Position numbers and translations under genes: made by a program. 64,000 bases of DNA from a virus. Taxonomy: Duplodnaviria; Heunggongvirae; Uroviricota; Caudoviricetes. The notes under the pieces were generated by a model. The model had not been told where the DNA came from. It saw only the letters and a list, made by a program, of their open reading frames with translations, and made no database searches. Shown one piece after another: positions 1-64,000 of the stretch. The stretch's first letter is position 1. The number at the start of each line of letters is the position of its first letter. The stretch lies in IMG/VR virus record IMGVR_UViG_3300042894_001948; one strand, 5' to 3'.

Positions 1-2
1 AA

Positions 3-128
3 AAACTTAAAGAGTTTAAAGCTGCTAATAAGATTATGCTACGAACGTTTATAGAAGACATTAGTTCGACCGATACTAAAATGTCCGGTCGAATTAATGA
101 AGATACTATTTTGTTAAAAATAGGTTAA
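3..128 (+). CDS. C-terminal end of an upstream gene (partial, 41 codons open to the window edge), convergent with the giant minus-strand gene
   Basis: Frame-3 reading is open from the window edge to a TAA at 126-128 (…KMSGRINEDTILLKIG*). The short length makes this weak. Confidence 0.3.
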   Translation, partial: KLKEFKAANKIMLRTFIEDISSTDTKMSGRINEDTILLKIG

Positions 129-3100
129 GTTATAGTAACAGTAATAGTTCCAAATTTAGCAAATGCGCCACCTGACGCACCAGTAACTTTAATTGTTAAC
201 GATGCACCTGCAGTTAATAGAATAGTACTAGTTTCTCCATTGCCTGTTGCTTCGTCATTATCTTGATATGCACTATTATTTAACGATAATCTACAGTCAA
301 ACCCAGTTGCGGTAACTGTATAGGTCCTTGTATGTGTTGCAGTATAAGTAAACGTTAAAATTTGCGTAGCATATGTTGATGTACCAGTAAACGGTGTAGG
401 CGGTGCAAATGTCGGTAGATCAGTAACAACAGTTATACTTTTAGTTGAATTTCCAACGTTGTTATATGCACCAACAGTAACAATGTACGAAGCACCAGGG
501 GTGCATCCATTAAATGTATAAGTAGTTACAGTACCAGCCATAGGGAACGGATTTGCTAAAATATTACCGTAAGTAGAATTACTTGCACTAGCGTATATTA
601 ACGTTACCACACCACCACCGGCTGCATATGACCAAGAAATAGATATCGAAGTTGACGTTTTTGATACCAATGTCATCGTTAATGCACCTGGGGCTATATT
701 TTTAGTTGTTATTGTATATCTTCCTGTTTGTCCACCAACTGTAACGTCAATATATGTCGATGTAAGCGGTAACGAACTTGAAGTGCCGCCTGGTTGGAGT
801 GCAATTTGCCCACTAGCATTGGATTGTATTAAATCTGAAGAGGTAATATTAACTTGTGGAACACCTGCATACACGTATTTATTTGTTGCAGTACCCGAAA
901 CTGAAACTGTAAAATTATACAACGGTTCTAATCCAGATGCGTTTACCATTGCAGCTTGATACGTAGTACTTAAATTAGCACCAGTAATAGATCCAAACGT
1001 AAATGCATCCGCGGATGTATCTGCTGATCTAGTAGTAAGTTTCCATGTTCCTGATCCTCCTCCGACTGTTAGCGTAACTGTTCTAGATATACCTAAATCT
1101 GCTATCGCTGTCGCAACTTTAGCATACAATTGTCCACTACTATTAGTTGTGACAGTAATTGCAGAACCCGACGACGGTGTACTACTAGAAGATGCTGACC
1201 CAACTAAAAATACATTTGGATAAGTAGCATCACCTGACGCACTTATTGAAACACTAATTGGAGCATTAGCCGACATTCCAGATATTACAATTTCTTCTGA
1301 AACATAATATGCTTTATTATTAGCACCTGTTGTATTTGTAAATGAAAATGCATTTGGAGTTAAATCCGGAGTCGGAGTTACTGTTATAGTATTTGATGAT
1401 GCACTATACCCTGCAGCGTTAGACACTGCAACGTATATTGAATATGGTGTACTCCAGTTAATTGTTCCAGATAATCTTCCCGAATATGGAGGAGATGCAC
1501 TAATCCAGGTAGTTGTTAAATCTCCAGGATTTGGTGTAGTCCATATTGCGTAACTACTCCATGGTCCGCCTGTATTAGTACCTACTGTAAATCCAAAATC
1601 AATAAATCCTAATCCGCTAGCTATATATGACAAAGTTACAGTTACAACTGGAGCAGTTAACACTGGAGTTGCAGAAAATACTGAAGCTGAACCATTTGCA
1701 GTGCTATTACCTGCATATACTGAAAATAAGTATTGTGTACCATTAGTTAACCCAATATATGTAAACGTACCACTGCTAATGTTAGCATTTGACCCCGGGG
1801 TGCCGCCATTCATAACTGAAGCTACAAATTCAACCGGACCAGCTGTACTTGCTCCAAGTGTATAAGGAAACGATATCGATCCGTTTTGTGCAGTAACTGT
1901 TCCGATCGCCGGAGTCACATTCGGAGCCAATTTTGGTACAATTACAGTATTTGATGTAGCAGTGTACGCTGATAATGAAGAAGTAACTGTACAATACCAA
2001 GTTCCCCACCAAGTTCCCCAAACAGCATTTGATGTACCCATGTAATATGCAGTACTAGTACCATTATTAAGAATTGTCATAGGGGATGGTGAATTGAGAC
2101 CGGACATATTACCAGTGCCGGTACCGACAATATTAAAGGTATCCGTAGGCCATGCATTTGTAATAGAAACAGCCATTTCTCGAGTAGTTATATTAAATGA
2201 TATCGACACTGCTGGAATTGGATATACAGTTACCGTACCTGTAGTTCGTGTATGTCCGTTAGGACTAAATGTAGCCATAAACTGACAAGTACCACGAGCA
2301 CCCACCATATAAACTGTACTAGCACTTCCATTAGAATTTACTAGCAGACCGCTTAAAAATACAACGTCAGTTATATTGCCATTTGAGTTAACCGTTTGCA
2401 GTGTAACTGTACTGTTAGCTATTGCGCCAGTAATATTTAATGTTGCCGTTGATCCTACAGACATTGATGAAGGACTTACTGTAAATACTTCGTTTGCAGT
2501 AGTCCTAACACTATAGGTTTCAGTCCGTGACCCGACTGTATATGTCATAGAAGTAACTGTATTATAACTATTACTTGTTTGCAATACTAACTGCATTACG
2601 AATGACCCAGATGGACTAGTAGTTACAGTAGCTGATGTAGATAGTGGAGCACCTACTGTGGTGTAGGTTCCTGCGAAAAACGACCCCCCTGATGAACTAA
2701 CATTTATTGAGTAGTTGTGCTCTAAATCGGTAACATATGCTGCCGCTGAAGAAACTGTAGAGTTAATTGGAATTAAATAATCGGTTGATTCATCCCATGA
2801 CGCTAGTGGAAGAGTTGGATAGATATCCGCAGCTCTTGTTGTTGCTGTAAATACAGGATTACGGGTTCTTGATCCTACTGTTATCGATACTGTACATGTT
2901 GTACTAAATGTAGTTGGCATACGAACACCAAATGTAAGAGCAACTGACCCTGTACTATCTGTATTAATTGTAAGACTTGAATTAGTGTTTTCAGTTACAG
3001 AAGTTGCACCAGTAACACTCATACCACTAAATGCTTCAAAATTTGTAGATGACCAAGAAATTGTTATAGGGCAATTTTTAGACATTCCTGAAATCATTTG

Positions 3101-6100
3101 GCTTGCAGGATAGATCATGGCAAGCGGTTCTAAATTGTACGGACTTCCTGAATTGATAACTTCTATAACTGCAAATGTATCTGGATAGATGTCTGCATTT
3201 TGTGTAACAGTCTCTGAGTATCTTGTATGACCACTAGAATTAAATGTAGCGCGTAATCGATATGTTCCATATCCTGCTATAGTAAGTGTGATAGTTGCAG
3301 TACCAGTTGCCGATAATGCGCTAGTACGCACTAGTGTAGCTTGTATAGTGCCAGTTACATCATCTACATAAACCATATGCCAATCGTTGTCATTAGCTCC
3401 TGAAACTGTATATGTAATAGAAGCTCCATCAGTTATAGTACGTGTTCCAGCAGTAACACTAATTACTTCATTAACTTCAGATCGTACAGTCCATAATCCG
3501 GTATAAGTTCCTACAGTAAACGACATAGTAGTATCAGTTTTATAAGAGCCAGATGCAGTTAATTTTATGCCTAACATAAACTCTCCAAGTGAATTAGTAG
3601 TAGCAGTACCTGAAGCTGCATATCCTGCCATTCCGTCACCAACTACTAACCCGTTTGATGCACTAATATTTACAGTCCAATCTGGCTCTAATCTCTGCAT
3701 TACGTGAGTGGTATTTGCATTTGTCCCTAATGGATGATTATAAAACATATCCGGACTCCACGCCTCTGGAGTTAAGTCTGGATTTAACGAAGTATCGGTA
3801 ATTGACATAGTGGTATTTGACGTTGCAAAGTCACCAGTTGGTGATCCAGTTAATTGGAAAGACATTGTTTCTGGTGTACTTTCAGTTAAATGATCAGTTG
3901 CAATAGTAAACGATACAGTTGCAACACCGCTATTTACAATAAATGACCCAGTTAATGCAGGTGTCATACTTACAACTGTACCGCCAGTTGAAGTATACGA
4001 CATTGCAGAAAAGTCAGCAGCTGATACGCCTGTTATACTCCAATTATACGATGTATTAGTTGCTACATTAGTTGTTGAAATCCCAAATGATCCAGTATTT
4101 GAACCAGCGGTTTCAGTAACTGTAGCTCCGCTTCGTGTATATGTAAATAGCGGCATTGGGGTTACATACGCAGATGTTGTTGCTGCACTACTTATTCCGT
4201 TGTATACGTTTTTAGCATAAATAGAAAAGGTTCTAGTTCCTGACAATCGAGAATTGTTTGCAGACAAATCGCCTAATACAACTGATCCAGAAGTTATACC
4301 AGTTTTTGTTTGTCCGGTATCTGCAGTTACAGTATATGTATAAAGTGAATTATATGTCCATGATATAGTTGCAATACCTGTCCCGCCTACTGCAGATGGG
4401 TTAGATGGCGGATTTGGATCTCTAGTAGTTACCGAAAATGTTCTAGAACCTGCCCCTATTGTAAATGTACTAGTAACTGTATTTGTTTCATTTGGTGATG
4501 CATTCATTCTAGGCTGAAATACAATGTTACCACTACTATCCGGAATTACAGTTGCAGTTGTCACCCACCCTGTTGTTAACGATAATGTTCCAGTTTGGAA
4601 TGACCCATTTGATGCAGAAACAGTTACACCTCCACCGGTGCTATATCCAGGTGTAAATGTTCCAATTGTTACTGATGAACCGGCAACAGCTGTTGCATTT
4701 GGTTCTTGATTAGTAACACTTACAAATGCTGAAGTTATTGGATCTGGTTTTAAATCTGGAAGTGTTGTAATAGTGTTATCTACATAGATATTTCCTGCCC
4801 TGTTGTAGGTATAAATTCTTATTGTATAACCAGTCCATCCTATTAAGTTTGTGTTAGTTACAGTTGAAATAATCGAATTTGCTAATAACCCACTGTCAAA
4901 AACTTGCGACATATCACTTGTTAAGTATGCATACACTCGATAATTATCTACAGTTCTAGTTGGTGTTGTAACTGCTTTTGTCCATGATATAGAAATAGAA
5001 TTCATATCAGGAGTTAAAATTACACCCGTAACATTTACTGGTACTTCTGGCCACGATGTTTCAGTAGCAGTACCTGATTTTACAGATTCACCACCTGCAT
5101 TTACTGCTGCAACTTGATACGAATGTGCCGTATATGCGGTTATACCGGTATTATCAATAAACGGTGATGTTTTAGTGCCTACTGATGCGCCGTCTTTGTA
5201 TATTACATAAGATGTTGCTCCAACGGTAGTGCCCCATGTAACTGTAATACTTGTTTGACTTGTTGCAACCGCAGATGGCGCTGCTGGTTGAACAGTTTTA
5301 GTAGTAAACGATAATACAGCACTAACAGCAGTGCCTGCTTCATTATTAGTATCAACATATACATTGTAAACTGTGTTAGCTACTAATACAGATGTCGAAG
5401 TATTACCAACTGTTGTGTTTCCTAATAATCCGCTATTATATTTTTCAACACCGTCGGCCTGTAACAATACTCTTACTCGTTGACTAATAATAACCGGACT
5501 TGCAGATTTAGTCCATGTTACTGCTACAGTAGATGATGTTATATTTGTTAATGCGCCGTAACTTACAGCTGTTGCTGCAATTGGAAAATCTGGTAACGAT
5601 TTTGTTGCTGTACTAGCAGCCGAAATGGTTCCAACTCCGCTAGTACTTCTACCTTTAATTTTATACGTATGAGTAGAGTAAGTAACAACTGTATGATCAT
5701 ATGGAATTTGAACATTAGTTGTAATTAGTGTATCTACTGCAGAAATAACTTCGTATATATCATATGACGATGCATAAGATGCATTTGCAGTTACCCTTAA
5801 AATATTTTTACTTATTACAGTAATTACCGGAGTAGCTGGAGTTAACGGTATTATTTCTAATGTTAGTAACTCTGTAATTGTTTCTGCAGTTGGTAAAGGA
5901 GTTACTGCAGTATTTGATGCTAATAAATGTACAATATAATTAGCAGTGGTACTAATAGTAGTAGTTCCAGTACCCCACGTACCCGGATTTGATGGATAAA
6001 AAACAACAGCATGTGTTGCATCAGCACTAGAAATAATTTGAAAGTAACCATTATATGCAGTGTTACTGTTTCCGGCAATACGACACCACGAATTAACAGA

Positions 6101-7714
6101 TAGTACAGTTCCTATTGTTGAATATAAGTATGAAACTGAATATCCAGCAACACTGTTATATGTAACTGTAGTTGGTGTACTTGCTGCAGATATTGGTTGT
6201 GTCTTTACTATAACATTATTATTAGATACAGCATCGTTAACAATAGTTGTAGTTCCGGTACCGTATGTGCCTAACGCAGTAGTACCGGCATAAAATACAG
6301 TAGCATGGGTTGCATCTGCACTAGAAATAACTTGTACGTGTTTGTTATATGCAGTATTACTATTATTCTCAATACGGTACCATGATCCGGTAGTTAATGC
6401 AGCTCCTAATGATGAATACGTATATGCTACTGAATAACCGTATATGCTATTAATAGTAATCGGTACACCAGTTAACGAAAATGTTTCAACTTTCATAATT
6501 GTCGTAGTACCGGTACCCCATGTTCCGGGAGTTGTTCCTGGATAAAATACTACTGCATGAGTAGCATCAGCACTAGAAATAACCTGTACATTAGCATTGT
6601 ATAGTGGATTACTGTTTCCTTCAATACAATACCAAACATTTGTGATAAGTGCTGCACCAATTGACGAATAAGTATATTCTACTGAAAACCCAGTTACTCC
6701 GTTAAATGTAGTTGATGTTGGTGCGCCTGCTGCAGATATCTTTTCAACTTTTAGAATAGTAGTAGGACTAAACGTAGTTATTCCAAATACTTCAGGAGTT
6801 GTTGGGTAAAATACAGAAGCAGTAGTTCCATTAACACTAATAACTTGTACAGGAATATTATACAATAAGTTTGTATTTCCAGATATGCGATACCACGCAT
6901 TAGCAGTTAATGATGTACCTGAATGAGTAAAGTCTACTGAAAATCCAGGTGTACTATTGTAAGTAACTGCAATTGGTAAACTTGAAGAAATTATATACGG
7001 TAATATTTGAGATCCATTAAATGCAACTGCTGTCGGTATTCCTGCTGCAGATATTGTTTCAATTTTCATAATTAATGTAGTACCAGAACCCCATGCTCCG
7101 GGAGTTGTTCCCGGATAAAATAAGACTGCATGAGTTGCATCGGCACTAGAAATGACCTGCACTACTTTGTTATATAATGTGTTGCTATTTCCAGATAATC
7201 GATACCATGTATCAGCAGTTAACGCAACACCAAATGTTGAATATGTAAATGCTACTGAAAATCCTGCTACAGTTTTAAATGTTGTAGAAGTCGGAGTACC
7301 TGCTGCAGATATTGTAGGAAATGAACTCAACCCTGTTAAATTAGCAGTAGTTGCTAACGGTAGTGTTGTAAAATTTTGAGGAGTCCCGTAAACAATTGTA
7401 TCGGTTTTGGCATCTGTTACTGTAACTGTATACTTATTACAAATACCTTCTGAATCTCCCCATGATACTGTAGCAGACGATTGTGTAATAAGAGTAAACG
7501 TTGGATTTTTTGGTTTTCCAATATTTGATTTACCAAATCCGTCCCATAATGAAATTTTTGATAGATTATCTGGTTTTTGTAATAAATTTCTTACAGTAAC
7601 TTGATTTAACGATACTAATACAGTTGGATCAAAAAATAACTCAACATTAACTTGTGACATTGAAATTGAATTTTGTTGGTTGGTATTTGGATTTCGTTCT
7701 AATGGTAATGTCAT
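125..7714 (-). CDS. Giant fibre/adhesin-like virion structural protein (2529 aa), Ser/Thr/Gly/Val/Asn-rich, with about 5 tandem copies of a ~100-aa domain
   Basis: Uninterrupted 7.6-kb ORF. Beta-rich low-charge composition is typical of phage fibres. The repeated motif reads …YS.LG.ALT…WY.I.GNSN.LYN..VQVISSADATHAVVFYPGTTPGTWGTGTTTI…. Its ATG overlaps the stop of the upstream gene (TAATG). Confidence 0.8.
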   Translation of the reverse strand: MTLPLERNPNTNQQNSISMSQVNVELFFDPTVLVSLNQVTVRNLLQKPDNLSKISLWDGFGKSNIGKPKNPTFTLITQSSATVSWGDSEGICNKYTVTVTDAKTDTIVYGTPQNFTTLPLATTANLTGLSSFPTISAAGTPTSTTFKTVAGFSVAFTYSTFGVALTADTWYRLSGNSNTLYNKVVQVISSADATHAVLFYPGTTPGAWGSGTTLIMKIETISAAGIPTAVAFNGSQILPYIISSSLPIAVTYNSTPGFSVDFTHSGTSLTANAWYRISGNTNLLYNIPVQVISVNGTTASVFYPTTPEVFGITTFSPTTILKVEKISAAGAPTSTTFNGVTGFSVEYTYSSIGAALITNVWYCIEGNSNPLYNANVQVISSADATHAVVFYPGTTPGTWGTGTTTIMKVETFSLTGVPITINSIYGYSVAYTYSSLGAALTTGSWYRIENNSNTAYNKHVQVISSADATHATVFYAGTTALGTYGTGTTTIVNDAVSNNNVIVKTQPISAASTPTTVTYNSVAGYSVSYLYSTIGTVLSVNSWCRIAGNSNTAYNGYFQIISSADATHAVVFYPSNPGTWGTGTTTISTTANYIVHLLASNTAVTPLPTAETITELLTLEIIPLTPATPVITVISKNILRVTANASYASSYDIYEVISAVDTLITTNVQIPYDHTVVTYSTHTYKIKGRSTSGVGTISAASTATKSLPDFPIAATAVSYGALTNITSSTVAVTWTKSASPVIISQRVRVLLQADGVEKYNSGLLGNTTVGNTSTSVLVANTVYNVYVDTNNEAGTAVSAVLSFTTKTVQPAAPSAVATSQTSITVTWGTTVGATSYVIYKDGASVGTKTSPFIDNTGITAYTAHSYQVAAVNAGGESVKSGTATETSWPEVPVNVTGVILTPDMNSISISWTKAVTTPTRTVDNYRVYAYLTSDMSQVFDSGLLANSIISTVTNTNLIGWTGYTIRIYTYNRAGNIYVDNTITTLPDLKPDPITSAFVSVTNQEPNATAVAGSSVTIGTFTPGYSTGGGVTVSASNGSFQTGTLSLTTGWVTTATVIPDSSGNIVFQPRMNASPNETNTVTSTFTIGAGSRTFSVTTRDPNPPSNPSAVGGTGIATISWTYNSLYTYTVTADTGQTKTGITSGSVVLGDLSANNSRLSGTRTFSIYAKNVYNGISSAATTSAYVTPMPLFTYTRSGATVTETAGSNTGSFGISTTNVATNTSYNWSITGVSAADFSAMSYTSTGGTVVSMTPALTGSFIVNSGVATVSFTIATDHLTESTPETMSFQLTGSPTGDFATSNTTMSITDTSLNPDLTPEAWSPDMFYNHPLGTNANTTHVMQRLEPDWTVNISASNGLVVGDGMAGYAASGTATTNSLGEFMLGIKLTASGSYKTDTTMSFTVGTYTGLWTVRSEVNEVISVTAGTRTITDGASITYTVSGANDNDWHMVYVDDVTGTIQATLVRTSALSATGTATITLTIAGYGTYRLRATFNSSGHTRYSETVTQNADIYPDTFAVIEVINSGSPYNLEPLAMIYPASQMISGMSKNCPITISWSSTNFEAFSGMSVTGATSVTENTNSSLTINTDSTGSVALTFGVRMPTTFSTTCTVSITVGSRTRNPVFTATTRAADIYPTLPLASWDESTDYLIPINSTVSSAAAYVTDLEHNYSINVSSSGGSFFAGTYTTVGAPLSTSATVTTSPSGSFVMQLVLQTSNSYNTVTSMTYTVGSRTETYSVRTTANEVFTVSPSSMSVGSTATLNITGAIANSTVTLQTVNSNGNITDVVFLSGLLVNSNGSASTVYMVGARGTCQFMATFSPNGHTRTTGTVTVYPIPAVSISFNITTREMAVSITNAWPTDTFNIVGTGTGNMSGLNSPSPMTILNNGTSTAYYMGTSNAVWGTWWGTWYCTVTSSLSAYTATSNTVIVPKLAPNVTPAIGTVTAQNGSISFPYTLGASTAGPVEFVASVMNGGTPGSNANISSGTFTYIGLTNGTQYLFSVYAGNSTANGSASVFSATPVLTAPVVTVTLSYIASGLGFIDFGFTVGTNTGGPWSSYAIWTTPNPGDLTTTWISASPPYSGRLSGTINWSTPYSIYVAVSNAAGYSASSNTITVTPTPDLTPNAFSFTNTTGANNKAYYVSEEIVISGMSANAPISVSISASGDATYPNVFLVGSASSSSTPSSGSAITVTTNSSGQLYAKVATAIADLGISRTVTLTVGGGSGTWKLTTRSADTSADAFTFGSITGANLSTTYQAAMVNASGLEPLYNFTVSVSGTATNKYVYAGVPQVNITSSDLIQSNASGQIALQPGGTSSSLPLTSTYIDVTVGGQTGRYTITTKNIAPGALTMTLVSKTSTSISISWSYAAGGGVVTLIYASASNSTYGNILANPFPMAGTVTTYTFNGCTPGASYIVTVGAYNNVGNSTKSITVVTDLPTFAPPTPFTGTSTYATQILTFTYTATHTRTYTVTATGFDCRLSLNNSAYQDNDEATGNGETSTILLTAGASLTIKVTGASGGAFAKFGTITVTIT
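5900..7350 (-). repeat. Tandem in-frame repeats of ~300 nt (~100 aa) inside the 2529-aa gene, ~5 copies at 60-85 % nucleotide identity
   Basis: Near-identical DNA blocks recur near 5945, 6238, 6519, 6790 and 7085, e.g. 'cc(a/g)gtacc(c/g)catg(t/c)tccgggagttgttcc(t/c)ggataaaata…gcatgagt(a/t)gcatc(a/g)gcactagaaat(a/g)acctg'. Protein-level repeats cover aa ~125-600. Confidence 0.7.
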
Positions 7715-8784
7715 TATGTGTTACCTTTTAGTTTGTTAATTTCAACTTGCTGTTCCTTAATACATTCTATTAATAACGGTATTAACTTTGAATAATCAAC
7801 AGCTAACATTCCGGTATCTCGTTTATTTACTGCCTCTGGCAATACTGATTGTACTTCCTGAGCTACTACTCCAACATCATATTCTTTAAATAAAGATTGA
7901 TCTTGTGTTGCATAGAATTCTCTATTCCATTTAAATGTATTACCAGATAATGCCATTAATTTTTCAATTGGATTAGTGATAGGAGTAATATTTTCTTTTA
8001 ATCGGTTATCTGATAAACTATACGCAGTAACGTTACCTGTAGCAGATATATCTCCACCAACACTTATATTTCCTGTTGTAGAAATAGCCAACGGCGCAGA
8101 AAATGAACTAGATGCAGTGAGAGCCGCAGCAGCAGTTGATGAGGTAAATGTCGGATTTAATACATACGCAACTGTACCGGATCCGTTAAATGTAACTGTT
8201 TCTGAAGTATTGTTTATAGTGTTCAATGATATAGACGAATTTAGCGTTAACGTTTTATTGTCAGAAGCACTATCTAGTGTCATTGATTTATTTACAGTTA
8301 ACGTTTTACTATCAACACCTGCTAATGTTATTGTATTGTTTACAGTAAATACTTTTGTATCAAGAATTGTTAAGGTTGATCCATTTGCAGGAGCAGTAAC
8401 ATTTAATCGATTAAGGGTATTTGAATAACTTGGATACCATTCACCGATATTGTTACTAACTACATATGTTAAGTATAACGGTTTACCTATTTCGGCACTA
8501 ATTGCAATTGAAACGTTTCCTGTTGCATTAATAGTAAACTTTCCGGTTGGTATTATTGTAATCTGTCCACCGTTAACAAATGTTACTGGAGGATTAATAT
8601 TTGAAATACTGCTAGTTCCACTAACAAAAGAAATTTGAGTTGATAAACTAATACTATTAGCAGCAGGAATAGTAGGAACAGACGCACCGACATCATCTAC
8701 TCCTAAGTAATCCAAAAACGCTAGCCGACCTAAGTCTCCATTGGTCGGCACTTGATTTGGTTTTGTTCCAATAAAACTACTCAT
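7714..8784 (-). CDS. Tail fibre/tailspike-like protein (356 aa) with a C-terminal intramolecular-chaperone (peptidase S74-like) domain
   Basis: The C-terminus reads …YSLSDNRLKENITPI…LMALSGNTFKWN…VGVVAQEV…, matching the S-D-x-R-L-K-E-N-I auto-processing chaperone signature of endosialidase-type fibres. A good SD (TAAGGAG) precedes the ATG. Confidence 0.65.
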   Translation of the reverse strand: MSSFIGTKPNQVPTNGDLGRLAFLDYLGVDDVGASVPTIPAANSISLSTQISFVSGTSSISNINPPVTFVNGGQITIIPTGKFTINATGNVSIAISAEIGKPLYLTYVVSNNIGEWYPSYSNTLNRLNVTAPANGSTLTILDTKVFTVNNTITLAGVDSKTLTVNKSMTLDSASDNKTLTLNSSISLNTINNTSETVTFNGSGTVAYVLNPTFTSSTAAAALTASSSFSAPLAISTTGNISVGGDISATGNVTAYSLSDNRLKENITPITNPIEKLMALSGNTFKWNREFYATQDQSLFKEYDVGVVAQEVQSVLPEAVNKRDTGMLAVDYSKLIPLLIECIKEQQVEINKLKGNT

Positions 8785-8850
8785 TAATTTAACTCCTTAG
8801 AAAGTGTTAATGTATCTTTAAAATTATATTCTTGTCTCATTCTTAATTCC

Positions 8851-11800
8851 TTATTGGGTTGTAATTGCCGTTATTTCTGCATCATTTAATCTTACTGGAT
8901 AATATGCAATTTTAGAAATTGTTTGAGCACCTGTTTCGTTACCTATATTTAACCGTTGCATAGGATTTACAGAATCGACTATATCTGAAGAACTATCAGT
9001 TACTAATGTTGCATTATCACCATTTGAAATATAAGACACTATAGCATTTGTAACAGTGATAACTACACTTGCCGATAAAGTAGTTGATGGTGCTTGTGAA
9101 GTTACTAAGGTGTTTCCTAATACCGAAACAACATAAGTTCCTGCAGGATATGAACCTACTCCGGTTGTTACTGCAATAGATGCACCTGGAAATATTCCAT
9201 TAATTACTGCAATTGATGTAAATGTAGTAGTTGTTGTAGTTGATGCCGATGCAGTAATTACTACTGGTAATAACGTTGATCTGTACGCTACTGCATGAGT
9301 AACTTCATTATTTAAAACTGCAGTAGTTATACTAGAAAGATTAAACTGTGTTGTCGATGTATTAGTTTTACCAACTGCTTTATAAATCATTGACGACGTG
9401 CCAGTAGTTAACCCACCTACTGCGATAGTTGTAGATTGATTAACGTTTTCAATAAACACACCACCATAATCTTTAACTATAATTGACTTATCAATTGCAG
9501 TTGCAGCTTGAGAAATTAATATAGTACCTTCATTTTGATTATACCATCTTGAGAAATTAGTACCGCCAACATAAACCGTATCTGCTTCTCGTGTTACAAT
9601 AGTTGTAACAGTTGGTATATAACTTGTAACCATTCCTCCATCTTCTAATTGCGCACCCCACATTACAATCGAATCACCTGCTGTTTCTAACTTAATACCT
9701 ACACCATGATCTGATGTATTGTCAGTAAAATCATATCTTGTTAGTGTTGTAGTTACTGGAATTGTATACCAAGATGGCTCTGAAGACACAGTTACTTCGG
9801 TATTTGGATCCATTGTGTATTGTATACTTCCTGTTCCTGAAACTCTCTTAATCCATATTGAGAATGTTCTAGGGGTGCCAGAGCTGGCAGGAGCAGATTG
9901 GAACATAATTGTTGCAGGAGCAAGTGCAGTTGTACCGCTATCAGCTGTAAATTTAATTGCAGTAGTTCCATCCGGAGCAACTACACCAGATAATGGATCT
10001 CTTGAAATACGTGTATCATACCATGTTGTAGCATCTGTTATTGCTCCTAACGTGAATAGCGCAGAATATCTTATATAATTAGTTCGACTTTCTTCGATTA
10101 ATAACCCTGATGACATTCTAGTTACTGTATTATATGTAAACCTTGGTTGATTAGCAATTGCAACTTTCATTACTCCTGACATATCATAATATGTACCAAT
10201 TGACTCACGCGTAAATGTAATCCTTGGATCTAATGTTCTACTATTAGCAAAATCAAACATTACGGTTGGTTTTACTTTTGGTCTTGTATCACTTGCTTCT
10301 AATCCTGCACCGGACGATCTAAATGTACCCTGTCTTGCATCAAATGTACTTCCTGTTGGTAAAGTCCATGATCCGGAAATTGTACCAGTAAGGTTAGTAC
10401 CACTGTAATTAAGTGTAGATGCGTTTATTGTATTACCTGAAACATCTAATGTTCCTAAAACTTTAACTACAACTGGTGCTAAATTAGTACCATTACCTAC
10501 TGCAGTTAAAAAGTCAGAAGAACCAGGAGTTGTAAATACTACCTTTATTGTTTCTGCCGCACCTGCTCCTATAGTATCAATAATTTTAGAACCGTCAATT
10601 TTATATTGTTCGGCATTAATATCACCAACATCACCAGTTTTTACTATTCTATTTCTTAGATCATTAGTAGTAGTTGTAGCTATTAAACTATAGGTATTTT
10701 GAGAAGTGGTTGTTCCGTTGTAAGACGCTAACATAACATAATTAGTTAACGCAGTAGTACCACTACCAAATACCGCATTCGTAATACCGTCACCGCCTGT
10801 AACAACTGTACCAAATGATATTTCAGTAGGTGCTACCGATGATCCACTATTATTTCCTAATACATTCCCTGTACTTATTGCAGCTAGTTTACCTAACGCA
10901 ACACCGTTATTTTTAAGATCGATCCAACCGTATGTTGCGTTAAATTGATTACTATTAAAGCTAGCAACACCTAAATTAGCCTGAACAAAACTACTTGGTA
11001 CAGTAGACGCTGTAGGTGCAGCAGTTAGTGCGAGTTTACTTTGATCAACTGCAGCAGTTGAACTAACCATACTGTTAACAATCTTACCAGCACCGATTAT
11101 AGAAGTTAAATTGTAATATGTTATTCCGGAAATTGTTTCAGAAACAACCGATAACGTTATATCTCCGATAATCGTTTTATTACGCCATTTATACTCTGTT
11201 GACAATCCACTGTCAGTTGGTCCAATTACATATGATAACACTTGTGCAGATTGTGGAGTACCTGTTACTTTAACATCACCTAACTTTGAAACTGCATCTT
11301 TTGACGATATTTGAGTATCTACATAACCTTTAGTTGCAGCATCTGAATCTACTGCAGGTCCATTTAAGCCAGTAATTCGATGCTCGCCATTCATGTTAAT
11401 AGGGCCGTTCATAGCAGTAATACCATTTAATGGTAAGAATCCAGGTCCAATAATTGACGTAAACGGCATCAATGAACCACCGTGATCTAATCCTAATCGT
11501 TTATCAATATACCCACGTACTGCACTTTGAACAGGAACAATTTCAGATGCATTGTTAGTTAATGATGAATCAGATGAAAACTCGTTAACAACAACCCCTC
11601 TACTAAAACCAAACCCTTCGATGTTTGATAACGAAATCTTAGCACTAAACGTTACAGTACCAGTACCTTGGTCTACTGAGAAGAAACGTCCTACTCTAAA
11701 TATACCATCTTGATTAGTTGAAACGTAAAAACAACGTCCTACACCTTCGTCTAATGTTTCGTGTGCAGGGTTTCTTGCTAATGCAGGATCACCGTAGATT

Positions 11801-14800
11801 GAATATGGAATATTTGTAGTACTATATCCGCCGGTACCTATATCACAGAAATCGTGTCCTGTTGCACGACAGGTACTAATACGTGTCGTTACTTGGCCGC
11901 CTACATCAACTGCATACCCAAGTTTTAAAGTATAAGATGATGTTTTACTAAACGGTTTACTAATACCTAAACTATCACCTAATCCAGATGTACTAGTTCT
12001 AACAATTGTAGTAGTACCAGTTCCATATAATCCGGGATTATACGGATAAAATATAACAGCATGGGTAGCATCAGCACTTGAAATTACTTGTACAAATCCG
12101 TTATAAAGTAAACTGCTATTTCCTGCAATTTGGTACCAAGTTCCTGCAGTAAGAGCTGATCCTAATGTTGAATAATTATATGCTACCGAATACCCTTCAA
12201 CACCATTATAAGTAGTTAATGTTGGAAGACCTGTGTTGGCATTAACAATTGTAGCAGCAGTATCTGCACCAAAAACACCAGGATCTCCAGAAAACAACGT
12301 AGTTAATTGTGTAACGGTTTCACCGGTAGATGCAATAGACGTTCTATAAACAGGTGTTGTTAGCTCTATTATTATTACTGCATCACGGTCTTGTGATGAC
12401 CGTGCTGGAGCATTTGGAGCAATACCAATTTGAATAGTTGGCGTAGTTATATAACCCGACCCTGGTCTTATTAAATTAATTTGTGTAATAACACCATTAA
12501 CTACATTACATGATGCAGTTGCTTGTTGAGTGTACGGTTCACCTACTATAGTGATAGGTGGTGGTACAGTATATCCAGTACCGCCATCTGATATATAAAT
12601 TCTTTTTACACTAGCTGCTAATATTGCTCTAATTGGAGACCCGTTTGGTGCCCAACATGACGGACTTACTACAATTTTGTTAGTATCTTTATCAACTGAT
12701 TGAACAATTGTTTCCGAGTTCATATTTGCAGTAGTTGGTGTTTTGATTGATACCAATAAACTAGTACCAGATATAAAATCAGTTTTTACTGCGTTACTTG
12801 GTGATCCTGTAGTTAACGTAAATGTATATGTCGACGGAGTTGATTTTACATAATAGATAATTCCTTTTTCTAATCCATTAGTTGTAGTATTTGACTTAAC
12901 TATATCACCTGTAGATAGACCAGTTTCTGCAATTGTTGTAAATGTAGTACCACTAGCAATAGTTGTTACAATATATTCAGATGTAATGATCATTCCCGGC
13001 ACATACCCTTCAACCGATGGAAGAGTTAAGGTAGTTTGATCTTTTATTGAAGTAACCTGCAACGGAACATTATAATTAGAATTTGAATTTCCGCTAATTG
13101 TAATAAAGCTATCAACTTTTGGTATTAAGTTATCCTTATTGTACGGAATGTTAAATGTTACTAATTTATTAACTGTGCTGTCAACTTGTAATGTACTACT
13201 TGCAAACACCATTGCAGGAATACCAGTTCCGTCTGCAGAATTATTAATAATTGCATTAGCTGAAATTTCAAGATAGCCGTTGTTATTAACACCAAATGTA
13301 ACTTCACTTCCTGCAGTAACAGTACCTACACCATTTAAAACAGTTATACTAGTATGCGTTAAATTTCCTACAGTAATTTCTGAACTTACAACAGTACCAA
13401 TAAATTCAACAGTAGATACTCCGCCAACTAACACTTTACTGACAATAATTGTTCCAGGAACAATTGTTCCCGAATTTCCTGAAACTTCTAATATCTGAGT
13501 AGTGTTGTTATACTCTACACCTAATCTAGATGCTGCAAAAGTCGGAACTACATATTTTAATACACGATGTAATCTACCATTCCATGAAGTGATATATGTT
13601 CCTTTATTGATTTGATCAATAACTGAATCTTGTGTAATACGACTTACTGCTATTTTAGTATCACTAACTTTAGATCCTTGTGTTTTAAATGAGAACGACA
13701 CCGGGCCTGCTGGAGTAATTGTTGGATTTGCAGTTGATGTAGTTACCGACCCTAATGTAATAGTATAAACACTACTTATTGGTCCGGTTACAGTTGATAC
13801 AATTTGTCCTGTAAACCCAATGCCTACAATAGTTTGTCCAGCTTCGATTATTCCGACAACATTATTAACTGTTATTGTAGTACTTGAAACACTACCGGAT
13901 ACGATAGATGCTGTTATATTTGAAGAAGGATCACCATTTACGATGTTAGCAGGGTCAACAATAAAACTGTAATATGCAAAATCATTATCACTTTGTAAAA
14001 TTGCAACGTTTGGATCTAATAAATCACCAGTTGATTCTGTTAAGTTATATGCAACAATACGATATACATCATTTAAGTTGTCATTATATTGTAATGCAGT
14101 TGATGGTCTAGTCGGTTTAACGTTATCAATATTATTAAATTTTACGTTAGTTGTTACACGAATAGTTACTACCTGCCCATGGTACAATTCTTTTGCTAAC
14201 CCAGCCGATGCTGCACTAGTTGAACTTGTTGAAGCAGATAAGTTCAGTTTAAGAACTGTTTTAGTTCCAATTAAAATTGAAGTATACTCAACTGATGTGA
14301 TTGAATACTTAGTAATAATACCGCCATTTACTGTATGATCAATTTCTAATGTAGAACCATTTGTTGGTTTATAATCATAACCACTAATCCACACAGATAC
14401 CGCAGAAGTTGTAGCAGTAGGAGTCATTTCGTTAATAGTTAACCCTTGTTTATACACTATTGCAGTTTGAATCATGTGGTTAGCAAGGTTAGTACTATCT
14501 GGTAATTCAGTAACGTCAAACCCCGACGCCCTCATACCGTAATTACCAAAGGTGTTTGAACAGCCTACGCCTCTTAAGTTACTACCGTTGTTTGCCCAAA
14601 GCCCGGTATGTGCATAATACGTAAATGTACATACTTGTTCAGTAAACGCACCATTTGTTGCAAGAATACCATATGCTAAATCATTAAACATAGCAAAGTC
14701 GTTTGCTAACATAGACCGATTACCGCCAGTTTCTAAATTAATCCGTAAATTAGCACCATTATTTAAGAAAGTAGTAACCGATGATGCAATAGTTGATATA

Positions 14801-17800
14801 TCGGTTAACACTGTACCGTAATCATCTGTATTATCTCCAGTTGGTAATGATGGGAAGTACTGCGGTCCGATAACAAGTGTTAACAATGCACCTGCACCGT
14901 ACCCTGTAGATATATTACTATTTGCAGTTGCAAGGGCAGTTAATGATGCCGGAGTAGATGTAAAGTTGCCAGCAGTTGCTCCTGTTCTTGTAAAACTAAC
15001 TGCAGTTACTGCACCAGTTAACGACACTGCAGTAACATATGCAATTACTCCAGATACTCCGGATACTGTTAATAAATTACCAACTGCATATGTGCCAGTT
15101 TGTGTTCCTGATATAGTTGCAGATACAACTTTACATGGTATAGCAACTGACGGAATAGCTGTCCATGCATGATCAACAACATAATCAATTATTATATCAC
15201 ACAAATTGCCTGCGTTAGTTACATAAGTAGAAGTTGACGTCGGTAGTGTGGTATAAAAGATTTGGCTTACACCGTTACCGGACGATTTAGTAATTACATT
15301 ATTTGCTATAATATCTTGCAATATAGATTTTAAATGAATGTATGCTTGTTTACATAATTCAAGTTCGTCCGGAATAACACTTTGTATATTATTAGCAGTA
15401 TCATAATAATAAAATGAAATAGCACTATCATAAGTTTGACTTGTTCCACCAAAGAAAATGTCATACGTGATAGCATCAATTATGTACCCGGTATCTCTTT
15501 CGCTAGTTAACACGTTATAATTAGCAAACTTACTAATATTATACCCGCTGCTACCAGCAGCAAGCCATGCACTAATTTCTGTTTTAATAAACTCTTTATT
15601 GTTTTGAATAATATCACGAACTTTATTTAAATCACTGGTTGCACTAGTAGGCCAAGTAATAGTAGGTGTTGCATTAACCCCGTTGCTAATCATACCAGTT
15701 ATAATTCTAATATTATTTGATAATAAACTAGTATTTGCAAAGTATAAATTTGCCAATCTTGCAGATTCGTCAATACCTGAAATTGTTAAATCTTTCAAAC
15801 CACCAATTAATAAGCTTGAATACGTTCTTAAAAATGATCTACCTGCATGTATTGATCGATAGTTAGTTCCTAATATAGCATCAGTTATTGCAGCATCAAG
15901 AACAAACCCAACGTCACGTTGTGCTTTTAATAAGTCATAAGTAAGTGCATGGGTAACAGGATCATACATATACGTAGTTGACTTATCTAACGTTAACACC
16001 ACTGTTTTAGTTGATGCATCAAAACTTGCAATATCATCAATCTGATATCGGTTACCACGTACATAGAAAGAGCAAGGTGGTTGTGGCGGTCTAACATCTA
16101 AACCACTATTGTCTTCACCTATTACTGTTACAGTAAGTCCTTGATCTGCAATGTTAGTAATTGTACCATATAATCTACCTGCAAACCCGTCAATCAATTG
16201 ACCACCTGCAAATCTTTTATAGTTATTACTTTGCGAGAAACTAGAACATTCTTGGATGTATGGTGATTTAGTTTTAATGTTACCTTCTGGATCAAGTACC
16301 ATAGCAAATCCGCCATGACCTTGGAATGTCATACCTAAAACCCTGTTTCCTTCATTACATAAAAATACGTCAATTTCTTTATTATTTTTAGGTGTACTGT
16401 TGATATCTAACGGATCAGTTAAGTAATGACGTCCGTAATTGTTAGTATCAAACAATTTCCACGTAACTATTTTAGTTACACCTGCTACAATAACAGAATA
16501 CGGATATATCCCTGGTTGATCAAATGGATAAATTACAGTACAATTCATAGTGTTGCCACTTACTGAATCAATAACTGCTCTTCCTCGTTTTTTATTATCA
16601 GTAGTCGATGTATCAGCAATTACTCTACCAACCCATGATAATAATGCTTGATAGTTACTACCTAATGTAACAACGATCTTATTTGATACACCGTCAAATG
16701 ATGCAGTAATATTGTGTGAAATTACACCGGTACCGTTATTAGTAAACGACACAGCACTTCCATCTTTAACAGATGCAACCTTAAACGTGTTTATTGAAAC
16801 AGGAATTACAAAATACCCTACATTTAATGTTAACCCAGTAGTTGTATTAACTGATAAAAATGTAACTCGATTGTTTAATAAAAATCCATGACTTACTAAT
16901 GTAATTAAGTCGCCGGAATCAGTAAAAGACACGTTAGTTGAAACAACTGGAGAATAATCAGTATAATGAGTCATTATACCGGTACCGTTGTTAGTTAACG
17001 TCGATGCACTACCAGTAATAGACAATTTAACTTTAAATGTGTTTTCTGAAACAGGTATTGCATAATAATCAATATCAGTAGTTAACCCGGTAGTTGTACT
17101 AATAGTTACAAATTTTACTTTTGAATTTAAAATAAGACCATGCGATGCTAATGTAACTAAATCACCGGTATCTGTAAATGACACAAAACTTGATACTACA
17201 GGTGAATCATCAGTTCCGTTATAATTAACTTTACCAATTTCTAGTGCATCAATAATAGAATCACGATAAAAGAACATGTTAACCCATGCACTTTGACTAA
17301 TTCTGTCAATTGGTCGAATAATTGTTCTACGGAATTCGTCACCTTTAATAGAAACGTTAGCGGGTAATCTAATTGGATAATCTTCGTAGTAAATACCACT
17401 TTCTACAAATACTGTAATTTGTAAATCACGAACAGTTTCACCAAATTCTAATTCCTCACCAACTTGAATTACAACAGTTAATGTTGTGCTAGTACCAGTT
17501 GGTATTGCATCTGCAGTAAATGAGAATGTATTAGTCGTTACAGATGATACAACCCATGAACCTGTTGGTGCATTAGTGTTACTACCAGAAAAATTAGCAG
17601 AATTTACAATAATATTTGTTCCTGCAGTAACTGTGTGATTGTTACTAGTAACTATAATATTAGCATTTGAATATGCCCAGGTAACATTAGATAAAATATA
17701 AGATGATGTAAAGAATCCAGGTTTAGATAACCGAACTTGTACAGTATCAACATTTCCTAGTGTACCTACACCAAACTCACCAGGTCCTGTTATCGCAGTT

Positions 17801-20800
17801 GGGGTTTGACCAATACTTAATTCAGCTGTATTTCCAGATGTTAACGTAACTACTGCAGTGCCAGTTGACAACGTAGCAGATAATCCAGTAACTGTTCCAA
17901 CAGTGATTGTAATACTGCCTGCAGTTTTATGATTAACCGATAGTGTAAATTGTGTAAGACTGTCAATTGAGATAATAGTTAACGATGTATCTTGTGCCGG
18001 CACATATTTTACAATTGTGCCATATGCGTCCGATGCATCAACTGTTGATGAACCGACACCAAGTACTACTTTAGCAGGAAAAATATCGTTGTTTGACGGT
18101 GACCCTTGATCAACAAATCCTCTACCACCATTGTTAACACAAACATGCCATATTCCAGTGCCGTATGATGCAACTGGTGCTACGCCGACACCGTATTGAA
18201 GAATATTAAGAACTGTATCAAAACTATTAGTAAATTTTGTTATTGAATCATTTGAATTTAATATACCTGTTCCATTTAATGTCAATGTAACAGAATTACC
18301 AGTTAATGTAGTTAATTTAAAATTATGAGTAGTTGCATTTGCTACATAATAAATTGTATTGGTAACAATACCAGTAGTTGTTGTGATAGATGAGAATGAT
18401 ACTGATGTACCGTTAGTTAGACCATGGCTAGTTAAAACAACTAAATCGCCAATATCAACAAACGATACTGATCTTAATGATGCAACATTTGCTGCTATAT
18501 TACCTTGTACAAATATAGAAGTTGACGGTAACTCGCTTGCATTTGAGAATGAAACAAGCTGAGGCAACGATTGATATCTAACTGCAGTTTCTTTATTTAA
18601 GACCTGCAATGCAACTGTTTTAGCAAATTGTAATCCGTCAAGCGATTGTTTATAATGTGTGCCGCCAACTGCAATAGTTCTTGCACTAGCATTTTTATAA
18701 AAACTTTTTCCTGAATTAATAGCTTGCCATGTTCCGCCTGTTATTAAATCAATACACATTGAATCAATGATAAATCCTAAATCTCTATAACACAACGATT
18801 CATCGTATACAAACCCGCCTGCAAATGTAGTATTAACATACACAACAGTGCTGTTAACAATTGACGTTGAATTGTTTATAATAAGATTTCTTAATGATAT
18901 TGCATTTCTATACATATCATTTGTATCATTATTAGTAAATGTATCTTCGTTAACTAGCGTTATTGTAGGGCTGGCAACAGTTAAAAAGTTAACAACTTTG
19001 TCAACTTTATCGTTAATTAACGCAGTTATTGCAGATAGTTGAGGCGCAGTGCCGGAATAATTAGCAGTAATTTGTGCAGTAGCAAAAGTTTTTACACGAT
19101 TAAAAATGTTTGTTGTACCGTTGGTGTTACCTGGTGCATCGCCAACTTTTGTATATTGTTGACTTGCTCGATATAATGCCGAATCTCCACCAAACGTTAT
19201 ATCATATAACAACGCAGTTACAATATTTTGTAATTCCTGAACCATCTTTACTCGATCATAAGTAACGCCGTAAAACAGTTCTCCAATATCTCGATTATCA
19301 TATACATACAATTCGGTGTTAGTAGCAATATTGTTAATGATACTATATGTAAAAATTGATCTAGTTTGATCAATCATTGCTGCAGTAATAGTTTGATTAG
19401 TGTTAACTTTTATATTTGAACTTAATGCAGGAAACGTTGGTAACGTTGTTGGAACTTTACCAGATTGTATAATATCGGTTATAACTTTGAATAATCTTAT
19501 AATTTTAGTTTGTTTAATCTCAGTATCAATTACTGGATAAAACTTATTCATAAACCAAGATGTAGATGTAGTAGGTCCGGTTGTATACACAGCAGTTGTA
19601 TTGCCAATACCGGTATAGACTGTTTGCAAATCACTATTGCCGGTTGTAATATCTGGGTATGTAGTAGACACTGGCACATTTGCAATATCAGTTAAAATAT
19701 CTGCAATTAACGTAATGTTTGACGAAACTGACAACGACGCAACTATACCATTAGATAGTGTATCATTTCTATATTGTCTTACAGATTGCTGATATGATAC
19801 GTTTAATGTACCGTTTTTAATAATTGATTGTGCTAATACGTTGACATGTCTAATTGCTGCAATACATGCTTCTGATTCTGAATCTTTAATAAAATTAGAT
19901 GATGCGTTAGCCCAAAATTGTTTTCCAGCATACACACTTTGACTATTACCGCCGTATGTTAAATCGTATACTAAACTCCAAATAATATATTTTATATCAC
20001 GATTGCTTAACGCTCTATCATAAATTACATTTGGATATTTTGAACTTAAAAACGACAATGTTTCAGCTTGAATAAATGCAATATTTTCTAACAATAACTG
20101 TTTAGCTGATGCATGCCCAACTAGATCATACCCTACTGCTGGATTTGCAGGTAATGGATACTTTACTGCAGGCAATGTTCCGTACAGTACGTAGTTACGA
20201 ATAACGTTAATATTTGAAATAATTAAACTTGTTTTTGATGCCGCTGGTAGATTACGAATTGCCGGTGTTAACATTAACAAGTTGATTAAATTTTTACGAT
20301 CTATGGTACCAGTTGCACTAAATCTTCCAGCATTTAATTGTAATGTAGTATTTGAGAACGAAACTGAAGTAAGGGTTGATCTAGTAACTACAAACGAAAC
20401 AACTGCACTGTTATTAAATGAAGAAATTGTAACCGCATCAGACGCAATATCTATACCAATTAGAGATGCATTAATAAGAATCTCACTTGCTACTGGATAC
20501 AAAATTGATGTTTGTGTGTTAAAGAATAATGTTATTTGAGATCCGTCACACTCTGCTGATTTAATAGATATTGGATTAATAATTAACATAGATGCTAATT
20601 GTTCAGCACTTATATTAGTACCAGCATTTTTAAATGCAATTGCTGTTTGAACACTTTGATAATTTGATTTAAACAATGCATCGTACTTAATTGCATTAAT
20701 TAATTGTAAAGTATATGCTTGTAATGCAACTGTGTTATATGAGAAATCGATAATTTGATCTCTTATAAAGTTAACAGTTTCGACCCACTGAATTAAACCA

Positions 20801-22131
20801 TCACTAGTTGGATTATCGTGAACATAACTTACACCTTCCCAGTATGAATTGTAATTAGTACCCGACGTAGCAGAATCTGGATTAGATGCGCCTAGCACTA
20901 AATCGGTTCCGATATTTGTTAATAAAACATTAATCTTATCTTTAAGTGTATTAGTGTCATAGGCAAACGGATTAACGTATTTTTTATTAATATACGCAAT
21001 TGCTTCTGCTTGAATAAAACCTTTGTTTGCTTGTAATAAATTAAATGCAGCAACATACCCAGAATCGCTAGAATTTCCACCAGTTAACGACACTTTTTGA
21101 ATTTTTGAAAAATACTGATCAGCACTTATCGTATAGGAAATACGTTGTTTGTATGGGCCTGGTTCTTGACTTGCTACATTAATTAATGACTCTGCATGTA
21201 ACATTGCAGCACCGACCGACCTAAAAGCGTAATTCCAAAATCTACCTTCTTTACCTGCAGGAGTTTGTGATTGTAAATCATCGCCGCTAGTTGCTACGTA
21301 TAGATTAACATTACTTGAAAATGTTTTTTTATCAACATAAAACGCAGTTGCGGCTTGTAAATCATCTTTATTATCAATACCAACTATACCTGCTAATTCT
21401 TTTGGATGATCATGTAAATACAGCGGCCCTGTCATAGTATCACCACCGCGGTATATTGTATTCTTACGAGGTAGTACTTCGGATGGCAAATAATTACTAG
21501 TTAATGTTGAATCGTATGTGCTTCCTGCAGATGTATCAGGTGCAATCGGTTCATTACGCGCACTTACTGGACCTGGTACAATTGAACCGTTTGAATCTAC
21601 TATACCTATAGTACCGTCTTCTGTTAATCTTACATAATTTTTATTTGCATAACCAACGTTAACTACTAACTCGTCAAGTGTAGTTGTAACATTAAGAGGA
21701 GCCCATAAGGTGTTAAATGATTGAACTAATGCATCGCTTGGATCCGGAACTCTTCCGATAGGAAACCCATTTGCATTAAACGGATATTTAATTTCAGGAG
21801 TTTCATCTTCTGAAAGTTGAGATGCTTTTGATGATATAACGATCGACGTGTCAGTGATATTAATGTCAATAAACTTATTACCTTTAACTAATTTTCTAGC
21901 AGTTAAACTGGTACCAGTTGCATTACCCATAATAATTTGATTTCCAACTAATACATCATTTACTGTTGAATAATCGCAACCATCTGCTAAATCAGAAAAG
22001 GTAATACGGCCGCCTTGGTTAAAAATTGCATATATTTCAGTAAAGTTTGCATTAACTTTACGAAATGCGTCTCTTATACTATCACCAGTGCCGTCGTTGC
22101 CTTGTACACCGATTTGAATTTGTTCTTGCAT
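8851..22131 (-). CDS. Giant virion fibre/adhesin-like protein (4426 aa)
   Basis: Single 13.3-kb ORF. AAGGAG sits 5 nt upstream of the ATG at 22131. The N-terminus (GNDGTGDSIRDAFRKVNANFTEIY) resembles fibre N-terminal attachment motifs. It contains one copy of the ~100-aa VQVISSADATHAV… domain and three copies of a ~72-aa repeat. Confidence 0.8.
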   Translation of the reverse strand: MQEQIQIGVQGNDGTGDSIRDAFRKVNANFTEIYAIFNQGGRITFSDLADGCDYSTVNDVLVGNQIIMGNATGTSLTARKLVKGNKFIDINITDTSIVISSKASQLSEDETPEIKYPFNANGFPIGRVPDPSDALVQSFNTLWAPLNVTTTLDELVVNVGYANKNYVRLTEDGTIGIVDSNGSIVPGPVSARNEPIAPDTSAGSTYDSTLTSNYLPSEVLPRKNTIYRGGDTMTGPLYLHDHPKELAGIVGIDNKDDLQAATAFYVDKKTFSSNVNLYVATSGDDLQSQTPAGKEGRFWNYAFRSVGAAMLHAESLINVASQEPGPYKQRISYTISADQYFSKIQKVSLTGGNSSDSGYVAAFNLLQANKGFIQAEAIAYINKKYVNPFAYDTNTLKDKINVLLTNIGTDLVLGASNPDSATSGTNYNSYWEGVSYVHDNPTSDGLIQWVETVNFIRDQIIDFSYNTVALQAYTLQLINAIKYDALFKSNYQSVQTAIAFKNAGTNISAEQLASMLIINPISIKSAECDGSQITLFFNTQTSILYPVASEILINASLIGIDIASDAVTISSFNNSAVVSFVVTRSTLTSVSFSNTTLQLNAGRFSATGTIDRKNLINLLMLTPAIRNLPAASKTSLIISNINVIRNYVLYGTLPAVKYPLPANPAVGYDLVGHASAKQLLLENIAFIQAETLSFLSSKYPNVIYDRALSNRDIKYIIWSLVYDLTYGGNSQSVYAGKQFWANASSNFIKDSESEACIAAIRHVNVLAQSIIKNGTLNVSYQQSVRQYRNDTLSNGIVASLSVSSNITLIADILTDIANVPVSTTYPDITTGNSDLQTVYTGIGNTTAVYTTGPTTSTSWFMNKFYPVIDTEIKQTKIIRLFKVITDIIQSGKVPTTLPTFPALSSNIKVNTNQTITAAMIDQTRSIFTYSIINNIATNTELYVYDNRDIGELFYGVTYDRVKMVQELQNIVTALLYDITFGGDSALYRASQQYTKVGDAPGNTNGTTNIFNRVKTFATAQITANYSGTAPQLSAITALINDKVDKVVNFLTVASPTITLVNEDTFTNNDTNDMYRNAISLRNLIINNSTSIVNSTVVYVNTTFAGGFVYDESLCYRDLGFIIDSMCIDLITGGTWQAINSGKSFYKNASARTIAVGGTHYKQSLDGLQFAKTVALQVLNKETAVRYQSLPQLVSFSNASELPSTSIFVQGNIAANVASLRSVSFVDIGDLVVLTSHGLTNGTSVSFSSITTTTGIVTNTIYYVANATTHNFKLTTLTGNSVTLTLNGTGILNSNDSITKFTNSFDTVLNILQYGVGVAPVASYGTGIWHVCVNNGGRGFVDQGSPSNNDIFPAKVVLGVGSSTVDASDAYGTIVKYVPAQDTSLTIISIDSLTQFTLSVNHKTAGSITITVGTVTGLSATLSTGTAVVTLTSGNTAELSIGQTPTAITGPGEFGVGTLGNVDTVQVRLSKPGFFTSSYILSNVTWAYSNANIIVTSNNHTVTAGTNIIVNSANFSGSNTNAPTGSWVVSSVTTNTFSFTADAIPTGTSTTLTVVIQVGEELEFGETVRDLQITVFVESGIYYEDYPIRLPANVSIKGDEFRRTIIRPIDRISQSAWVNMFFYRDSIIDALEIGKVNYNGTDDSPVVSSFVSFTDTGDLVTLASHGLILNSKVKFVTISTTTGLTTDIDYYAIPVSENTFKVKLSITGSASTLTNNGTGIMTHYTDYSPVVSTNVSFTDSGDLITLVSHGFLLNNRVTFLSVNTTTGLTLNVGYFVIPVSINTFKVASVKDGSAVSFTNNGTGVISHNITASFDGVSNKIVVTLGSNYQALLSWVGRVIADTSTTDNKKRGRAVIDSVSGNTMNCTVIYPFDQPGIYPYSVIVAGVTKIVTWKLFDTNNYGRHYLTDPLDINSTPKNNKEIDVFLCNEGNRVLGMTFQGHGGFAMVLDPEGNIKTKSPYIQECSSFSQSNNYKRFAGGQLIDGFAGRLYGTITNIADQGLTVTVIGEDNSGLDVRPPQPPCSFYVRGNRYQIDDIASFDASTKTVVLTLDKSTTYMYDPVTHALTYDLLKAQRDVGFVLDAAITDAILGTNYRSIHAGRSFLRTYSSLLIGGLKDLTISGIDESARLANLYFANTSLLSNNIRIITGMISNGVNATPTITWPTSATSDLNKVRDIIQNNKEFIKTEISAWLAAGSSGYNISKFANYNVLTSERDTGYIIDAITYDIFFGGTSQTYDSAISFYYYDTANNIQSVIPDELELCKQAYIHLKSILQDIIANNVITKSSGNGVSQIFYTTLPTSTSTYVTNAGNLCDIIIDYVVDHAWTAIPSVAIPCKVVSATISGTQTGTYAVGNLLTVSGVSGVIAYVTAVSLTGAVTAVSFTRTGATAGNFTSTPASLTALATANSNISTGYGAGALLTLVIGPQYFPSLPTGDNTDDYGTVLTDISTIASSVTTFLNNGANLRINLETGGNRSMLANDFAMFNDLAYGILATNGAFTEQVCTFTYYAHTGLWANNGSNLRGVGCSNTFGNYGMRASGFDVTELPDSTNLANHMIQTAIVYKQGLTINEMTPTATTSAVSVWISGYDYKPTNGSTLEIDHTVNGGIITKYSITSVEYTSILIGTKTVLKLNLSASTSSTSAASAGLAKELYHGQVVTIRVTTNVKFNNIDNVKPTRPSTALQYNDNLNDVYRIVAYNLTESTGDLLDPNVAILQSDNDFAYYSFIVDPANIVNGDPSSNITASIVSGSVSSTTITVNNVVGIIEAGQTIVGIGFTGQIVSTVTGPISSVYTITLGSVTTSTANPTITPAGPVSFSFKTQGSKVSDTKIAVSRITQDSVIDQINKGTYITSWNGRLHRVLKYVVPTFAASRLGVEYNNTTQILEVSGNSGTIVPGTIIVSKVLVGGVSTVEFIGTVVSSEITVGNLTHTSITVLNGVGTVTAGSEVTFGVNNNGYLEISANAIINNSADGTGIPAMVFASSTLQVDSTVNKLVTFNIPYNKDNLIPKVDSFITISGNSNSNYNVPLQVTSIKDQTTLTLPSVEGYVPGMIITSEYIVTTIASGTTFTTIAETGLSTGDIVKSNTTTNGLEKGIIYYVKSTPSTYTFTLTTGSPSNAVKTDFISGTSLLVSIKTPTTANMNSETIVQSVDKDTNKIVVSPSCWAPNGSPIRAILAASVKRIYISDGGTGYTVPPPITIVGEPYTQQATASCNVVNGVITQINLIRPGSGYITTPTIQIGIAPNAPARSSQDRDAVIIIELTTPVYRTSIASTGETVTQLTTLFSGDPGVFGADTAATIVNANTGLPTLTTYNGVEGYSVAYNYSTLGSALTAGTWYQIAGNSSLLYNGFVQVISSADATHAVIFYPYNPGLYGTGTTTIVRTSTSGLGDSLGISKPFSKTSSYTLKLGYAVDVGGQVTTRISTCRATGHDFCDIGTGGYSTTNIPYSIYGDPALARNPAHETLDEGVGRCFYVSTNQDGIFRVGRFFSVDQGTGTVTFSAKISLSNIEGFGFSRGVVVNEFSSDSSLTNNASEIVPVQSAVRGYIDKRLGLDHGGSLMPFTSIIGPGFLPLNGITAMNGPINMNGEHRITGLNGPAVDSDAATKGYVDTQISSKDAVSKLGDVKVTGTPQSAQVLSYVIGPTDSGLSTEYKWRNKTIIGDITLSVVSETISGITYYNLTSIIGAGKIVNSMVSSTAAVDQSKLALTAAPTASTVPSSFVQANLGVASFNSNQFNATYGWIDLKNNGVALGKLAAISTGNVLGNNSGSSVAPTEISFGTVVTGGDGITNAVFGSGTTALTNYVMLASYNGTTTSQNTYSLIATTTTNDLRNRIVKTGDVGDINAEQYKIDGSKIIDTIGAGAAETIKVVFTTPGSSDFLTAVGNGTNLAPVVVKVLGTLDVSGNTINASTLNYSGTNLTGTISGSWTLPTGSTFDARQGTFRSSGAGLEASDTRPKVKPTVMFDFANSRTLDPRITFTRESIGTYYDMSGVMKVAIANQPRFTYNTVTRMSSGLLIEESRTNYIRYSALFTLGAITDATTWYDTRISRDPLSGVVAPDGTTAIKFTADSGTTALAPATIMFQSAPASSGTPRTFSIWIKRVSGTGSIQYTMDPNTEVTVSSEPSWYTIPVTTTLTRYDFTDNTSDHGVGIKLETAGDSIVMWGAQLEDGGMVTSYIPTVTTIVTREADTVYVGGTNFSRWYNQNEGTILISQAATAIDKSIIVKDYGGVFIENVNQSTTIAVGGLTTGTSSMIYKAVGKTNTSTTQFNLSSITTAVLNNEVTHAVAYRSTLLPVVITASASTTTTTTFTSIAVINGIFPGASIAVTTGVGSYPAGTYVVSVLGNTLVTSQAPSTTLSASVVITVTNAIVSYISNGDNATLVTDSSSDIVDSVNPMQRLNIGNETGAQTISKIAYYPVRLNDAEITAITTQ
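11990..12290 (-). repeat. Single copy of the ~100-aa VQVISSADATHAV domain, shared with the 2529-aa gene
   Basis: The protein segment …YSVAYNYSTLGSALTAGTWYQIAGNSSLLYNGFVQVISSADATHAVIFYPYNPGLYGTGTTTIV lies about aa 3300-3400. DNA near 12020-12105 is ~80 % identical to the blocks at 6238-7165. Confidence 0.6.
16716..17193 (-). repeat. Two adjacent copies of a ~72-aa repeat (F.D.GDL.TL.SHG…TTTGL…YY.IPVS.NTFKV…NNGTGI) in the 4426-aa gene
   Basis: Protein repeats sit at aa ~1647-1722 and 1733-1805. Matching DNA blocks ('taccggtaccgtt(g/a)ttagt(t/a)aacg…') are visible near 16730 and 16980. Confidence 0.55.
18255..18468 (-). repeat. Third, more diverged copy of the ~72-aa GDLV.L.SHGL…NGTGI repeat
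   Basis: aa ~1222-1292: VSFVDIGDLVVLTSHGLTNGTSVSFSSITTTTGIVTNTIYYVANATTHNFKLTTLTGNSVTLTLNGTGIL. Confidence 0.5.
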
Positions 22132-22166
22132 TTACGTGTCACTCCTTGTGTGAGAATGTTATTTGT

Positions 22167-22196
22167 TTGTGGTATTTATCAAAAAAATTTTATAAT
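22167..22196 (+). promoter_or_regulatory. Candidate sigma70-like promoter (TTGTGG-N18-TATAAT) upstream of a small zinc-ribbon gene
   Basis: TATAAT at 22191-22196 with an imperfect -35 about 18 nt upstream. Weaker than the other promoters in the window. Confidence 0.3.
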
Positions 22197-22214
22197 CTTA
22201 ATGTAAATACAAAT

Positions 22215-22502
22215 ATGATTATCTCTACAGAATACTGTATTAATGAATATACAAGAATTAGTAAACTTGGGAACACCCATACCTATTTTCGAAAAAAAAC
22301 TATAGTTACATTACGATGCGATAATTGCAATTTAATGTTTACTCGTAATAAAGGTTCGATGGATCCGGCACGATTAACTAATCAATTCTATCATGTATGT
22401 AGTAGTTGTAATGCTAAACAATTTGCACAATCAAAAGGTGTTGAAAGAAGAAAAATATGGGAAATGCCAGTTAGTAGTCTAAAGACATTAGACCAATTAT
22501 AA
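22215..22502 (+). CDS. Small Cys-rich (zinc-ribbon-like) protein, ~95 aa
   Basis: ATG at 22215 (MIISTEYCINEY…). It carries C-x2-C…C-x2-C pairs (LRCDNCN … CSSCN). The longer ATG-initiated ORFs upstream are probably artefactual extensions into the fibre-gene leader. Confidence 0.45.
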   Translation: MIISTEYCINEYTRISKLGNTHTYFRKKTIVTLRCDNCNLMFTRNKGSMDPARLTNQFYHVCSSCNAKQFAQSKGVERRKIWEMPVSSLKTLDQL

Positions 22503-22521
22503 ATATGAAAAAGGAGATATT

Positions 22522-22854
22522 ATGTTTGAATTTATCAAATCATTATTTAAAAGAAAACCTGCTAACACTCAATCATCAGATCCTGTGTTAATCCATGCAG
22601 ATATTGGCGAGAGTGTTGTTATTACAGAAGTTTCATTAGCAGAGGTAAAACCAAAAAAACCAAAGGTAACTAAATTAAAAGAAGTTGAACCAGTTAAACC
22701 TGTAACTCCTGCAGTAGCTAAAGGTGTTAAAGCAGCTAAACCAAAAACACCTAAACCTAAACAGGCAAAAGTTGAACCTGCAAAAATTGTGCAACTTGTA
22801 CAACCGTTACCAACTAAGAAAAAAGGTCGTCCTAAAAAAGATACTACTGTTTAG
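22522..22854 (+). CDS. Lysine/proline-rich histone-H1/AlgP-like DNA-binding protein with an AT-hook (KKKGRPKKD)
   Basis: RBS AAAGGAG-N7-ATG. The C-terminal two-thirds are KPK/AKP repeats (…KPKKPKVTKLKEVEPVKPVTPAVAKGVKAAKPKTPKPKQAKVEPAK…KKKGRPKKDT). A clean terminator follows. Confidence 0.6.
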   Translation: MFEFIKSLFKRKPANTQSSDPVLIHADIGESVVITEVSLAEVKPKKPKVTKLKEVEPVKPVTPAVAKGVKAAKPKTPKPKQAKVEPAKIVQLVQPLPTKKKGRPKKDTTV

Positions 22855-22860
22855 TCATTA

Positions 22861-22888
22861 AAAAAGGCAGCCTAAGCTGCCTTTTTTC
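22861..22888. terminator. Bidirectional rho-independent terminator between convergent genes
   Basis: aaaaaGGCAGCctaaGCTGCCtttttt: a GC-rich 6-bp stem flanked by an A-run and a T-run. Confidence 0.7.
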
Positions 22889-23419
22889 TTATCCTGTATA
22901 TCTACAGTGGCTTTTACGAGTTTCCCACAGCTCAACTGCAGTAACCTTTGCTACATCACCTATACGTGATTGAGCATACTCAAACAAATATTTACAAATG
23001 TTTTCGCTTGTTGGTACAAAATCAACTAATACAAAACTATTATAATGTAATTGCATACTGTCTGTTAGCCCAACCCAGTTATAACTTCCTAAATTTGAAA
23101 AGTTTTTAAAATCTTCAATCTTAGGCATGTGACTTGCTGTGATCATATCAAAATTTGGATCGTTAATATCAATCATAAATTTATGATCCAATACATCATC
23201 TACAAATTGTTTCATAAAGTTTAAATTCTTAAAGTCTGTAACCATTTCTGAATGATCTAACGTATCAGAACCTAAAAATACTTTAATTGAATAGCTGTGT
23301 CCGTGTAAATGCTTGCAGGCACAGTCAGTTGAAATACTTAACTCAACATGATTTAATTTTTGTGCCCATACTCTGTGTCCGCCTTCCCACGAAAATGTTT
23401 TGTCTATTTCCCACTTCAT
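22889..23419 (-). CDS. queD: 6-carboxy-5,6,7,8-tetrahydropterin synthase (QueD/PTPS family)
   Basis: Has the C-x3-H-G-H zinc motif (CKHLHGHSYSIKVFLG), a …MVTDF…LDH… core and a C-terminal …ETRKSHCRYTG. These are collinear with E. coli QueD (CGRLHGHSFMVRLEI…IIDF…LDH…ETCTAGCIYRGE). Confidence 0.75.
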   Translation of the reverse strand: MKWEIDKTFSWEGGHRVWAQKLNHVELSISTDCACKHLHGHSYSIKVFLGSDTLDHSEMVTDFKNLNFMKQFVDDVLDHKFMIDINDPNFDMITASHMPKIEDFKNFSNLGSYNWVGLTDSMQLHYNSFVLVDFVPTSENICKYLFEYAQSRIGDVAKVTAVELWETRKSHCRYTG

Positions 23420-23597
23420 ATATAAATTCCTATTGTTAAATTAAAAACATATTATACATTATTTAGAAAATTTTGTCAATCAGATAATAAATAGAAAGGT
23501 AGTTCACGGAATAGGGATTCCTAACTACTTTATTTATCTAAAACTAAAAGAACAATATTAGGTTGGGAAATAATTGAAATCTCAAAATGCATACCTT

Positions 23598-23621
23598 AAA
23601 TAAATGGGAGATTAATCTCCC
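23598..23621 (-). terminator. Perfect 9-bp-stem hairpin between two minus-strand genes (possible attenuator/terminator)
   Basis: AATGGGAGAttaaTCTCCCATT. The flanking T-tract is weak, so the call is tentative. Confidence 0.3.
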
Positions 23622-23685
23622 ATTTCATATAATTGCCTGTCTATTAAAAAGCTATATTATATAATCATTGCTTCAAGAAGTCAAC

Positions 23686-24114
23686 CTACTTCTTCATTTC
23701 AGTACAACTATCTACTGCTGGACATTCATTGCAAATATCAGTATTAGTTGCTTTACAATTTACAATAATCTTTACATGTTCAAGATCTGTTGAAATGTCA
23801 TTTAATATCTGATATTCATTATGTATTGCTCTAACTAACTTACCTATTGTACTAACCGTCCAATACCACCAATTTATACTAACTATTAAGCTAACCGAAA
23901 TAATACCCCACCAAATTAAATTGTTATTAAGACTAGACAGATAAAACCAGCTAGCAATTATGCAACATACTGCTACTACTACTATTGAACTAGCATACAG
24001 CCACATTCTTCGTTGACGATAAATTATTTCCAATTCAACGGTGTGCTCATCTATTGTTCCTTGTCTATTATTGTCATTTGTCATTACACTCCTAAAGCAC
24101 CAAACGGTTTCCAT
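23686..24114 (-). CDS. Membrane protein (2 TM helices) with a Cys-rich C-terminal tail
   Basis: Hydrophobic stretches LYASSIVVVAVCCIIASWFYL and IWWGIISVSLIVSINWWYWTV, with C-terminal …CKATNTDICNECPAVDSC. Confidence 0.5.
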   Translation of the reverse strand: METVWCFRSVMTNDNNRQGTIDEHTVELEIIYRQRRMWLYASSIVVVAVCCIIASWFYLSSLNNNLIWWGIISVSLIVSINWWYWTVSTIGKLVRAIHNEYQILNDISTDLEHVKIIVNCKATNTDICNECPAVDSCTEMKK

Positions 24115-25541
24115 TCACCTGGGGTGCCACTACGAATACATACCCATCCTACATACCCATCATTTATTGGATTTTTACTCCATATAATATCCCCTGTGGT
24201 GTATTCTCCAGCTGCCGGTACTCCGTCACCTACTATAAATTTCTTATTGTTAAAACTAACAGCTCCGCTGACTGAAAAACTAACAGACGGATCAGGATTA
24301 TTGATCCCAATAGATACTGGCCCAAATACTTTTACCGGACGACGGGTATTTTGTAAAGATCCAATTACTATCTCAGAATTAGAAGCATATAGTACAGCAT
24401 TATCATCTACACTCATTGATACAGCAGTAACCGCTACTAATTTTGATGTCTCAATGGAATCAATCAATAACTTACCAACAGTTACATTTCCAGATAGTGT
24501 TGTATCACCGGCAACTGTTAACTCTTTTAAGTTTCCAACAGATTCTAATTTAGAAGTTACGACGGAATCACCTAACTTAGTTTCCGAAATAACTTCTATA
24601 CCATTAATAAAATATGATTTATCTGCAGACACATCAATCGATTCGCTTGACCACAATCTACATGGATCAGATTTTAATAATAGATGCGATGACGTATTAT
24701 TGACGTTATTCCATTGTAACCCTTTATTGTATATGCCTTCTGTAGTTGTCTCGTTAAACATTAACGACGATGTTCTTTCAACACGAATATCAGAAACAAC
24801 CGAATCTGCATATAATGAACCAAACACTCTTAATACAGCTGATTTATTAAACTGATTACCAATTTCAACATCGCCTGAATGTTTAATTAAAATTCGATCA
24901 ATATTATCGGTTATAATAGAAAAGTCATGATTTGAGTTAGTTCCAATTGATGCAATATTATTTGCTGGACTACCTATTGAAATCTCAACATTATTATCAA
25001 TTATGCTAATTGATGCTGATGGATCAGTTGTACCTAACCCTAACCGATTTGTATTTTCATCAAAATATGCAAATCCGCCAATAGCAGCTGACCCTATTAC
25101 AGAAAGTGCAGTTAATGCACCTACTTGTCTAAGATTACTCTTTGTAACAGTTGGACCTAACGAAGTTAAACTTAGCACTGCAGTATTGTCAATTAAGTAT
25201 GATGACTCAACTGATATATCAATGTTACTAGAAGTCCATATGCGATTGCCTGTTCGATAAATTAACTGGGTTGCACCTTCTTCACATGTCCATGTAATAC
25301 CTTTGCCGTTTAGCTCACTAAACGTTTTTGCATACCAATTACCAAAATCAGTAGTCTCTGATATTAACTCTTTAACTCGTAATGTATTTGCAGTAATGTT
25401 ACGAGATTGCAAATCACCGTAAATGTTAACTGAACCGTGTGTTATTGTGTTACCATTAATACTAACATTACTATTGATTTCTGAAACAGCTAACTTATCA
25501 ATAAGAACGGTATCGTTTTGAATATTAAATATATGTGTCAT
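24084..25541 (-). CDS. Tail-fibre-like protein (485 aa)
   Basis: Asn/Ser/Thr/Gly-rich beta composition. The C-terminal tip …GDIIWSKNPINDGYVGWVCIRSGTPGEWKPFGALGV resembles the conserved C-terminal tip motif of many phage tail fibres. Confidence 0.65.
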   Translation of the reverse strand: MTHIFNIQNDTVLIDKLAVSEINSNVSINGNTITHGSVNIYGDLQSRNITANTLRVKELISETTDFGNWYAKTFSELNGKGITWTCEEGATQLIYRTGNRIWTSSNIDISVESSYLIDNTAVLSLTSLGPTVTKSNLRQVGALTALSVIGSAAIGGFAYFDENTNRLGLGTTDPSASISIIDNNVEISIGSPANNIASIGTNSNHDFSIITDNIDRILIKHSGDVEIGNQFNKSAVLRVFGSLYADSVVSDIRVERTSSLMFNETTTEGIYNKGLQWNNVNNTSSHLLLKSDPCRLWSSESIDVSADKSYFINGIEVISETKLGDSVVTSKLESVGNLKELTVAGDTTLSGNVTVGKLLIDSIETSKLVAVTAVSMSVDDNAVLYASNSEIVIGSLQNTRRPVKVFGPVSIGINNPDPSVSFSVSGAVSFNNKKFIVGDGVPAAGEYTTGDIIWSKNPINDGYVGWVCIRSGTPGEWKPFGALGV

Positions 25542-25601
25542 AATTAAGTCTCTTTTTAATATTTATCATAATTATGGCGAGTATCAGACACACGGAAATC
25601 T

Positions 25602-25609
25602 TATAAATA
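25602..25609 (+). promoter_or_regulatory. T4-late-type promoter box TATAAATA, 19 nt upstream of the structural gene ATG
   Basis: Exact TATAAATA at 25602-25609 in the divergent intergenic region before the 871-aa structural gene. This is the consensus of gp55-dependent late promoters in T4-like phages. Confidence 0.4.
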
Positions 25610-25627
25610 CTGCAAACGAGAACAAAT

Positions 25628-28243
25628 ATGGAACTAACTGTTTGGACACAACCATCGGGGTCTCTTGGTACATTCCAAGAGGACTCTAATTTTAATTTAC
25701 AATTACCTGTTAACGATGACAGCACTATTGCTTACAAGGTTATTTCAGGAAAACTACCTGGCGGGTTATGGTTAAACCACGACCACATACTAGGTACTCC
25801 GTATGAAGTTGCTCGAAATACAAAGTTTTCTTTTTGTATTAGAGCAAGTAAAAATAATCAAATTGCTGATAGAACATTCACTATTACAATCAGCGGACCA
25901 GATAACCCTGTAATTTTAACTCCGCCTGGCTTATTAAACATCGGACCACATAAACAATTGTTTATGATTGACAACGCATTTATTAATTACCAAATAAACG
26001 CATTTGATACTGATACTATTGCAGGACAAAAATTAACATACTTTATAACAGAAGGTACCCTACCCCCAGGGTTGTCTCTTACACCGGATGGTGTAATTTA
26101 TGGTATTGTAGAACCAGTAACTAGCTTAAAAGTAGGAGAAGGTAATGGTAAGTATGATTACGGCCTGTATGATGCCGGTAATTATGATCTTGCAAATCCG
26201 CCATCGCAAAACAATTACGATGTAATTGTTTACGACTATACTATGGGATATGATTCAAGTTTTATACCACAGCCAAAAGCAATTAATAGATACTACGAAT
26301 TTGTTGTAACTGTAACTGACGGAGACACTACTTCCCCACCGTATCGCAAATTTCAAATATATGTAGTTAACCCGGCATCGTTTAGAGCTGACTCAGAATC
26401 GTTAATTTCAAATTCTAACGTATACACTGCAGATACAACTTACGTCCAAGCTCCGGTATGGCTTACATCCTCTAATTTAGGAACATACCGAGCAAACAAC
26501 TATGTAACATTAGTACTTGATGTATTTGATACATACTCGTTATACTACAAATTAGAACCTATCAATGCCTTATCTTTAGCAACCGCCACTCGTAGATTAC
26601 CGCAAGATGGCGGATCATTTGATTATAACAGAGTTGGTAGTTATATTGTTACTACAACTGCAACTGTTGTATCACCGGTAGTCGGGCATTACGTAAAATT
26701 TGCTGGTTCTAAAATATTTAATAGAATTGCAGAAGTGCATTCCTACACAACTAACGAGTACACTCTTACATTACACTCTCCCCTTGATGTTAGTTTAACT
26801 AACGGAACACAGTTTTTTATTGGAACAAAGAGTGAAATACCTCTAGGTATGCGATTTGATGAAATTTCAGGAGATGTATTTGGAAAAGTACCTGCACAGT
26901 CTGCAATTACAAAGTCATATAGCTTTACTGTAACTGCAATTCGAATCGGCGATGTAAATACTACTGAAATTAATAGTGTGTCAAGAGTCTTTACAGTTGA
27001 TATTATTGGAGAAATTGATAGTGCTATTACTTGGAATACTCCTAGCAACTTAGGCCATGTTGATGCAGGATACGTTTCATTACTTAATATTAATGCTACT
27101 ACGTCTATCCCAAATGCAAGCATAATTTATAATATAACTTCTGGACAGTTACCTCCGGGATTATCATTAGAATTTGACGGTGAAATAACTGGTAAAGTAC
27201 AACAATTTGGTAATACTATTAACTTTGACAATAACGCTACTACATTTGATACAGATGAGTTAGAATACAGAGTTACATTTGATACTTACAAACTTAGACT
27301 ATTCCCGTTATTAGCAGATGCTAATTATACATTAAATCCGGCATCTGGTTTGCAAGATAAAAACACAACGTTTGATTTTAATCTTACAACAATCGGATCA
27401 GTATTAAACACAACTACATTTAACCAAACTAACAAAGAATACGGACTAACGTCATTTGATTTATACATTGATTCTACTACATTTGATAATAGGCTTACAA
27501 CTATTGATCGAGTATACAATTTTACAGTTACTGCATCTGATCAATATTACTATAGCGCATCGGTTAGATCATTTAAAATAGCAATAGAAGTACCAAATAA
27601 TATTGAATATAGCAATATATCAGTTAAACCGTTCTTAAATCCGGCACATCGAGTAATTTGGTCTAAATTTATTAACGATTCCGCAATATTTACGCCAGAC
27701 AATATTTATAGACCATACGATTCACTGTTTGGAATACAAGATAACTTGTCAATGTTGCTATATGCCGGAATTGAAACAAGTGATTTAGGTCATTTTAGTG
27801 TATTAACAACCGAAACCATTAAACGATTCCAATTTGAAAACGTTTATAAAGCAATTGCATATAACCCCGGTACTAAAACACCAGTTTATGAAGTAATATA
27901 CGTGAAAATGATAGATCCAATGTTAGCAGATACGCTATATGATAAAAATAATGTCACACAATGGCGGTCTCAAATTTCAAAGCTTGGTAAATTAAAATGG
28001 GATTATATGCCATTGTGGATGAGATCAGTGCAACCGGATTCTAGAACGCAGTTAGGATTTACATTAGCAATTCCGTTGTGTTTTTGTAAGGTCGGAACAG
28101 CTGACAACATACTGTTAAATATTAAGTATAGTAATTTTGATTTTAAACTAATAGATTACACAGTTGATAGAGTAATAATAAACAAAATTATCGGTGATAA
28201 CACTGATAAATATATTGCATTTAATAATAGGAACCTCCAATGA
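25628..28243 (+). CDS. Virion structural protein (871 aa) with putative-Ig (He_PIG-like) repeats; baseplate/tail-fibre-associated candidate
   Basis: Recurrent …G.LP.GL.L……I.G.P/V motifs: ISGKLPGGLWLNHDHILGTPYEV, TEGTLPPGLSLTPDGVIYGIV, TSGQLPPGLSLEFDGEITGKV, DEISGDVFGKV. Confidence 0.7.
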   Translation: MELTVWTQPSGSLGTFQEDSNFNLQLPVNDDSTIAYKVISGKLPGGLWLNHDHILGTPYEVARNTKFSFCIRASKNNQIADRTFTITISGPDNPVILTPPGLLNIGPHKQLFMIDNAFINYQINAFDTDTIAGQKLTYFITEGTLPPGLSLTPDGVIYGIVEPVTSLKVGEGNGKYDYGLYDAGNYDLANPPSQNNYDVIVYDYTMGYDSSFIPQPKAINRYYEFVVTVTDGDTTSPPYRKFQIYVVNPASFRADSESLISNSNVYTADTTYVQAPVWLTSSNLGTYRANNYVTLVLDVFDTYSLYYKLEPINALSLATATRRLPQDGGSFDYNRVGSYIVTTTATVVSPVVGHYVKFAGSKIFNRIAEVHSYTTNEYTLTLHSPLDVSLTNGTQFFIGTKSEIPLGMRFDEISGDVFGKVPAQSAITKSYSFTVTAIRIGDVNTTEINSVSRVFTVDIIGEIDSAITWNTPSNLGHVDAGYVSLLNINATTSIPNASIIYNITSGQLPPGLSLEFDGEITGKVQQFGNTINFDNNATTFDTDELEYRVTFDTYKLRLFPLLADANYTLNPASGLQDKNTTFDFNLTTIGSVLNTTTFNQTNKEYGLTSFDLYIDSTTFDNRLTTIDRVYNFTVTASDQYYYSASVRSFKIAIEVPNNIEYSNISVKPFLNPAHRVIWSKFINDSAIFTPDNIYRPYDSLFGIQDNLSMLLYAGIETSDLGHFSVLTTETIKRFQFENVYKAIAYNPGTKTPVYEVIYVKMIDPMLADTLYDKNNVTQWRSQISKLGKLKWDYMPLWMRSVQPDSRTQLGFTLAIPLCFCKVGTADNILLNIKYSNFDFKLIDYTVDRVIINKIIGDNTDKYIAFNNRNLQ

Positions 28244-28815
28244 GTAATATAGTAGCAACAACAATCGATATTCATTACCCGGTAGCGGGTGTCGATAACG
28301 ACAGTAAAGGATTTCGTGACAATTTTGCACGAATTCAAACTGCATTAGCTCAAGCTAAAGCAGAACTTGAACAATTTGAAACACATGCAGTATTAAAAAC
28401 ACCATTAGCCGGCGCAGGTGTTTCAACAAACGATTTATCCGGCGGCATACTGCTTAATGGCAGATATAATAAATTTTACGCTACATCTTATTCTGCAACT
28501 ATTACTGATACTAGTGTTGATGTTTCTTTGTGGAACGGTGAGTTTCAAAAATTTACATTAACGCAAAATACTTCACTTACGTTTAGTCATTGGCCAGTTA
28601 CTGGTTTATACGGTATTATAAGATTACATCTAATTGCTGGAACGTCAAACTCAGTAGCTATAACACTAGGAACCTCGAGCGGTGGCACAGTTATCGAAGA
28701 AACCGGATTTCCGGTTTTAGAAATTGACAATGAGGCATATCAATCGATCGAAGCATTTAGCTATGACGGTGGTACAAATGTGTTTTACAGATATTTAGGT
28801 CGTTATGAATTTTAA
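28240..28815 (+). CDS. Structural-module protein (191 aa); its N-terminal motif resembles the giant fibre N-terminus
   Basis: ATGA overlap with the upstream gene. N-terminal …GVDNDSKGFRDNFARIQTAL… parallels …GTGDSIRDAFRKVNANFTEI… of the 4426-aa protein. Confidence 0.55.
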   Translation: MSNIVATTIDIHYPVAGVDNDSKGFRDNFARIQTALAQAKAELEQFETHAVLKTPLAGAGVSTNDLSGGILLNGRYNKFYATSYSATITDTSVDVSLWNGEFQKFTLTQNTSLTFSHWPVTGLYGIIRLHLIAGTSNSVAITLGTSSGGTVIEETGFPVLEIDNEAYQSIEAFSYDGGTNVFYRYLGRYEF

Positions 28816-28817
28816 TT

Positions 28818-29048
28818 ATGCATCCATTAGTATATAATTTATCAGAGTTAAAGACTACTGAGTTAGAAGCAAAGATAAACGACTTAACTAAAAAATATTT
28901 TATGACTTCAAATTATGAATTACAAAACCAAATTACTATTATGTTAGACGCATATAAGGAAGAGTTAAGTAATAGACAACGTGAGGAATGGAATAAAGTA
29001 ATGGAATCTAGAAATAAAGGACTTGACAAACTAATAAATGTAAGTTAA
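28818..29048 (+). CDS. Hypothetical protein (76 aa), predicted coiled-coil
   Basis: Tightly packed ORF immediately after the previous stop. Charged/heptad-like sequence. Confidence 0.4.
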   Translation: MHPLVYNLSELKTTELEAKINDLTKKYFMTSNYELQNQITIMLDAYKEELSNRQREEWNKVMESRNKGLDKLINVS

Positions 29049-29057
29049 AATACATAC

Positions 29058-29567
29058 ATGAAATTAGATAAATTTGCAAACCCAATTTTTAACGAATCTG
29101 ATGTGTTTGATGTCTTGTATTCAGGACATCAAACATCATTATCAAATATTGTAGTTGAAAACACTTACGAATTTTCACAACTTTCTAAAATAGCAGAGAT
29201 GACCTTTGCTACATTTGATTCATCAACATACGACTTATCGATTGACGAGTTTGATAGCAAATCACAAGACTGCTGGTTTATGCCAATTGAATATTATTCA
29301 TTTGATGTACAAGAGTATTGTATATCAAAATGTACATCTAGTACTGAACAAACACGAGTTTTAGATGAGCTAGCAGAATTTAAAAAAAGAAACATGATTC
29401 GATTACTGCAATGGCTTAAATTTTTTGTAGATACCTGTTTACAAGAAAATATTATTTGGGGCGTAGGAAGAGGATCTAGTGTTTCTAGTTTCGTGTTATA
29501 TTTGTTAAATGTTCACAAAATAGATAGTATTAAATATAATTTAGATTGGCGAGAGTTTTTAAGATAA
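29058..29567 (+). CDS. Hypothetical protein (169 aa)
   Basis: ORF with compact spacing. No recognisable motif. Confidence 0.5.
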   Translation: MKLDKFANPIFNESDVFDVLYSGHQTSLSNIVVENTYEFSQLSKIAEMTFATFDSSTYDLSIDEFDSKSQDCWFMPIEYYSFDVQEYCISKCTSSTEQTRVLDELAEFKKRNMIRLLQWLKFFVDTCLQENIIWGVGRGSSVSSFVLYLLNVHKIDSIKYNLDWREFLR

Positions 29568-29589
29568 GTAACTAATAAAGGAGAATAAC

Positions 29590-29934
29590 ATGGCATTATA
29601 CAAAACAGCTAAAGGTAAAGTAATTGATATGGCTAGACTAGCAAGTCAAAACGAACTTGCAGTTGCAGTAAGCAACGTTCGCATTAACGCAAGAGGCGAC
29701 GAATTAGGTCCAGGTGGTCAAATTATTCGTAAACAACCGGATGTTCCACATGTTCCGTCTACAGGAACACCAGTTGAAATATATTCTGCACCAGTACAGA
29801 CTGCACAACCTATAATTAAAGAACAACCTAAAGTACAACCGGCATTAACTACACCGGCTCCGGTTTTTGAGCCAATAGTCGAATCAGTTGCATCCGATTT
29901 TACTAAAGCTAACAACAATAAAGGTAAACAATGA
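29590..29934 (+). CDS. Hypothetical protein (114 aa)
   Basis: RBS AAAGGAG-N6-ATG. ATGA overlap with the downstream GroES-like gene. Confidence 0.55.
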   Translation: MALYKTAKGKVIDMARLASQNELAVAVSNVRINARGDELGPGGQIIRKQPDVPHVPSTGTPVEIYSAPVQTAQPIIKEQPKVQPALTTPAPVFEPIVESVASDFTKANNNKGKQ

Positions 29935-30314
29935 TTGTAACAGGACACCTAGATACTATTCATGATAATGTGTTAATTACAGATATGAACTTTGCAGAAC
30001 AATTTTCTGCAGGCGGGATTATTGTTAGCAGTGACAACGGTAAAACTGAAGGTATTAAACCTCGTTGGGGCAAAGTATTTAAAGTTGGTCCAGATCAATC
30101 TGACGTTAACGTCGGTGATTGGATTTTAATAGAACATGGTCGATGGACACGTGGTGTCGAAGTTGAAGACACTAACGGTAGCATTGTTACTGTTAGACGA
30201 GTTGAAACTAAAGCAATTATTGCAGTTTCAGATCATTTACCCACAGACGTCAACCTAGGCGCATCAAACGCATCAACTGTACAAGAGTTTGACTTTAGTC
30301 AGCCAATGTACTAA
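29931..30314 (+). CDS. Co-chaperonin GroES / T4 gp31-like protein
   Basis: The pattern …SAGGIIVSSDNGK…GKVFKVGPD……VNVGDWILIE……SIVTVRRVE..AIIAVSD parallels GroES (SAGGIVL…GEVLAVG…VKVGDIV…ESDILAIV). Confidence 0.55.
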   Translation: MIVTGHLDTIHDNVLITDMNFAEQFSAGGIIVSSDNGKTEGIKPRWGKVFKVGPDQSDVNVGDWILIEHGRWTRGVEVEDTNGSIVTVRRVETKAIIAVSDHLPTDVNLGASNASTVQEFDFSQPMY

Positions 30315-30320
30315 CCTGTG

Positions 30321-30351
30321 AAGACGCAGTATTTGACATACTGCGTCTTTT
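30321..30351 (+). terminator. Rho-independent terminator whose loop carries the -35 box of the next promoter
   Basis: AAGACGCAGTATttgacATACTGCGTCTTtt: a 12-bp perfect stem followed by a T-tract. Confidence 0.6.
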
Positions 30352-30361
30352 ACGCTATAAT
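30333..30361 (+). promoter_or_regulatory. Consensus sigma70 promoter TTGACA-N17-TATAAT
   Basis: TTGACA at 30333-30338 and TATAAT at 30356-30361, about 30 nt upstream of the clamp-loader ATG. Confidence 0.6.
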
Positions 30362-30391
30362 ACACTTTTAAACTAATCAATAGGTATCACA

Positions 30392-31312
30392 ATGGCAACA
30401 AAATCATTATGGGTAGAATCTTACCGTCCTGCAACTCTTGACGGATATGTATTCAAAGACGACAGACAACAACAACAGATACAGAGTTGGATTGAACAAA
30501 AAAGTATTCCGCATTTATTGTTTAGTGGCGGCGCAGGTGTGGGCAAAACAACACTTGCAAAAATATTATTTAATGAATTAGAAATAGATGATTTGGATAT
30601 TTTAGAAATCAACGCATCTCGTGAACGCGGCATTGACGCAATGCGAGATAGAATTACAAACTTTATTCAAATGATACCGTTTGGTGAGTTTAAAGTAGTG
30701 CTACTTGACGAAGCTGACTTCTTAACACCGCCTGCACAGGCTAGCTTACGTGGTATTATGGAAGAATATTCCGATACATCAAGATTTGTACTAACATGTA
30801 ACTACCCAAATAAAATTATTCCTGCTATTCATTCGAGATGTCAAGGATTCCATATTGAAAAAGTTGATAGTGTAGAATTTACTGCACGAGTTGCTACAAT
30901 TTTAATGGAAGAAAACATTGAATTTGAGTTAGATACACTTGATACTTATGTTAAAGCAACTTATCCAGATTTAAGAAAATGTATTAACACTATTCAAATG
31001 AATAGCATATCTGGTGTACTTAAAACGTCGGCTACTGGTGATGCAGGACTTCCTGACTACAAACTTGAAATGGTTGACTTATTTAAAGCAGGTAAAATTG
31101 ATACTGCCCGTAAATTATTATGCTCTCAAGCACGTCCGGAAGAAATGGAAGAGATTTATAGATGGTTATACGATAATATTAGTGTATTTGGCGATGAAGA
31201 TAAACAACGCAAAGCAATTCTTATTATTAAACAAGGTCTAGTCGATCATGCGCTAATATGTGATGCAGAGATTAATTTATCTGCTACATTAATACGATTA
31301 GGCAATCTGTAA
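30392..31312 (+). CDS. Clamp-loader ATPase subunit (RFC small-subunit / T4 gp44-like)
   Basis: Walker A GGAGVGKTT, DEAD-box-like LLDEADFLT and the sensor-1 SRC. The length (306 aa) and order of motifs match the RFC/gp44 family. Confidence 0.85.
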   Translation: MATKSLWVESYRPATLDGYVFKDDRQQQQIQSWIEQKSIPHLLFSGGAGVGKTTLAKILFNELEIDDLDILEINASRERGIDAMRDRITNFIQMIPFGEFKVVLLDEADFLTPPAQASLRGIMEEYSDTSRFVLTCNYPNKIIPAIHSRCQGFHIEKVDSVEFTARVATILMEENIEFELDTLDTYVKATYPDLRKCINTIQMNSISGVLKTSATGDAGLPDYKLEMVDLFKAGKIDTARKLLCSQARPEEMEEIYRWLYDNISVFGDEDKQRKAILIIKQGLVDHALICDAEINLSATLIRLGNL

Positions 31313-31314
31313 AC

Positions 31315-31343
31315 TTGCAGTAATGCATTTAATATAGTATAAT
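31315..31343 (+). promoter_or_regulatory. Sigma70-like promoter TTGCAG-N17-TATAAT
   Basis: TATAAT at 31338-31343 and TTGCAG at 31315-31320, upstream of the small membrane protein/SPFH pair. Confidence 0.5.
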
Positions 31344-31373
31344 ATGTTTTTATTTAATTACTAAGGAGCAACT

Positions 31374-31583
31374 ATGTTGTTAATTTATTTTAAGGTGCTA
31401 GCTGTATTATTATTCTTTCTACTACAGTTTATTTTTGTACTACCGTACTACATGTCATCAAACGAATGGTGGGAATTTACACTAGGTTGGTTTATTTTAT
31501 TAATCATTGATCCGATTGTAATTTACAAATTATGGAAGGATGCAGTTAAACCCGTTGACGAACTTTTTAAGGAGGTAAAATAA
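31374..31583 (+). CDS. Small two-TM membrane protein, translationally coupled (TAATG) to the SPFH gene
   Basis: Contains LAVLLFFLLQFIFVLPYY and FTLGWFILLIIDPIVIY. An AAGGAG RBS for the next gene lies inside its 3' end. Confidence 0.5.
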   Translation: MLLIYFKVLAVLLFFLLQFIFVLPYYMSSNEWWEFTLGWFILLIIDPIVIYKLWKDAVKPVDELFKEVK

Positions 31584-32434
31584 TGAATAAATTACTATTA
31601 GTTGCAGCAATGGCTACTGTACTTTCTGGCTGTTCAAATGTTAATGTAGGCGAAGTAGGCATTAAAGTACATTTACTAGGCGGTGATAAAGGTGTTGACA
31701 CTGAGCAATTAACTCCAGGACGTTATTGGATTGGTATAAATGAACAACTGTATACGTTCCCAACATTTATGCAAAACTATACATGGACAAGATCTCGTAA
31801 TGAAGGTCGTAACGAAGATGAGTCAATTACATTCCAAACTAAAGAAGGCCTGTCTGTAAACGCAGATATTGGTATTACTTACACATTACAACCAGATAAA
31901 ATTCCAGTGTTATTCCAAAAATATCGCAAAGGTATTGATGAAATCACACACGTTTATTTGCGTAATTTAGTGCGTGATGCAATTAACACTGAGTCATCTA
32001 CTAAGTCAATTGACTCTGTTTACGGTGAAGGTAAATCAGATTTAATTAAAGCTGCTGAACATCGTGTTCGTGCTGAAGTTGAATCATACGGTATTGTGTT
32101 AGATCACTTATCTTGGGTTGGTGATATTAGATTGCCAGAGACTGTAACTGCTGCAATTAATGAAAAGATTGGTGCATCGCAACAAGCAATCACACGTCAG
32201 AACCAAGTTGAAACTGCTAAAGCACAAGCTGCAATTGCTATTGCACAAGCAGATGGTGAAGCTCAAGCACGCCTACTCGTAGCTGAAGCTGAAGCTAAAG
32301 CTATTCATTTAAAAGGTGAGGCTGTTAAGAACAATCCAGGTGTAGCAGAACTTAATGCCATAGAAAAATGGAACGGTGTGTTACCTGTTACTATGTTACC
32401 AAACAGTTCAGTACCAATGATTGGAATAAAATGA
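31583..32434 (+). CDS. SPFH/band-7 (stomatin/YqiK-flotillin-like) lipoprotein
   Basis: Lipobox LSGC at the N-terminus. SPFH core, and a C-terminal Ala/Glu-rich coiled coil (…KAQAAIAIAQADGEAQARLLVAEAEAKAIHLKGEA…) typical of YqiK/flotillin-like proteins. Confidence 0.75.
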   Translation: MNKLLLVAAMATVLSGCSNVNVGEVGIKVHLLGGDKGVDTEQLTPGRYWIGINEQLYTFPTFMQNYTWTRSRNEGRNEDESITFQTKEGLSVNADIGITYTLQPDKIPVLFQKYRKGIDEITHVYLRNLVRDAINTESSTKSIDSVYGEGKSDLIKAAEHRVRAEVESYGIVLDHLSWVGDIRLPETVTAAINEKIGASQQAITRQNQVETAKAQAAIAIAQADGEAQARLLVAEAEAKAIHLKGEAVKNNPGVAELNAIEKWNGVLPVTMLPNSSVPMIGIK

Positions 32435-32862
32435 AAGCCAAGTTTAAACAGGCTTTTATGAAAACAGCTTATGTATTTGCGGAATTAAGTTCCGCAATTA
32501 AGCTTAAAGTTGGTGCTGTTGTAGTTAAAGACGATAGAATTATTAGTCTTGGCTACAATGGTACTCCTACGGGATGGGATAATGTATGCGAACTTGAAAT
32601 TATTAATTTTCAGGATGGATCTGTTCAACTTAAAACTAAATCAGAAGTTATTCATGCAGAAATGAATGCACTTATGAAACTAGCAAGTTCAACTGAATCT
32701 GGTAAAGGTGCAGCTATCTTTATTACCCATTCGCCTTGCATGGAATGTGCTAAAGGAATATATCAAACTGGTATAACTGAAGTATACTATACCGAAGCAT
32801 ATCGTAATGTAGATGGTATTGAATTTTTACAAAAATGTGGTATTACTGTTGAAAAACTATAA
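32431..32862 (+). CDS. dCMP deaminase (cytidine/deoxycytidylate deaminase family)
   Basis: Zinc-binding HAEMNAL and PCMECAK motifs. The likely start is the ATG at 32431 (MKAKFKQAF…), overlapping the SPFH stop. Confidence 0.8.
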   Translation: MKAKFKQAFMKTAYVFAELSSAIKLKVGAVVVKDDRIISLGYNGTPTGWDNVCELEIINFQDGSVQLKTKSEVIHAEMNALMKLASSTESGKGAAIFITHSPCMECAKGIYQTGITEVYYTEAYRNVDGIEFLQKCGITVEKL

Positions 32863-32900
32863 AAATAGCAGCTGAACTAGTCAGCTGCTAGTTCTATTTT
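32861..32900. terminator. Bidirectional terminator between convergent dCMP deaminase (+) and phoH (-)
   Basis: aaaaatAGCAGCTGAactagTCAGCTGCTagttctatttt. Confidence 0.6.
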
Positions 32901-32907
32901 AAAACTT

Positions 32908-33639
32908 CTAACTTTCCCCGTAGAGTGCTAAAACCTCCTTCACAGCACTATGTCGTTCAATATCCTTATGCGTAAAGTACGCAACCTCAATATGGCTTAA
33001 TGCCGTTTTATTTTTATCTAATCTATCGATAAACTCCAATAATCCGTTATCATGCAAGCGATCAGCTTGAGCTAAATCCCCTGTTACAACCATACGTGAA
33101 TTTTCCCCTAATCTAGTAAGAGCCATCTTCATTTGATTAGGTGTAGTATTTTGAGCCTCGTCAAAAATGATATAAGCATTTTTAAACGTTCTCCCTCTCA
33201 TATAACTTAGTGGACTGATTTCAATATCACCTTCAGCTAGAAATTTTGCAATATCTGTCTGATGGTAATACTCTCCGAATACATCAAAAATAGGTCTTGT
33301 CCATGGCGCCATCTTTTCATTTAATGTGCCTGGTAAGAACCCTAATTCTTCATCTACCGATACTGCTGGTCTAGTTACAATAATCTTATCTATTAACCCT
33401 TCTTGAAATAATTTAATCCCATTTTGAACTGCTAACATTGTTTTCCCTGTACCTGCCGGTCCAACTGCAAACACAATGCTAGTATCTTCATCTTGTAGCA
33501 TTGCGACATATTCTTTCTGACTTTGGTTTCGCGGGTTTAATGTTACGCTGTATCTTTTTGGTTTAATCAATTTTGGTTGTTGAAACTCAACTATGTTAAC
33601 TTGCGATGTGAAACGTTTTTGTACTCGTTTTTGGGCCAT
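32908..33639 (-). CDS. phoH: PhoH-like ATPase
   Basis: Walker A GPAGTGKT, …IIFDEAQN… Walker B, …VVTGDLAQADR…. The length (243 aa) is typical of phage PhoH. Confidence 0.85.
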   Translation of the reverse strand: MAQKRVQKRFTSQVNIVEFQQPKLIKPKRYSVTLNPRNQSQKEYVAMLQDEDTSIVFAVGPAGTGKTMLAVQNGIKLFQEGLIDKIIVTRPAVSVDEELGFLPGTLNEKMAPWTRPIFDVFGEYYHQTDIAKFLAEGDIEISPLSYMRGRTFKNAYIIFDEAQNTTPNQMKMALTRLGENSRMVVTGDLAQADRLHDNGLLEFIDRLDKNKTALSHIEVAYFTHKDIERHSAVKEVLALYGES

Positions 33640-33788
33640 ATAGTATAACTCCTAGATTGTGTTAGAATGGTAGTAACCACAGCGACATGACTACTACACA
33701 GTTATTTAATAGATCATATGCAAATATAAAGAAATACCGGTTGATTTTAAACCAGGATAAATAAGTGTAAACGTTTTAGGATATTATT

Positions 33789-34370
33789 ATGGCAACGGAT
33801 GTATTAGATATTATTAAAAACATTCAAACTCTATACGAGAACAATTCAAGTTTAGCAGTATTAAAAGACTTTGAACGAGTACTTGACGAATTAGATTTGT
33901 ATGTTTATAAAAATTGGGAAGATGGTGAATTGGCCTATGGTCCAAAAGTTGATCGGCATTGGATTACTGTTGGATTTATGTGGCCAAAAGATAAAATGCC
34001 CGATCCAGATGGCGGTAAACGATTAGTAGATCTAGGATGCAAAGTTAAGTATCAAAAATCTCATCTTATTGATCCTCGCCCAATTAAGTCACCAGACGAT
34101 ATACGCCCAGGTACTAAAAAAGGTAAATTAGACAGACATCCAATTTGGATTGTAGAAATGCAAATGCCAAAAAAATTAGCATTTGATATGTATAAAGGCT
34201 ATATGGATAAATTAAAAAATGAAAATAGAGAGACCGACACTGCACCGCAACAAGGAACACCTACTCCAGCAGCTCCAGCAGGTGCACCAGGTATGCCTCC
34301 AGCAGCTCCAGCAGGTGCACCAGGTATGCCTCCAGCAGGCGGCGGTATGCCTCCAGCAGCTCCAATGTAA
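33789..34370 (+). CDS. Hypothetical protein (193 aa) with a C-terminal PAAPAGAPGMPP tandem repeat
   Basis: Three copies of (PAAPAGAPGMPP)-like units at the C-terminus. The matching DNA repeat is 'ccagcagctccagcaggtgcaccaggtatgcct' x2-3. Confidence 0.55.
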   Translation: MATDVLDIIKNIQTLYENNSSLAVLKDFERVLDELDLYVYKNWEDGELAYGPKVDRHWITVGFMWPKDKMPDPDGGKRLVDLGCKVKYQKSHLIDPRPIKSPDDIRPGTKKGKLDRHPIWIVEMQMPKKLAFDMYKGYMDKLKNENRETDTAPQQGTPTPAAPAGAPGMPPAAPAGAPGMPPAGGGMPPAAPM

Positions 34371-34378
34371 GGATTACA

Positions 34379-35107
34379 ATGATTATTACAGAAAGGTTAC
34401 ACGCAAACGATCTTAAGAATTTAGTGAATCGGATTTTTGAAATTGATTCATATAAAAGTAAAATTGGAGATGATGAAGACGTTATTGTCTTATCATTTAC
34501 TGTTGATCACGAAGATCCTGCAAAAGATTTAGAAAATTTTGTTGAAATGGGCTACGACTTTGTATTAGATGCAGATGTTAGTCCAGGCGAAACAGATGAC
34601 GGAAATTATAAAGTTTTTATTGAAATTGAGCGCACTAGACATGCTCCTGAGATTATTTTAGAATTAATATCTGGTATTGAGAAATTAACAAGTATACCAG
34701 ATATGAAATTTAGATACTTTAAAAGTTTTAAGAGTTATGATGCAAATTTAAAGAACTTAACTAAACATATTCCTTGTAATCAAGAAGACTACGAAGAAGC
34801 AACTAAAAAACACGGGTTAGATAACTTTAGTAACTTCTTTAAAGAGAGTTTCTCAGAAGTTACAGTACTCGACGAATCAATTTCATTTAAAAATCAATGG
34901 AGTGATTCATTAAAATTTGATATTATTACTAGTGGACCTAAACAAACAGTTTATAACGAAATACAAGGTCCAATTGTGTTAGAAGGAAGTGCAATTGCAG
35001 AAGTAATGTACTTTACAAAACGCATTGGCAACTACAATATTACCAAAGTTGGTAATACATTTATATTTGAAAACAGCGGATGGGCTGTTGCATTGGAGAA
35101 AAAATAA
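34379..35107 (+). CDS. Hypothetical acidic protein (242 aa)
   Basis: ORF with tight spacing to its neighbours. No recognisable motif. Confidence 0.55.
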   Translation: MIITERLHANDLKNLVNRIFEIDSYKSKIGDDEDVIVLSFTVDHEDPAKDLENFVEMGYDFVLDADVSPGETDDGNYKVFIEIERTRHAPEIILELISGIEKLTSIPDMKFRYFKSFKSYDANLKNLTKHIPCNQEDYEEATKKHGLDNFSNFFKESFSEVTVLDESISFKNQWSDSLKFDIITSGPKQTVYNEIQGPIVLEGSAIAEVMYFTKRIGNYNITKVGNTFIFENSGWAVALEKK

Positions 35108-35727
35108 TGGCATTCACATTTACAGAAGCACACTTAGCAAAAATTATTCCAGGTAACTCATACATTTCAGAATGGTATGATGCGTTATCGTCTATCTTAC
35201 CAGAATACGATATTAACACACCAGAACGCGTCGCAGCATTCCTTGCGCAAACTGCACATGAAAGTGGTAACTACACTGCATTAAAAGAAAACTTGAACTA
35301 CAAAGCAGTTACCTTGCAAAAAGTATTTCCTAAATACTTTCCAAATGCAGCATTAGCAGAATCTTATGCAGGTAAACCAGAAAAAATTGCTAGCAAAGTG
35401 TACGGTGGACGTATGGGTAACGGTGACGAATCTACAGGCGAAGGATATAAATTCTGCGGACGTGGTCTTATTCAATTAACAGGTAAAGACAACTATACAC
35501 GTTTTTCTGAAAGCTTAGAAATGGATATTGATGAAGCTATTGAATACTTAGAAACATTTGAAGGCGCTGTGCAAAGTGCTTGTTGGTTTTGGGAAACTAA
35601 TAACTTAAATCAATGGGCTGACAAAGGTGACATTGTTACACTTACAAAACGTATTAATGGTGGCACTATTGGACTTGAAGATCGCAAACATCATTATGCT
35701 AACGCAATGAAAGTATTGAGTGCATAA
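35107..35727 (+). CDS. Endolysin, glycoside hydrolase family 19 (chitinase-like lysozyme)
   Basis: GH19 signature …RVAAFLAQTAHESGNYTALKE…KYGGRG.IQLTG..NY…. The start is taken at the ATG at 35107, preceded by GGAG. Confidence 0.8.
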   Translation: MAFTFTEAHLAKIIPGNSYISEWYDALSSILPEYDINTPERVAAFLAQTAHESGNYTALKENLNYKAVTLQKVFPKYFPNAALAESYAGKPEKIASKVYGGRMGNGDESTGEGYKFCGRGLIQLTGKDNYTRFSESLEMDIDEAIEYLETFEGAVQSACWFWETNNLNQWADKGDIVTLTKRINGGTIGLEDRKHHYANAMKVLSA

Positions 35728-36227
35728 TGTTTATCTTACATTTCCTCCCTGATTCATATTTACTTTGGGCGGTTAATACAATCCTGCTATTAGGTGCTAT
35801 CGGTACTATAGCAGGATTTTTTATTAAGTTCATTCCATTTTTAAATCATTACAAGCTATTGTTAAATATACTGTCAACATTTTTACTAGTTGTAGGAGTT
35901 TACTTTAAAGGTGGTTATGGTGTTGAAATGGAATGGCGTAACCGTGTAGCAGAACTTGAACAAAAAATAGCTGTAGCAGAAGCCCAATCAAAAGAGGTTA
36001 ATATCCAAATTGAAACTCGTGTAGTGGAAAAAGTAAAAGTTATTAAGGAAAAAGTATATGCAACCAAAAAAATTATTCAAGAACACAAAGAGATTATTAA
36101 TGCCAAATGTACTGTTCCTGATGTTGCAAGGGTGCTCTACAACAGTGCCGTTAACAATGAGCTTCCCGCAGGTACCTCCGTCCTTGATGGAGCCAGCACC
36201 AACGTTAAAGACATTATCTCAAACTAA
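35727..36227 (+). CDS. i-spanin (Rz-like), candidate
   Basis: N-terminal TM helix (WAVNTILLLGAIGTIAGFFIKFI…), then a coiled-coil periplasmic domain. It lies immediately after the endolysin (ATAATG overlap). Confidence 0.55.
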   Translation: MFILHFLPDSYLLWAVNTILLLGAIGTIAGFFIKFIPFLNHYKLLLNILSTFLLVVGVYFKGGYGVEMEWRNRVAELEQKIAVAEAQSKEVNIQIETRVVEKVKVIKEKVYATKKIIQEHKEIINAKCTVPDVARVLYNSAVNNELPAGTSVLDGASTNVKDIISN

Positions 36228-36357
36228 ACCAGAATTAAGTGATATATTAGACAATGCTAGTGAGAATTACGGTTCTTACTATGAGTTACGAGAACGATAT
36301 CTTGCCTGGCAAGATTGGTACAAACAACAAAAGAAAATATATGAGGACGTAAAATGA
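36058..36357 (+). CDS. o-spanin (Rz1-like) lipoprotein, starting inside the i-spanin gene in the +1 frame, candidate
   Basis: Signal peptide and lipobox (…VLFLMLQGCST…) followed by a Pro-rich periplasmic segment. The overlapped out-of-frame arrangement matches the classic Rz/Rz1 pattern. Confidence 0.55.
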   Translation: MQPKKLFKNTKRLLMPNVLFLMLQGCSTTVPLTMSFPQVPPSLMEPAPTLKTLSQTKPELSDILDNASENYGSYYELRERYLAWQDWYKQQKKIYEDVK

Positions 36358-36758
36358 AAAAAGTATTAGCAATTATTATACTTAGTATGCTATCCGGTTG
36401 TGCAGCAATGGATGCATATTTTATGGCTAAATTTGATGAAAATGAATATCAACTGATTAATGACGTTCGCAGTCTTTCTCAAATAAGCGCAGAATTTTGT
36501 GGTAATCAACAACAAATGGTTCCAATTGTAGATCGTATATATTTAAAAAGTATGGAATTTAAAAACTATGCTGAATTTATACCAGAAAACAAAGCAACTA
36601 TAAAACTATCGGAATCGTTAATGGATTTAACGGAGCCGTTGCATGTGCGGTATCATAAAACAGAAAAAATAAGTGAAGCTTATTGTAAACAGAAAATGGA
36701 TATTTTAACAAAAGCGGCAAGTACAATTGCCCAAACTATAGGGAGTAAACCACGATGA
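36354..36758 (+). CDS. Lipoprotein (134 aa)
   Basis: Lipobox …ILSMLSGCAAM…. ATGA overlap with the o-spanin stop. Confidence 0.5.
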   Translation: MKKVLAIIILSMLSGCAAMDAYFMAKFDENEYQLINDVRSLSQISAEFCGNQQQMVPIVDRIYLKSMEFKNYAEFIPENKATIKLSESLMDLTEPLHVRYHKTEKISEAYCKQKMDILTKAASTIAQTIGSKPR

Positions 36759-37024
36759 GTACACAAGATATTTTAAATAGTTTAAGCGGATACGACACTG
36801 TTAAAAGTCATGCTCTTGCAGATGCAGCAGCAGAACTTAAAGGATTAACTGAAGACTTTCAAAACGGTGTTATTAGTGCTTCTGAATATGAAGAATTGTT
36901 ACAAGACATTTCTACAACTGGCATTATTATTGAAGATGCAGCAGCACTTAGCGCACAAACTGAATTAAACAAAATTATAAACACTGCAATCACAATTGCA
37001 TCAACAGCAGCAAAAGCAATTTAA
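36755..37024 (+). CDS. Hypothetical protein (89 aa), Ala-rich helical
   Basis: ATGA overlap with the upstream gene. Confidence 0.45.
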   Translation: MSTQDILNSLSGYDTVKSHALADAAAELKGLTEDFQNGVISASEYEELLQDISTTGIIIEDAAALSAQTELNKIINTAITIASTAAKAI

Positions 37025-37039
37025 ATACAAGGAACGTAA

Positions 37040-37513
37040 ATGGAAGAAAATAAAGAGGATTTTATGACAAAATACTGGCGCCCAATGATGGCAATGACTT
37101 ACATGATTACATGTTTGTTTGACTTCGTATTAGGACCAATTTTATACAATATTTTACAATACTACAACCCCGGTCAAAACTTAGACATGTGGCAACCATT
37201 AACATTACAAGGTGGTGGTCTTTATCACATTGCAATGGGTGTTGTATTAGGTATTTCAGCTCACGGTCGTACACAAGAAAAAATTAACACACCAAGTTTA
37301 CCTGGAATGGGTAGTTTCATGCCGGCACCGCAAGAACCACCAGCTCCGGCTCCAGTTTATGCACCTGCACCGGCTCCAGTTTATGCACCAGCACCTGCAC
37401 CGGTATATGTACCGCCAGCACCTGCTCCAGCACCAGTAGTTGAAGAAGCTCCTGCACCTGTTAGAAAAAGACCGATGGCAAAACCAATTCCAAAATCAGA
37501 TGAACCAATTTAA
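37040..37513 (+). CDS. Two-TM membrane protein with a Pro-rich PAPAPVYA tandem repeat tail (holin candidate)
   Basis: TM1 MAMTYMITCLFDFVLGPILY, TM2 LYHIAMGVVLGISAHG. Then PAPAPVYAPAPAPVYAPAPAPVYVPPAPAPAPV. It sits adjacent to the lysis cassette. Confidence 0.45.
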   Translation: MEENKEDFMTKYWRPMMAMTYMITCLFDFVLGPILYNILQYYNPGQNLDMWQPLTLQGGGLYHIAMGVVLGISAHGRTQEKINTPSLPGMGSFMPAPQEPPAPAPVYAPAPAPVYAPAPAPVYVPPAPAPAPVVEEAPAPVRKRPMAKPIPKSDEPI

Positions 37514-37522
37514 GGAAACATT

Positions 37523-37759
37523 ATGAAAAAACTTTTATCATTAATTATTATTGGCATGTTAGCAGCTTCACCAGTTGCATATGCTAATCATGAAGAAGGC
37601 CATGTAGGCCCAACTACTAAAGAAGTTTGCAAAACTGTAAAAGGTAAGAAACAATGCAAAACTATCAAAGTTCATAAGAAATTTGAAGGTAAAAAAGTTC
37701 CACCTAAAAAAGCAGTTGTGAAACCAACTCCAAAAAAAGTAGTTAAAAAACACAAATAA
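37523..37759 (+). CDS. Small secreted lysine-rich protein (78 aa)
   Basis: N-terminal signal peptide MKKLLSLIIIGMLAASPVAYA. The mature part is K/V-rich with two Cys. Confidence 0.5.
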   Translation: MKKLLSLIIIGMLAASPVAYANHEEGHVGPTTKEVCKTVKGKKQCKTIKVHKKFEGKKVPPKKAVVKPTPKKVVKKHK

Positions 37760-37768
37760 TCAAAATCT

Positions 37769-37797
37769 TGACAGGTCAGTTATTGTATAGTATAATT
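37769..37797 (+). promoter_or_regulatory. Consensus sigma70 promoter TTGACA-N17-TATAAT upstream of dnaJ
   Basis: TTGACA at 37769-37774 and TATAAT at 37792-37797. It is embedded in a larger inverted repeat (AGGTCAGTT … AACTGACCT). Confidence 0.65.
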
Positions 37798-37833
37798 ACT
37801 GTACAAACTGACCTTTTTTATGAGAAATTAACC

Positions 37834-38673
37834 ATGACAGACTTTTATTCAAAATTAGGTGTGTCCAAAGACGCATCACAAGACGATATTAAAAAAGCAT
37901 ATCGTTCATTAGCTAACAAGCACCATCCGGACAAAGGTGGAGACCAGGCAACATTTAAAGATATATCAGTAGCATATGATACGTTAAGTGATCCACAAAA
38001 ACGCCAAGAATACGATATGCAACAAAATAGCAATCCATTTGGAGGATTCCACGGCGGAGGACAACATTTCCACTTTGATATGAATGACATGTTTGGCCAA
38101 CATGCACATTTTACAAATATGTTTGGAAATGGATTTAGACAGCAACAACGAAATAGAGATTTAAATCTACAAGTACAAGTAACGCTGGTTGAATCGTACA
38201 ATGGAAAACAAGTTGATGCAACATTTAATATGCCAAGTGGACGACCACAAACCGTAACAATAAACGTTCCGGCTGGTATTGATCACGGTGATACTATTAG
38301 ATATAACGGGTTAGGAGATGATTCTATTCCTAATATACAAAGAGGAAACCTTAATGTAACTGTTCATGTTATTCCTGATCCTAATTTTAGAAGAGAAGGC
38401 AACGATGTATACACAACGTTGCATATTTCACCAATTGAAGCAATGATCGGGTGTATCAAAGACGTTAAGACTATTACAGGCAACACTATTCAAGTAACAA
38501 TTAGACCAGGTGTCGAAACAGGCACAGAGTTTGCTAAAGCAGGTGCCGGTTTTACAAATCTACACAGCAAACAAACTGGAAGATTTGTTACGGTTATTAA
38601 AATTGCTCCGTGTTTAGTAACAGATCCAGCATTAGTAGCACAATTGCAGCAAATACAAAGCCAACTTGCTTGA
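37834..38673 (+). CDS. dnaJ: DnaJ-family co-chaperone (J domain plus C-terminal substrate-binding domain; no zinc-finger repeat seen)
   Basis: J-domain DFYSKLGVSKDASQDDIKKAYRSLANKHHPDKGGD with the HPD tripeptide. The C-terminal beta-rich region resembles DnaJ_C. The start is taken at the ATG at 37834. Confidence 0.8.
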   Translation: MTDFYSKLGVSKDASQDDIKKAYRSLANKHHPDKGGDQATFKDISVAYDTLSDPQKRQEYDMQQNSNPFGGFHGGGQHFHFDMNDMFGQHAHFTNMFGNGFRQQQRNRDLNLQVQVTLVESYNGKQVDATFNMPSGRPQTVTINVPAGIDHGDTIRYNGLGDDSIPNIQRGNLNVTVHVIPDPNFRREGNDVYTTLHISPIEAMIGCIKDVKTITGNTIQVTIRPGVETGTEFAKAGAGFTNLHSKQTGRFVTVIKIAPCLVTDPALVAQLQQIQSQLA

Positions 38674-38697
38674 CATTATTATAAAATAGTGTATAAT
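38670..38697 (+). promoter_or_regulatory. Sigma70 promoter TTGACA-N16-TATAAT upstream of the ClpA-like gene
   Basis: TTGACA at 38670-38675 and TATAAT at 38692-38697. GGAG RBS before the ATG at 38732. Confidence 0.6.
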
Positions 38698-38731
38698 ATA
38701 ACTTTATTTACAACTACAAGGAGCTACTACT

Positions 38732-41017
38732 ATGGTTGAACCAAGCGATACACTACAAACAATCTTTGACAAAGCAATTACTGCTGCAAAAAATATGCAT
38801 CACGAATATGTTACGCTTGAACATGTGTTATTTTCAATGCTTATGGAAGATGAGCATTTTGCTAATACTATTCAAGGATATGGCGCAGATATTGTTTTCC
38901 TTAAAAATGTAGTATTAGAACATCTTCAAACTAAGTGTCACGAGATAACTACTACAGAAGTAGTAGTTAAACCTAAAAAAACACAAGCAGTTGAACGTTC
39001 ATTAAATCGTGCATTTACGCAAGTATTGTTTAATGGTGGTCAAAAGATACAGCCGGTTGATTTTTTCCTAGCAATGTTAGGTGAAAAACGGTCATGGGCA
39101 TTCTATTATGTATCGCAAGTAAATATTACTAAAGAAAAGTTTAATGAATACTTAGTTAATGTGTTAGATGACGACGATCCCACTGCTGAATCAGTTAAAT
39201 CATCGCCTGTTAATAATAAAGCATTACAAGCATACACTACTAACTTAAATGATGAAGTTAAAAATAACAAGATTGATCCGGTTATTGGTCGTGTTGACGA
39301 ACTTGAACATATTGCATTAGCACTAGGGCGTCGTAGCAAAAACAATGTTATTATGGTAGGTGATCCTGGTGTAGGTAAGACTGCAATTGCTGAAGGTCTT
39401 GCATTTAATATTGTAAATGGCTCAGTTCCGGAGTTTTTAATAGACTACACAGTATACAATCTAGACATCGCTGCTATGTTAGCTGGTTCTAAGTACCGAG
39501 GCGACTTTGAAGAACGATTTAAAGCTGTTATTAAGTCATTACAGAAACTTGGTAAATGCGTATTGTTTATTGATGAAGCACATATGATTAGTGGTGCAGG
39601 GGCATCGGGTAATTCATCTAATGATTTAGCTAATATGATGAAGCCTGCCCTTAGTAAAGGTAACATTAAAGTTATTGCAAGCACTACATGGGATGAATAT
39701 CGTAAACACTTTGAGAAAGATCGTGCATTAATGCGTAGATTCCAACGAATTACAGTTGATGAGCCTACACAAGAGATGACTTTACAGATTCTTAAAGGTA
39801 TTAAGAAGTATTACGAAGGGCATCACAAACTTAAAATTAAAGACGATGCATTACAAGCAGCAATTAAGCTATCTGTAAAGTACCAAGCAGACAAAAAGTT
39901 ACCAGATAAGGCTATTGACTTAATTGATTGCGCATGTTCGAGGTTTAACCTAAAACTTGCAACTGATCGAGTAGTAGCTGAGGCTGAAATCCAGTTTGAA
40001 CTGGCTAAAATGCTTAACATGCCAGTTGAACAGATTATGCAGACTGAAACTACGTCGTTAGTGACGTTACAAGAGAAGTTAGAAGCCGAAGTATATGGTC
40101 AAGACACTGCATTAACTGAAATTGTTGACAAGATTATGGTTGCCCAAGCTGGTTTGAAGCCCGAAAACAAGCCAATTGGTAGTTTTGTGTTTATGGGGCC
40201 TACTGGTTGTGGTAAAACCGAGACTGCTAAAGCTCTAGCTAAACACTTAAACACTAAATTAATACGGTTTGACATGTCAGAGTACCAAGAAAAACATAGT
40301 ATTAGCAAGTTGATTGGTAGTCCTCCAGGTTATGTAGGCTTTGAAGACAATGCAGGCCTGTTGATTACACAGATTCAAGAGAATCCTAACGCTGTATTAC
40401 TGTTTGATGAGATTGAAAAGTCACATCCAGACGTATCAACAGTATTACTACAAATGATGGACAACGGATTTGTTACAGGGTCTAATGGTAAACAAGCCGA
40501 TTGTCGCCATATTGTACTAATTTTAACTACAAACGCCGGTGCACAGACTGCAGAAAAGAATCAAATCGGCTTTGGTACTCAAGAAAAAGACTATTCAGAT
40601 GCAGATCTTAAAAAGTTTTTATCACCTGAGTTCCGTAACAGATTAGACGGGGTTATTACGTTTAATAAACTAAGCAAAGACTCCATGGTTAAGGTTATTA
40701 ACAAATTCATCGACGAAGTACGTGAACAAGTTAAAGACAAAGGTATTCGTATTAAGATTGACAAGGCTGCAACTAACTGGTTACTAGAAAAAGGATTTGA
40801 TCCTAAGATGGGTGCTAGACCGTTACATCGTGTAATTGATAAAGAAATCAAACGCGATCTTGCTAAAATGATGTTATTTGGTGATCTTAAAAACGGTGGC
40901 TGGTTAACTATTAGTGTAACTGATGATAAGATTACACTCATTGCTAAACCTAAAACACCTAAGGTACAAACAATTACATTTGATAAAATGTTTGAAGTTA
41001 ACGATGCCGATGTATAA
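38732..41017 (+). CDS. Two-domain AAA+ Clp/Hsp100 ATPase (ClpA-like, no obvious ClpB middle domain)
   Basis: N-domain, D1 Walker A GDPGVGKTAIAEGLA with Walker B LFIDEAH, D2 Walker A GPTGCGKTETAKALA with LLFDEIEKAH, and sensor-2 GARPL. 761 aa. Confidence 0.85.
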   Translation: MVEPSDTLQTIFDKAITAAKNMHHEYVTLEHVLFSMLMEDEHFANTIQGYGADIVFLKNVVLEHLQTKCHEITTTEVVVKPKKTQAVERSLNRAFTQVLFNGGQKIQPVDFFLAMLGEKRSWAFYYVSQVNITKEKFNEYLVNVLDDDDPTAESVKSSPVNNKALQAYTTNLNDEVKNNKIDPVIGRVDELEHIALALGRRSKNNVIMVGDPGVGKTAIAEGLAFNIVNGSVPEFLIDYTVYNLDIAAMLAGSKYRGDFEERFKAVIKSLQKLGKCVLFIDEAHMISGAGASGNSSNDLANMMKPALSKGNIKVIASTTWDEYRKHFEKDRALMRRFQRITVDEPTQEMTLQILKGIKKYYEGHHKLKIKDDALQAAIKLSVKYQADKKLPDKAIDLIDCACSRFNLKLATDRVVAEAEIQFELAKMLNMPVEQIMQTETTSLVTLQEKLEAEVYGQDTALTEIVDKIMVAQAGLKPENKPIGSFVFMGPTGCGKTETAKALAKHLNTKLIRFDMSEYQEKHSISKLIGSPPGYVGFEDNAGLLITQIQENPNAVLLFDEIEKSHPDVSTVLLQMMDNGFVTGSNGKQADCRHIVLILTTNAGAQTAEKNQIGFGTQEKDYSDADLKKFLSPEFRNRLDGVITFNKLSKDSMVKVINKFIDEVREQVKDKGIRIKIDKAATNWLLEKGFDPKMGARPLHRVIDKEIKRDLAKMMLFGDLKNGGWLTISVTDDKITLIAKPKTPKVQTITFDKMFEVNDADV

Positions 41018-41618
41018 CACTGTTAAGAAATTCTATAGAGGCGTGTACAAGTACAATATTGTACTTCGCCTCTATCACGGCGTAGTGTTTCGAGGTAAAG
41101 ATAAACGTCGTTACACGAACGCATTTACTGTTGCAATGAATCAAAGTACTACGACTATGCGGCAACCGTTACGTGGAGAGCTTGAAATCCTTCCGCAACT
41201 TTACGAGTATGTTATGACTATGGAGGATTTTGCAACACGGTACGAACAACCAAGGTTGCATTTTTATACAAACAATTATAGTGACATAGAAGCAATACGA
41301 GATATGATTCCAGAAGAATTAATTGTTTCAATTGGATTACCACCAGATGATTTGCAACCAGGAATGGTGTATATGCCAGAAGTCCCGTATGAATTTCGTG
41401 TTACTTTAGGAAGTGTTACTAAAGTTAATACAGAATTTGTAGAATGGGCAGAAGGTAATAAAAACATTAGATTACAACCAAGAACTAAATCTAATTTAGA
41501 ATCTCCAGGAATATACAATTCTGGTACACAGTTATATGTTACAGGAGAACGTAATTTATTGTTTGTAAGAATACACTTAGGTAATGTTAATTTAACTGTT
41601 GAGAGGATTCTTAATTAG
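41004..41618 (+). CDS. Hypothetical protein (~204 aa)
   Basis: The ATG at 41004 (MPMYNTVKKFY…) overlaps the end of the ClpA-like gene. The longer upstream extension lies inside clpA and is unlikely to be translated. Confidence 0.5.
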   Translation: MPMYNTVKKFYRGVYKYNIVLRLYHGVVFRGKDKRRYTNAFTVAMNQSTTTMRQPLRGELEILPQLYEYVMTMEDFATRYEQPRLHFYTNNYSDIEAIRDMIPEELIVSIGLPPDDLQPGMVYMPEVPYEFRVTLGSVTKVNTEFVEWAEGNKNIRLQPRTKSNLESPGIYNSGTQLYVTGERNLLFVRIHLGNVNLTVERILN

Positions 41619-41649
41619 TATAAATATACTAATAACATGGAATTTAACA

Positions 41650-42024
41650 ATGCGTATTACAGACCTACTTGAAAATGCTCACTTTAAAAGTGAAGAATTT
41701 ATTAAACAAACTGAAGACGGTAATGACATCGATTACGATTTAATTGATGATTTAGTTTTCTTTTTAAACAACGACGACGACGTTTACCGCCGTTGTCTCT
41801 TACCTGCAGTACATGTGTTTATTGATAAACAGAAAGCAGATGAAGAGACTAAATATACTATTTTTAAATCTGCAGTAGCAAAAGGTTATAAACAGTATAT
41901 TAAGAAATATCCAATTCGTGAATTACCGTCAACTCTTGATACTAAAGTTTGGAGAGATGTATGCAAAAAACTTTTTGATCAAATATCTAAAGATATGGAA
42001 GACGGACAATACGATCACACTTAA
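41650..42024 (+). CDS. Hypothetical acidic protein (~124 aa)
   Basis: Start chosen at the ATG at 41650 (MRITDLLENAHF…) to avoid overlap with the previous gene. No recognisable motif. Confidence 0.45.
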   Translation: MRITDLLENAHFKSEEFIKQTEDGNDIDYDLIDDLVFFLNNDDDVYRRCLLPAVHVFIDKQKADEETKYTIFKSAVAKGYKQYIKKYPIRELPSTLDTKVWRDVCKKLFDQISKDMEDGQYDHT

Positions 42025-42045
42025 CATTATTATATAGGTAACAAT

Positions 42046-43758
42046 ATGGCAGGAATTGCACACCCTGAAGATCTTATCATTAGTGAGGGATCTAAAGGTG
42101 CCCAACGAGCAGTTAATGAATTAACTAGTCTTTCTTATAACACTAATACATTAACTATTAAATGGGATGGCTTTCCTGCAATAGTTTTTGGACGAGATAA
42201 TAATGGCACATTAGTGTTTGTTGACAAACACATGTTCAAACAAATTGCCGCTGGCAAACTCAACTTTACTACCATTAGAGATTATGATGCTACTCGCAAC
42301 GCTAATCGTAGTGATCTATGGGACAAAGAAGACATCCTACGTCCTGCATTAGAAAAAATTATTCCAAACGTAACTAATACGTATTATATGGGCGACTTGC
42401 TATGGGCAGGACTTCCGGCTAGTATTAACAATTCATTTGTCTTTAAACCTAATACTGTCGAATATAGAGTTAAACACCATAGTGAGTTAGGGAACGTAAT
42501 TGCTAATAGTGTTGGCGGCATTGCAGTGCATACATTCTTTCCCGGTTTAACAGCAGAAGACGAACCAATTACTGGATTTAACGGGTTTTCAGAATGTAAA
42601 GACATTACGTTTATTGCAACTGAAATGACTAACAAGCCAAGTATTGTAATAAACAGCACACTATTATTAAATGCACAACAAGCTATTGCAACACACAGCA
42701 ACGCTGTAGACGTGGCTATCAGCAAAATAACTACAACTAAATGTAAATGTGTACTTAACGCAATAGGCCCGTTTATTACAAGTATGATCGAATCTGAAGA
42801 TTTAGAAACAAATATTGTTAATAGATTTATCAAATTTGCTACTCCAAGATTTACTAAATCTGTTACAGAAAAACTATGTACCCCAGCCGGAAGATTTCAC
42901 ATAGACATTTATAAAGGATTAATAGGACTGTGGGAAATTTGGAGTGCAATATCTAAACTTAAATTAGATATAAAACAGCAAATTGATCAACAACAAGTTC
43001 ACAGTGCAGTGCATCCTATAATAAATAGTATTATAAGTCACGAAGGTTACGTTACAGGCGCGGGTAACACTAAGTTAAAAATTATTAATAGATTAGAATT
43101 TAGCCGCGCCAACTTTTCTAAATACAAAGTGTCGGTTGAAGAAATTGAAACAAAAAGTAATATGTCAATGGCAACTTTTTGTTTTGGTAGAATGAATCCT
43201 CCTACAGTTGGACATAAAAAAGTTATACAACAAACTGTAGAACTTGGAAAAGAACATGCTTATATATTTGCAAGTAACAAACATGATCCAAAAAGTGATC
43301 CATTAGATTATGAAGTTAAAACTGAATTTATTAAAAAAATACATCCTGATTATTCTAATTTTATGGTAACAGAATATGTAAGAGATCCATGGCAAGCTGC
43401 ATGTTGGTTATATGATAGAGGTTACAGACATATGACATTTATTGCAGGTAGTGATAGATTAGGACCAGGTAATAGAAGTTTAGAAACCGCTCTGAATAAT
43501 TGGAATAGCGGTCCGTCACGTACTACTGATTATGCGCGTGGTCCAAATGGTAGAGAATATGTAGTATTAAACTTTGTTAGCAGTGGAGATCGTAAAGACT
43601 CTACTAATAACGCTAGCGGTACATTAGCACGCGAATATGCTAAATTAGGTGACAAAATTAATTTCCAACTAATAACTGGAGTAAGTGAAGATATCACAGT
43701 TTGTGGTAAAACATTATACCAAGCAACTAGAGAGGGAATGAACTGCACAATGGAATGA
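42046..43758 (+). CDS. Two-module protein: N-terminal ligase-like nucleotidyltransferase (KxDG) fused to a C-terminal (H/T)xGH cytidylyl/adenylyl-transferase fold
   Basis: N-terminal …LTIKWDGFPAIVFGRDNNGTLVFVDKHMF… resembles motif I of T4 Rnl1-type ligases (LTKEDGSLVS…). C-terminal …FCFGRMNPPTVGHKKVIQQ… resembles the GRFQPFHxGH motif of NMNAT/NadM-type nucleotidyltransferases. Confidence 0.5.
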   Translation: MAGIAHPEDLIISEGSKGAQRAVNELTSLSYNTNTLTIKWDGFPAIVFGRDNNGTLVFVDKHMFKQIAAGKLNFTTIRDYDATRNANRSDLWDKEDILRPALEKIIPNVTNTYYMGDLLWAGLPASINNSFVFKPNTVEYRVKHHSELGNVIANSVGGIAVHTFFPGLTAEDEPITGFNGFSECKDITFIATEMTNKPSIVINSTLLLNAQQAIATHSNAVDVAISKITTTKCKCVLNAIGPFITSMIESEDLETNIVNRFIKFATPRFTKSVTEKLCTPAGRFHIDIYKGLIGLWEIWSAISKLKLDIKQQIDQQQVHSAVHPIINSIISHEGYVTGAGNTKLKIINRLEFSRANFSKYKVSVEEIETKSNMSMATFCFGRMNPPTVGHKKVIQQTVELGKEHAYIFASNKHDPKSDPLDYEVKTEFIKKIHPDYSNFMVTEYVRDPWQAACWLYDRGYRHMTFIAGSDRLGPGNRSLETALNNWNSGPSRTTDYARGPNGREYVVLNFVSSGDRKDSTNNASGTLAREYAKLGDKINFQLITGVSEDITVCGKTLYQATREGMNCTME

Positions 43759-43761
43759 GAA

Positions 43762-44169
43762 ATGAAACGATATACAAACGAAGATATACGAGAATTCGAG
43801 ATTGCATTACAAGAAATGCAAGCTGCTGTATTACAAGAAGCAAAATTACGCAAGGGTGCGCTTAAGGCATCACCCGGTATGACGTCATGGCCAGCATTAA
43901 ACAATAATAACAACCCATATCATGCATATAGATTTGGAATGTCATTAGCAGGTTCGCCTGACAACTTTGTTGAAAAAGAAGGACCGGTTGGTGGGAATTT
44001 TATTACAATGTCTTATACAGACGGTGACGAACTGATTCTACAATCTGCTGCAAAGAAAATGGGATTTAGTAGTAAATCAATGAGTTCGTCTAAAAAATCA
44101 TGCGAACTACCAGACATTAATAAAACTAGCCCAGTTGCTAATAAGAAACGAAATCGTTACGGGATTTAA
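43762..44169 (+). CDS. Hypothetical protein, paralog A of a tandem pair (135 aa)
   Basis: Shares …YRFG(M/V)…GS.D…GPVG…YTD.(E/D)…(K/R)N(R/K)YG(I/V) with the next gene. Confidence 0.55.
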   Translation: MKRYTNEDIREFEIALQEMQAAVLQEAKLRKGALKASPGMTSWPALNNNNNPYHAYRFGMSLAGSPDNFVEKEGPVGGNFITMSYTDGDELILQSAAKKMGFSSKSMSSSKKSCELPDINKTSPVANKKRNRYGI

Positions 44170-44170
44170 A

Positions 44171-44575
44171 ATGAAAGTATACGATATTCTACGTGAAGAT
44201 GATAACAGCAGTACTGCAGGTATCGGTGAGAATACAAAGAAACAATCTAAGTCAGGAAAAGTACACGATCAGTTTCAAACAGCTATAAAAGGTATGGAAA
44301 CATATACTGATAAAAATTCATATTATACTATGTATAGATTTGGTGTTGACATGGCAAGGGGATCTCAAGATCAACCGTATGATCCATCAGGACCAGTTGG
44401 CAACCAAATGGCTACACTTGCATACACCGATGCTGAACAACAGATTATTGATAACAGTAAAAAGAATTTAGGTTTAAAAAGTAAAAAACTAACTTCTAAA
44501 GACAGCTTTGAAAATCAAAATACTTACACAATAAGTCCTGTAGCTACCGTAAAAAGAAATAAGTATGGGGTATAA
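44171..44575 (+). CDS. Hypothetical protein, paralog B of the tandem pair (134 aa)
   Basis: ATG at 44171 (MKVYDILRED…) directly after the paralog A stop. Confidence 0.55.
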   Translation: MKVYDILREDDNSSTAGIGENTKKQSKSGKVHDQFQTAIKGMETYTDKNSYYTMYRFGVDMARGSQDQPYDPSGPVGNQMATLAYTDAEQQIIDNSKKNLGLKSKKLTSKDSFENQNTYTISPVATVKRNKYGV

Positions 44576-44577
44576 AT

Positions 44578-44835
44578 GTGAAACAGTATAGAATAACATC
44601 TGAAAATATACTACAAGACAGTCCTGATGACTGTTTTCTTGCGACCGACGACCCAATACAAGAATTAAAAATTGCTCATCATTTAGGCGGATTAGGTGCA
44701 GATGCACGATTACACGAATATCGCGCTAATCAAAAACAACAATCGTTCGGTGACGAACGCGGCAAATATCAACGTGAAAATAATATCAAACCCGGAACTC
44801 CTGCATGGTTTGAACTATGGAGTAAACCATTATGA
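44578..44835 (+). CDS. Hypothetical protein (85 aa); GTG start inferred
   Basis: ORF begins with GTG immediately after the upstream TAA. ATGA overlap with the next gene at 44832. Confidence 0.4.
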   Translation: MKQYRITSENILQDSPDDCFLATDDPIQELKIAHHLGGLGADARLHEYRANQKQQSFGDERGKYQRENNIKPGTPAWFELWSKPL

Positions 44836-45092
44836 GAATTTTAGACATTATATCAGAAACTGCATCAGCAGGAGCTACTAGTTCTTCAAGTATAGGAACA
44901 GTAGTTAATCCACATATTAGCCCAGGAAAAGCAAGGGGCAAAAAGTCATACACTGGTAGTATGGCCACAGGAAGTGGAACTAAAGCGCCGCCACAACCAA
45001 AAGTAGTACAACCTAAAAATCCAGACGGCACTGCTAAGAACGGCGCCGACATGGATAACTTATTTGGCAGCGGAAGTATTAAAAGAGGCTAA
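44832..45092 (+). CDS. Hypothetical Gly/Ser-rich protein (86 aa)
   Basis: GGAG RBS. Four-base overlap with the upstream gene. Confidence 0.45.
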   Translation: MRILDIISETASAGATSSSSIGTVVNPHISPGKARGKKSYTGSMATGSGTKAPPQPKVVQPKNPDGTAKNGADMDNLFGSGSIKRG

Positions 45093-45114
45093 ATATACTA
45101 TAACGGAGTTTACC

Positions 45115-46317
45115 ATGAAAAATAGAAAAAACCTTTCAGAATTTGCAGGACTCGAAGTAGAGTTACCAAAATTTGATTTACAAACACCAGACGTTGAAAT
45201 TAACCAACACGAAGTCCCATCAGAACACCAAGTTGACCATGATGACGAAGGCGCAATGGTAAAAGCTGACTTGTTTAAGTTAGCAAAATACAGCGTTAAA
45301 CTATTTAAAAAAATTGAAGACGAAGATCAGTTTGAATCTTGGGTTCAAGCAAAAATTACTAAAGCTGCAGATTATATTTCGTCAGTCTATCATTACTTAG
45401 AATATGAAATGAAATTTAGCGAATATGGCGAAAAATTAGAAAACAGCGATGTTTATTCAGAAAGCCAAAAACGTGAAATTAGAAATATGATTTTAGAAGG
45501 TAAAAAACAACTTGCTGTTATTAAAATTAGCCAAGCTAACAGACTTAATAATTCAGTAATACGCGAAGGCGTTCAGCATGCATGTACTGAATGTGGCGGT
45601 ACTGGAATGGTTGAACAACCACTCCCAGAACGCACTAAAAAATTAGTACAAAAACATAAAACATTGCATAACTTTATTGATAAAAAATTCAGAGATGAAA
45701 ACCATAATGGTATTGATGACCGCAACGAATTTGAAGAAGAAATTTCTCCAGTTAAAAAACCAAGTGCAGTAGCTGACAAAAAAGGTAACAATCCATTTGC
45801 TAAAAAAAATGACAAAAAAGGCGGCAATGGTGATGCATTTAAAAAAGTTTTAGACAAAGAGAAAAGCAAACCTACTAGCGAAGAATCAGAAGCTCCTAAA
45901 AAATCAGCTCCTAAAAAATCAGCTCCTAAAAAAGATAGTGAAGAATCAAAAGCTCCTAAAAAAGACAGCAACGACTCATCAAGCGAGAAAAAAGACAGTG
46001 CAGAAAGCAAACCTAAATCAAAAGTAAACAATCAAGATACTGGTAATCCATATGCTAGCAAAAAAGAAACCAAAACTGATGAATCGTTTTACGAAGGTAA
46101 AAAAGCTGCCGCTGCCACTATGTGGAAAAATGTCAAAGAGTCTGCTAAACAAAAAGCTGATAAAGACTACGACGGTGATGGCAAAATTGAATCTGGAAAA
46201 GACGAACATAAAGGTTCTGTTGATAAAGCAATTAAAGCTTCAAAAGAAAAAGAATGTGTAAAAGAATCAATCGAATTAACACGTTTAAGAGAACTTACTT
46301 TACGAGTGATTAGATAA
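45115..46317 (+). CDS. Highly charged Lys/Glu-rich protein with an SAPKK tandem repeat and a CxxC…? zinc-knuckle-like segment (scaffold/internal protein candidate)
   Basis: ACGGAG RBS before the ATG at 45115. Contains …EAPKKSAPKKSAPKKDSEESKAPKKD… and …HACTECGGTGM…. Confidence 0.55.
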   Translation: MKNRKNLSEFAGLEVELPKFDLQTPDVEINQHEVPSEHQVDHDDEGAMVKADLFKLAKYSVKLFKKIEDEDQFESWVQAKITKAADYISSVYHYLEYEMKFSEYGEKLENSDVYSESQKREIRNMILEGKKQLAVIKISQANRLNNSVIREGVQHACTECGGTGMVEQPLPERTKKLVQKHKTLHNFIDKKFRDENHNGIDDRNEFEEEISPVKKPSAVADKKGNNPFAKKNDKKGGNGDAFKKVLDKEKSKPTSEESEAPKKSAPKKSAPKKDSEESKAPKKDSNDSSSEKKDSAESKPKSKVNNQDTGNPYASKKETKTDESFYEGKKAAAATMWKNVKESAKQKADKDYDGDGKIESGKDEHKGSVDKAIKASKEKECVKESIELTRLRELTLRVIR

Positions 46318-46319
46318 TC

Positions 46320-46919
46320 ATGGATATGAAGCAAATTCTACAGGCAATGGATTCAGTTAAAACATCTGCACCTATAGAAGATACTAACGACATAAAGAAA
46401 TTTATGTCGATTGTAACAGAAGGAGCTACCCCACATAAAGTTGCATTGCCTGTACAAATGGCAATGCAACACTATGCTACCCCGGTTGCTAATGAATTAA
46501 CTAAAAAAACATCTAGACCTTCGTTACTTAAACAATACATGGCCGAAGCATCTGCAGAACAAGAACAAGTGCATTATGCAAAGAAAGCAGAGATTAATCA
46601 GTATGCACAATACATTGCATATAAAGTAATGGGCGAATCGTTAGACGGACATAGCATGGGATATGATCCTGGTGCCGGACCAGGTATGGGACAATATGAA
46701 GAATCTGCTGAAAATCCTCAAGATGTAGTTACAGTAGACATTCCGTTGCTTATTCGATTACTTGAATATGCTAGAGAAGATGCTCAAACCGATATGGATT
46801 TGCATAATGTAGCAGACATGTTAATTAAGTTAAGTGCCACAGGTGAGGTGCTAACAATGGACAATTATGATCAGATAGTTGGCGATCAGCAACTAATAGG
46901 ACCTCCAGAGGAAGACTAA
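46320..46919 (+). CDS. Hypothetical acidic protein (199 aa)
   Basis: ORF with ATGA-type junction to the downstream gene. No recognisable motif. Confidence 0.5.
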   Translation: MDMKQILQAMDSVKTSAPIEDTNDIKKFMSIVTEGATPHKVALPVQMAMQHYATPVANELTKKTSRPSLLKQYMAEASAEQEQVHYAKKAEINQYAQYIAYKVMGESLDGHSMGYDPGAGPGMGQYEESAENPQDVVTVDIPLLIRLLEYAREDAQTDMDLHNVADMLIKLSATGEVLTMDNYDQIVGDQQLIGPPEED

Positions 46920-49507
46920 TGAATTTTAGAGATTTAATGAATAAACTAGACAACATTAATAATGGAATGTTGGCTGAAGGGTTAACCCTATCTGCAATCA
47001 TTGCAGTAACATCAGGGTATGAACAAGATGATAAGGTAAGAATACCAAAATTAGCACAATTAGCTAAAGAAAACGGTTTAGAAGGATTAGTTGATCCAGT
47101 AAATGGAAATTATATTTCAAACGAAGGCGAAGTAGACGATGAAGTACCATTTGAAATTGCGCAAAAATTATCAGCAGCTGGTCTATTGCCTAAAAACGCT
47201 AGATTGCCGCAGGCAGGTTGGTTTGACAACGAAGACACCTTTAAAAAAGCAAACGCGGACTTAGTTAGTCAAAGTTCTCAAATTTCAGGTGATGCAGATG
47301 CGTTACATGATAAAATTAAACAAATGATGGACTTGTTTAATAAAATTTTAGAATTACGTAAAAAACGCGCTGATAAAAACTTAGCAGCTAATAGCTTAGG
47401 ATCACCTGGTGCAAATGCAGCAGCTGCCAATGCTATTACTCCTCCAAATATTGCTAATACACTAAACAACATTCAAACTAGTATGAAAGATGCAAGTGCT
47501 GGCATGGCAGATCCCGGTAATATAACAAAAATGGCAAATGATGCAATTACAAAAGGAATGGCATTACAAAATGCACCTACTGCTGTAAAAGAATCATACG
47601 GTATGGCTAACGCATTACTTGACAGCTTTGGTTATGAACAATTAAATGAAGATCTTGCAAGCGACGCAGGAGACCTCGGACGCGGTGTATGGAACGGTGC
47701 CACATGGGGTACTGGTAGCAATATTAATGCTGGAGTTAAAAGTTTAGTTAAAGGAACCAAATATAAAGACGAACTAGCAGGGGAACTTGCTGCTAATAAA
47801 GAAGCCGAAGAAAGAAGTCCATGGTTATACGGTGGTGGTGACTTAGCTGGAAGTTTTGTAGCTCCGGGCGGTGCAGCTAAAGGTCTTGCAGGTGTTGCAG
47901 GTGTAGTAGGTAAACGATATATTGCAGGACAAGCAGTTGATGCAGCTAATGCACATACGTTAGGTACCCAACAAACTCCAGTAGGTCCGCATCCTGCAGG
48001 TAATGCTGGTACTAATCATATCATGGCATTGCAACAACAATTAAAAGCTAAAGGTGCTGACTTAGGTACAAGCGGTCTTAACCACGACGGCGTTGACGGA
48101 ATCATGGGGCCTAAAACTAAAGCAGCACAAGCAAAATTTGGCATTAAAGAAGGTACAGAAATGAAACAATTAACAGTAGCTGAATCAATTGCAGCTATGC
48201 GCGATACATTGGAACGTATTAACAATCCTCAATTAAACGAAGTTGATGCAATTGGTGCCATAGGGAAAGTAGGCAGCAAATTACTCGGCAGAACAGCAGC
48301 CAATGATGCAAGCGCGTTAGGAAAAGCAGCAGCTAATGATGCGTCTATGGGGTGGGGAAAGCTACAAGGTGCAACTTCACAAGGTGCAGGTGATGTAAGT
48401 CAGTTAGGTAAACTAGGTGCAGGACCAGCATGGGGCGGCACTGCTGCAGCAGATGCAGGAAAAATAGCAGCAGCTGATGCAGAAAAAGCTGCAGCTCAAG
48501 GCGGTATGGATGTAGGTAAACTTGGTAATAGTAAAAACTATAAATTTGCCGGTAGAGCTGAAAAAGCAGCAGAAAAAGGCGGTAAAAGAAATGCTGCTAT
48601 TGCAGGATTAGCTGCAGGCATGGCTGGGTATAGTGCATTAGCAGGTGATAACGGACAAGGTCCAATGCCACCACCGGGACCAAAACCACAACCTAAACCA
48701 CATCCGCACGGTCCAGTACATAAACAAGGTAATCCTGAAATTATGAAATGGCAAGAATTGTTAAATGCTAACGGTGAACACCTTAAAGTTGACGGTATTT
48801 ACGGTCCAGAAACACAAGCTGCATATGACAGAGTGTTCCCTAAATTCCAACCAGATCCTAAATTCCCAGGTACTAATGCAGCTCCACAACCTGTAGCCGA
48901 ATCTATTAGATCATTAAGTGCAAGATTGTCATTAATTGAAAGTGGATTAGATCCTGAATTTATGGACGAATTAGCCAACGAAGGTATCGGTGATGCATTA
49001 GCAAAAATTGGGAAAGGCGCATGGAACGCAGGTAAAAACTTAGTACGTGGTGCTAAAGGTGAGCCAGCATTGTCTAGAGCAAGCAGCGCAGGCCCAACAC
49101 AATTATCTAGAGCAGATAAAATTGCACACGGTGCAGGTGATATTGCTAACAAAAATCCAAAAACTGCTAGCTTCTTAGGTGGCGCAGCAGCAGGAGCAGG
49201 CGGCATGGCTGCATGGGACGCATATCATAGTGGTCAAGGTCCTAAACCAGATCCAATACATGATCCTGCACCACATATTCATAAACCACATCCGCATATA
49301 GGTGGCGGTGGCGGCGGCACTACTCCCGTAACACCACTAACTCCTCCTACACCACCTGTGACTCCAGCAGCAGATCCTTCTGATGCAGAAATGGCAGCAT
49401 TAATGGCTCAACTTAGAACATTAATGGCAGATGTAGGTAAAAGTTCAAATCCTGAAGCACAAAAAGCAGTTGCTGATATGACTACAAGACTGAACGGCGT
49501 ACAATAA
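46919..49507 (+). CDS. Large Gly/Ala/Lys-rich protein (862 aa) with two peptidoglycan-binding (PG_binding_1-like) modules and a (Gly)6/Pro-Thr tail
   Basis: …LGTSGLNHDGVDGIMGPKTKAAQAKFGI… and …LKVDGIYGPETQAAYDRVF… match the L.VDG.FG..T..A…FQ peptidoglycan-binding pattern. Long low-complexity AAK/GKLG stretches. C-terminal …HPHIGGGGGGTTPVTPLTPPTPPVTP…. A strong terminator follows. Confidence 0.65.
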   Translation: MNFRDLMNKLDNINNGMLAEGLTLSAIIAVTSGYEQDDKVRIPKLAQLAKENGLEGLVDPVNGNYISNEGEVDDEVPFEIAQKLSAAGLLPKNARLPQAGWFDNEDTFKKANADLVSQSSQISGDADALHDKIKQMMDLFNKILELRKKRADKNLAANSLGSPGANAAAANAITPPNIANTLNNIQTSMKDASAGMADPGNITKMANDAITKGMALQNAPTAVKESYGMANALLDSFGYEQLNEDLASDAGDLGRGVWNGATWGTGSNINAGVKSLVKGTKYKDELAGELAANKEAEERSPWLYGGGDLAGSFVAPGGAAKGLAGVAGVVGKRYIAGQAVDAANAHTLGTQQTPVGPHPAGNAGTNHIMALQQQLKAKGADLGTSGLNHDGVDGIMGPKTKAAQAKFGIKEGTEMKQLTVAESIAAMRDTLERINNPQLNEVDAIGAIGKVGSKLLGRTAANDASALGKAAANDASMGWGKLQGATSQGAGDVSQLGKLGAGPAWGGTAAADAGKIAAADAEKAAAQGGMDVGKLGNSKNYKFAGRAEKAAEKGGKRNAAIAGLAAGMAGYSALAGDNGQGPMPPPGPKPQPKPHPHGPVHKQGNPEIMKWQELLNANGEHLKVDGIYGPETQAAYDRVFPKFQPDPKFPGTNAAPQPVAESIRSLSARLSLIESGLDPEFMDELANEGIGDALAKIGKGAWNAGKNLVRGAKGEPALSRASSAGPTQLSRADKIAHGAGDIANKNPKTASFLGGAAAGAGGMAAWDAYHSGQGPKPDPIHDPAPHIHKPHPHIGGGGGGTTPVTPLTPPTPPVTPAADPSDAEMAALMAQLRTLMADVGKSSNPEAQKAVADMTTRLNGVQ

Positions 49508-49520
49508 TCCGTTACAATTA

Positions 49521-49548
49521 AAAAAGGCAGCTAGTCTGCCTTTTTTTA
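49521..49548 (+). terminator. Rho-independent terminator
   Basis: aaaaaaGGCAGctagtCTGCCttttttt. Confidence 0.75.
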
Positions 49549-49568
49549 CCTTCATTTTACCAAGCCAG

Positions 49569-49597
49569 TTGACATACTGAGCAATCGAATATATAAT
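49569..49597 (+). promoter_or_regulatory. Consensus sigma70 promoter TTGACA-N17-TATAAT
   Basis: TTGACA at 49569-49574 and TATAAT at 49592-49597. ACGGAG RBS before the ATG at 49627. Confidence 0.65.
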
Positions 49598-49626
49598 ATA
49601 TACATATTAACACAACGGAGAAACAA

Positions 49627-49881
49627 ATGAGTAGAGCATACGGTCCAGAAGAAAAAGCTAAACTTGAAAAATTAATTAACGAAGGTTCTTTAGTTTTACG
49701 TGAAGTTGAAGACTTACAAGCTGGCTTAAAAGATACTGTAAAAGCAGTAGCAGAAGAATTACAAGTTAAACCAGCAGTTATAAATAAGGCTATCAAGATA
49801 GCACATAAAGGTAATTGGGCGGATCATAATGAAGATTGGGAAGAAGTTGAAGCAATCTTAGACATTACAAAACGTATTTAA
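49627..49881 (+). CDS. Hypothetical small acidic protein (84 aa)
   Basis: First gene after the terminator/promoter pair. No recognisable motif. Confidence 0.5.
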   Translation: MSRAYGPEEKAKLEKLINEGSLVLREVEDLQAGLKDTVKAVAEELQVKPAVINKAIKIAHKGNWADHNEDWEEVEAILDITKRI

Positions 49882-49934
49882 AAAGTAGTAACATTGAGAA
49901 CGGTAGGCAGGCCATAAGCTGCAAAAGGGTATTT

Positions 49935-50153
49935 GTGAGCCACAAATCACATAAACTGAGATACAATATGGAAGAATTTGAAATCTGTACGGAATGTATT
50001 CGTCCGGAGATATGTTTATCAAGATGCGAATGCAGTATTATTGTTAGTAGCGAAGAAGCTGTTGCAAGAATACGTGACGAAGAAGCATTTATGTCATGGA
50101 TTAACGAACACGCAACTAATCGCGATATCGGTCGCGACGGCGGTGCAGAATGA
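49935..50153 (+). CDS. Small Cys-rich protein (up to 72 aa; start uncertain)
   Basis: …ICTECIRPEICLSRCECS… cysteine cluster. ATGA overlap with the DNA polymerase start. Confidence 0.4.
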   Translation: MSHKSHKLRYNMEEFEICTECIRPEICLSRCECSIIVSSEEAVARIRDEEAFMSWINEHATNRDIGRDGGAE

Positions 50154-52810
50154 GTTATATAGACGGATACTTTGATCGTAACAACGACATTATTAAAATT
50201 GTAGAAAGAAATTCAAAAGGTGAGCGTGAGTTTAAAGATATTCCTGTTAAACATACGTTATATTATAAAGACCCGAGAGGGAAATATCAATCAATTTACG
50301 GAGATCCCGTATCAAAAATCGTTTGTAGAAATACAAAAGAGTATAGAAAAGAACTTTCTATACACAGCTCAAATAAAACATACGAAGCAGATATTAACCC
50401 AATATTTGCGTGTTTATCAGAAAACTATCTTAATCATGACGCACCTAAACTAAATGTTGCGTTCTTTGATATCGAGGTTGATTTTGATCCTGAACGCGGG
50501 TATGCATCACCTGATGATGCATTTATGCCTATTACTGCTATTGCTGTACACTTACAATGGTTAGAAACACTTATTTGTTTAGCAATACCTCCAAAAACAT
50601 TAACTATGGAACAAGCAGAAGAACAAGTTAAAGAGTTTCCTAATACATTTTTATTTAAAACAGAAGGTGAGCTATTAGACACATTTCTTAACTTAATAGA
50701 AGATGCTGACATTTTAAGTGGCTGGAATAGTGAAGGATTTGATATTCCGTATACAGTTAATCGCGTTACTAAAGTATTATCAAAAGATGATACACGTAGA
50801 TTCTGTTTATTTGATCAATTACCTAAAAGACGTGAATACGAAAAGTACGGTAAAGCATCTGTAACATATGACTTTGTAGGACGAGTACATTTAGATAGTT
50901 TACAACTATATCAAAAGTACACATACGAAGAAAGACATAGTTTTAGACTTGACGCTATTGCAGAATATGAGTTAGGCGACCGTAAAACACAGTATGAAGG
51001 TACACTTGATCAACTGTATAACAACGACTTTAAAACATTTGTTGAATACAACAGACAAGATACTATGCTTTTAGATAGACTTGATAAAAAACTAAAGTTT
51101 ATTGACTTAGCTAACACACTTGCACATGAAAACACTGTATTATTACAAACTACTATGGGCGCAGTTGCTGTAACAGAGCAAGCTATTATTAACGAAGCAC
51201 ATCATAGAGGATTTGTAGTACCAAATAGACGTAGAGAAGAACCAATTCAAGCTGCAGGTGCGTATGTTGCGTATCCTAAAGAAGGAATTCATGACTGGAT
51301 AGGCTCACTAGATATTAACTCACTGTATCCAAGTGCTATTAGAGCACTAAATATGGGTCCGGAGACTATTGTAGGACAGCTAAGACCTATCGTAACTGAC
51401 GATTTTATCTCTTTACAAATTGCAAAAGGCAAATCATTTGCTGCTGCATGGGAAGGGTTGTTTGGTACATTTGAATACACTGCTGTTATGAATGAAGAAA
51501 TTGGTACTGATATTACAGTTGACTGGGAAAACGGTGATACTAATGTTCTTAGTGCTGCGGAAGTATACAGACTAGTGTTTGAAAGTAACCAACCATGGGT
51601 GCTATCGGCAAATGGAACAATCTTTTCAGTTGAGAAAGAAGGTGTTATTCCCGGATTGCTTAAACGATGGTATGCAGAACGTAAAGAAATGCAAGCTAAG
51701 TTAAAAGACGCAATTAATGCAGGTAACAAGATTGAAGAAGAATACTGGGACAAAAGACAGCTAGTTAAGAAGATTAACCTAAATAGTTTATATGGTGCTA
51801 TTCTTAATCCAGGTTGTAGGTTCTTTGATAAACGTATTGGGCAATCAACTACACTAGTAGGACGTCAAATTGCTAAACATATGGCTGCAAAAGTAAATGA
51901 AATTATTACAGGTGATTATAACCATACCGGTAAAGCTATTATTTACGGCGATACTGACTCTTGTTATTTTTCAGCGTATAATACACTTAGAGCTGATATT
52001 GACAAAGGGTTAATTCCGTGGTCTAAAGAGAATATTACACAATTGTATGACCAAATTGGCGACGAAGTTAACGGTACGTTTCAACAGTTTATGTTAGATG
52101 CATTCCACTGTCCTAAATCACGTGGTGAAGTTATTAAAGCAGGACGTGAGATTGTTGGTAGTAAGTCACTATTCATTACTAAAAAGCGTTATGCAGTATT
52201 AGTATATGATAAAGAAGGCAAGCGTAAAGATACTAATGGTAAAAACGGTGAAATTAAAGCTATGGGCTTAGATTTAAAACGTAGTGATACACCGGAGTTT
52301 ATTCAAGACTTCTTATCTAACGTGTTAACTATGGTACTAGCGGGAGAAAGCGAAGATGACGTACTAGATTACATTACTGAATTTAGATTATTATTCAAAG
52401 CTAGACCCGGATGGGAAAAAGGTTCACCTAAACGTGCTAATAACATTACCACTTATGCAAATAAAGAAGATAAGCAAGGTAAAGTCAATATGCCAGGACA
52501 TGTTAGAGCAAGTTTAAATTGGAATACATTAAAACGCATGTATGGTGACAAGTATTCAATGGCGATCACAGATGGTGCAAAAGTTATTGTATGCAAACTT
52601 AAACAAAATCCATTAGGGTTTACAAGTGTTGCATATCCAGTAGATGAATTACGACTGCCGCAATGGTTTAAAGACTTACCATTTGATCATAATGAAATGG
52701 AACAAACGATTATTGATAATAAATTGGATAACTTAATTGGGATTCTTAATTGGAAACTAGTTAATACCTCTGATAAAAACACATTTAACAACTTATTTGA
52801 CTTTGATTAA
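50150..52810 (+). CDS. Family-B DNA polymerase (T4 gp43-like)
   Basis: Exo I FFDIEVD, …NSEGFDIPY… (compare T4 NIEGFDVPY), motif A LDINSLYPSAI, motif B KINLNSLYGAIL, motif C IYGDTDSCYF. 886 aa. Confidence 0.9.
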   Translation: MSYIDGYFDRNNDIIKIVERNSKGEREFKDIPVKHTLYYKDPRGKYQSIYGDPVSKIVCRNTKEYRKELSIHSSNKTYEADINPIFACLSENYLNHDAPKLNVAFFDIEVDFDPERGYASPDDAFMPITAIAVHLQWLETLICLAIPPKTLTMEQAEEQVKEFPNTFLFKTEGELLDTFLNLIEDADILSGWNSEGFDIPYTVNRVTKVLSKDDTRRFCLFDQLPKRREYEKYGKASVTYDFVGRVHLDSLQLYQKYTYEERHSFRLDAIAEYELGDRKTQYEGTLDQLYNNDFKTFVEYNRQDTMLLDRLDKKLKFIDLANTLAHENTVLLQTTMGAVAVTEQAIINEAHHRGFVVPNRRREEPIQAAGAYVAYPKEGIHDWIGSLDINSLYPSAIRALNMGPETIVGQLRPIVTDDFISLQIAKGKSFAAAWEGLFGTFEYTAVMNEEIGTDITVDWENGDTNVLSAAEVYRLVFESNQPWVLSANGTIFSVEKEGVIPGLLKRWYAERKEMQAKLKDAINAGNKIEEEYWDKRQLVKKINLNSLYGAILNPGCRFFDKRIGQSTTLVGRQIAKHMAAKVNEIITGDYNHTGKAIIYGDTDSCYFSAYNTLRADIDKGLIPWSKENITQLYDQIGDEVNGTFQQFMLDAFHCPKSRGEVIKAGREIVGSKSLFITKKRYAVLVYDKEGKRKDTNGKNGEIKAMGLDLKRSDTPEFIQDFLSNVLTMVLAGESEDDVLDYITEFRLLFKARPGWEKGSPKRANNITTYANKEDKQGKVNMPGHVRASLNWNTLKRMYGDKYSMAITDGAKVIVCKLKQNPLGFTSVAYPVDELRLPQWFKDLPFDHNEMEQTIIDNKLDNLIGILNWKLVNTSDKNTFNNLFDFD

Positions 52811-52817
52811 AATACAG

Positions 52818-52846
52818 TTGACAATACAACACAAATACATTATAAT
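52818..52846 (+). promoter_or_regulatory. Consensus sigma70 promoter TTGACA-N17-TATAAT
   Basis: TTGACA at 52818-52823 and TATAAT at 52841-52846. GGAG RBS before the ATG at 52869. Confidence 0.65.
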
Positions 52847-52868
52847 ATATACACACTAGGAGATATAC

Positions 52869-53603
52869 ATGAAAGACTTTTTACAAGATTTAGTAAGACA
52901 TACACACACATTAGGCGTATTACCATTAGTTAAAGTTTCTGCAGAAGATACATATGTTGCAATTGATTCAATGGCTGAAGATAGATCAGTGATTCTTAAT
53001 GCAAAAACACATGCACCTGTTAACGGGTTAAACAGCGTATTTGGTATGCCAAACTTAAACAAATTAGACTTACACCTTAAATGTCCAGAATATAAAGACG
53101 ACGCAGTTATTAATATAGTATATGATACACGCGATGGTGAATACGTTCCTACTGGATTACACTTTACCAATGCTACTGGTGACTTCCAAAATGATTACAG
53201 ATTTATGTCTCGTGCAATTATTGAAGCAAAAGTAAAGAAACCTAAAAACAAAGTAGAAATTGTTTACGATATTGAGTTTAAACCTGAATCAGCCAATGTA
53301 CAGCGTTTAAAATTTCAAGCTGCAGCACATACAGAAGAAACTGTATTTCAAGTATCAACTGAAGATAATAACTTAGTTTTTAGCTTTGGCGATGCTAGTA
53401 CACACGCAGGTACATTTGTATTTTACTCGGGCATTGATTATAAATTAAAAAATACATGGTCATGGCCTGTTGCACAAATTCTAAGTATTTTAAATTTAGA
53501 CGGTAATATTACAATGAAAATTGCAGATCAAGGAGCATTACAAATTATTGTCGAAAGCGGTATTGCTGAATACACGTATACATTACCTGCACAAACAAAA
53601 TAA
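52869..53603 (+). CDS. Hypothetical protein (244 aa); possible sliding clamp (gp45-like), based on size and position only
   Basis: Sits immediately downstream of the DNA polymerase, and its length is close to T4 gp45. No diagnostic motif was recognised, so the function is speculative. Confidence 0.5.
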   Translation: MKDFLQDLVRHTHTLGVLPLVKVSAEDTYVAIDSMAEDRSVILNAKTHAPVNGLNSVFGMPNLNKLDLHLKCPEYKDDAVINIVYDTRDGEYVPTGLHFTNATGDFQNDYRFMSRAIIEAKVKKPKNKVEIVYDIEFKPESANVQRLKFQAAAHTEETVFQVSTEDNNLVFSFGDASTHAGTFVFYSGIDYKLKNTWSWPVAQILSILNLDGNITMKIADQGALQIIVESGIAEYTYTLPAQTK

Positions 53604-54013
53604 TGATAGACATTAGAAACGCATTAAAATTATTAGACGTTGTTTATGTTAATCAAAATGAAAGTGTTAAGTCATCTCTTGATAAAGTAACAATGTTAGC
53701 ACAGTTAGATTCTCCTGTATGGACTCCACCTGGTCCGTTTGAACAGTTTTATGTTGATTATGAATACATGAAACAACGTGTGCAAGGACTTGAATCAAGA
53801 TTAAACACACTTGAAGGCTATAATAGAGATCCATATACTAATCACACTGTTAATTCTTATATAGCTAACTATGTTAATACGAGTTATCAAATTACAGGTA
53901 TGTCTACAAAAATTACAGCTTTAGAAACTAAATTGCAAGAAGTTACTACACTACTTGCAACGTTAACCCCAGAACAGGAAGAAGATGAATCGGAACTTAA
54001 CAGCAAAATATAA
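53603..54013 (+). CDS. Hypothetical coiled-coil protein (136 aa)
   Basis: ATGA overlap. Heptad-rich segments (…LESRLNTLEG…ITALETKLQEVTTLLATL…). Confidence 0.5.
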   Translation: MIDIRNALKLLDVVYVNQNESVKSSLDKVTMLAQLDSPVWTPPGPFEQFYVDYEYMKQRVQGLESRLNTLEGYNRDPYTNHTVNSYIANYVNTSYQITGMSTKITALETKLQEVTTLLATLTPEQEEDESELNSKI

Positions 54014-54054
54014 TAAGTTATAGTTGCGGATAAATATACGTTTAGGAGATTAAT

Positions 54055-54810
54055 ATGTTTTATGTATATGTATATCTAGATCCACTTTTTCCATCCAACT
54101 GTAGTTACGATAACATTTCCTTTACTTATGTGCCAATATATGTTGGTAAAGGTAAAGGAAATCGATATAAGGATCATATGGTAAAAACATCAAATAAAAT
54201 TTTTGAAAACAAGATACAGTTTTGGAAAACTAATAATATTAAACCAATTGTTATATTTATTGAAACTAATATATCTGAACAAGATGCATGGGATATAGAA
54301 GAACGATTAGTTGTAGAGATTGGAAGATTAGATTTAAAAACGGGACCATTATTAAATTTAACCAACGGTGGGGAAGGATGTTCCGGAATTATACCGTGGA
54401 ACAAAGGTATACAAACTGGTTCATTTTTAACAGCAGACGGTCAATCTAAAATAAGCAATGCTAATAAAGGTAAGGTACTTTCAGATGAAACTAAATCTAA
54501 AATAAGTGTAGCTAATAAAGGTAAACCTAAATCTATTGTGCATTGTAAAAAAATAAGTGAGTCACTGACGGGTAACATTCCGTGGAATAAAGGAAAACAC
54601 ACTGGTCAAGAATCGTGGATGACAGGTAAAGCTCACTCATTAGAATCTCGTAAAAAGATGTCAGATTCTCACAAGGGAAATACGCTCACTGAAGAACAAA
54701 AAACTAAAATTAGTAATAAATTAAAAGGGCGTGTTATATCAGATGAAACACGAATTAAAATGTCAGAATCAAAAAAACAATACTGGGCACAAAAGAAAAA
54801 TGGAACGTAA
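54055..54810 (+). CDS. GIY-YIG homing endonuclease with NUMOD3-like DNA-binding repeats
   Basis: N-terminal FYVYVY…YVGKGKGNRYKDH (GIY…YIG module). Repeated …IPWNKG…TG… / …NKGK..S.ETK.KIS.ANKGK… units downstream. Confidence 0.75.
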   Translation: MFYVYVYLDPLFPSNCSYDNISFTYVPIYVGKGKGNRYKDHMVKTSNKIFENKIQFWKTNNIKPIVIFIETNISEQDAWDIEERLVVEIGRLDLKTGPLLNLTNGGEGCSGIIPWNKGIQTGSFLTADGQSKISNANKGKVLSDETKSKISVANKGKPKSIVHCKKISESLTGNIPWNKGKHTGQESWMTGKAHSLESRKKMSDSHKGNTLTEEQKTKISNKLKGRVISDETRIKMSESKKQYWAQKKNGT

Positions 54811-56500
54811 TTTAACAAATATTCAAACAGGTACAAACGGGCTAAGCCAATATGCCGTATTCCTTCCTGCAACGTCGGGATTTTACTCAACGTTTATTGG
54901 AAGACAACGCTACGGGAATTATGTAGAACCGTCTCGTATACCAACGTCATTTAAATCAGGAGTAGAAAGTTTAAATTACTTAGAACCTGATAAGGGTGAA
55001 TTTTATTACAGATGGTGTTTGTATTCAGCTGGTCACGCAAACTTAGACTTAGACAAAGATGATGAAGCTGAAGATATGTTTCGTAACAGAGATAGAACTA
55101 CAAGTTGGGTATTAGGCGATTCGGGAGGTTTTCAGATTGGTAAAGGTGTTTGGCCAGCTGATTGGAAAGATCCTACTTGTCCTAAAGCACAAAAGAAACG
55201 TGAACAAGTGTTACGGTGGATGGACGAGTTAATGGATTACGGTATGTGTCTTGATATTCCTGCGTGGGTTGCACGTATGCCAGCAGGACGAAGAGCAACT
55301 GGCATTAACAATTACAAGGATGCAGTTAAAGGTACATTTATTAATAATGAATACTTTATCCAAAATCGTACAGGTGCATGTAAATTCTTAAATGTATTGC
55401 AAGGCGAAACACATAAAGATGCCGAAAAATGGTATCAGAGTATGAAAAAGTTTTGCGATACTAAAGTTTACGGTGATAAAGCATTTAACGGCTGGGCAAT
55501 GGGTGGTCAAAACATGTGCGATGCTGATTTAGTACTTAGAAGAATTGTTTCGTTAAAATTTGACAATATGTTACAAGAAGGTCAACATGACTGGATGCAT
55601 TTCTTAGGCACTAGCAAATTAGAATGGGCATGTTTACTAACTATGATACAACGATCGGTCCGTAAACACATTAATCCTAATTTTACTATTAGTTATGATT
55701 GTGCTAGTCCATTCTTAGCTACTGCAAACGGTCAAGTGTATGTTACAACCGAACTTGAAGATAGAGCAAAATGGGTCTATCGAATGGTGCCAAGTGTAGA
55801 TGATAAAAAATACGCAACTGATACTAGGTTATTTAAAGATGTAGTAATCGACGATGGTATTTTTAAAGTGTTTACTCCAAGTCCACTTATTGATCAAGTA
55901 CAAATAAAAGATATATGCATTTATGGAGCAGGTGTTCCTAATTGGACAGAAGTTGATAATGACGGTATTGATCACACTAAGTTGTTTACAGAACCATTAT
56001 ATTTAAATGATCCTAAATACTGGGTTACTATGGGTAACACTAATAAGATTAACAAAGTTGGTAGAACAAGTTGGGACAGTTTTAGTTATGCTATATTGAT
56101 GGGTCATAATGTATGGAGCCACATTAACGCAGTACAACGTGCAAATGAAGCAGTTGATAACAATATTTTGCCATATATGTTAGTTGATGAAAAATTTAAT
56201 CCGGTATTTGTTAGTGATATTATTGATAAAATTATTAGTAGCAAATCTAAACGTGTTGCGTTAAACCTAATAAAAAAATATAGTAAACTATGGATTGATA
56301 TTCCAGGTACACGCGGTAATTGTGGTAAAAAGACAATCAATGCTGATACAAAATTTAACGAATTTTGGACACTTGATGAATTAGAGCCTGATGATTTAGA
56401 CGACGATAATTTTGATCCAACAGCTTATGATTTTTCTGAAGAAGATGAAGACACGTTACATAACCTAGAAGATAGCATTAAAGATGAACAGACAGTATAA
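54800..56500 (+). CDS. dpdA: DpdA-like DNA-guanine transglycosylase (tRNA-guanine transglycosylase superfamily)
   Basis: TGT-family catalytic signature …VLGDSGGFQIGKG… (compare Tgt …TDSGGFQV…). ~567 aa. The start is taken at the ATG at 54800, overlapping the GIY-YIG stop. folE/queE lie nearby. Confidence 0.7.
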   Translation: MERNLTNIQTGTNGLSQYAVFLPATSGFYSTFIGRQRYGNYVEPSRIPTSFKSGVESLNYLEPDKGEFYYRWCLYSAGHANLDLDKDDEAEDMFRNRDRTTSWVLGDSGGFQIGKGVWPADWKDPTCPKAQKKREQVLRWMDELMDYGMCLDIPAWVARMPAGRRATGINNYKDAVKGTFINNEYFIQNRTGACKFLNVLQGETHKDAEKWYQSMKKFCDTKVYGDKAFNGWAMGGQNMCDADLVLRRIVSLKFDNMLQEGQHDWMHFLGTSKLEWACLLTMIQRSVRKHINPNFTISYDCASPFLATANGQVYVTTELEDRAKWVYRMVPSVDDKKYATDTRLFKDVVIDDGIFKVFTPSPLIDQVQIKDICIYGAGVPNWTEVDNDGIDHTKLFTEPLYLNDPKYWVTMGNTNKINKVGRTSWDSFSYAILMGHNVWSHINAVQRANEAVDNNILPYMLVDEKFNPVFVSDIIDKIISSKSKRVALNLIKKYSKLWIDIPGTRGNCGKKTINADTKFNEFWTLDELEPDDLDDDNFDPTAYDFSEEDEDTLHNLEDSIKDEQTV

Positions 56501-57008
56501 TAACATAACTACAAACACTGCTAAGTTTTTTATTGGTAACGAAGTTGAACACACACCAGCATATGGTTTAAAAACATTGTTTGTTGTTGGTAATCAAACT
56601 ATAGAAGCAGTACATTATCGGTTAGATGCTGAAGAAGATGTTACACACATCTTCTTTGGTGCAAACCATAGTTTTAATCCAAATACACCAGGTGCATGGA
56701 TTGACTGGAATCACATAATTGAACACTTTTTAAAATTAGGCAAACAGTGTTCATTAGATATTCCATTTACAGTAGTAAACGATTTTAATAATAAAACTAA
56801 CTTATGTTCATATTCAAATTTTATTCCACAAATTAGAATTCCGGTTGCAAATATTAAAGATTGGAGTTATAATACAATGATAAAATTAGATGACATAGAT
56901 TTTAACGCAACTAATCCCGGGGTGTGGACACATAACTTAAAAGCATTGCAAAATGATGATGTGTTTACTAGCTGGACTGACTATAACAACGACAATATAA
57001 TTAAATGA
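56484..57008 (+). CDS. Hypothetical protein (174 aa) in the dpdA cluster
   Basis: Overlaps the dpdA stop. Operon-like packing. Confidence 0.5.
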   Translation: MNRQYNNITTNTAKFFIGNEVEHTPAYGLKTLFVVGNQTIEAVHYRLDAEEDVTHIFFGANHSFNPNTPGAWIDWNHIIEHFLKLGKQCSLDIPFTVVNDFNNKTNLCSYSNFIPQIRIPVANIKDWSYNTMIKLDDIDFNATNPGVWTHNLKALQNDDVFTSWTDYNNDNIIK

Positions 57009-57364
57009 CAGATAATAAAATGATATGGGTTACTTTTAAGAAAGAAGGAATTCACCATTACCCTGATGCATTAACTAACCCTAACTTAATAGATGTATCT
57101 TTTTTAGGACATCCACATAGACATATATTTCATTTTAAAGTATGGATAGAAGTTACGCATTCTGACAGAGACATTGAGTTTATACAATTTAAACGATGGT
57201 TAGAATCATTGTATATTAGTTCAACATTATCATTAGATAACAAAAGTTGTGAAATGATAAGTAATGATTTATCATTAACAATTAGAAATGAATACCCTAA
57301 TAGGGCAATTTGGATTGAAGTTTCTGAAGACGGCGAAAACGGATCATTTATTAAGTATTTGTAA
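57005..57364 (+). CDS. Short QueD/PTPS-like T-fold protein (119 aa), a second paralog
   Basis: …FKKEGIHHYPD…FLGHPHRHIFHFKVWIEV…IEFIQFKRWLE… is collinear with the QueD core (FEAAHRLP…LHGHSFMVRLEI…IIDFAELKAAF). Confidence 0.45.
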   Translation: MTDNKMIWVTFKKEGIHHYPDALTNPNLIDVSFLGHPHRHIFHFKVWIEVTHSDRDIEFIQFKRWLESLYISSTLSLDNKSCEMISNDLSLTIRNEYPNRAIWIEVSEDGENGSFIKYL

Positions 57365-57365
57365 T

Positions 57366-57578
57366 ATGAAACATTATGTCTCAAAAGCTATGCTTGAACA
57401 AAAAATTAATCGTTTACGCCAAGAGATATCAGTCTTTGAAATCCAACATATGAAATCAGCTAACCCTAAACTTAAAAACGTAGTACACATTAAACAATTA
57501 AGAAATCAACTGTACGATTTGAAGGAACAACTGCTAATTCGTACTAATCAAACTATATTAAAAAACGGAAGAAAATAA
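57366..57578 (+). CDS. Hypothetical small protein (~70 aa)
   Basis: ATG at 57366 directly after the previous stop. Basic, helical. Confidence 0.4.
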   Translation: MKHYVSKAMLEQKINRLRQEISVFEIQHMKSANPKLKNVVHIKQLRNQLYDLKEQLLIRTNQTILKNGRK

Positions 57579-57579
57579 A

Positions 57580-57834
57580 ATGGCTAAAAATTACAAAACA
57601 TTCTCATACTTTGAATCACGTCCAGATGTTGTTAAAATCTTTGAAGATTTAGAAGCATTCCATGACTTTTGTAGAATTGAGTTACGTAAATTTGATCCAG
57701 CAGATTTATATCGCAAAGATAGTAAATCATACGGTTCGTACATAGCAAGTAAACGTCCTCGTAAACCTTATCAAGGTAATAAACCTTGGCCAAACGGTGT
57801 TAGACCAAAACATTATAATAATAAAAAAGCCTAA
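57580..57834 (+). CDS. Hypothetical small basic protein (84 aa)
   Basis: ATAAAATGG junction. A terminator hairpin follows. Confidence 0.45.
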   Translation: MAKNYKTFSYFESRPDVVKIFEDLEAFHDFCRIELRKFDPADLYRKDSKSYGSYIASKRPRKPYQGNKPWPNGVRPKHYNNKKA

Positions 57835-57852
57835 CAGTTATTTTTCAACTAT

Positions 57853-57881
57853 GAAAGCTCCGTACGGAGCTTTCACTCTTT
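57853..57881 (+). terminator. Rho-independent terminator (weak T-tract)
   Basis: GAAAGCTCCGtaCGGAGCTTTCactcttt. Confidence 0.5.
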
Positions 57882-57891
57882 AAGGAATTTT

Positions 57892-58986
57892 ATGAAACCT
57901 ACTATTTGGATATTTCCTGTAGAACCGCTAGATACTAGATATACTAGACAATGGCACACTCATATCCCTAAACAACTACGTCAGCACATCAAAGACAAAT
58001 ATAACATAGTTCAAATAGACGGAGAACAAAATGCAACTGACGTAACTCCGGGTGCATTTTTAAACTTTGTTGATACTAATGTATGGAAAAGCTCACAGCT
58101 TGTTGGGTTTTTAAAAAACTATCACAGAACTACGCCAAACGATCATTTCTTGTTTACTGATGCATGGAATCCTACTATTGTACAATTAAAGTACATTAAT
58201 GACTTAGAACATTTAAATTGGACATTTCATGGCCTATGGCACGCGGGTAATTATGACAAACATGACTTTTTAGGAAACATTACAGGTGCATGGGTTAACC
58301 TTGCAGAAAAAGCAATGTTTACATCATACACACATAATTATTTTGCTACAGAATTTCATGTAAGAATGTTTTTTGACAATATAGTACAATACGGTTATCC
58401 AAGTGAAAATCCATGGTATGACGAAGACTGGGATGAAGTGTATGACGACAAGTCTATTATAAAAACAGGTTGGCCTATGGAGTATTTAGAAGATACATTA
58501 GCTCCATATAAAGGTGCAGAAAAACGTAATTTAATATTATTTCCACATCGAATTGCTCCGGAAAAACAAGTTGATATTTTTAGAGCGTTGGCTCATCAAT
58601 TACCACAATACGATTTTGTAGTGTGCCAAGATGAAAAGCTAACTAAAGACGAATATCATAAATTACTAAGTGAAGCAAAGATCGTATTTAGTGCTAACTT
58701 ACAAGAAACATTAGGCATAAGTTGTTACGAAGGCGCATTGCTTGGTGCTATACCTATGGTTCCTGATAGATTAAGTTACAAAGAAATGTATATGTATCAT
58801 TTTAAATACCCGTCAGAATGGACTGAAAGTTATGCAGATTACGAAGCTCACAGTTATGATTTATGTAATAAAATTATTCATTATATAGAGAACTATGATA
58901 GTATAGCGCATTATGTACAAACACAAACAGAATATTTAACAAAAGAGTTTTTTAACGCAGAGAAATTATATGATAGATTTAAATAA
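57892..58986 (+). CDS. GT-B fold glycosyltransferase (GT4/GT1-like, EX7E motif)
   Basis: TAAGGA RBS. C-terminal …ANLQETLGISCYEGALLGAIPMVPD… carries the E-x7-E motif (E-TLGISCY-E) with a following G..P.V, characteristic of retaining GT4-type enzymes. Confidence 0.5.
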   Translation: MKPTIWIFPVEPLDTRYTRQWHTHIPKQLRQHIKDKYNIVQIDGEQNATDVTPGAFLNFVDTNVWKSSQLVGFLKNYHRTTPNDHFLFTDAWNPTIVQLKYINDLEHLNWTFHGLWHAGNYDKHDFLGNITGAWVNLAEKAMFTSYTHNYFATEFHVRMFFDNIVQYGYPSENPWYDEDWDEVYDDKSIIKTGWPMEYLEDTLAPYKGAEKRNLILFPHRIAPEKQVDIFRALAHQLPQYDFVVCQDEKLTKDEYHKLLSEAKIVFSANLQETLGISCYEGALLGAIPMVPDRLSYKEMYMYHFKYPSEWTESYADYEAHSYDLCNKIIHYIENYDSIAHYVQTQTEYLTKEFFNAEKLYDRFK

Positions 58987-59398
58987 AGATACAATTACAT
59001 TTACTATGGACGGAGATGCACGTTATAGTATACCAGCGTTTGATGCAAGTTCATTATCATCGTACACTGCTTCAAACATAATGAGCGGAACAGCAGCAAG
59101 TGATACTATCACTATTACAGGTAGTAATGGCATATACGGACATAATACTATATCAGGAATTGGTTCCACTAACTTAACAAGTAACTATTACGCATATAAC
59201 GGAATAGGAGCAAATACTTGGTCTAATGCCAATTGGGCTGCTGCAAATGGAAAACCATTTGTAGATGCATTTCCAGATTGGAATGCATTTAGAACACTAT
59301 GCGAAGATTATCCGGGTTTAGAAAAAGCATACGAAAATTTAAAAACAATTTATACAATTTGCTATGAAGATAGCATATTACCAAAGGATGACGAATGA
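58970..59398 (+). CDS. Hypothetical protein (142 aa)
   Basis: Overlaps both neighbours (operon-like). Confidence 0.45.
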   Translation: MIDLNKDTITFTMDGDARYSIPAFDASSLSSYTASNIMSGTAASDTITITGSNGIYGHNTISGIGSTNLTSNYYAYNGIGANTWSNANWAAANGKPFVDAFPDWNAFRTLCEDYPGLEKAYENLKTIYTICYEDSILPKDDE

Positions 59399-59925
59399 AA
59401 GTAGTAAAATATAATTGGGCACAGTTAGAAGGTGCTGCATTAGAACTTGCACGACAAATACATGCGTCTAAATGGAAACCAGATTACATTGTTGGAATTA
59501 CACGCGGGGGACTTATTCCCGCAAACTTACTTAGTCAGTATCTCGGAGTTAAGATGTTAACATTACACGTTAGTTTACGTGATCATCCGGATGATAACGA
59601 ACACAATGCATGGATGGCATGTGATGCATTTGGAATTACTGATGACGAATTAGCAAGTACTGGTCAAGCTAAAAACATTTTAATCGTTGATGATATAAAT
59701 GATTCTGGTGCAACACTTGAATGGATTAAAGCTGATTGGCAATCATTATGTTTACCAGATGATATTCGGTGGAAACATGATGTATGGCATAAGAATGTAA
59801 GATTTGCTACAATATTTGATAATAGTGCTAGTAATGCACATGTTGATTATTGTGCTGAAGAATTTGATAAACGAGACGATCCAATTTGGATCGACTTTCC
59901 TTGGGAAAACTACTGGAAGAAATAA
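59395..59925 (+). CDS. Type I phosphoribosyltransferase (purine/HGPRT-like)
   Basis: PRPP-binding motif …NILIVDDINDSGATLEW… and an N-terminal …DYIVGITRGGLIPANLLSQYLGV… hood region. 176 aa. Confidence 0.7.
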   Translation: MKVVKYNWAQLEGAALELARQIHASKWKPDYIVGITRGGLIPANLLSQYLGVKMLTLHVSLRDHPDDNEHNAWMACDAFGITDDELASTGQAKNILIVDDINDSGATLEWIKADWQSLCLPDDIRWKHDVWHKNVRFATIFDNSASNAHVDYCAEEFDKRDDPIWIDFPWENYWKK

Positions 59926-60257
59926 TGGATCTACATTCAATAGCTAACAAACACGGTATACGAAGCATAGACGTTGAACAATATTATGCTGCAGGTGATA
60001 ATTATTCGTTAGATTGGTCAAGATCAAACCTGCCAAGCGAACGAGCAAACATTACAAGGTCGTTAACTGTTAAAATACACGAGAGAGATTTTATAACGTT
60101 AATTGACAAAGCTGAAAAATGGGAAGAATGGAATAAAAAATACTATGAAGATATGTATGTTAGAGATTCTAATCCAACTGTAAAAGCAGCATACGAAAAA
60201 TATCAAATGTTTTTAGAAATAGCAAGATCGGAAGTAAAAAATGACAGATTTAACTAA
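59926..60257 (+). CDS. Hypothetical protein (~110 aa)
   Basis: ATG at 59926 overlapping the PRTase stop (ATAATGG). Confidence 0.45.
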
Positions 60258-60402
60258 AGAAGAATTACAAGAAAAAATTGCACAAGTAAAAAGTGATATG
60301 GCAAAACATAGAGATTCTAGTAATCCTCGAATGTTATTAGGGCTTGCTCAATATTTAGAATATTTAGAAGACGAATTAAAAACCTTGACAAAGAACTCTT
60401 AA
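60241..60402 (+). CDS. Small coiled-coil ORF (53 aa)
   Basis: AAAAATG overlap with the previous gene. Followed by a hairpin. Short, so the call is tentative. Confidence 0.3.
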   Translation: MTDLTKEELQEKIAQVKSDMAKHRDSSNPRMLLGLAQYLEYLEDELKTLTKNS

Positions 60403-60413
60403 CTAATAAATAA

Positions 60414-60445
60414 CAATGGGCAATCATGATAGGAATGCCCATTTT
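60414..60445 (+). terminator. Hairpin with a short T-tract (possible terminator)
   Basis: AATGGGCAatcatgataggaaTGCCCATTtt. Confidence 0.4.
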
Positions 60446-60479
60446 AAAAATCAATTATGTAAGGAGTAAGGAATCTTAT

Positions 60480-61340
60480 ATGTCATCTAATAACAATATA
60501 TATTATGTCTATGTATACTTAGATCCAAGAACACCAGGTCAATATGTTTCTACATTTTGTTCACTGTTATTTAAACCATTTTATGTAGGTTACGGTAAAA
60601 ATAATCGATTATTTGATCATCTTAAAGAAGCACGGCCTACACGAAAATATAAAAATTCACATAAATTAAACACAATTAGAGAATTAACTAGATTGCAGTT
60701 ATTACCAATAATTTTTAAAGTAGCCACTAATCTATCTGAAGAAGATGCAGTAGAATTAGAGACTAAATTAATTTTAGAATTTAGAAACTATAAAATAACA
60801 AATATTCGTGAGAGAGGGTGGGTGTCCCATCAAACTGCAAGGAGTAACCCTGTTCGTAACTTACAACCGCACATTGGGCTAAGAACAGACACAATTACAG
60901 TATACAATACTAACATCAAAGAACATACTATTATTAAGAAATCTAAATTATTAGATTTACAAGAGGCTAATAGTCATCATGATATTATTGTTACAACCGG
61001 TATTAAAACAAGAATTGGTGCTAACACTACTATGGCAAGAGTAGGTACTAATAATGGCATGTATGGTAGATCTGCAACTAAAGGGTATAAATGGTGTATA
61101 ATTAACAATGTTGAATATTTTTTATCTAAAAAAGATGTTGACTTTTACTTAGAAAACAATTATAATATTACATATGGTAGATTAAATAAACCTTCTAAAC
61201 AGAGAATAATTTTTGAAGGTGAACTTAAAGGAAAATACCGAACTAATCAAGATATTAGCGATAATCCTACACAATGCTATCAAATTGGATTAATTTGGAA
61301 ACATGATAAACCTACTTTTAAAAATCACAAACAAATATAA
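60480..61340 (+). CDS. GIY-YIG homing endonuclease (second copy)
   Basis: AAGGAG RBS. N-terminal IYYVYVYLDPR…PFYVGYGKNNRLFDH… (GIY-YIG variant). The C-terminus is basic with repeat-like helices. Confidence 0.65.
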   Translation: MSSNNNIYYVYVYLDPRTPGQYVSTFCSLLFKPFYVGYGKNNRLFDHLKEARPTRKYKNSHKLNTIRELTRLQLLPIIFKVATNLSEEDAVELETKLILEFRNYKITNIRERGWVSHQTARSNPVRNLQPHIGLRTDTITVYNTNIKEHTIIKKSKLLDLQEANSHHDIIVTTGIKTRIGANTTMARVGTNNGMYGRSATKGYKWCIINNVEYFLSKKDVDFYLENNYNITYGRLNKPSKQRIIFEGELKGKYRTNQDISDNPTQCYQIGLIWKHDKPTFKNHKQI

Positions 61341-61354
61341 CAGGAATTAAAATA

Positions 61355-62032
61355 ATGAGCTTTGATAAAACTAAAACAGATCCAGCGTTAGGTAAACGAG
61401 TAAGAGAATATTTAATTAGTAAAGGAGTTGAAACTCCAATTAATAATACGGCCCTAGTAGTTGATAATAAAACAAAAATTGACATTATTGAAAACGCATT
61501 TACAACAATATGGTCAACATTAGGAATGGACTTAACAGATGATAGTTTAGCAGAAACACCAAATCGAATGGCTAAAATGTACACAAATGAAATATATTTT
61601 GGACTTAAAGAAGAAAACTTTCCAAAGTGTACTACTATTAAAAACAAAATGGGCTACAATGAAATTGTTGTGGAAAGAAATGTAAACATACAAAGTAATT
61701 GTGAACATCACGGAGTTGTAATTGACGGCTTTGCAACAGTTGGTTATATTCCAAACGAGGTTGTACTTGGACTAAGCAAAATTAATCGTGTAGTTGAATA
61801 CTTTGCAAAACGTCCGCAAGTACAAGAAAGATTAACCGAACAAGTATTCCATGCATTAGAATACATATTAGGCACTGATAATATTGCAGTAGTTATTGAT
61901 GCAAAACATTATTGTGTTGCTGCAAGAGGTGTAGAAGATACTGGCAGTTCTACTGTTACAAGTAAGTTAGGCGGCGCATTTAAAAACGATCCAACTACTC
62001 GTGCAGAATTTATGAGTATTGTAAACAAATAA
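61355..62032 (+). CDS. folE: GTP cyclohydrolase I (FolE)
   Basis: …NIQSNCEHHGVVIDG… catalytic CEHH motif. …SKINRVVEYFAKRPQVQERLT… conserved C-terminal region. Confidence 0.85.
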   Translation: MSFDKTKTDPALGKRVREYLISKGVETPINNTALVVDNKTKIDIIENAFTTIWSTLGMDLTDDSLAETPNRMAKMYTNEIYFGLKEENFPKCTTIKNKMGYNEIVVERNVNIQSNCEHHGVVIDGFATVGYIPNEVVLGLSKINRVVEYFAKRPQVQERLTEQVFHALEYILGTDNIAVVIDAKHYCVAARGVEDTGSSTVTSKLGGAFKNDPTTRAEFMSIVNK

Positions 62033-62040
62033 GGAGAGTT

Positions 62041-62490
62041 ATGAAAGACTTAAAACTACAAATTCCAGCAGAAGGCATTATGAAAACAAGTGACTGGGGT
62101 AACAGTAAAATGTATAAAATTCAATGCACATGCGGCAACGACGATGACAATATTGAGTTTATGGTTGAGGCAGATGATCTTAATATGATCACTGTAACTA
62201 CATTTACAACACAAAAAACTGCGTACTGGGATAGACCATTTGATGTTTCGAACACATACAAAATTAAAAATTCGTTTTTAAGCAGTATTGCATACGAAAC
62301 ATTGAGCTTTCTTAACGGGTTTCAGCATCGTATTAAAATGACATGGAATTTGTGGTTTAATGGTTATCTTAAATATCAGCAGTCTACTATAATGTCCGAG
62401 CAACAGACATTAAACTATGCAGAAACATTGAAAGCTGCTATTAAAGATTGCAAAGAATTTCATAAAGAGGCTTACAATGAGAAAAACTAA
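62041..62490 (+). CDS. Hypothetical protein (149 aa)
   Basis: AAGGAGAG RBS. No recognisable motif. Confidence 0.5.
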   Translation: MKDLKLQIPAEGIMKTSDWGNSKMYKIQCTCGNDDDNIEFMVEADDLNMITVTTFTTQKTAYWDRPFDVSNTYKIKNSFLSSIAYETLSFLNGFQHRIKMTWNLWFNGYLKYQQSTIMSEQQTLNYAETLKAAIKDCKEFHKEAYNEKN

Positions 62491-62716
62491 AGAGAATCTT
62501 GAGCATAGAATCCAGCTCAAAAAAGACGAGATTGAGCGGTATATGGACAGAATTAAAAACTATCCGGCTGACAGATTGGAACGCAATGGTAAGCTATATC
62601 TTCAAAAATTACAACATAATCTTATTATCTTAGAGAACAAGGTAGACAACCGTGAAGGTCGTCGTAAACTTAACGCGTCACTAGGATATGCTAGAATCGG
62701 ATTAAACAATGTTTAA
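62477..62716 (+). CDS. Hypothetical small protein (79 aa)
   Basis: Overlaps the previous stop. Basic/helical. Confidence 0.4.
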   Translation: MRKTKENLEHRIQLKKDEIERYMDRIKNYPADRLERNGKLYLQKLQHNLIILENKVDNREGRRKLNASLGYARIGLNNV

Positions 62717-62726
62717 GGAATAACAG

Positions 62727-63533
62727 GTGACTGACTATAAACAACATATTTTAAAACATTCTTTAAATCCAAACAATCATAATATAACCCGCTATGTAAC
62801 ATTTATTGAGCATTGTAAAACCTTAGTACTTAATGACAAATACACCGAAACTCATCATATCGTTCCTAAGTCATTTGGCGGATTAGATAATATTAACAAC
62901 TTAATTACGTTAAGTGCAAGGCATCATTATATAGCACATTTATTATTAGCAAAAGGCACAAATAGTCCTAAAATGATTAAAGCATTACACTTAATGGTGT
63001 ATTCTAAAACTGGTGATGTATGCCGATCTTATAAAATAACCAATAGAGTGTATGCATACCTTAGAGAATCGCATGCAAAGGTTGTAAGTAATTATAGTAA
63101 AGGCACAGTGGTTGCAAAAAATTTGAATACTTTAGAAATTAAACGAATTCCTAAAGAACTTTTTGACAAATATAACGGTATTATATATGTTGCATTAGCA
63201 AAGGGTAGAAAAGACAGTATAGCAACTGTTAACAAAAAAAGAGAAGCTAGTAAACGACCACGCATAGTTTGTCAACAATCTATAGTTAGAAGCCAAACTG
63301 CATCTAAATACTCTTACTGTACACCTAAAGGATTTTGTAACACTAGTAAAGAACTACTAACAGTTTATCCAACATTTACTAAAAATACATTGACTATTAT
63401 TAATAATGATGTTATTATAACACATAAATTTGCGTCAATTCATAATGAGTTTTCAACGTTTGTTGGAAAATCTTTTAAAGAATTTGGTATAACTAAATTA
63501 ATCAAGGATAATACATGTCACACATTAAAATAA
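62727..63533 (+). CDS. HNH homing endonuclease
   Basis: …TETHHIVPKSFGGLDNINNLITLSARHHYIAH… (H-N-H core with flanking histidines). Confidence 0.7.
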   Translation: MTDYKQHILKHSLNPNNHNITRYVTFIEHCKTLVLNDKYTETHHIVPKSFGGLDNINNLITLSARHHYIAHLLLAKGTNSPKMIKALHLMVYSKTGDVCRSYKITNRVYAYLRESHAKVVSNYSKGTVVAKNLNTLEIKRIPKELFDKYNGIIYVALAKGRKDSIATVNKKREASKRPRIVCQQSIVRSQTASKYSYCTPKGFCNTSKELLTVYPTFTKNTLTIINNDVIITHKFASIHNEFSTFVGKSFKEFGITKLIKDNTCHTLK

Positions 63534-64000
63534 GCGAGATATTTTACTCACTGCAAGGCGAAGGGCGATTTATGGGAGTACCGTCAATTTTTTTACGAAC
63601 ATTTGGTTGCAATTTTCGCTGTAGAGGTTTTGGAATGCAAAACGGTGAATTAAGTACGGAAGCTTTGGATCTTGCAAAATCTGCATCATTATATACAAGC
63701 TATAATTTACTTCCATTAGTAACTACCGGTTGTGACTCATATGCTGCGATATATCCGCAGTTTAAGCGTTTAAGTCCAACTATGTCAATAGACGAAGTTG
63801 CAGCTAAAATGATTGAGCTGTTACCTAACGGTGAATGGGGTGGTGTACACTTAGTTATTACAGGTGGCGAACCATTATTACCAGGTTGGCAACAAATATA
63901 TCCAGAATTACTAAGACATCCTAAACTTGCAGACTTAAAAAACATTACATTCGAAACTAATGGTACACAAGAACTGTTACAAGATTTTGAAAACTACTTA
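63515..64000 (+). CDS. queE: 7-carboxy-7-deazaguanine synthase QueE (radical SAM), 3'-truncated by the window end
   Basis: …ISEIFYSLQGEGRFMGVPSIFLRTFGCNFRC… (QueE N-terminus and a Cys cluster) and …VITGGEPLL…. The ATG at 63515 overlaps the HNH stop. The reading frame is open to the window end. Confidence 0.75.
   Translation, partial: MSHIKISEIFYSLQGEGRFMGVPSIFLRTFGCNFRCRGFGMQNGELSTEALDLAKSASLYTSYNLLPLVTTGCDSYAAIYPQFKRLSPTMSIDEVAAKMIELLPNGEWGGVHLVITGGEPLLPGWQQIYPELLRHPKLADLKNITFETNGTQELLQDFENYL

Follow-up and report, generated by a model that had tools for sequence, protein, structure and literature searches.

A small β-barrel repeat of a new sequence family in two giant proteins of a putative adsorption cassette of a freshwater jumbo phage

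A freshwater jumbo myovirus with a genome of roughly 310 kb encodes two giant proteins, here called pA and pB, that share copies of a small β-barrel repeat. The sequence family of the repeat is new and its fold a common one, and its copies are old and selectively conserved, not recently converted. Five of them form a tandem array that is nested in one FN3 domain of pA. Together with pC, the fibre protein encoded between them, the two giants probably make up a three-gene adsorption cassette that consists of a gp10-anchored giant (pB), an S74 fibre (pC) and an FN3 chain (pA), with the barrels as adhesion modules.

Results

Organization of the locus

The window (the whole stretch of DNA analysed, 64,000 nt) carries pB, pC and pA as co-directional genes on the minus strand, with pC located between the two giants (Table 1). 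Both giant open reading frames lie exactly where the original prediction had placed them, with products of 2529 aa (pA) and 4426 aa (pB), and a composition count agrees with its description of the two as rich in Ser, Thr, Asn, Gly and Val: both are biased toward Thr, Ser, Val, Gly, Asn and Ala, and pA contains 17.6% Thr and 12.4% Ser. They are also intact, since a check for frameshifts in independent assemblies found none. Seven contigs from JGI and Logan assemblies encode the identical pA product, with the Logan assemblies coming from three different sequencing runs, and the identical pB product is encoded on several contigs, the longest of which has 310 kb; contigs carrying the locus range from 266 to 310 kb. 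A strain variant of pB (P0025) also has 4426 aa and differs by 17 substitutions, without indels.

pC is a member of the Peptidase_S74 domain family (E = 5e-14; 52.7 bits at a cutoff of 22) and matches 27 tail-fibre PHROGs. Its stop codon overlaps the start codon of pA by 1 nt, and this overlap is kept in every relative examined (L001, L014 and the P0003 contig), which suggests coupled expression of the two genes. The gene order QueD, giant, S74 fibre and FN3 protein is kept in relatives as well, a case of conserved synteny. A scan for promoters and terminators gave counts equal to the shuffled expectation, and megablast of window positions 5000-13000 against cultured phages gave no match.

The neighbours of the cassette are replication and metabolic genes, namely those for QueD, a clamp loader, a Clp ATPase and the DNA polymerase. 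This position outside any recognisable structural module, and the lack of homology of pA to known structural proteins, would fit the view that one or both giants are not part of the virion, being non-structural, secreted or injected, or that they are products of misassembly. Misassembly is excluded by the identity of the giant open reading frames in the independent JGI and Logan assemblies. As for the remainder of this view, pB carries domains of the baseplate type and of the fibre-tip type, pA is coupled to the gene of an S74 fibre in all relatives, and structural genes are usually scattered in jumbo phages, so that we consider it very unlikely. To judge from their sequences, pA and pB are putative virion components.

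Table 1. Features of the pB-pC-pA locus in the window.
Feature	Window position	Residues (aa)	Strand	Basis
pA, beads-on-a-string protein, 2529 aa	125..7714		minus	ORF; FN3 domains, five-barrel array, more repeated β modules
Remainder (F strand, 'NYIVHLLASN') of the split FN3 of pA	5885..5935	594-610	minus	Alignments, in-silico array removal
Five-barrel tandem array in pA	5933..7328	about 130-594	minus	Unit profile; BLASTN borders
Barrel A5 (pA)	5936-6196	507-593	minus	Unit profile
Barrel A4 (pA)	6230-6490	409-495	minus	Unit profile
Barrel A3 (pA)	6482-6742	325-411	minus	Unit profile
Barrel A2 (pA)	6743-7003	238-324	minus	Unit profile
Barrel A1 (pA)	7055-7315	134-220	minus	Unit profile
N-terminal part (strands A-E) of the first FN3 of pA	7325..7516	67-130	minus	fn3 profile 2-57, cut off by array
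pC, 356-aa fibre protein with C-terminal Peptidase_S74	7714..8784		minus	ORF, Pfam, PHROGs
Peptidase_S74 intramolecular-chaperone domain of pC	7828-8013	258-319	minus	PF13884
pB, giant modular protein, 4426 aa	8851..22131		minus	ORF and translation
GTA head-spike-fibre domain of pB, putative polysaccharide-binding distal tip	9583..10101	4011-4183	minus	NCBIfam NF048003, PDB 6tb9
Conserved post-B1 block of pB ('TGHDF.DIGTGG ... QDGIFRVG')	11032..11985	3383-3700	minus	Covered by 11/11 homologues
Barrel B1 (pB)	11986..12246	3296-3382	minus	Unit profile, E = 1.7e-43; opens the conserved 3300-3700 block
Diverged extra barrel copy of pB, GNSN..YN motif kept	13024..13203	2977-3036	minus	hmmsearch, i-E = 2.8e-5
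Three ~75-aa 'HGL' repeats of pB, own repeat family, variable region	16714..18468	1222-1309, 1640-1722, 1724-1806	minus	Self-comparison, DNA family D6
gp9/gp10-type N-terminal segment of pB, putative trimerisation and baseplate/fibre docking	21991..22131	1-47	minus	Pfam, family profile

The repeat unit and its fold

Five tandem copies in pA and one in pB, as originally described, were recovered with a profile of the repeat unit; the copy in pB (B1), expected around aa 3350, spans aa 3296-3382. The profile matches each of the six copies with an E of 1e-36 to 1e-46, and BLASTP of pA against pB gives an E of 2e-25. These values are far past chance, and therefore, the repeat is real. The unit has a length of 85-87 aa, not ~100 aa as first estimated, and the tandem period is 84-104 aa. 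The string that had been put forward as an invariant core occurs verbatim in copy 3 alone; among the six copies, 23 of the 87 columns are invariant, and the conserved motifs are W-Y-R, GNSN..YNG, QVISSADATHA and FYP..PG..G.GTT.

The predicted structure of the unit is a closed β-barrel of seven β strands (pLDDT 92). It resembles the FCCH domain of ubiquitin E1, domain 1B of Upf1 and Ighmbp2, and the β-barrel of endosialidases (phages K1F and phi92), and further structural lookalikes are riboflavin synthase, ribosomal protein L3 and FAD barrels of the FNR type. The Foldseek E-values against the FCCH, Upf1-1B and endosialidase barrels are not significant and the sequence identities are 6-13%; the fold is alike, but functional equivalence would be an analogy only. 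Among predicted viral structures, nothing significant was found (best E = 0.03). The best lookalikes there, with TM values of up to 0.74, come from uncultured aquatic Caudovirales; they are uncharacterised, and one has 32% identity. Other top lookalikes are cyanophage proteins named 'fiber' or 'short tail fiber' and endosialidase barrels.

Searches of Pfam, NCBIfam and PHROG with the repeat gave no family match. With all six copies and E ≤ 10, hmmscan returned a sole stray match of one copy to SO2946-like_C (E 0.0056); neither E1_FCCH nor End_beta_barrel of Pfam was matched at E ≤ 10, and no PHROG was matched. With the unit alignment as query, a word-indexed search of 5.8 billion proteins returned nothing, and a Pfam search of six other barrel-bearing proteins (P0010, P0011, P0014, P0017, P0019 and P0023) found no domains. 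The domain is thus novel, as had been supposed, in that no curated sequence family matches it, but its fold, a common small closed β-barrel, is not new.

The seven β strands, the FN3 nature of the neighbouring domains and a weak match of the unit profile, in PDB sequences, to framework 3-4 of an antibody VH domain (E = 0.0026) could indicate that the repeat belongs to the FN3 domains or to the Ig-like ones (V-set or I-set). A known family of this kind had been named beforehand as the finding that would speak against the original prediction. Since no Ig or FN3 structure is among the top 60 structural matches of the barrel, we judge the VH match to be spurious. The model does not have the two-sheet sandwich topology of Ig and FN3 domains, and neither the Ig clan nor fn3 of Pfam is matched; we regard an assignment to these families as extremely improbable.

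Age of the copies

A DNA identity of ~85% between copies had been reported and read as the mark of recent duplication or of gene conversion between the two genes. Over whole units, we find an identity of 58-74% overall and of 59-66% between pA and pB. The best local identity, 82% over 130 nt, is between copies 1 and 3, both inside pA; the best stretch shared by the two genes reaches 71% over 182 nt. On the protein level, B1 has 45-60% identity to the pA copies, and these are 44-62% identical to orthologous copies of other phages (P0002 and P0003), to which B1 is 63-64% identical. At positions with the same amino acid in copy 3 and B1, 26 of 51 codons are identical, at an expectation of 22.9, and copies 1 and 3 are the only pair noticeably above expectation (36 of 59 identical codons observed and 27.1 expected). 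As identical codons are about as frequent as expected from codon usage, synonymous sites are near saturation. With synonymous sites near-saturated and the motifs kept, the copies must be old and under purifying selection.

That the copies of pA and pB are kept alike by recent duplication or continuing gene conversion is already largely refuted by these values, and we consider it highly improbable. This reading can draw on the stretch shared by copies 1 and 3 and on the excess of identical codons in this pair. Between the genes, to which the claim referred, identities are low on both levels and same-codon counts are near expectation, the pA copies resemble those of other phages (P0002 and P0003) as much as they resemble B1, and the array-bearing pA allele is itself old, as described below.

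Distribution of the barrel and of the pB family

Run exhaustively with HMMER against 1.84 billion representative proteins, the six-copy profile returned 23 matches at E ≤ 1e-3. Besides pA, most of them are proteins of 2700-4500 aa with the pB-type N-terminus 'IGVQGNDGTGDSIR'. In the closest giants (the orthologues P0003-P0016), the strongest barrel match lies at ~70-75% of the length, which is the position of B1 in pB. Outside the giant family, pA is the sole match with a five-copy tandem array among the 23. A broader HMM was built from 18 barrel copies and applied to 80 IMG/VR loci with the conserved block that follows B1. It detected 2-6 barrels per giant open reading frame, with four in tandem in one locus (L030), and it revealed ~270-aa proteins just downstream of some giants, in which a gp9/10-type N-terminus is directly joined to one barrel. 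Copy numbers in proteins of the pB family range from 1 to 6, and the copies are sometimes in tandem. The matches across the giants identify the barrel as a native, recurrent module of the giant fibre family. When IMG/VR was scanned for patterns of pA or of the unit alignment, no relatives were found. In the protein universe, the barrel is rare, and it is not unique to this phage.

The pB family is a widespread, unnamed family of 3100-4500-aa proteins in freshwater and marine phages. Eleven representative homologues have 2727-4512 aa (at least 3556 aa in 10 of the 11), and the IMG/VR loci contain dozens of open reading frames of 3100-4300 aa. Therefore, the length of 4426 aa, which had been called extreme even for jumbo phages, is normal for the family.

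Insertion of the array into an FN3 domain of pA

pA is a chain of FN3/Ig-like domains, like beads on a string, and is not demonstrably a fibre. It belongs to the fn3 family of Pfam (PF00041), which it matches in several stretches (E = 3e-18; 66.2 bits at a cutoff of 25), and self-comparison revealed internal repeats at aa 1030-1832. Searches of PHROG and NCBIfam gave no match to a tail-fibre family, tblastn of the whole 2529-aa protein against cultured phages gave no match, and a trimerisation motif was not detectable.

The first FN3 domain of pA is split by the barrel array. Its fn3 match breaks off at profile position ~57 and returns to profile positions 2-70 when the array is removed from pA in silico; in an array-less allele, the match extends over aa 67-145 (profile 2-72; 28.6 bits). 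Since the match is broken by the array and restored without it, the array, an in-frame insertion, is located in the E-F loop of this domain, between 'ANLTGL' and 'NYIVHLLASN'. The borders of the array in the window (Table 1) follow from BLASTN of three relatives (L007, L011 and L014), whose alignments stop at 7329 and resume at 5932. The 10-nt string ACTGCTAATT (T-A-N) is present at both array junctions, which may be chance.

Protein alignments of array-less relatives skip pA aa 132-591. In L007, whose pB is 99.6% identical, the pA homologue runs from aa 1-131 straight into ~592 onwards. The homologue in L014 is complete with 1581 aa and aligns to aa 1-131 and 592-1757, again skipping the array, and the P0003 contig encodes an FN3 protein of 1093 aa at the position of pA. 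The flanks of array-plus and array-minus alleles are ~75% identical, which argues that the array-bearing pA allele is old. Along the alignment of the window with L007, identity falls from ~100% to ~78% near window position ~7900, at the 3' end of pC, and this drop indicates that the whole pA allele was exchanged by recombination. By parsimony, the array was probably gained in this lineage and not lost elsewhere. Recombinational exchange of alleles is typical of fibre modules.

Architecture of pB

The N-terminus of pB is probably of the type found in the baseplate proteins gp9 and gp10. pB alone matches PF07880 (T4_gp9_10_N) with an E of 3.3e-4 and 21.2 bits, below the cutoff of 25 bits. The family profile (A3) matches, over ~45 residues, gp10 of T4 (E = 1.9e-6), gp10 of another phage (8.9e-5), a 'baseplate wedge tail fiber connector' (2.7e-5) and gp9 of T4 (1.2e-3) in the PDB. 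In the rest of pB, a PDB profile search and Pfam gave no further match to gp10 or gp9 domains. T4 gp10 is a trimer at the periphery of the baseplate, with the short tail fibre docked coaxially onto its N-terminal domain; gp9 is likewise a trimeric protein of the baseplate periphery that serves as an attachment point for fibres (PMC3004832). The first ~45 residues of the pB family can be aligned with the N-termini of T4 gp10 and gp9 ('IGVQGNDGTGDSIR.AF.KVN.NF.E.Y'; PDB 5hx2, 2fl8 and 1s2e), but pB is 7-15 times longer than these proteins, the similarity is confined to the N-terminus, and the Pfam score of the single sequence is below the gathering cutoff.

Across the 11 homologues, aa 1-1200, 1550-1650, 1800-2330, 2430-2950 and 3300-3700 of pB are conserved blocks, and the C-terminal ~500 aa are variable. 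Self-comparison revealed α-helical repeats of ~100 aa in addition to the 'HGL' repeats. Diverged barrels were considered as an identity for the latter and rejected (hhalign probability 0.1). A PDB sequence search with aa 1690-2450, a putative β-helix-like region, returned nothing. The block that follows B1 has relatives in at least 585 IMG/VR loci and matches a 'tail fiber protein' of cyanophage S-SSM7. An AlphaFold monomer model of pB aa 3290-3720, made with 20 homologues, has a mean pLDDT of 51 and is unusable save for the barrel, probably because this block is an obligate trimer. Matches of pB to cultured phages are restricted to short patches in fibre genes of cyanophages and pelagiphages.

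Close to the C-terminus, pB contains a domain that fits the GTA_spike_fiber family over all 182 positions of its model (NF048003; E = 5.9e-26; 92.1 bits at a cutoff of 36). This domain also matches the head spike fibre Rcc01080 of the Rhodobacter gene transfer agent (RcGTA) in the PDB (6tb9; E = 5e-12) and phrog_5939 ('tail protein'), as well as the tail-fibre gene of RcapMu and tail-protein genes of cyanophages. The head spike fibre of RcGTA binds capsular polysaccharide (PMC10218006). The domain of pB thus matches the Rcc01080 and RcapMu tips, but Rcc01080 is a head spike of 325 aa, whereas pB, with 4426 aa and an N-terminus of the baseplate type, carries the domain as its tip. Between two strains, pB has 17 nonsynonymous and 5 synonymous codon differences, and 9 of the 17 nonsynonymous changes are at aa 4030-4115, inside the tip domain. 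The clustering of changes in this domain and the variable C-terminus are the pattern expected of a receptor-binding tip.

Discussion

The proposal of a role in host range or adhesion stands as far as the cassette is concerned: a probable gp9/gp10-type N-terminus, a GTA-type tip and an S74 fibre mark it as a likely host-attachment cassette. The description of pA as a fibre is not supported. In our model, pB would be a trimeric, baseplate-attached appendage with a long shaft of α-helical repeats and β modules, the barrel among them, and its exchangeable, strain-variable tip would bind host surface polysaccharide. pC, with its presumably self-cleaving S74 chaperone, and pA would be assembled jointly as accessory proteins of the fibre or adhesion type. 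The barrels would make weak, low-affinity contacts to glycans, so that more copies would give a higher avidity for the host surface, and the presence or absence of the array may tune adsorption or host range. Glycan binding by the barrel is suggested by analogy, as the barrel of endosialidases has a site for sialic acid, and by the conserved aromatic and Asn-rich motifs.

The main rival to barrels as adhesion modules is that they are inert structural spacers, which make the proteins longer or stiffer and nothing else, and that the five-copy array merely lengthens the reach of pA. The rest of pA is a chain of FN3/Ig-like beads, the number and position of barrels vary widely among family members, and the fold is a generic one that is used in many unrelated contexts, all of which speaks for a spacer. 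Set against this is the retention of W-Y-R, GNSN..YNG, QVIS and FYP..PG..G.GTT across paralogues and phages despite saturated synonymous sites, a stronger constraint than a spacer would require, although fold stability may explain part of it. Furthermore, the direct attachment of a barrel to the gp9/10-type N-terminus in the ~270-aa proteins suggests that the barrel is a functional head. We therefore consider a pure spacer function rather unlikely, and a contribution to adhesion remains the reading that we prefer.

A more far-reaching version of the adhesion reading is that the barrels are a new glycan-binding family, present in variable number on giant gp10-anchored baseplate fibres (3-4.5 thousand aa) of large aquatic myoviruses, that the array is a host-range switch at the strain level that is carried by recombination, and that the phage is possibly a pmoC-type phage of methanotrophs. 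In this full form, it is speculative and we give it a low probability. If the barrels do bind host glycans, the copy number of the array would be a genomic read-out of the adsorption strategy in uncultured phages. Under the far-reaching version, the pB family would be among the largest known classes of baseplate appendages, with the barrel count as a marker of how its members adsorb.

Seen against known systems, the cassette is not a new kind of system: modular shuffling in phage host-recognition proteins is well known, and the five-fold nested insertion is a tidy, strain-variable instance of domain shuffling. Like the Ig-like/FN3-decorated proteins of the T4 Hoc type, pA is a Ser/Thr-rich chain of small β domains, a pattern typical of accessory adhesion proteins on the phage particle; it differs from them in its 2529 aa and in the array of five domains nested in one FN3 loop. 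Jumbo T4-like phages with branched, multi-component fibre systems, such as RaK2/phiK64-1 and phiKp24 (PMC10253068, PMC9700779), likewise have consecutive fibre genes. In contrast to these systems, no homologue of pA and only short patches of pB were found in cultured phages, and no depolymerase domain was identified here.

What the analysis adds is a fold and an evolutionary history for an unannotated domain of a large, uncharacterised family of giant fibres in abundant freshwater and marine phages. It also gives a first architecture of the pB family, in which a probable gp9/10-type anchor is followed by a very long shaft of modules and by an exchangeable, putatively polysaccharide-binding tip. 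Moreover, pA is a clear natural example of several domains that sit as an array within an FN3 loop of one allele, and relatives, including one with a near-identical pB, have alleles without the array.

By the identity of its DNA polymerase to those of Sinorhizobium phage Phosso (50%), Atu_ph07 (45%) and 121Q-like phages (43%), the polymerase of the phage groups with the jumbo clade of the branched-fibre phages named above. A 318-kb phage from Lake Biwa has a similar polymerase identity to Atu_ph07, and its predicted host is LD12 (10.1101/655167). On the contig of the window, ~6 kb beyond the window start, two adjacent open reading frames match AmoC/PmoC, a pair reminiscent of the 'fragmented pmoC' in TP6_1 and LR_6, two freshwater pmoC-phages of 308-314 kb (PMC7674155).

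Exchange of the pA allele and variation in pB

The window and strain L007 share 99 to 100% nucleotide identity across the genes for pB, the 4426-aa giant modular protein, and pC, the 356-aa fibre protein with a C-terminal Peptidase_S74 chaperone domain, and the identity falls to 76 to 81% from window ~7850-7950 onward into the gene for pA, the 2529-aa FN3-bead protein. Judged from this drop, the position is a recombination breakpoint, and on the same comparison the entire pA allele is unlike between two strains that are nearly identical elsewhere. At window 7714, the pC stop codon shares one nucleotide with the pA start codon. This overlap is also kept in L001 (the contig with the window), in the relative L014, and in the P0003 contig, which encodes a barrel-bearing homologue; its retention suggests that translation of the S74 fibre and that of the FN3 giant are coupled. 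Within pA, the 10-nt string ACTGCTAATT, which codes for T-A-N, stands at both ends of the five-barrel array (window 5933-5945 and 7329-7345). It may be microhomology left by an insertion or deletion event or, the sequence there being AT-rich, may have arisen by chance.

Over the whole pB gene, the two strains differ by 17 nonsynonymous and 5 synonymous codons. Nine of the 17 amino acid differences are grouped at aa 4030-4115 (window 9787-10044), within the GTA head-spike-fibre domain, and this clustering suggests that the receptor-binding tip of pB is under diversifying selection or carries a micro-recombination patch.

Modules shared with other phage proteins

At least 585 IMG/VR loci, L016-L095 among them, carry relatives of the block that follows B1, the barrel copy in pB (window 11032-11985; "TGHDF.DIGTGG ... 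QDGIFRVG"). Many of these loci lie on much smaller contigs and lack a barrel. In many fragments, this block is followed by a conserved C-terminal module, "YADLAE.Y..D..YEPGTV", which pB lacks. The barrel itself also occurs in proteins of ~270 aa, in which a gp9/10-type N terminus ("IQTINVGSYANDGSGDDLR.AF.KVNENF") is directly followed by one barrel copy; they may be gp9-like fibre sockets. Searched against the PDB, the profile of the barrel unit (A1) matched framework 3-4 of an antibody VH domain (E = 0.0026), in the stretch "...NTLY...SS..A.DTAVYYC...WGQGTTVTV". Homology to VH was rejected from the predicted fold, and the match is deceptive, being compositional or convergent.

Two further repeat families are found in pB. 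The first, of ~100 aa, has the motif "RD.G.I.DA..D...GG" and is apparently alpha-helical; two of its copies are overlapped by tblastn matches in cultured cyanophages (pB aa ~662-1021 and 2058-2237), to genes annotated as "gp7 baseplate wedge initiator" or "short tail fibre." The second, with the pattern "GDLV.L.SHGL...V.F......TG......YY........F," lies in variable segments of pB and was ruled out as a barrel relative by hhalign.

Locations of repeats, genes, and the recombination breakpoint (window positions unless stated)
Feature	Location	Strand	Evidence or matches
Recombination breakpoint	~7850-7950; 3′ end of pC, S74 chaperone region		Nucleotide identity drop versus L007
~100-aa repeats	pB aa 358-461, 672-773, 956-993, 1079-1153, 2063-2137, 2172-2296; ~15240-21060		
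Three ~75-aa "HGL" repeats	pB aa 1222-1309, 1640-1722, 1724-1806; 16714-18468		
~270-aa gp9/10 N-terminus + barrel proteins	L049, L057-L060, ORFs immediately downstream of giant genes; also P0019		
485-aa adhesin-/fibre-like protein	24084-25541	-	Weak: virion-structural and short-tail-fibre PHROGs
871-aa adhesin-/fibre-like protein	25628-28243	+	He_PIG Ig-like domain
862-aa ORF	46919-49507		Weak: peptidoglycan-binding and endolysin-like
AmoC/PmoC ORF pair	L001 23559-24814, ~6 kb past window position 1, on the window's contig		Pfam PF04896

Further genes

AmoC/PmoC is matched by each of two neighboring ORFs (40 and 211 aa), which therefore represent a fragmented pmoC/amoC-like gene. In contig size (266-310 kb), GC content, and the fragmented gene, this phage is similar to TP6_1 and LR_6, large freshwater pmoC-phages (PMC7674155). 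Close to it on L001 are genes for a DNA ligase, ClpP, an Imm_superinfect protein, and an eIF-1a/IF-1-like protein.

The 485-aa and 871-aa genes adjoin the pA-pC-pB cassette, and both are kept in the related P0003 contig. The GC content is 0.38 to 0.42 at window 46001-50000, where the 862-aa ORF lies, versus ~0.35 elsewhere.

Follow-up and report, generated by a model that had tools for sequence, protein, structure and literature searches.

Genes at the locus

The window analysed here, i.e. the whole stretch of 64,000 nt from an uncultured freshwater jumbo phage (IMGVR_UViG_3300042894_001948), carries genes for a Cpn10-like co-chaperonin, a J-domain protein and a ClpA-like ATPase, which span 11,087 bp (29931-41017). 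Proposed earlier by a sequence-only reading, these three genes were confirmed by Pfam, PHROG and alignment with matches far beyond chance and are real; judging from their sequences, all three look functional. Together with the ORF preceding the co-chaperonin gene, they are as follows.

29590..29934, + strand: 114-aa ORF, function unassigned (phrog_14844), with its stop overlapping the Cpn10-like start codon (ATGA)
29931..30314, + strand: predicted GroES/T4 gp31-type co-chaperonin (Cpn10 fold), 127 aa (Pfam, PHROG, hhalign, AF2 model)
37834..38673, + strand: predicted class B (type II) J-domain protein, 279 aa (Pfam, Thermus DnaJ2 match)
38732..41017, + strand: ClpA-type double-ring AAA+ unfoldase, 761 aa (N-domain, D1, D2 and D2-small domain)

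The Cpn10-like protein matches Pfam Cpn10 (PF00166; 27 bits for a cut-off of 21.1), the 'head morphogenesis' family phrog_931 (E 1.5e-14) and, by hhalign, E. coli GroES (probability 94.5%, E 7.6e-8), with no match to the NCBIfam GroES family. Its mobile loop extends over about residues 23-45, where EQFSAGGIIV aligns with ETKSAGGIVL of GroES, so that the GroEL-binding loop is kept; across 25 relatives, G29 is invariant and I30 nearly so. In the AF2 monomer model (pLDDT 74.7), confidence is low at residues 27-40, as expected of a disordered loop, and the sole significant fold match in the PDB is T4 gp31 (1g31_A, E 9.5e-4); the hhalign match to the gp31 sequence (probability 20.7% over 33 columns) is not significant. 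Relative to GroES, hhalign places a 9-column gap opposite residues ~45-53, i.e. the roof hairpin is missing, and a 4-residue insertion that lengthens the mobile loop. Together with the model, this suggests a protein of gp31 type, namely a Cpn10 barrel that has a lengthened mobile loop but no roof hairpin; it also bears a conserved C-terminal extension of ~27 aa. A homologue of the 114-aa ORF stands immediately 5' of the Cpn10-like gene in 80/80 IMG/VR relatives, the overlap being 4 nt in 42 and 1 nt in 11 of these 80, and the pairing is also found in PA5oct and Atu_ph07.

The J-protein ORF (37768-38673) matches Pfam DnaJ (E 4.4e-22) and DnaJ_C (E 6e-31). The TTG at 37768, chosen as start by ORF callers, was rejected as it is the first base of a -35 hexamer, the real start being the ATG at 37834. 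The encoded protein comprises a J domain with HPD (KHHPDKGG), a Gly/Phe-rich region and two C-terminal substrate-binding domains, and a 7-residue motif containing HPD is present in 70/76 tblastn hits of its relatives. The zinc finger CxxCxGxG is absent from the protein and from 76 relatives (tblastn hits). Assignment to the class A DnaJ equivalog was rejected on this absence and on score (TIGR02349, 187 bits for a cut-off of 377), DnaJ models matching in two stretches between which the zinc-finger part is missing. The best full-length solved match is Thermus DnaJ2, aligned over residues 3-243 in a single stretch (E 2.8e-33), and the CbpA model PRK10266 is also matched in a single stretch (residues 2-274 vs. 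3-289 of the 306 of the model), with a score of 119 below the CbpA equivalog cut-off of 403. By sequence, the J-protein is thus of class B, of the CbpA/Thermus DnaJ2 type; the full J-protein noted earlier under the name DnaJ does have the HPD, the J domain and the C-terminal domains but lacks the zinc finger.

Residues 9-734 of the ClpA-like protein align with residues 7-740 of E. coli ClpA in a single stretch (E 3e-192), and both Walker A/B pairs, the pore loops KYRGDFE and PPGYVG and the arginine motifs are intact. Among 120 relatives, GDPGVGKT, KYRGDFE, GPTGCGKT, PPGYVG, PEFRNRLD and GARPL are kept in 115-120, and VLFIDE in 107, the remaining 13 having ILFIDE. The tripeptide IGF (residues 612-614) aligns with the IGL of the ClpP-docking loop in E. 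coli; it is found in 119/120 relatives with varying flanking residues, as well as in ClpA of Atu_ph07, PA5oct and Phosso. Of all families, the NCBIfam ClpA equivalog TIGR02639 scores highest and is matched from end to end, at 847.6 bits for a cut-off of 993.15, so the substrate or adaptor specificity may differ. A ClpB or Hsp104 disaggregase was rejected since D1 has no M-domain and the IGF loop is present; the absence of the M-domain splits the matches to ClpB/Hsp104 chains and models into two stretches. The motifs that the sequence-only reading had singled out for checking, i.e. the GroES mobile loop, the ClpA pore loops and the IGF/IGL loop, are all in place on alignment, whence the phage encodes working-looking parts of three chaperone/protease systems.

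Promoters, hairpins and transcription units

Perfect TTGACA-N16-18-TATAAT sites number 6 in the window for 0.14 expected. Those bearing on the three genes, and the hairpins accompanying them, are the following.

30317..30354, + strand: terminator-like hairpin directly 3' of the Cpn10-like stop codon (RNA fold -18.9 kcal/mol, z -5.4)
30333..30361, + strand: perfect sigma-70-type promoter, 3' of the Cpn10-like stop codon and serving the clamp-loader gene (30392-31312)
37768..37796, + strand: perfect sigma-70-type promoter of the J gene, TTGACA-N17-TATAAT (consensus match)
37773..37814, + strand: long hairpin followed by T6 (RNA fold -22.8 kcal/mol, z -6.0)
38670..38697, + strand: perfect sigma-70-type promoter of clpA (consensus match)

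The J promoter matches the consensus at 12/12 positions in 30/44 distinct relatives and at 10/12 or better in 42/44, even where J-protein identity is 52-60%. In the clpA promoter, the -35 hexamer includes the J stop codon TGA (38671-38673), and the match is at least 11/12 in 13/13 distinct relatives with J identity of at least 66%. A consensus promoter of its own, earlier attributed to each of the three genes, is therefore found for J and clpA but not for the co-chaperonin gene: the site at 30333 was rejected in that role, as it lies downstream of the Cpn10-like stop and ahead of the clamp-loader gene, which it serves, and within 100 nt of the Cpn10-like start no sigma-70-like site above 9 of 12 was seen in 80 relatives. 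This perfect promoter type is common to J, clpA, clamp-loader and DNA-polymerase genes and is not that of the structural genes; from its sharing with replication genes, the J-clpA pair would probably be expressed early. PA5oct depends on the host RNA polymerase, with TTGAC/TATAATA promoters (PMC7318152).

At both 30317 and 37773, terminator hairpins enclose promoter elements. The former holds in its apical loop TTGAC, part of the -35 of the clamp-loader promoter, and a covarying hairpin of at least 7 bp around TTGAC, then a -10 of at least 5/6 at 16-18 nt, occurs in 47/66 distinct relatives. The latter probably terminates transcription of the lysis-region genes that precede it. It begins immediately 3' of the -35 hexamer (with the very next base, if folding is run from there), and the -10 hexamer of the J promoter spans its apical loop. 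It is found in 39/40 distinct relatives with 14-19 bp and a mean of -19.1 kcal/mol, each of stem positions 3-7 showing at least three Watson-Crick pair types.

Clamp-loader, SPFH, dCMP-deaminase, PhoH, virion and lysis genes stand between the three genes, which belong to at least two transcription units. The only tight pair is J-clpA, J adjoining clpA in 76/80 relatives, so that describing the whole as one module does not fit. Here clpA has its own promoter, whereas a peptide deformylase gene lies between J and clpA in many relatives and in Phosso; the J-deformylase-clpA operon is the ancestral arrangement.

Proposed roles of the two units

We consider it fairly probable that this Rak2-like ('group 2.2') jumbo phage has at the locus two distinct chaperone units conserved in its lineage, namely a GroEL cap and a J-clpA unit working with a phage ClpP protease. 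The first unit, formed by the 114-aa ORF and the gp31-type co-chaperonin, ends at its own terminator. By analogy with T4 gp31, the GroEL co-chaperonin for the major capsid protein gp23, a heptamer of the co-chaperonin would cap the host GroEL via the conserved hydrophobic loop, and the missing roof hairpin and longer loop may give a larger cage in which a phage protein, by the same analogy most likely the major capsid protein, could fold. The second unit is transcribed from perfect sigma-70 promoters of the host type. Its class B J-protein would bring clients to the host DnaK and stimulate the ATPase of DnaK through HPD. Hexamers of ClpA would use their IGF loops to dock onto ClpP, the likeliest partner being that of the phage itself, and ClpA and ClpP together would make a phage-encoded ATP-dependent protease able to unfold and degrade selected host or phage proteins.

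A clpP gene is indeed present on the same contig and strand, ~46 kb upstream of clpA and just outside the window, and is not co-transcribed with it. Its product (N-terminus MPALIPMVVE) matches Pfam CLP_protease with 254.7 bits, is 59% identical to E. coli ClpP and has an intact Ser/His/Asp catalytic triad. The genes for ClpP, the Cpn10-like protein and ClpA occur together on one 80.6-kb contig of a relative, and ClpP is present throughout cultured Rak2-like phages; for ClpP of PA5oct, mass-spectrometric detection in virions is flagged, hinting at a role in morphogenesis. Since the phage encodes its own ClpP, it need not borrow that of the host, and the earlier suggestion that ClpA feeds host ClpP is not supported.

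ClpA could also do without ClpP and serve as an unfoldase that remodels or disaggregates complexes of replication or assembly, with the J-protein and host DnaK doing a parallel job. E. coli ClpA alone and DnaJ/DnaK both activate P1 RepA, and this precedent agrees with the promoter type common with replication genes and with the J-clpA pairing kept in relatives. The near-invariance of IGF amid varying neighbours, along with a ClpP gene that this genome and the whole lineage retain, argues that ClpP docking is under selection and makes a ClpP-free role improbable.

That the three proteins mainly serve to fold or assemble fibres, the need put forward by the sequence-only reading, appears very unlikely. 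Two giant fibre-like ORFs of 2,529 and 4,426 residues do lie in the same window (125-7714 and 8851-22131), clpA adjoins large structural genes in PA5oct and phage A4, and DnaK/J is able to act on long multidomain chains. Yet the giant proteins, at 280-480 kDa, far exceed the capacity of a GroEL/GroES or gp31 cage, ~60 kDa, and between their two genes stands a 356-aa ORF with a Peptidase_S74 intramolecular-chaperone domain, the usual fibre-folding device. Besides, J and clpA have the promoter type of the clamp-loader and DNA-polymerase genes, and the IGF loop is a protease-docking rather than a folding feature.

A general relief of stress, whereby chaperones keep an overloaded host proteome soluble until a very large phage completes its cycle, was proposed for Atu_ph07 by the authors of PMC6102473, and the contig further encodes other chaperone-like proteins, namely an SPFH protein, a DsbA-like protein and a MoxR AAA+ with a DUF2201 partner. 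We hold this explanation unlikely, as no specific prediction follows from it, a co-chaperonin of gp31 type that has its roof hairpin deleted looks specialised for a particular client, and no ClpB-type disaggregase was seen in the examined parts of the contig.

Beyond the two-unit reading, a more speculative proposal, to which we give a rather low probability, is that these phages have a proteolysis programme of their own, probably acting early, in which an operon under a perfect host-type promoter (ancestrally J/deformylase/ClpA) and the phage ClpP would selectively unfold and destroy host proteins (e.g. defence, housekeeping or N-terminally marked ones), as a host-takeover or anti-defence device and not a folding aid. 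More broadly, a documented trait of Rak2-like jumbo phages is extended to a very abundant uncultured freshwater clade, with hundreds of co-chaperonin and thousands of ClpA homologues and contigs up to ~375 kb; as predicted from their genes, such phages would encode their own GroEL cap, DnaK recruiter and complete ClpAP protease. Three features are strictly conserved, namely the IGF loop, the promoter of the J gene and the gene arrangement J-(deformylase)-clpA, and they yield concrete hypotheses for cultured relatives, e.g. PA5oct. Current views are not overturned by the phage chaperone/Clp genes described here.

Comparison with known systems

With T4 gp31, the co-chaperonin shares a hydrophobic loop motif (GGIIV here, GLII in gp31), the want of a roof hairpin, a loop longer than in GroES and the matched 'head morphogenesis' family. 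It differs in being closer to GroES by sequence (hhalign probabilities given above), in its C-terminal extension and in its obligatory upstream partner ORF.

The J-protein has the same J domain with HPD, G/F region and two C-terminal domains as Thermus thermophilus DnaJ2 and E. coli CbpA, at scores under the cut-offs of both DnaJ and CbpA equivalog models. Rki of phage RB43 is a J-domain-only protein, whereas full substrate-binding domains are carried by the J-protein here. Phage-encoded J-proteins using the host DnaK are documented for RB43, as cited in PMC12619734.

Compared with E. coli ClpAP, the domain order, the full-length alignment, the ATPase and pore motifs, the docking tripeptide and a triad-bearing ClpP are all present, but the phage ClpA falls under the curated equivalog cut-off and clpP lies 46 kb away from clpA. 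Moreover, there is no clpS 5' of the phage clpA, this place being taken by the J gene (J and deformylase genes in relatives); the search for ClpS, GroEL and DnaK covered ~82 kb of the contig, which measures at least 266 kb, and ClpS was not found in these ~82 kb.

The closest systems are those of PA5oct (Pseudomonas), Atu_ph07 (Agrobacterium) and Phosso (Sinorhizobium), all Rak2-like ('group 2.2') jumbo phages, whose chaperone and Clp genes are the subject of annotation and discussion in PMC6102473 and PMC7824862. All three phages have the same genes annotated in the same order, i.e. a 113-134-aa ORF, the co-chaperonin, the clamp loader, PhoH on the opposite strand, J and ClpA, with ClpP also encoded, and in PA5oct and Atu_ph07 the shared order further includes two virion genes between PhoH and J. 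For this lineage, the combination is therefore not unusual. Protein identity to these three phages is only 35-45%, no deposited phage matches at the DNA level, and the block in the window differs from that of cultured relatives by inserted SPFH, dCMP-deaminase and lysis genes. The gene set and its order being already known from related cultured jumbo phages, the locus is a well-preserved new example and not a new kind of system.

Identity of the chaperone and protease proteins

The genes at issue lie in the window, with the exception of clpP, which was found by reading the left flank (L451) of the window's source contig:

29590-29934, 114-aa ORF, function unassigned, conserved N-terminal motif ...VNARGDELGPGG...
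29931-30314 (+), co-chaperonin gene, Pfam Cpn10 above cut-off, PHROG family labelled 'head morphogenesis' (E 1.5e-14)
37834-38673 (+), J-protein gene, true start ATG 37834, 279 aa
38732-41017 (+), clpA gene
L451:25121-25711 (-), same strand as the three genes above and ~7.4-8.0 kb left of the window start, clpP gene, 196 aa

Residues 9-734 of the phage ClpA align in one stretch with residues 7-740 of E. coli ClpA (E 3e-192), and ClpB, ClpC and Hsp104 match it in two stretches because it has no M-domain. ClpA is the top-scoring NCBIfam family, yet the score remains under the ClpA equivalog cut-off. The two Walker A/B pairs, the arginine-finger motif and sensor 2 are all intact, as are both pore loops, to which the sequence-only reading had drawn attention; each ATPase or pore motif is found in 115-120 of the 120 best relatives, the exception being the first Walker B, where V and I interchange conservatively. 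The ClpP-docking loop, which the same reading had proposed to inspect for IGF or IGL, is present as well, IGF being aligned with the E. coli IGL tripeptide and retained in 119/120 best relatives despite variable flanking residues. Elsewhere, the docking tripeptide is IGF in the jumbo phages Atu_ph07 (Agrobacterium), PA5oct (Pseudomonas) and Phosso (Sinorhizobium), IGV in Vibrio phage 2.275.O and LGL in phage A4.

Regarding the peptidase partner, the window encodes neither ClpP nor ClpS, both are likewise missing from the 10 kb around clpA in 80 relatives, and a homologue search seeded with the ClpP of a related sample returned matches on other contigs only. The ClpP of the source contig is 59% identical to E. 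coli ClpP (Pfam model, 254.7 bits), keeps the catalytic Ser, His and Asp, and has an N-terminus, MPALIPMVVE, resembling that of mature ClpP. ClpP is also encoded by cultured Rak2-like phages, and one 80.6-kb relative contig holds ClpP together with the co-chaperonin and ClpA. From these sequences, the lineage has a complete ClpAP pair and therefore does not need to rely on host ClpP, so that the earlier proposal of a phage ATPase feeding the host peptidase is not upheld.

The J-protein, first described as DnaJ, combines an HPD-bearing J domain with a Gly/Phe-rich stretch and the DnaJ C-terminal domains, and lacks the zinc finger. Class A DnaJ models match it in two stretches only, leaving out the zinc-finger part, and Thermus DnaJ2 and CbpA match it in a single continuous stretch. 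Among its relatives, the CxxCxGxG motif is absent from 76/76 and the HPD-containing motif is present in 70/76 tblastn hits. The protein thus belongs to class B and is not DnaJ proper. Of note, automated gene calls, that of JGI among them, place the start at TTG 37768, which adds 22 spurious residues; position 37768 is where the perfect -35 hexamer of the gene's own promoter begins.

The designation of the co-chaperonin as GroES/gp31-like proves right, since domain, profile, loop and fold matches agree. A profile built from 25 relatives matches E. coli GroES with 94.5% probability and places EQFSAGGIIV on the GroEL-binding loop of GroES, ETKSAGGIVL, with a 4-residue insertion within the loop and a 9-column gap opposite the GroES roof hairpin; the reference sequences used were compared with their PDB entries. 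In the AlphaFold model (pLDDT 74.7), the beta-barrel is confident and the loop (residues 27-40) of low confidence; T4 gp31 is the sole significant match among solved structures. A C-terminal extension of ~27 residues, ending in FDFSQPMY, is conserved. The 114-aa ORF lies directly upstream of the co-chaperonin gene, in most cases overlapping it, in 80/80 relatives examined as well as in PA5oct and Atu_ph07; its product may be a functional partner of the co-chaperonin.

The giant ORFs of the window are real, and it had been suggested that the chaperones serve to fold the giant fibres. No link of the three genes to fibre assembly was found. The GroEL cage cannot admit proteins of 280-480 kDa; besides, the product of a 356-aa ORF located between the two giant ORFs (7714-8784, -) contains Peptidase_S74, a domain that acts as intramolecular chaperone in endosialidases and tail-fibre proteins.

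Gene order and tight units

The view of the three genes as a single 11-kb proteostasis module does not hold, as many other genes intervene. The co-chaperonin and J genes are separated by those of a clamp loader, a dCMP deaminase, an SPFH/Band-7 lipoprotein, a GH19 endolysin, two virion-protein homologues and several membrane proteins or lipoproteins, as well as by that of PhoH, which is encoded on the opposite strand. The tight units are two, namely the 114-aa ORF with the co-chaperonin gene (neighbours in 80/80 relatives) and J with clpA (neighbours in 76/80). The gene order is ancient nonetheless, PA5oct and Atu_ph07 sharing the succession of small ORF, co-chaperonin, clamp loader, PhoH (-), J and ClpA. 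On four other contigs, the co-chaperonin and ClpA genes are 7.5-9.6 kb apart.

A gene for peptide deformylase, with the motifs GIGLAGNQVG, EGCLSFP and QHELDH, intervenes between J and clpA in Phosso (L009:4421-4939) and in about half of the distinct relatives (L036-L090, e.g. L076:9516-10001 and L072:1409-1909), and clpA is then without its own promoter. The ancestral arrangement therefore looks like a J-def-clpA operon, from which the deformylase gene would have been lost in the window.

Two further features of the interval deserve mention. The SPFH/Band-7 protein (31583-32434) has a lipoprotein-type signal peptide (…LSGC). PA5oct and Atu_ph07 have no SPFH annotation at the corresponding position; in cells, SPFH proteins, for instance HflK/C, act as modulators of the FtsH protease. 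A probable lysis region (35080-37759) separates the virion genes from J as an insertion; besides the GH19 endolysin, it encodes a lipoprotein, membrane proteins, a small lysine-rich secreted protein and a protein with a weak holin match.

Promoters and associated hairpins

Perfect TTGACA-N16-18-TATAAT sites number six in the window against 0.14 expected, and are located upstream of the PTPS gene, the clamp loader gene, J, clpA, the DsbA-like/DNA polymerase B region and the ORF at 52869. Occurrences of the T4-type late promoter TATAAATA are fewer than expected (5 found vs 15 expected). The J promoter is perfect in 30/44 distinct relatives and conforms at 10 or more of the 12 positions in 42/44, and the clpA promoter is retained in the closer relatives of the window. 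The claim that each of the three genes has its own consensus promoter thus stands for J and clpA but fails for the co-chaperonin, which has no such sigma-70-type promoter in any relative examined; the site at 30333, downstream of the gene, is probably what had been taken for its promoter. A promoter-like site at 29512-29540 (11/12) was also considered for the co-chaperonin and rejected: its -10 overlaps K-Y-N codons that are conserved in the gene upstream, which makes the conservation of the site uninformative on promoter function.

Transcription in PA5oct relies on host RNA polymerase and on promoters of the same type (PMC7318152); the omics paper on this phage makes no mention of the expression of these genes, and a preprint on phage transposon mutagenesis covers phiKZ only. 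Since the promoter type is shared with replication genes, early expression of J and clpA is suggested, though not proven.

Two of the six promoters have an element enclosed in a strong hairpin:

30317-30354, directly after the co-chaperonin stop codon, -18.9 kcal/mol, z -5.4; its loop consists of TTGAC from the clamp-loader -35, and a T-run follows
37773-37814, beginning just after the J -35, -22.8 kcal/mol, z -6.0; the -10 TATAAT lies across the apical loop, followed by a T-run

The remaining four show no such hairpin. These promoter-element hairpins are conserved across the clade (relatives L011-L090 and L171-L250), with covarying stems. In 47/66 distinct relatives, TTGAC is enclosed by a covarying stem (7 bp or longer), with a correctly spaced -10 after it. 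At the J promoter, judged by per-sequence folds and pair counts per stem position, a hairpin of 14-19 bp occurs in 39/40 distinct relatives, and stem positions 3-7 each show more than one type of Watson-Crick pair; RNAalifold on the MAFFT alignment of these J-promoter hairpins gave no structure, the 3' arms being misaligned by MAFFT. In the simplest reading, each hairpin would be a terminator for the unit before it, fused with the promoter of the unit that comes after.

Source contig and comparison with known jumbo phages

The window (GC ~35%, no tRNA genes) corresponds to ~17.3-81.3 kb of the 266-kb JGI metagenome contig Ga0453678_0000005 (sample 3300042890), and a near-identity DNA search against deposited phages gave no match to it. 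The co-chaperonin, J-protein and ClpA are 35-45% identical to proteins of cultured Rak2-like jumbo phages, relatives being found in Atu_ph07, Phosso, PA5oct, Vibrio phage 2.275.O and E. coli 121Q/PBECO4-like phages. Far closer relatives occur in metagenomes, with 761 homologues of the co-chaperonin and at least 8,000 of ClpA (E <= 1e-50; the best 120 being 76-100% identical), on contigs up to ~375 kb. A recent capture of the genes from a host was rejected, because the identity of ClpA to E. coli ClpA is similar to that to distant phage ClpAs and synteny is kept across phage families.

Other genes were encountered along the way. PTPS/QueD-like (22889-23419, -), GTP cyclohydrolase I (61355-62032, +) and faint radical-SAM (L454:12281-13003) genes could jointly make a 7-deazaguanine-type base. 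Homing-endonuclease-like genes are scattered amid replication and nucleotide-metabolism genes at 54055-54810 (GIY-YIG/NUMOD3), 60426-61340 (GIY-YIG) and 62727-63533 (HNH). The left flank holds, ~5.8-7.1 kb from the window start, a gene of the AmoC/PmoC family (subunit C of ammonia or methane monooxygenase), apparently split into 211-aa and 40-aa pieces (L451:24179-24814 and 23559-23681, -) and adjoined by a NUMOD3 homing-endonuclease gene. The phage may belong to the freshwater amoC-/pmoC-phages, the papers on which make no mention of the chaperone and Clp genes.

Among known systems, ClpA (gp292), DnaJ (gp293), ClpP, ClpS, ClpX and ClpB were listed in Atu_ph07 by Attai et al. (PMC6102473), who noted the conservation of ClpA among Rak2-like phages. 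Iyer et al. (PMC7824862) reported Hsp10 in jumbo phage groups 2 and 3 and DnaJ sporadically in group 2.2, and also described ClpA, ClpP, ClpS and a MoxR-vWA pair. The latter, chaperone-like pair of group 2.2 is met on this contig too, where the gene of a MoxR-type AAA+ ATPase precedes one for a DUF2201 protein (L454:16167-18512, ~3.5-5.9 kb right of the window end). The co-chaperonin, J and ClpA set is a well-preserved further case of genes already described in jumbo phages.

Follow-up and report, generated by a model that had tools for sequence, protein, structure and literature searches.

The DNA analyzed here, a stretch of 64,000 nucleotides that we call the window, comes from an uncultured jumbo phage with a genome of about 270-370 kb and 35% G+C. 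At its right-hand end lies a block of genes, all on the plus strand and with overlapping stop and start codons, whose order is kept in related genomes. A preliminary description had placed in this block a TGT-like protein with the motif DSGGFQ, together with FolE (motif CEHH) and QueE, and a QueD/PTPS homolog far upstream; every element was found at or beside the coordinates given, and profile matches confirm the pathway enzymes. FolE, the GTP cyclohydrolase I of the first step (GTP to H2NTP; 61355 to 62032, plus strand, with CEHH starting at 61700), matches the NCBIfam FolE equivalog at 297.9 bits (cut-off 202) and Pfam GTP_cyclohydroI with an E value of 1.8e-58. QueD (CPH4 synthase, 176 aa; 22889 to 23419, minus strand), 31 kb upstream of the block, has the canonical signature CKHLHGH (CxxxHGH) and matches Pfam PTPS at 90.9 bits (cut-off 22.4) and the 'QueD-like' phrog_2389 (E = 3.6e-35). 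QueE (the synthase that makes 7-carboxy-7-deazaguanine [CDG]; 63515 to 64000, plus strand) is present as the first 162 of 280 codons; the gene runs about 357 nt beyond the window end, and the full 280 aa were taken from the source contig, L018, which agrees with the window except at 2 of 12,646 bases. The five best NCBIfam matches of QueE are all QueE models (E values of 6e-13 to 5e-9, all under curated cut-offs), it shares 36% identity with the QueE annotated in Pseudomonas jumbo phage PA5oct, and its cluster-binding cysteines are spaced CX3C-X36-C.

Several further genes, all on the plus strand, complete the block. DpdL (57005 to 57364), a QueD paralog proposed to decarboxylate CDG to 7-deazaguanine (DG), has LGHPHRHIF at 57104-57130, that is, LxxxHRHxF in place of the QueD signature CxxxHGH. 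It matches phrog_17812 (E = 9e-36) and is identified by its identity to gp125 of Acidovorax phage ACP17 (58%) and CGPG_00067 of Cellulophaga phage phiST (34%, E = 4e-9), on which the family was defined (PMC10516641), and to counterparts in Phosso (60%) and PA5oct (51%). The first reading of the window had not noticed this gene. Just upstream, a conserved 174-aa protein (p174; 56484 to 57008) has a half-barrel alpha/beta fold that in structure matches QueE best, although it lacks the Fe-S cysteines. A 364-aa GT4-like (GT-B) glycosyltransferase (57892 to 58986) has a weak match to Pfam Glycos_transf_1, keeps the EX7E motif (ETLGISCYE, residues 272-280), matches the GT4 structures GlgM and PglH by profile (E = 7e-5), and is 45%, 41% and 35% identical to proteins of Phosso, PA5oct and ACP17, respectively. 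A type I purine (xanthine/guanine-type) phosphoribosyltransferase (PRT, 176 aa; 59395 to 59925) matches Pfam Pribosyltran at 61.7 bits (cut-off 26.3), and its best relatives in the PDB are purine and xanthine-guanine PRTs. The computational evidence establishes the identities of FolE, QueD, QueE, PRT and DpdL. Conserved small open reading frames (ORFs) fill the spaces between these genes: one of 84 aa between DpdL and the glycosyltransferase (57580 to 57834) and one of 142 aa overlapping the glycosyltransferase stop and the PRT start (58970 to 59398), both at the same position in the relatives L013, L014, L018 and L019; two of about 118 and 53 aa (59886 to 60402), in an order that matches relatives; and two of 149 and 79 aa between FolE and QueE (62041 to 62716), the former with counterparts of 147-149 aa in the same four relatives and the latter called only in L018 and L019. 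No family match was found for any of them in profile searches (including Pfam and NCBIfam for the 142-, 149- and 79-aa ORFs, and PHROGs for the first of these).

The block begins, next to the DNA polymerase gene, with the TGT-like protein (54800 to 56500, plus strand). The longest ORF extends from a GTG at 54731 to 56500, but translation almost certainly begins from the ATG at 54800, because public gene calls for the same genome give 566 aa and homologs align from there. The protein carries DSGGFQ (55118-55135), LDIP (55250-55261), LQGE (55397-55408), HFLGTS (55598-55615) and SYDCAS (55691-55708), and ends in an acidic tail (21 D/E versus 4 K/R in the last 60 residues). Across an alignment of 73 homologs, down to 24% identity, D, S and the second G of DSGGFQ never vary, and the first G and the Q hardly do; judged by this conservation, DSGGFQ is no chance hexapeptide. 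More broadly, DSGG, the Asp of LD-P, QG, H-LG and the Asp of (S)YD are invariant or nearly so in the family and align with the invariant residues of the phage DNA transglycosylase DpdA2. The AlphaFold (AF2) model (pLDDT 87.6) has the TGT fold: all 41 Foldseek matches in the PDB at E <= 0.001 are tRNA-guanine transglycosylases (top E value 1.6e-6), and matches in BFVD include the DpdA2 of Vibrio phage nt-1 (E = 1.3e-10).

Assignment of this protein to the TGT/DpdA families by profile, as the preliminary description proposed, held in one form of search and not in another. No match was found in Pfam, NCBIfam, PHROGs, PADLOC or PDB sequence profiles, and with BLAST the similarity to DpdA2 was confined to the DSGG motif and DpdA3 gave no match; hhalign of the family profile to the DpdA2 alignment gave a probability of 97.5% (E = 5e-12) over 286 columns, with the catalytic motifs in register. 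Failure in the profile libraries is uninformative as a refutation, because members of the DpdA2 family fail likewise: gp123 of ACP17 is matched by neither Pfam nor PADLOC, and for nt-1 DpdA2, a protein tested by experiment, PADLOC gives nothing relevant. The closest characterized relatives are the DpdA2 proteins of Vibrio phages nt-1 and VH7D and of ACP17 (PMC6884629, PMC10516641), which have the same motif order, DSGG(F/L)Q, (L/F)D-IP, QG, H-LG and SYD; the VH7D enzyme was shown in E. coli to insert preQ1, preQ0 and CDG into DNA (PMC10516641), and ACP17 has the same p174-DpdA-glycosyltransferase-DpdL-QueE arrangement. The window protein differs in being about 100-140 aa longer, with another C-terminal helical region and the acidic tail, in having SYDCASPF where DpdA2 has SYDSTTH, and in belonging to a large group of its own with no BLAST-level similarity to DpdA2 past DSGG. 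These comparisons support its placement as a remote homolog of validated phage DpdA2, on a deep branch of the DpdA family that appears closest to DpdA2.

All 13 phage records that contain the DpdA-like family (the PA5oct group, Phosso and Vibrio phage 2.275.O) also contain que genes, and in Phosso the gene lies next to primase and helicase. Among the cultured relatives is PA5oct, where EST35_0316-0322, a single block right after the DNA polymerase, comprises orthologs of the DpdA-like protein (37.5% identity), the glycosyltransferase and DpdL, together with PRT and QueE, all but QueE being annotated 'hypothetical'. It differs from the window in its DpdL motif (HFH versus HRH), in an extra ORF with an epimerase domain within the cluster, and in having its p174 homolog (43%) elsewhere in the genome. 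PA5oct DNA withstands five restriction enzymes and is suspected to contain a modified G (PMC12191111); in the literature searched, no DpdA is named for this phage and the modified base is not identified.

The TGT fold of the window protein is shared with enzymes that act on RNA, and a tRNA or even a protein could in principle be the substrate, the que genes then boosting queuosine-type tRNA modification during infection. The nearest solved structures are indeed tRNA enzymes of bacteria and eukaryotes (for example Zymomonas mobilis 1q2r and human QTRT1), which have the (beta/alpha)8 TGT fold (target-normalized TM-score about 0.5) and DSGGFQ in common with the window protein, as well as Asp residues at the positions of the general acid and nucleophile, the roles that Asp residues fill in TGT enzymes; Cap10, a TGT-family protein that conjugates a base to protein, is among the weaker Foldseek matches (E = 9.5e-3). 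Identity to the tRNA enzymes is only 9-13%, however, with no Pfam TGT match, and no Zn-site cysteines are conserved in the DpdA-like family as a whole. The context points to DNA: the window contains no tRNA genes, QueA, QueG, QueH and QueF were not found in it, the gene sits in a replication module both here and in Phosso, the nearest characterized homolog acts on DNA, and PA5oct DNA resists restriction; DG, moreover, is to our knowledge not a tRNA base. We regard an RNA or protein target as very improbable. The combination of a DpdA-type transglycosylase with FolE, QueE and QueD implies that guanine is probably replaced by a 7-deazaguanine, and the TGT fold, DpdA2 homology, que-gene linkage and PA5oct restriction resistance support the earlier view of a 7-deazaguanine modification system in a genome with modified guanine. 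That some 7-deazaguanine is present in the DNA of this phage is very likely.

As to which one, the preliminary description had left the exact modification fully open and had supposed that QueC or another tailoring enzyme, not being in the window, might lie just downstream. Neither point stands. Neither the 64-kb window nor the 8 kb that follow QueE downstream in the source contig revealed a QueC (72 kb covered of the genome of about 270-370 kb), and with DpdL in the window QueC is not 'missing': the genes form the QueC-less CDG-to-DG set (PMC10516641), and so the modification is not fully open. The same set (FolE, QueD, QueE, DpdL and DpdA3) is found in phiST, whose DNA contains 302,000 2'-deoxy-7-deazaguanines (dDG) per 10^6 nucleotides and, when digested, no longer shows a dG peak (PMC10516641). 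Both phages share the DpdL signature LxxxHRHxF and a homologous purine PRT (30% identity). They differ in that phiST, with 79 kb, is no jumbo phage; its DpdA3 has 259 aa and belongs to another branch (in hhalign to the DpdA-like family the probability is only 83%, over 82 columns), it has no detectable homolog of the GT4-like gene or p174, and its DpdL adjoins a P-loop kinase-like ORF and MazG. By analogy with phiST we predict a base of the dDG type; a DG-derived base is likely, in preference to preQ0, preQ1 or G+, whereas plain dDG as the end product falls somewhat short of even odds. The decarboxylation step would be that of DpdL, an activity that has been proposed and never demonstrated (PMC10516641).

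What keeps plain dDG from being the obvious answer is that the published dDG scheme has no place for the GT4-like gene, p174 and the PRT, so that either something is missing from the scheme or the product is a different one. DpdL and the GT4-like glycosyltransferase occur together across at least seven phage lineages, several of which also have the purine PRT; DpdL is present in 17 of the 22 phage records with a homolog of the glycosyltransferase (about 0.01 expected by chance), and p174 accompanies DpdL in four lineages (the window clade, the L021 clade, the PA5oct group and ACP17). The transferase and p174 look like obligate partners of DpdL. The final base might then be a glycosylated or otherwise sugar-linked 7-deazaguanine, the GT4-like enzyme moving the sugar of a nucleotide-sugar onto the deazapurine, in DNA or on a precursor, after or instead of decarboxylation, with p174 assisting. 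In the window clade, PA5oct, Phosso, ACP17 and X1, the gene lies zero to two genes away from DpdL or DpdA; in BCSR5 its distance from DpdL is at most six genes; in BUCT-ZZ01, DpdL and DpdA2 are flanked by two group-1 glycosyltransferase genes. Sugar-nucleotide enzymes are found inside the cluster in the L021/L022 clade (where a GalE-like epimerase and an HxGH nucleotidyltransferase directly follow the glycosyltransferase) and, as the epimerase-domain ORF, in PA5oct, and a PhiXhv-15 homolog (24% identity) sits with GlmS and a deacetylase, indicating that the family handles sugars; the intact EX7E motif, the match to GT4 structures and the lack of a detectable homolog in phiST, in which plain dDG was measured, point the same way. 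The window itself, however, has no sugar-nucleotide genes beside the glycosyltransferase, the substrate could be some protein or lipid, or a different DNA base, with linkage by co-regulation only, and unsubstituted 7-deazaguanine has no hydroxyl group, so a GT4-type O-glycosyltransferase would need N- or C-glycosylation or another DpdL product. We know of no report of such a DNA base, and consider a sugar-linked product possible but on balance unlikely. Two results from the literature keep it in view: DpdL of ACP17 or phiST yielded no dDG when co-expressed in E. coli with the DpdA of the same phage (PMC10516641), and glycosylated queuosines in tRNA are 7-deazaguanine derivatives able to carry sugars (PMC12518689).

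The PRT raises the question of whether the base enters DNA by exchange at all. PRT homologs occur in only 11 phage records, including the five from the phiST group, where dDG has been measured, and BUCT-ZZ01, where the gene adjoins QueE; the gene is also within the clusters of PA5oct, L021 and L023, with HIT and metallophosphatase genes next to it in the last two. The enzyme could join CDG or DG to PRPP, giving a 7-deaza-GMP analog that would be converted to a dNTP and incorporated by the phage DNA polymerase, which would account more easily for complete replacement of G and would leave the DpdA-like protein an auxiliary (clean-up) role or another substrate; the MazG-like pyrophosphatase and kinase-like ORF that flank phiST DpdL fit such a route. 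There is a precedent in the tubercidin pathway, in which TubA/B/C (likewise FolE, QueD and QueE without QueC) and the phosphoribosyltransferase TubE, acting on PRPP and CDG, lead to a 7-deazapurine bare at C7 (PMC6112128), although that pathway belongs to secondary metabolism, yields a free nucleoside and has no TGT-family enzyme; any likeness of the PRT to TubE or ToyH is thus far a lead from the literature only. Against a nucleotide-level route, all of these phages keep a gene of the DpdA family whose catalytic motifs are intact, a PRT is absent from the cluster regions examined in ACP17, Phosso and X1, no dGTP-destroying enzyme was identified within the window, and DpdA2 demonstrably inserts deazaguanines into DNA after replication (PMC10516641). 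Guanine salvage accounts for the PRT equally well, and incorporation by the polymerase seems to us rather improbable.

Our preferred reading, to which we assign a probability of roughly 0.7, is that with this block an uncultured jumbo phage encodes a DNA-modification module for 7-deazaguanine that does without QueC. Under this reading FolE, QueD and QueE would convert GTP to CDG, and DpdL, which lacks the catalytic Cys of QueD, would remove the carboxyl group to give DG. The 566-aa protein, whose TGT fold and conserved catalytic motifs stand alongside conserved synteny and the local absence of QueC, would then swap guanine in the phage DNA for the deazapurine by a TGT-type covalent Asp mechanism. 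In the simplest view the PRT would return the released guanine by way of GMP to GTP, and thereby feed FolE; the transferase and p174 look to be partners of DpdL. DNA of the dDG type would resist restriction enzymes that read N7 of G, and most likely a 7-deazaguanine base takes the place of guanine in the DNA of this phage as a means of escaping host restriction. A new point is the breadth of the family involved: with 903 clusters at 50% identity, labeled 'hypothetical' everywhere, the DpdA-like proteins are a large, very widespread and unannotated branch of the DNA transglycosylase family.

The open reading frame with the DSGGFQ motif is a real gene, as the preliminary description had supposed: it runs on the plus strand from a GTG at 54731 to 56500, and its true start is almost certainly the ATG proposed earlier, at 54800 (566 aa), in agreement with public gene calls and with homologues. 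This DpdA-like protein belongs to a big family, with 903 clusters at 50% identity, over 7,000 clusters at 90% identity (more than 7,400 sequences when clustered at that level) and only 'hypothetical' labels; its members occur on contigs as long as about 370 kb. No family was found for the protein in Pfam (including TGT, PF01702), NCBIfam, PHROGs or PADLOC; phmmer against the PDB gave no sequence match, and an HMM built from 73 homologues returned only noise from the PDB sequences. These library negatives are not evidence against membership in the DpdA superfamily, because members of the DpdA2 family behave alike: ACP17 gp123, with 36% identity to the DpdA2 proteins of nt-1 and VH7D that have been studied by experiment, likewise goes unmatched in Pfam and PADLOC, and PADLOC gives nothing relevant even for nt-1 DpdA2, an enzyme tested experimentally.

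Comparisons of structure and of alignments were more informative. The AF2 model of the protein (pLDDT 87.6, pTM 0.83) predicts a TGT-type (beta/alpha)8 barrel, and all 41 Foldseek matches in the PDB at E <= 1e-3 are TGT, QTRT1 or ArcTGT structures (probability 1.00); matches among viral models include Vibrio phage nt-1 DpdA2 (E 1.3e-10) and several annotated queuine tRNA-ribosyltransferases. Eight residues (S99, D130, S131, G133, D175, P177, H290 and D323, counted from the GTG in a 589-aa protein) are invariant among the 73 homologues, which range down to 24% identity. When the family alignment was compared with seven DpdA2 proteins by hhalign, the two were matched over 286 columns with 97.5% probability (E 5e-12), pairing DSGGFQ with DSGGLQ, LD-IP with FDEIP, LQG with QGN, HFLG with HxLGxGS, and SYD with SYDS. 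The DpdA2 motifs DSGGLQ, FDEIP, HxLG and SYDS are themselves invariant. This alignment recovers three catalytic Asp residues, one in DSGG, one at the substrate-binding position and one, the nucleophile, in an (x)D(C/S) motif after the last strands; we take them to correspond to D102, D156 and D280 of TGT. The preliminary description had regarded failure to match TGT or DpdA profiles as decisive against the assignment; such failure is indeed seen with the library HMMs, and does not extend to the direct alignment with DpdA2 or to the TGT fold found by Foldseek.

Single-sequence similarity to the named subfamilies is slight. BLAST to ACP17 DpdA2 aligns the DSGG motif only (E 0.32), and tblastn of the 589-aa query against phage records recovered no DpdA2 phage. 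BLASTP against the DpdA3 of phiST (CGPG_00065) gave nothing; that protein has 259 aa, in contrast to 566 aa here, the hhalign match to it is weaker (83%, over 82 columns only), and the protein does not fall within the DpdA3 subfamily of phiST and the Campylobacter phages. On sequence grounds it appears to be a sister or deep branch of DpdA2 rather than a clear member, and from the profile match, the fold and the motifs taken together we assign it to the DpdA superfamily, where it forms a deep branch with DpdA2 as nearest relative, outside every named subfamily. Exchange of guanine for a 7-deazaguanine in DNA is its putative activity. The last 60 codons of the gene (56321-56500) encode a strongly acidic tail (21 D/E, 4 K/R) whose pLDDT of about 45-56 points to disorder and which resembles the replisome-docking tails of phage SSBs; the gene itself lies in a replication module.

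The genomic context of the family supports a role in DNA. tblastn recovers it from no more than 13 phage records, eleven of them of the PA5oct group and the others of Phosso and Vibrio phage 2.275.O; que genes are present in every one. QueE is encoded 3 kb downstream of the DpdA-like gene in PA5oct; QueF, a YhhQ-type transporter, QueC, an amidotransferase and FolE follow it directly in Vibrio phage 2.275.O; and DpdL, FolE and QueE adjoin the polymerase in Phosso. The DpdA-like gene is always found in the replication module, behind the polymerase in the window and in PA5oct and ahead of the primase/helicase in Phosso. That the protein instead acts on a tRNA or protein target is very improbable, and the 64-kb window contains no tRNA genes. 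For PA5oct, a modified G has been inferred and its transglycosylase left unnamed (PMC12191111).

The genes described earlier as FolE, QueD and QueE were all found. FolE (61355-62032) scores 297.9 bits against the NCBIfam FolE equivalog (cut-off 202) and carries the zinc motif CEHH at residue 116. QueD (22889-23419, minus strand) scores 90.9 bits against Pfam PTPS (cut-off 22.4) and has the canonical CKHLHGH; because of an insertion, it reaches only 63.1 against the NCBIfam QueD equivalog, under the cut-off of 89.25. Of QueE, which begins at 63515, the first 162 codons fall before the window end. To read beyond the end we used L018, a 266-kb JGI contig of the same genome, whose near-identity to the window (2 mismatches in 12,646 overlapping nt) makes it suitable. 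The full QueE has 280 aa (L018 12161-13003); its five best matches are all QueE models, at 36-49 bits against curated cut-offs of 200-300, and it shares 53% identity with its counterpart in L021, from an uncultured clade, and 36% with the annotated QueE of PA5oct. Its radical-SAM cysteines are spaced CX3C-X36-C rather than CX3CX2C or CX14CX2C. An insertion of about 36-39 residues between the cysteines is also present in the QueEs of PA5oct, X1, Moby, pf16 and BUCT-ZZ01; the spacing is CX3CX2C in ACP17 and Phosso and CX3CX7C in phiST.

No QueC was found among the window ORFs (64 kb) or in the 8 kb downstream of QueE. The suggestion that it might lie just beyond the window must be dropped, since L018 has other genes there: a 144-aa ORF, a 5'-3' exonuclease, an AAA ATPase, a DUF2201 protein and ThyX. 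The preliminary description had also overlooked a 119-aa protein at 57005-57364, which is DpdL. DpdL has been defined as a QueD paralogue in which CxxxHGH is replaced by LxxxHRHxF, is found in phages with DpdA, FolE, QueD and QueE and without QueC, and has been proposed to decarboxylate 7-carboxy-7-deazaguanine (CDG) to 7-deazaguanine (DG) (PMC10516641). The window protein, of the QueD-like T-fold type, carries this signature (LGHPHRHIF, residues 34-42) and is 58% identical to the founding member ACP17 gp125 (E 3e-39) and 34% to phiST CGPG_00067 (E 4e-9); the window also encodes the DpdA-like protein, FolE, QueD and QueE, with no QueC found in its 64 kb or in the 8 kb downstream. As judged from its sequence, this DpdL is a putative CDG decarboxylase. 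With DpdL present and no QueC found locally, there is no reason to suppose a lost QueC, and the pathway probably forks at CDG.

In the reading that we favour, with a probability of roughly 0.7, FolE, QueD and QueE would convert GTP to CDG, DpdL would convert CDG to DG, the DpdA-like enzyme would swap DG for G in DNA, and a phosphoribosyltransferase (PRT) encoded in the cluster would salvage the guanine released by the exchange. DNA of phiST contains 302,000 2'-deoxy-7-deazaguanine (dDG) per 10^6 nucleotides, and its digests no longer show a dG peak; expression of DpdA and DpdL in E. coli did not yield dDG, and the authors suggested that further enzymes are possibly needed (PMC10516641). Three conserved partners in the window have no explanation in the published dDG scheme: a GT4-like protein (57892-58986), the PRT (59395-59925) and a 174-aa protein (p174; 56484-57008, plus strand). 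We considered whether p174 is a homologue of the Phosso 'glycosylase' or of PA5oct EST35_0320, and it is homologous to neither.

The GT4-like protein has an EX7E motif and, by profile, matches GT4 structures (E 7e-5), and its weak Pfam matches, Glycos_transf_1 among them, score 15.9-18.1 bits, under the gathering thresholds. Of the 22 phage records that contain a homologue, 17 encode DpdL as well. In PA5oct, Phosso, ACP17 and X1 it is found within two genes of DpdL or DpdA; in BCSR5 its distance from DpdL is six genes, and in BUCT-ZZ01 two GT group-1 genes flank DpdL and DpdA2. In the uncultured clade of L021 and L022 (41% identical to the window in DpdA, 69% in DpdL and 53% in QueE), a GalE-like epimerase and an HxGH nucleotidyltransferase stand behind the glycosyltransferase gene, within the cluster, and the PA5oct cluster has an epimerase-domain ORF. 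By contrast, phiST, which makes plain dDG, has no detectable homologue of the window glycosyltransferase. The GT4-like protein may thus give a sugar-bearing deazaguanine as the end product, a possibility that overlaps with the favoured scheme and to which we give considerably less weight. Phrased for the whole gene set, DpdL, the GT4-like protein, p174 and the PRT could form a conserved module making an undescribed sugar-bearing 7-deazaguanine DNA base, installed by an unrecognised DpdA subfamily; this reading, which we hold to be possible rather than probable, covers the window clade, PA5oct, Phosso, ACP17, X1/BUDD, BCSR5, BUCT-ZZ01 and abundant uncultured clades, among both jumbo and T4-like phages. 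A 24%-identical homologue of the glycosyltransferase in Xanthomonas phage PhiXhv-15 (L024 4819-8053) is accompanied by a GlmS-like aminotransferase and an LmbE-type deacetylase, with no nearby que genes, and may belong to a different, amino-sugar-based modification module.

The PRT scores 61.7 bits against Pfam Pribosyltran (cut-off 26.3), and its PDB relatives are purine PRTs and XGPRTs; it is, to judge from these matches, a type I purine phosphoribosyltransferase closest to the 6-oxopurine PRTs. Homologues occur in only 11 phage records, including all five phiST-group records and BUCT-ZZ01, where the gene adjoins QueE; PA5oct, too, carries a PRT domain in its cluster, as do two uncultured clades. 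The enzyme could serve otherwise than in guanine salvage: it might join CDG or DG to PRPP, as TubE does in the tubercidin pathway (PMC6112128), for the polymerase to incorporate the product. phiST differs from the window in having a P-loop kinase-like ORF and MazG beside DpdL. The former, CGPG_00066 (L004 7326-7805), lies between DpdL and DpdA3, matches P-loop kinase-type domains (AAA_18, E 9e-7) and was described as unknown in PMC10516641; together with the adjacent MazG and the phiST PRT, it hints at nucleotide-level steps in a phage with measured dDG. We nevertheless consider this nucleotide route unlikely.

An uncultured jumbo phage is the source of the window (64 kb, 35% G+C). The family-B DNA polymerase encoded at 50150-52810 shares 50% identity with the enzyme of Sinorhizobium phage Phosso, 45% with that of Atu_ph07 and about 42% with those of Rak2-like phages. 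Megablast of 54000-64000 against 50,697 phage records gave zero matches, so the phage is absent from GenBank's phage set; metagenomic contigs of up to 310 kb encode proteins identical to those of the window. For comparison we used a 25.7-kb contig and relatives of 266 kb and 372 kb. A perfect sigma-70 consensus (TTGACA, 17 nt, TATAAT; 12/12) at 52818-52846 lies 8 nt past the polymerase stop and 22 nt ahead of the 244-aa ORF that heads the block (52869-53603); beyond this single consensus the promoter scan was uninformative, and the terminator scan gave a count equal to the shuffled expectation. The 244-aa ORF, without a Pfam or NCBIfam match, is kept behind the polymerase in all relatives, and its positional counterpart is annotated as a 'structural protein' (MS-detected) in PA5oct and as 'DNA polymerase III sliding clamp beta' in Phosso. 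Between the cluster genes stand three homing-endonuclease genes (54055-54810, 60426-61340 and 62727-63533: GIY-YIG with NUMOD3 repeats, LEM-3-type GIY-YIG, and HNH). None of them is present in relatives L013 and L014 (DpdA 77% identical), and the 89% relative L015 has an HNH gene instead between p174 and DpdL; these insertions, varying among relatives, mark the cluster as a hotspot for mobile endonucleases.

Elsewhere in the window, two giant ORFs rich in Thr, Ser, Val and Ile (4,426 and 2,529 aa, at 8851-22131 and 125-7714, both minus strand) look like huge fibre or adhesin proteins and are followed by a 356-aa ORF with an endosialidase-chaperone (Peptidase_S74) domain. Chaperone genes at 29931-30314, 37768-38673 and 38732-41017 encode a GroES-like Cpn10, a full DnaJ (J domain and C-terminal domain) and a ClpB/Hsp104-type double-AAA disaggregase. 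A 169-aa ORF (29058-29567) matches only a fragment of a bacterial DNA polymerase III alpha NTPase domain (E 1e-10), and Phosso has a comparably short 'DnaE-like' ORF. Away from the que cluster, a 570-aa protein (42046-43758) with DUF6267 (E 1e-35) and a weak cytidylyltransferase-like domain may be a nucleotidyltransferase with a part in activating sugars or nucleotides.

Modification of DNA with 7-deazaguanines is an established anti-restriction strategy, and the catalogue of such systems is built on a few cultured phages, with five DpdA subfamilies named so far. The kind of system described here is already known; new are the DpdA branch, unrecognised until now, and the conserved DpdL module in its extended form. 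In the literature open to search, taken outside the supplementary tables of PMC10516641, no DpdA is named for PA5oct-type phages and no glycosyltransferase is tied to 7-deazaguanine DNA. Every standard annotation library misses this sixth, deep DpdA branch, and surveys of modified-DNA phages therefore undercount jumbo phages. Deazaguanine DNA affects sequencing, cloning, restriction mapping and sensitivity to modification-dependent defences such as END nucleases, and EST35_0316 becomes a candidate gene for the modified G, so far unexplained, of PA5oct, a therapeutic phage. A glycosyltransferase always accompanies the DpdL branch, often together with the PRT and p174, and these proteins are specific candidates for the missing factors in the failed reconstitution of dDG in E. 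coli; both a glycosylated deazapurine and a nucleotide-level (pre-replicative) route are testable in the cultured phages PA5oct, ACP17 and Phosso. If the sugar-bearing base were confirmed, plain dDG would be the special case of phiST, which lacks the glycosyltransferase.
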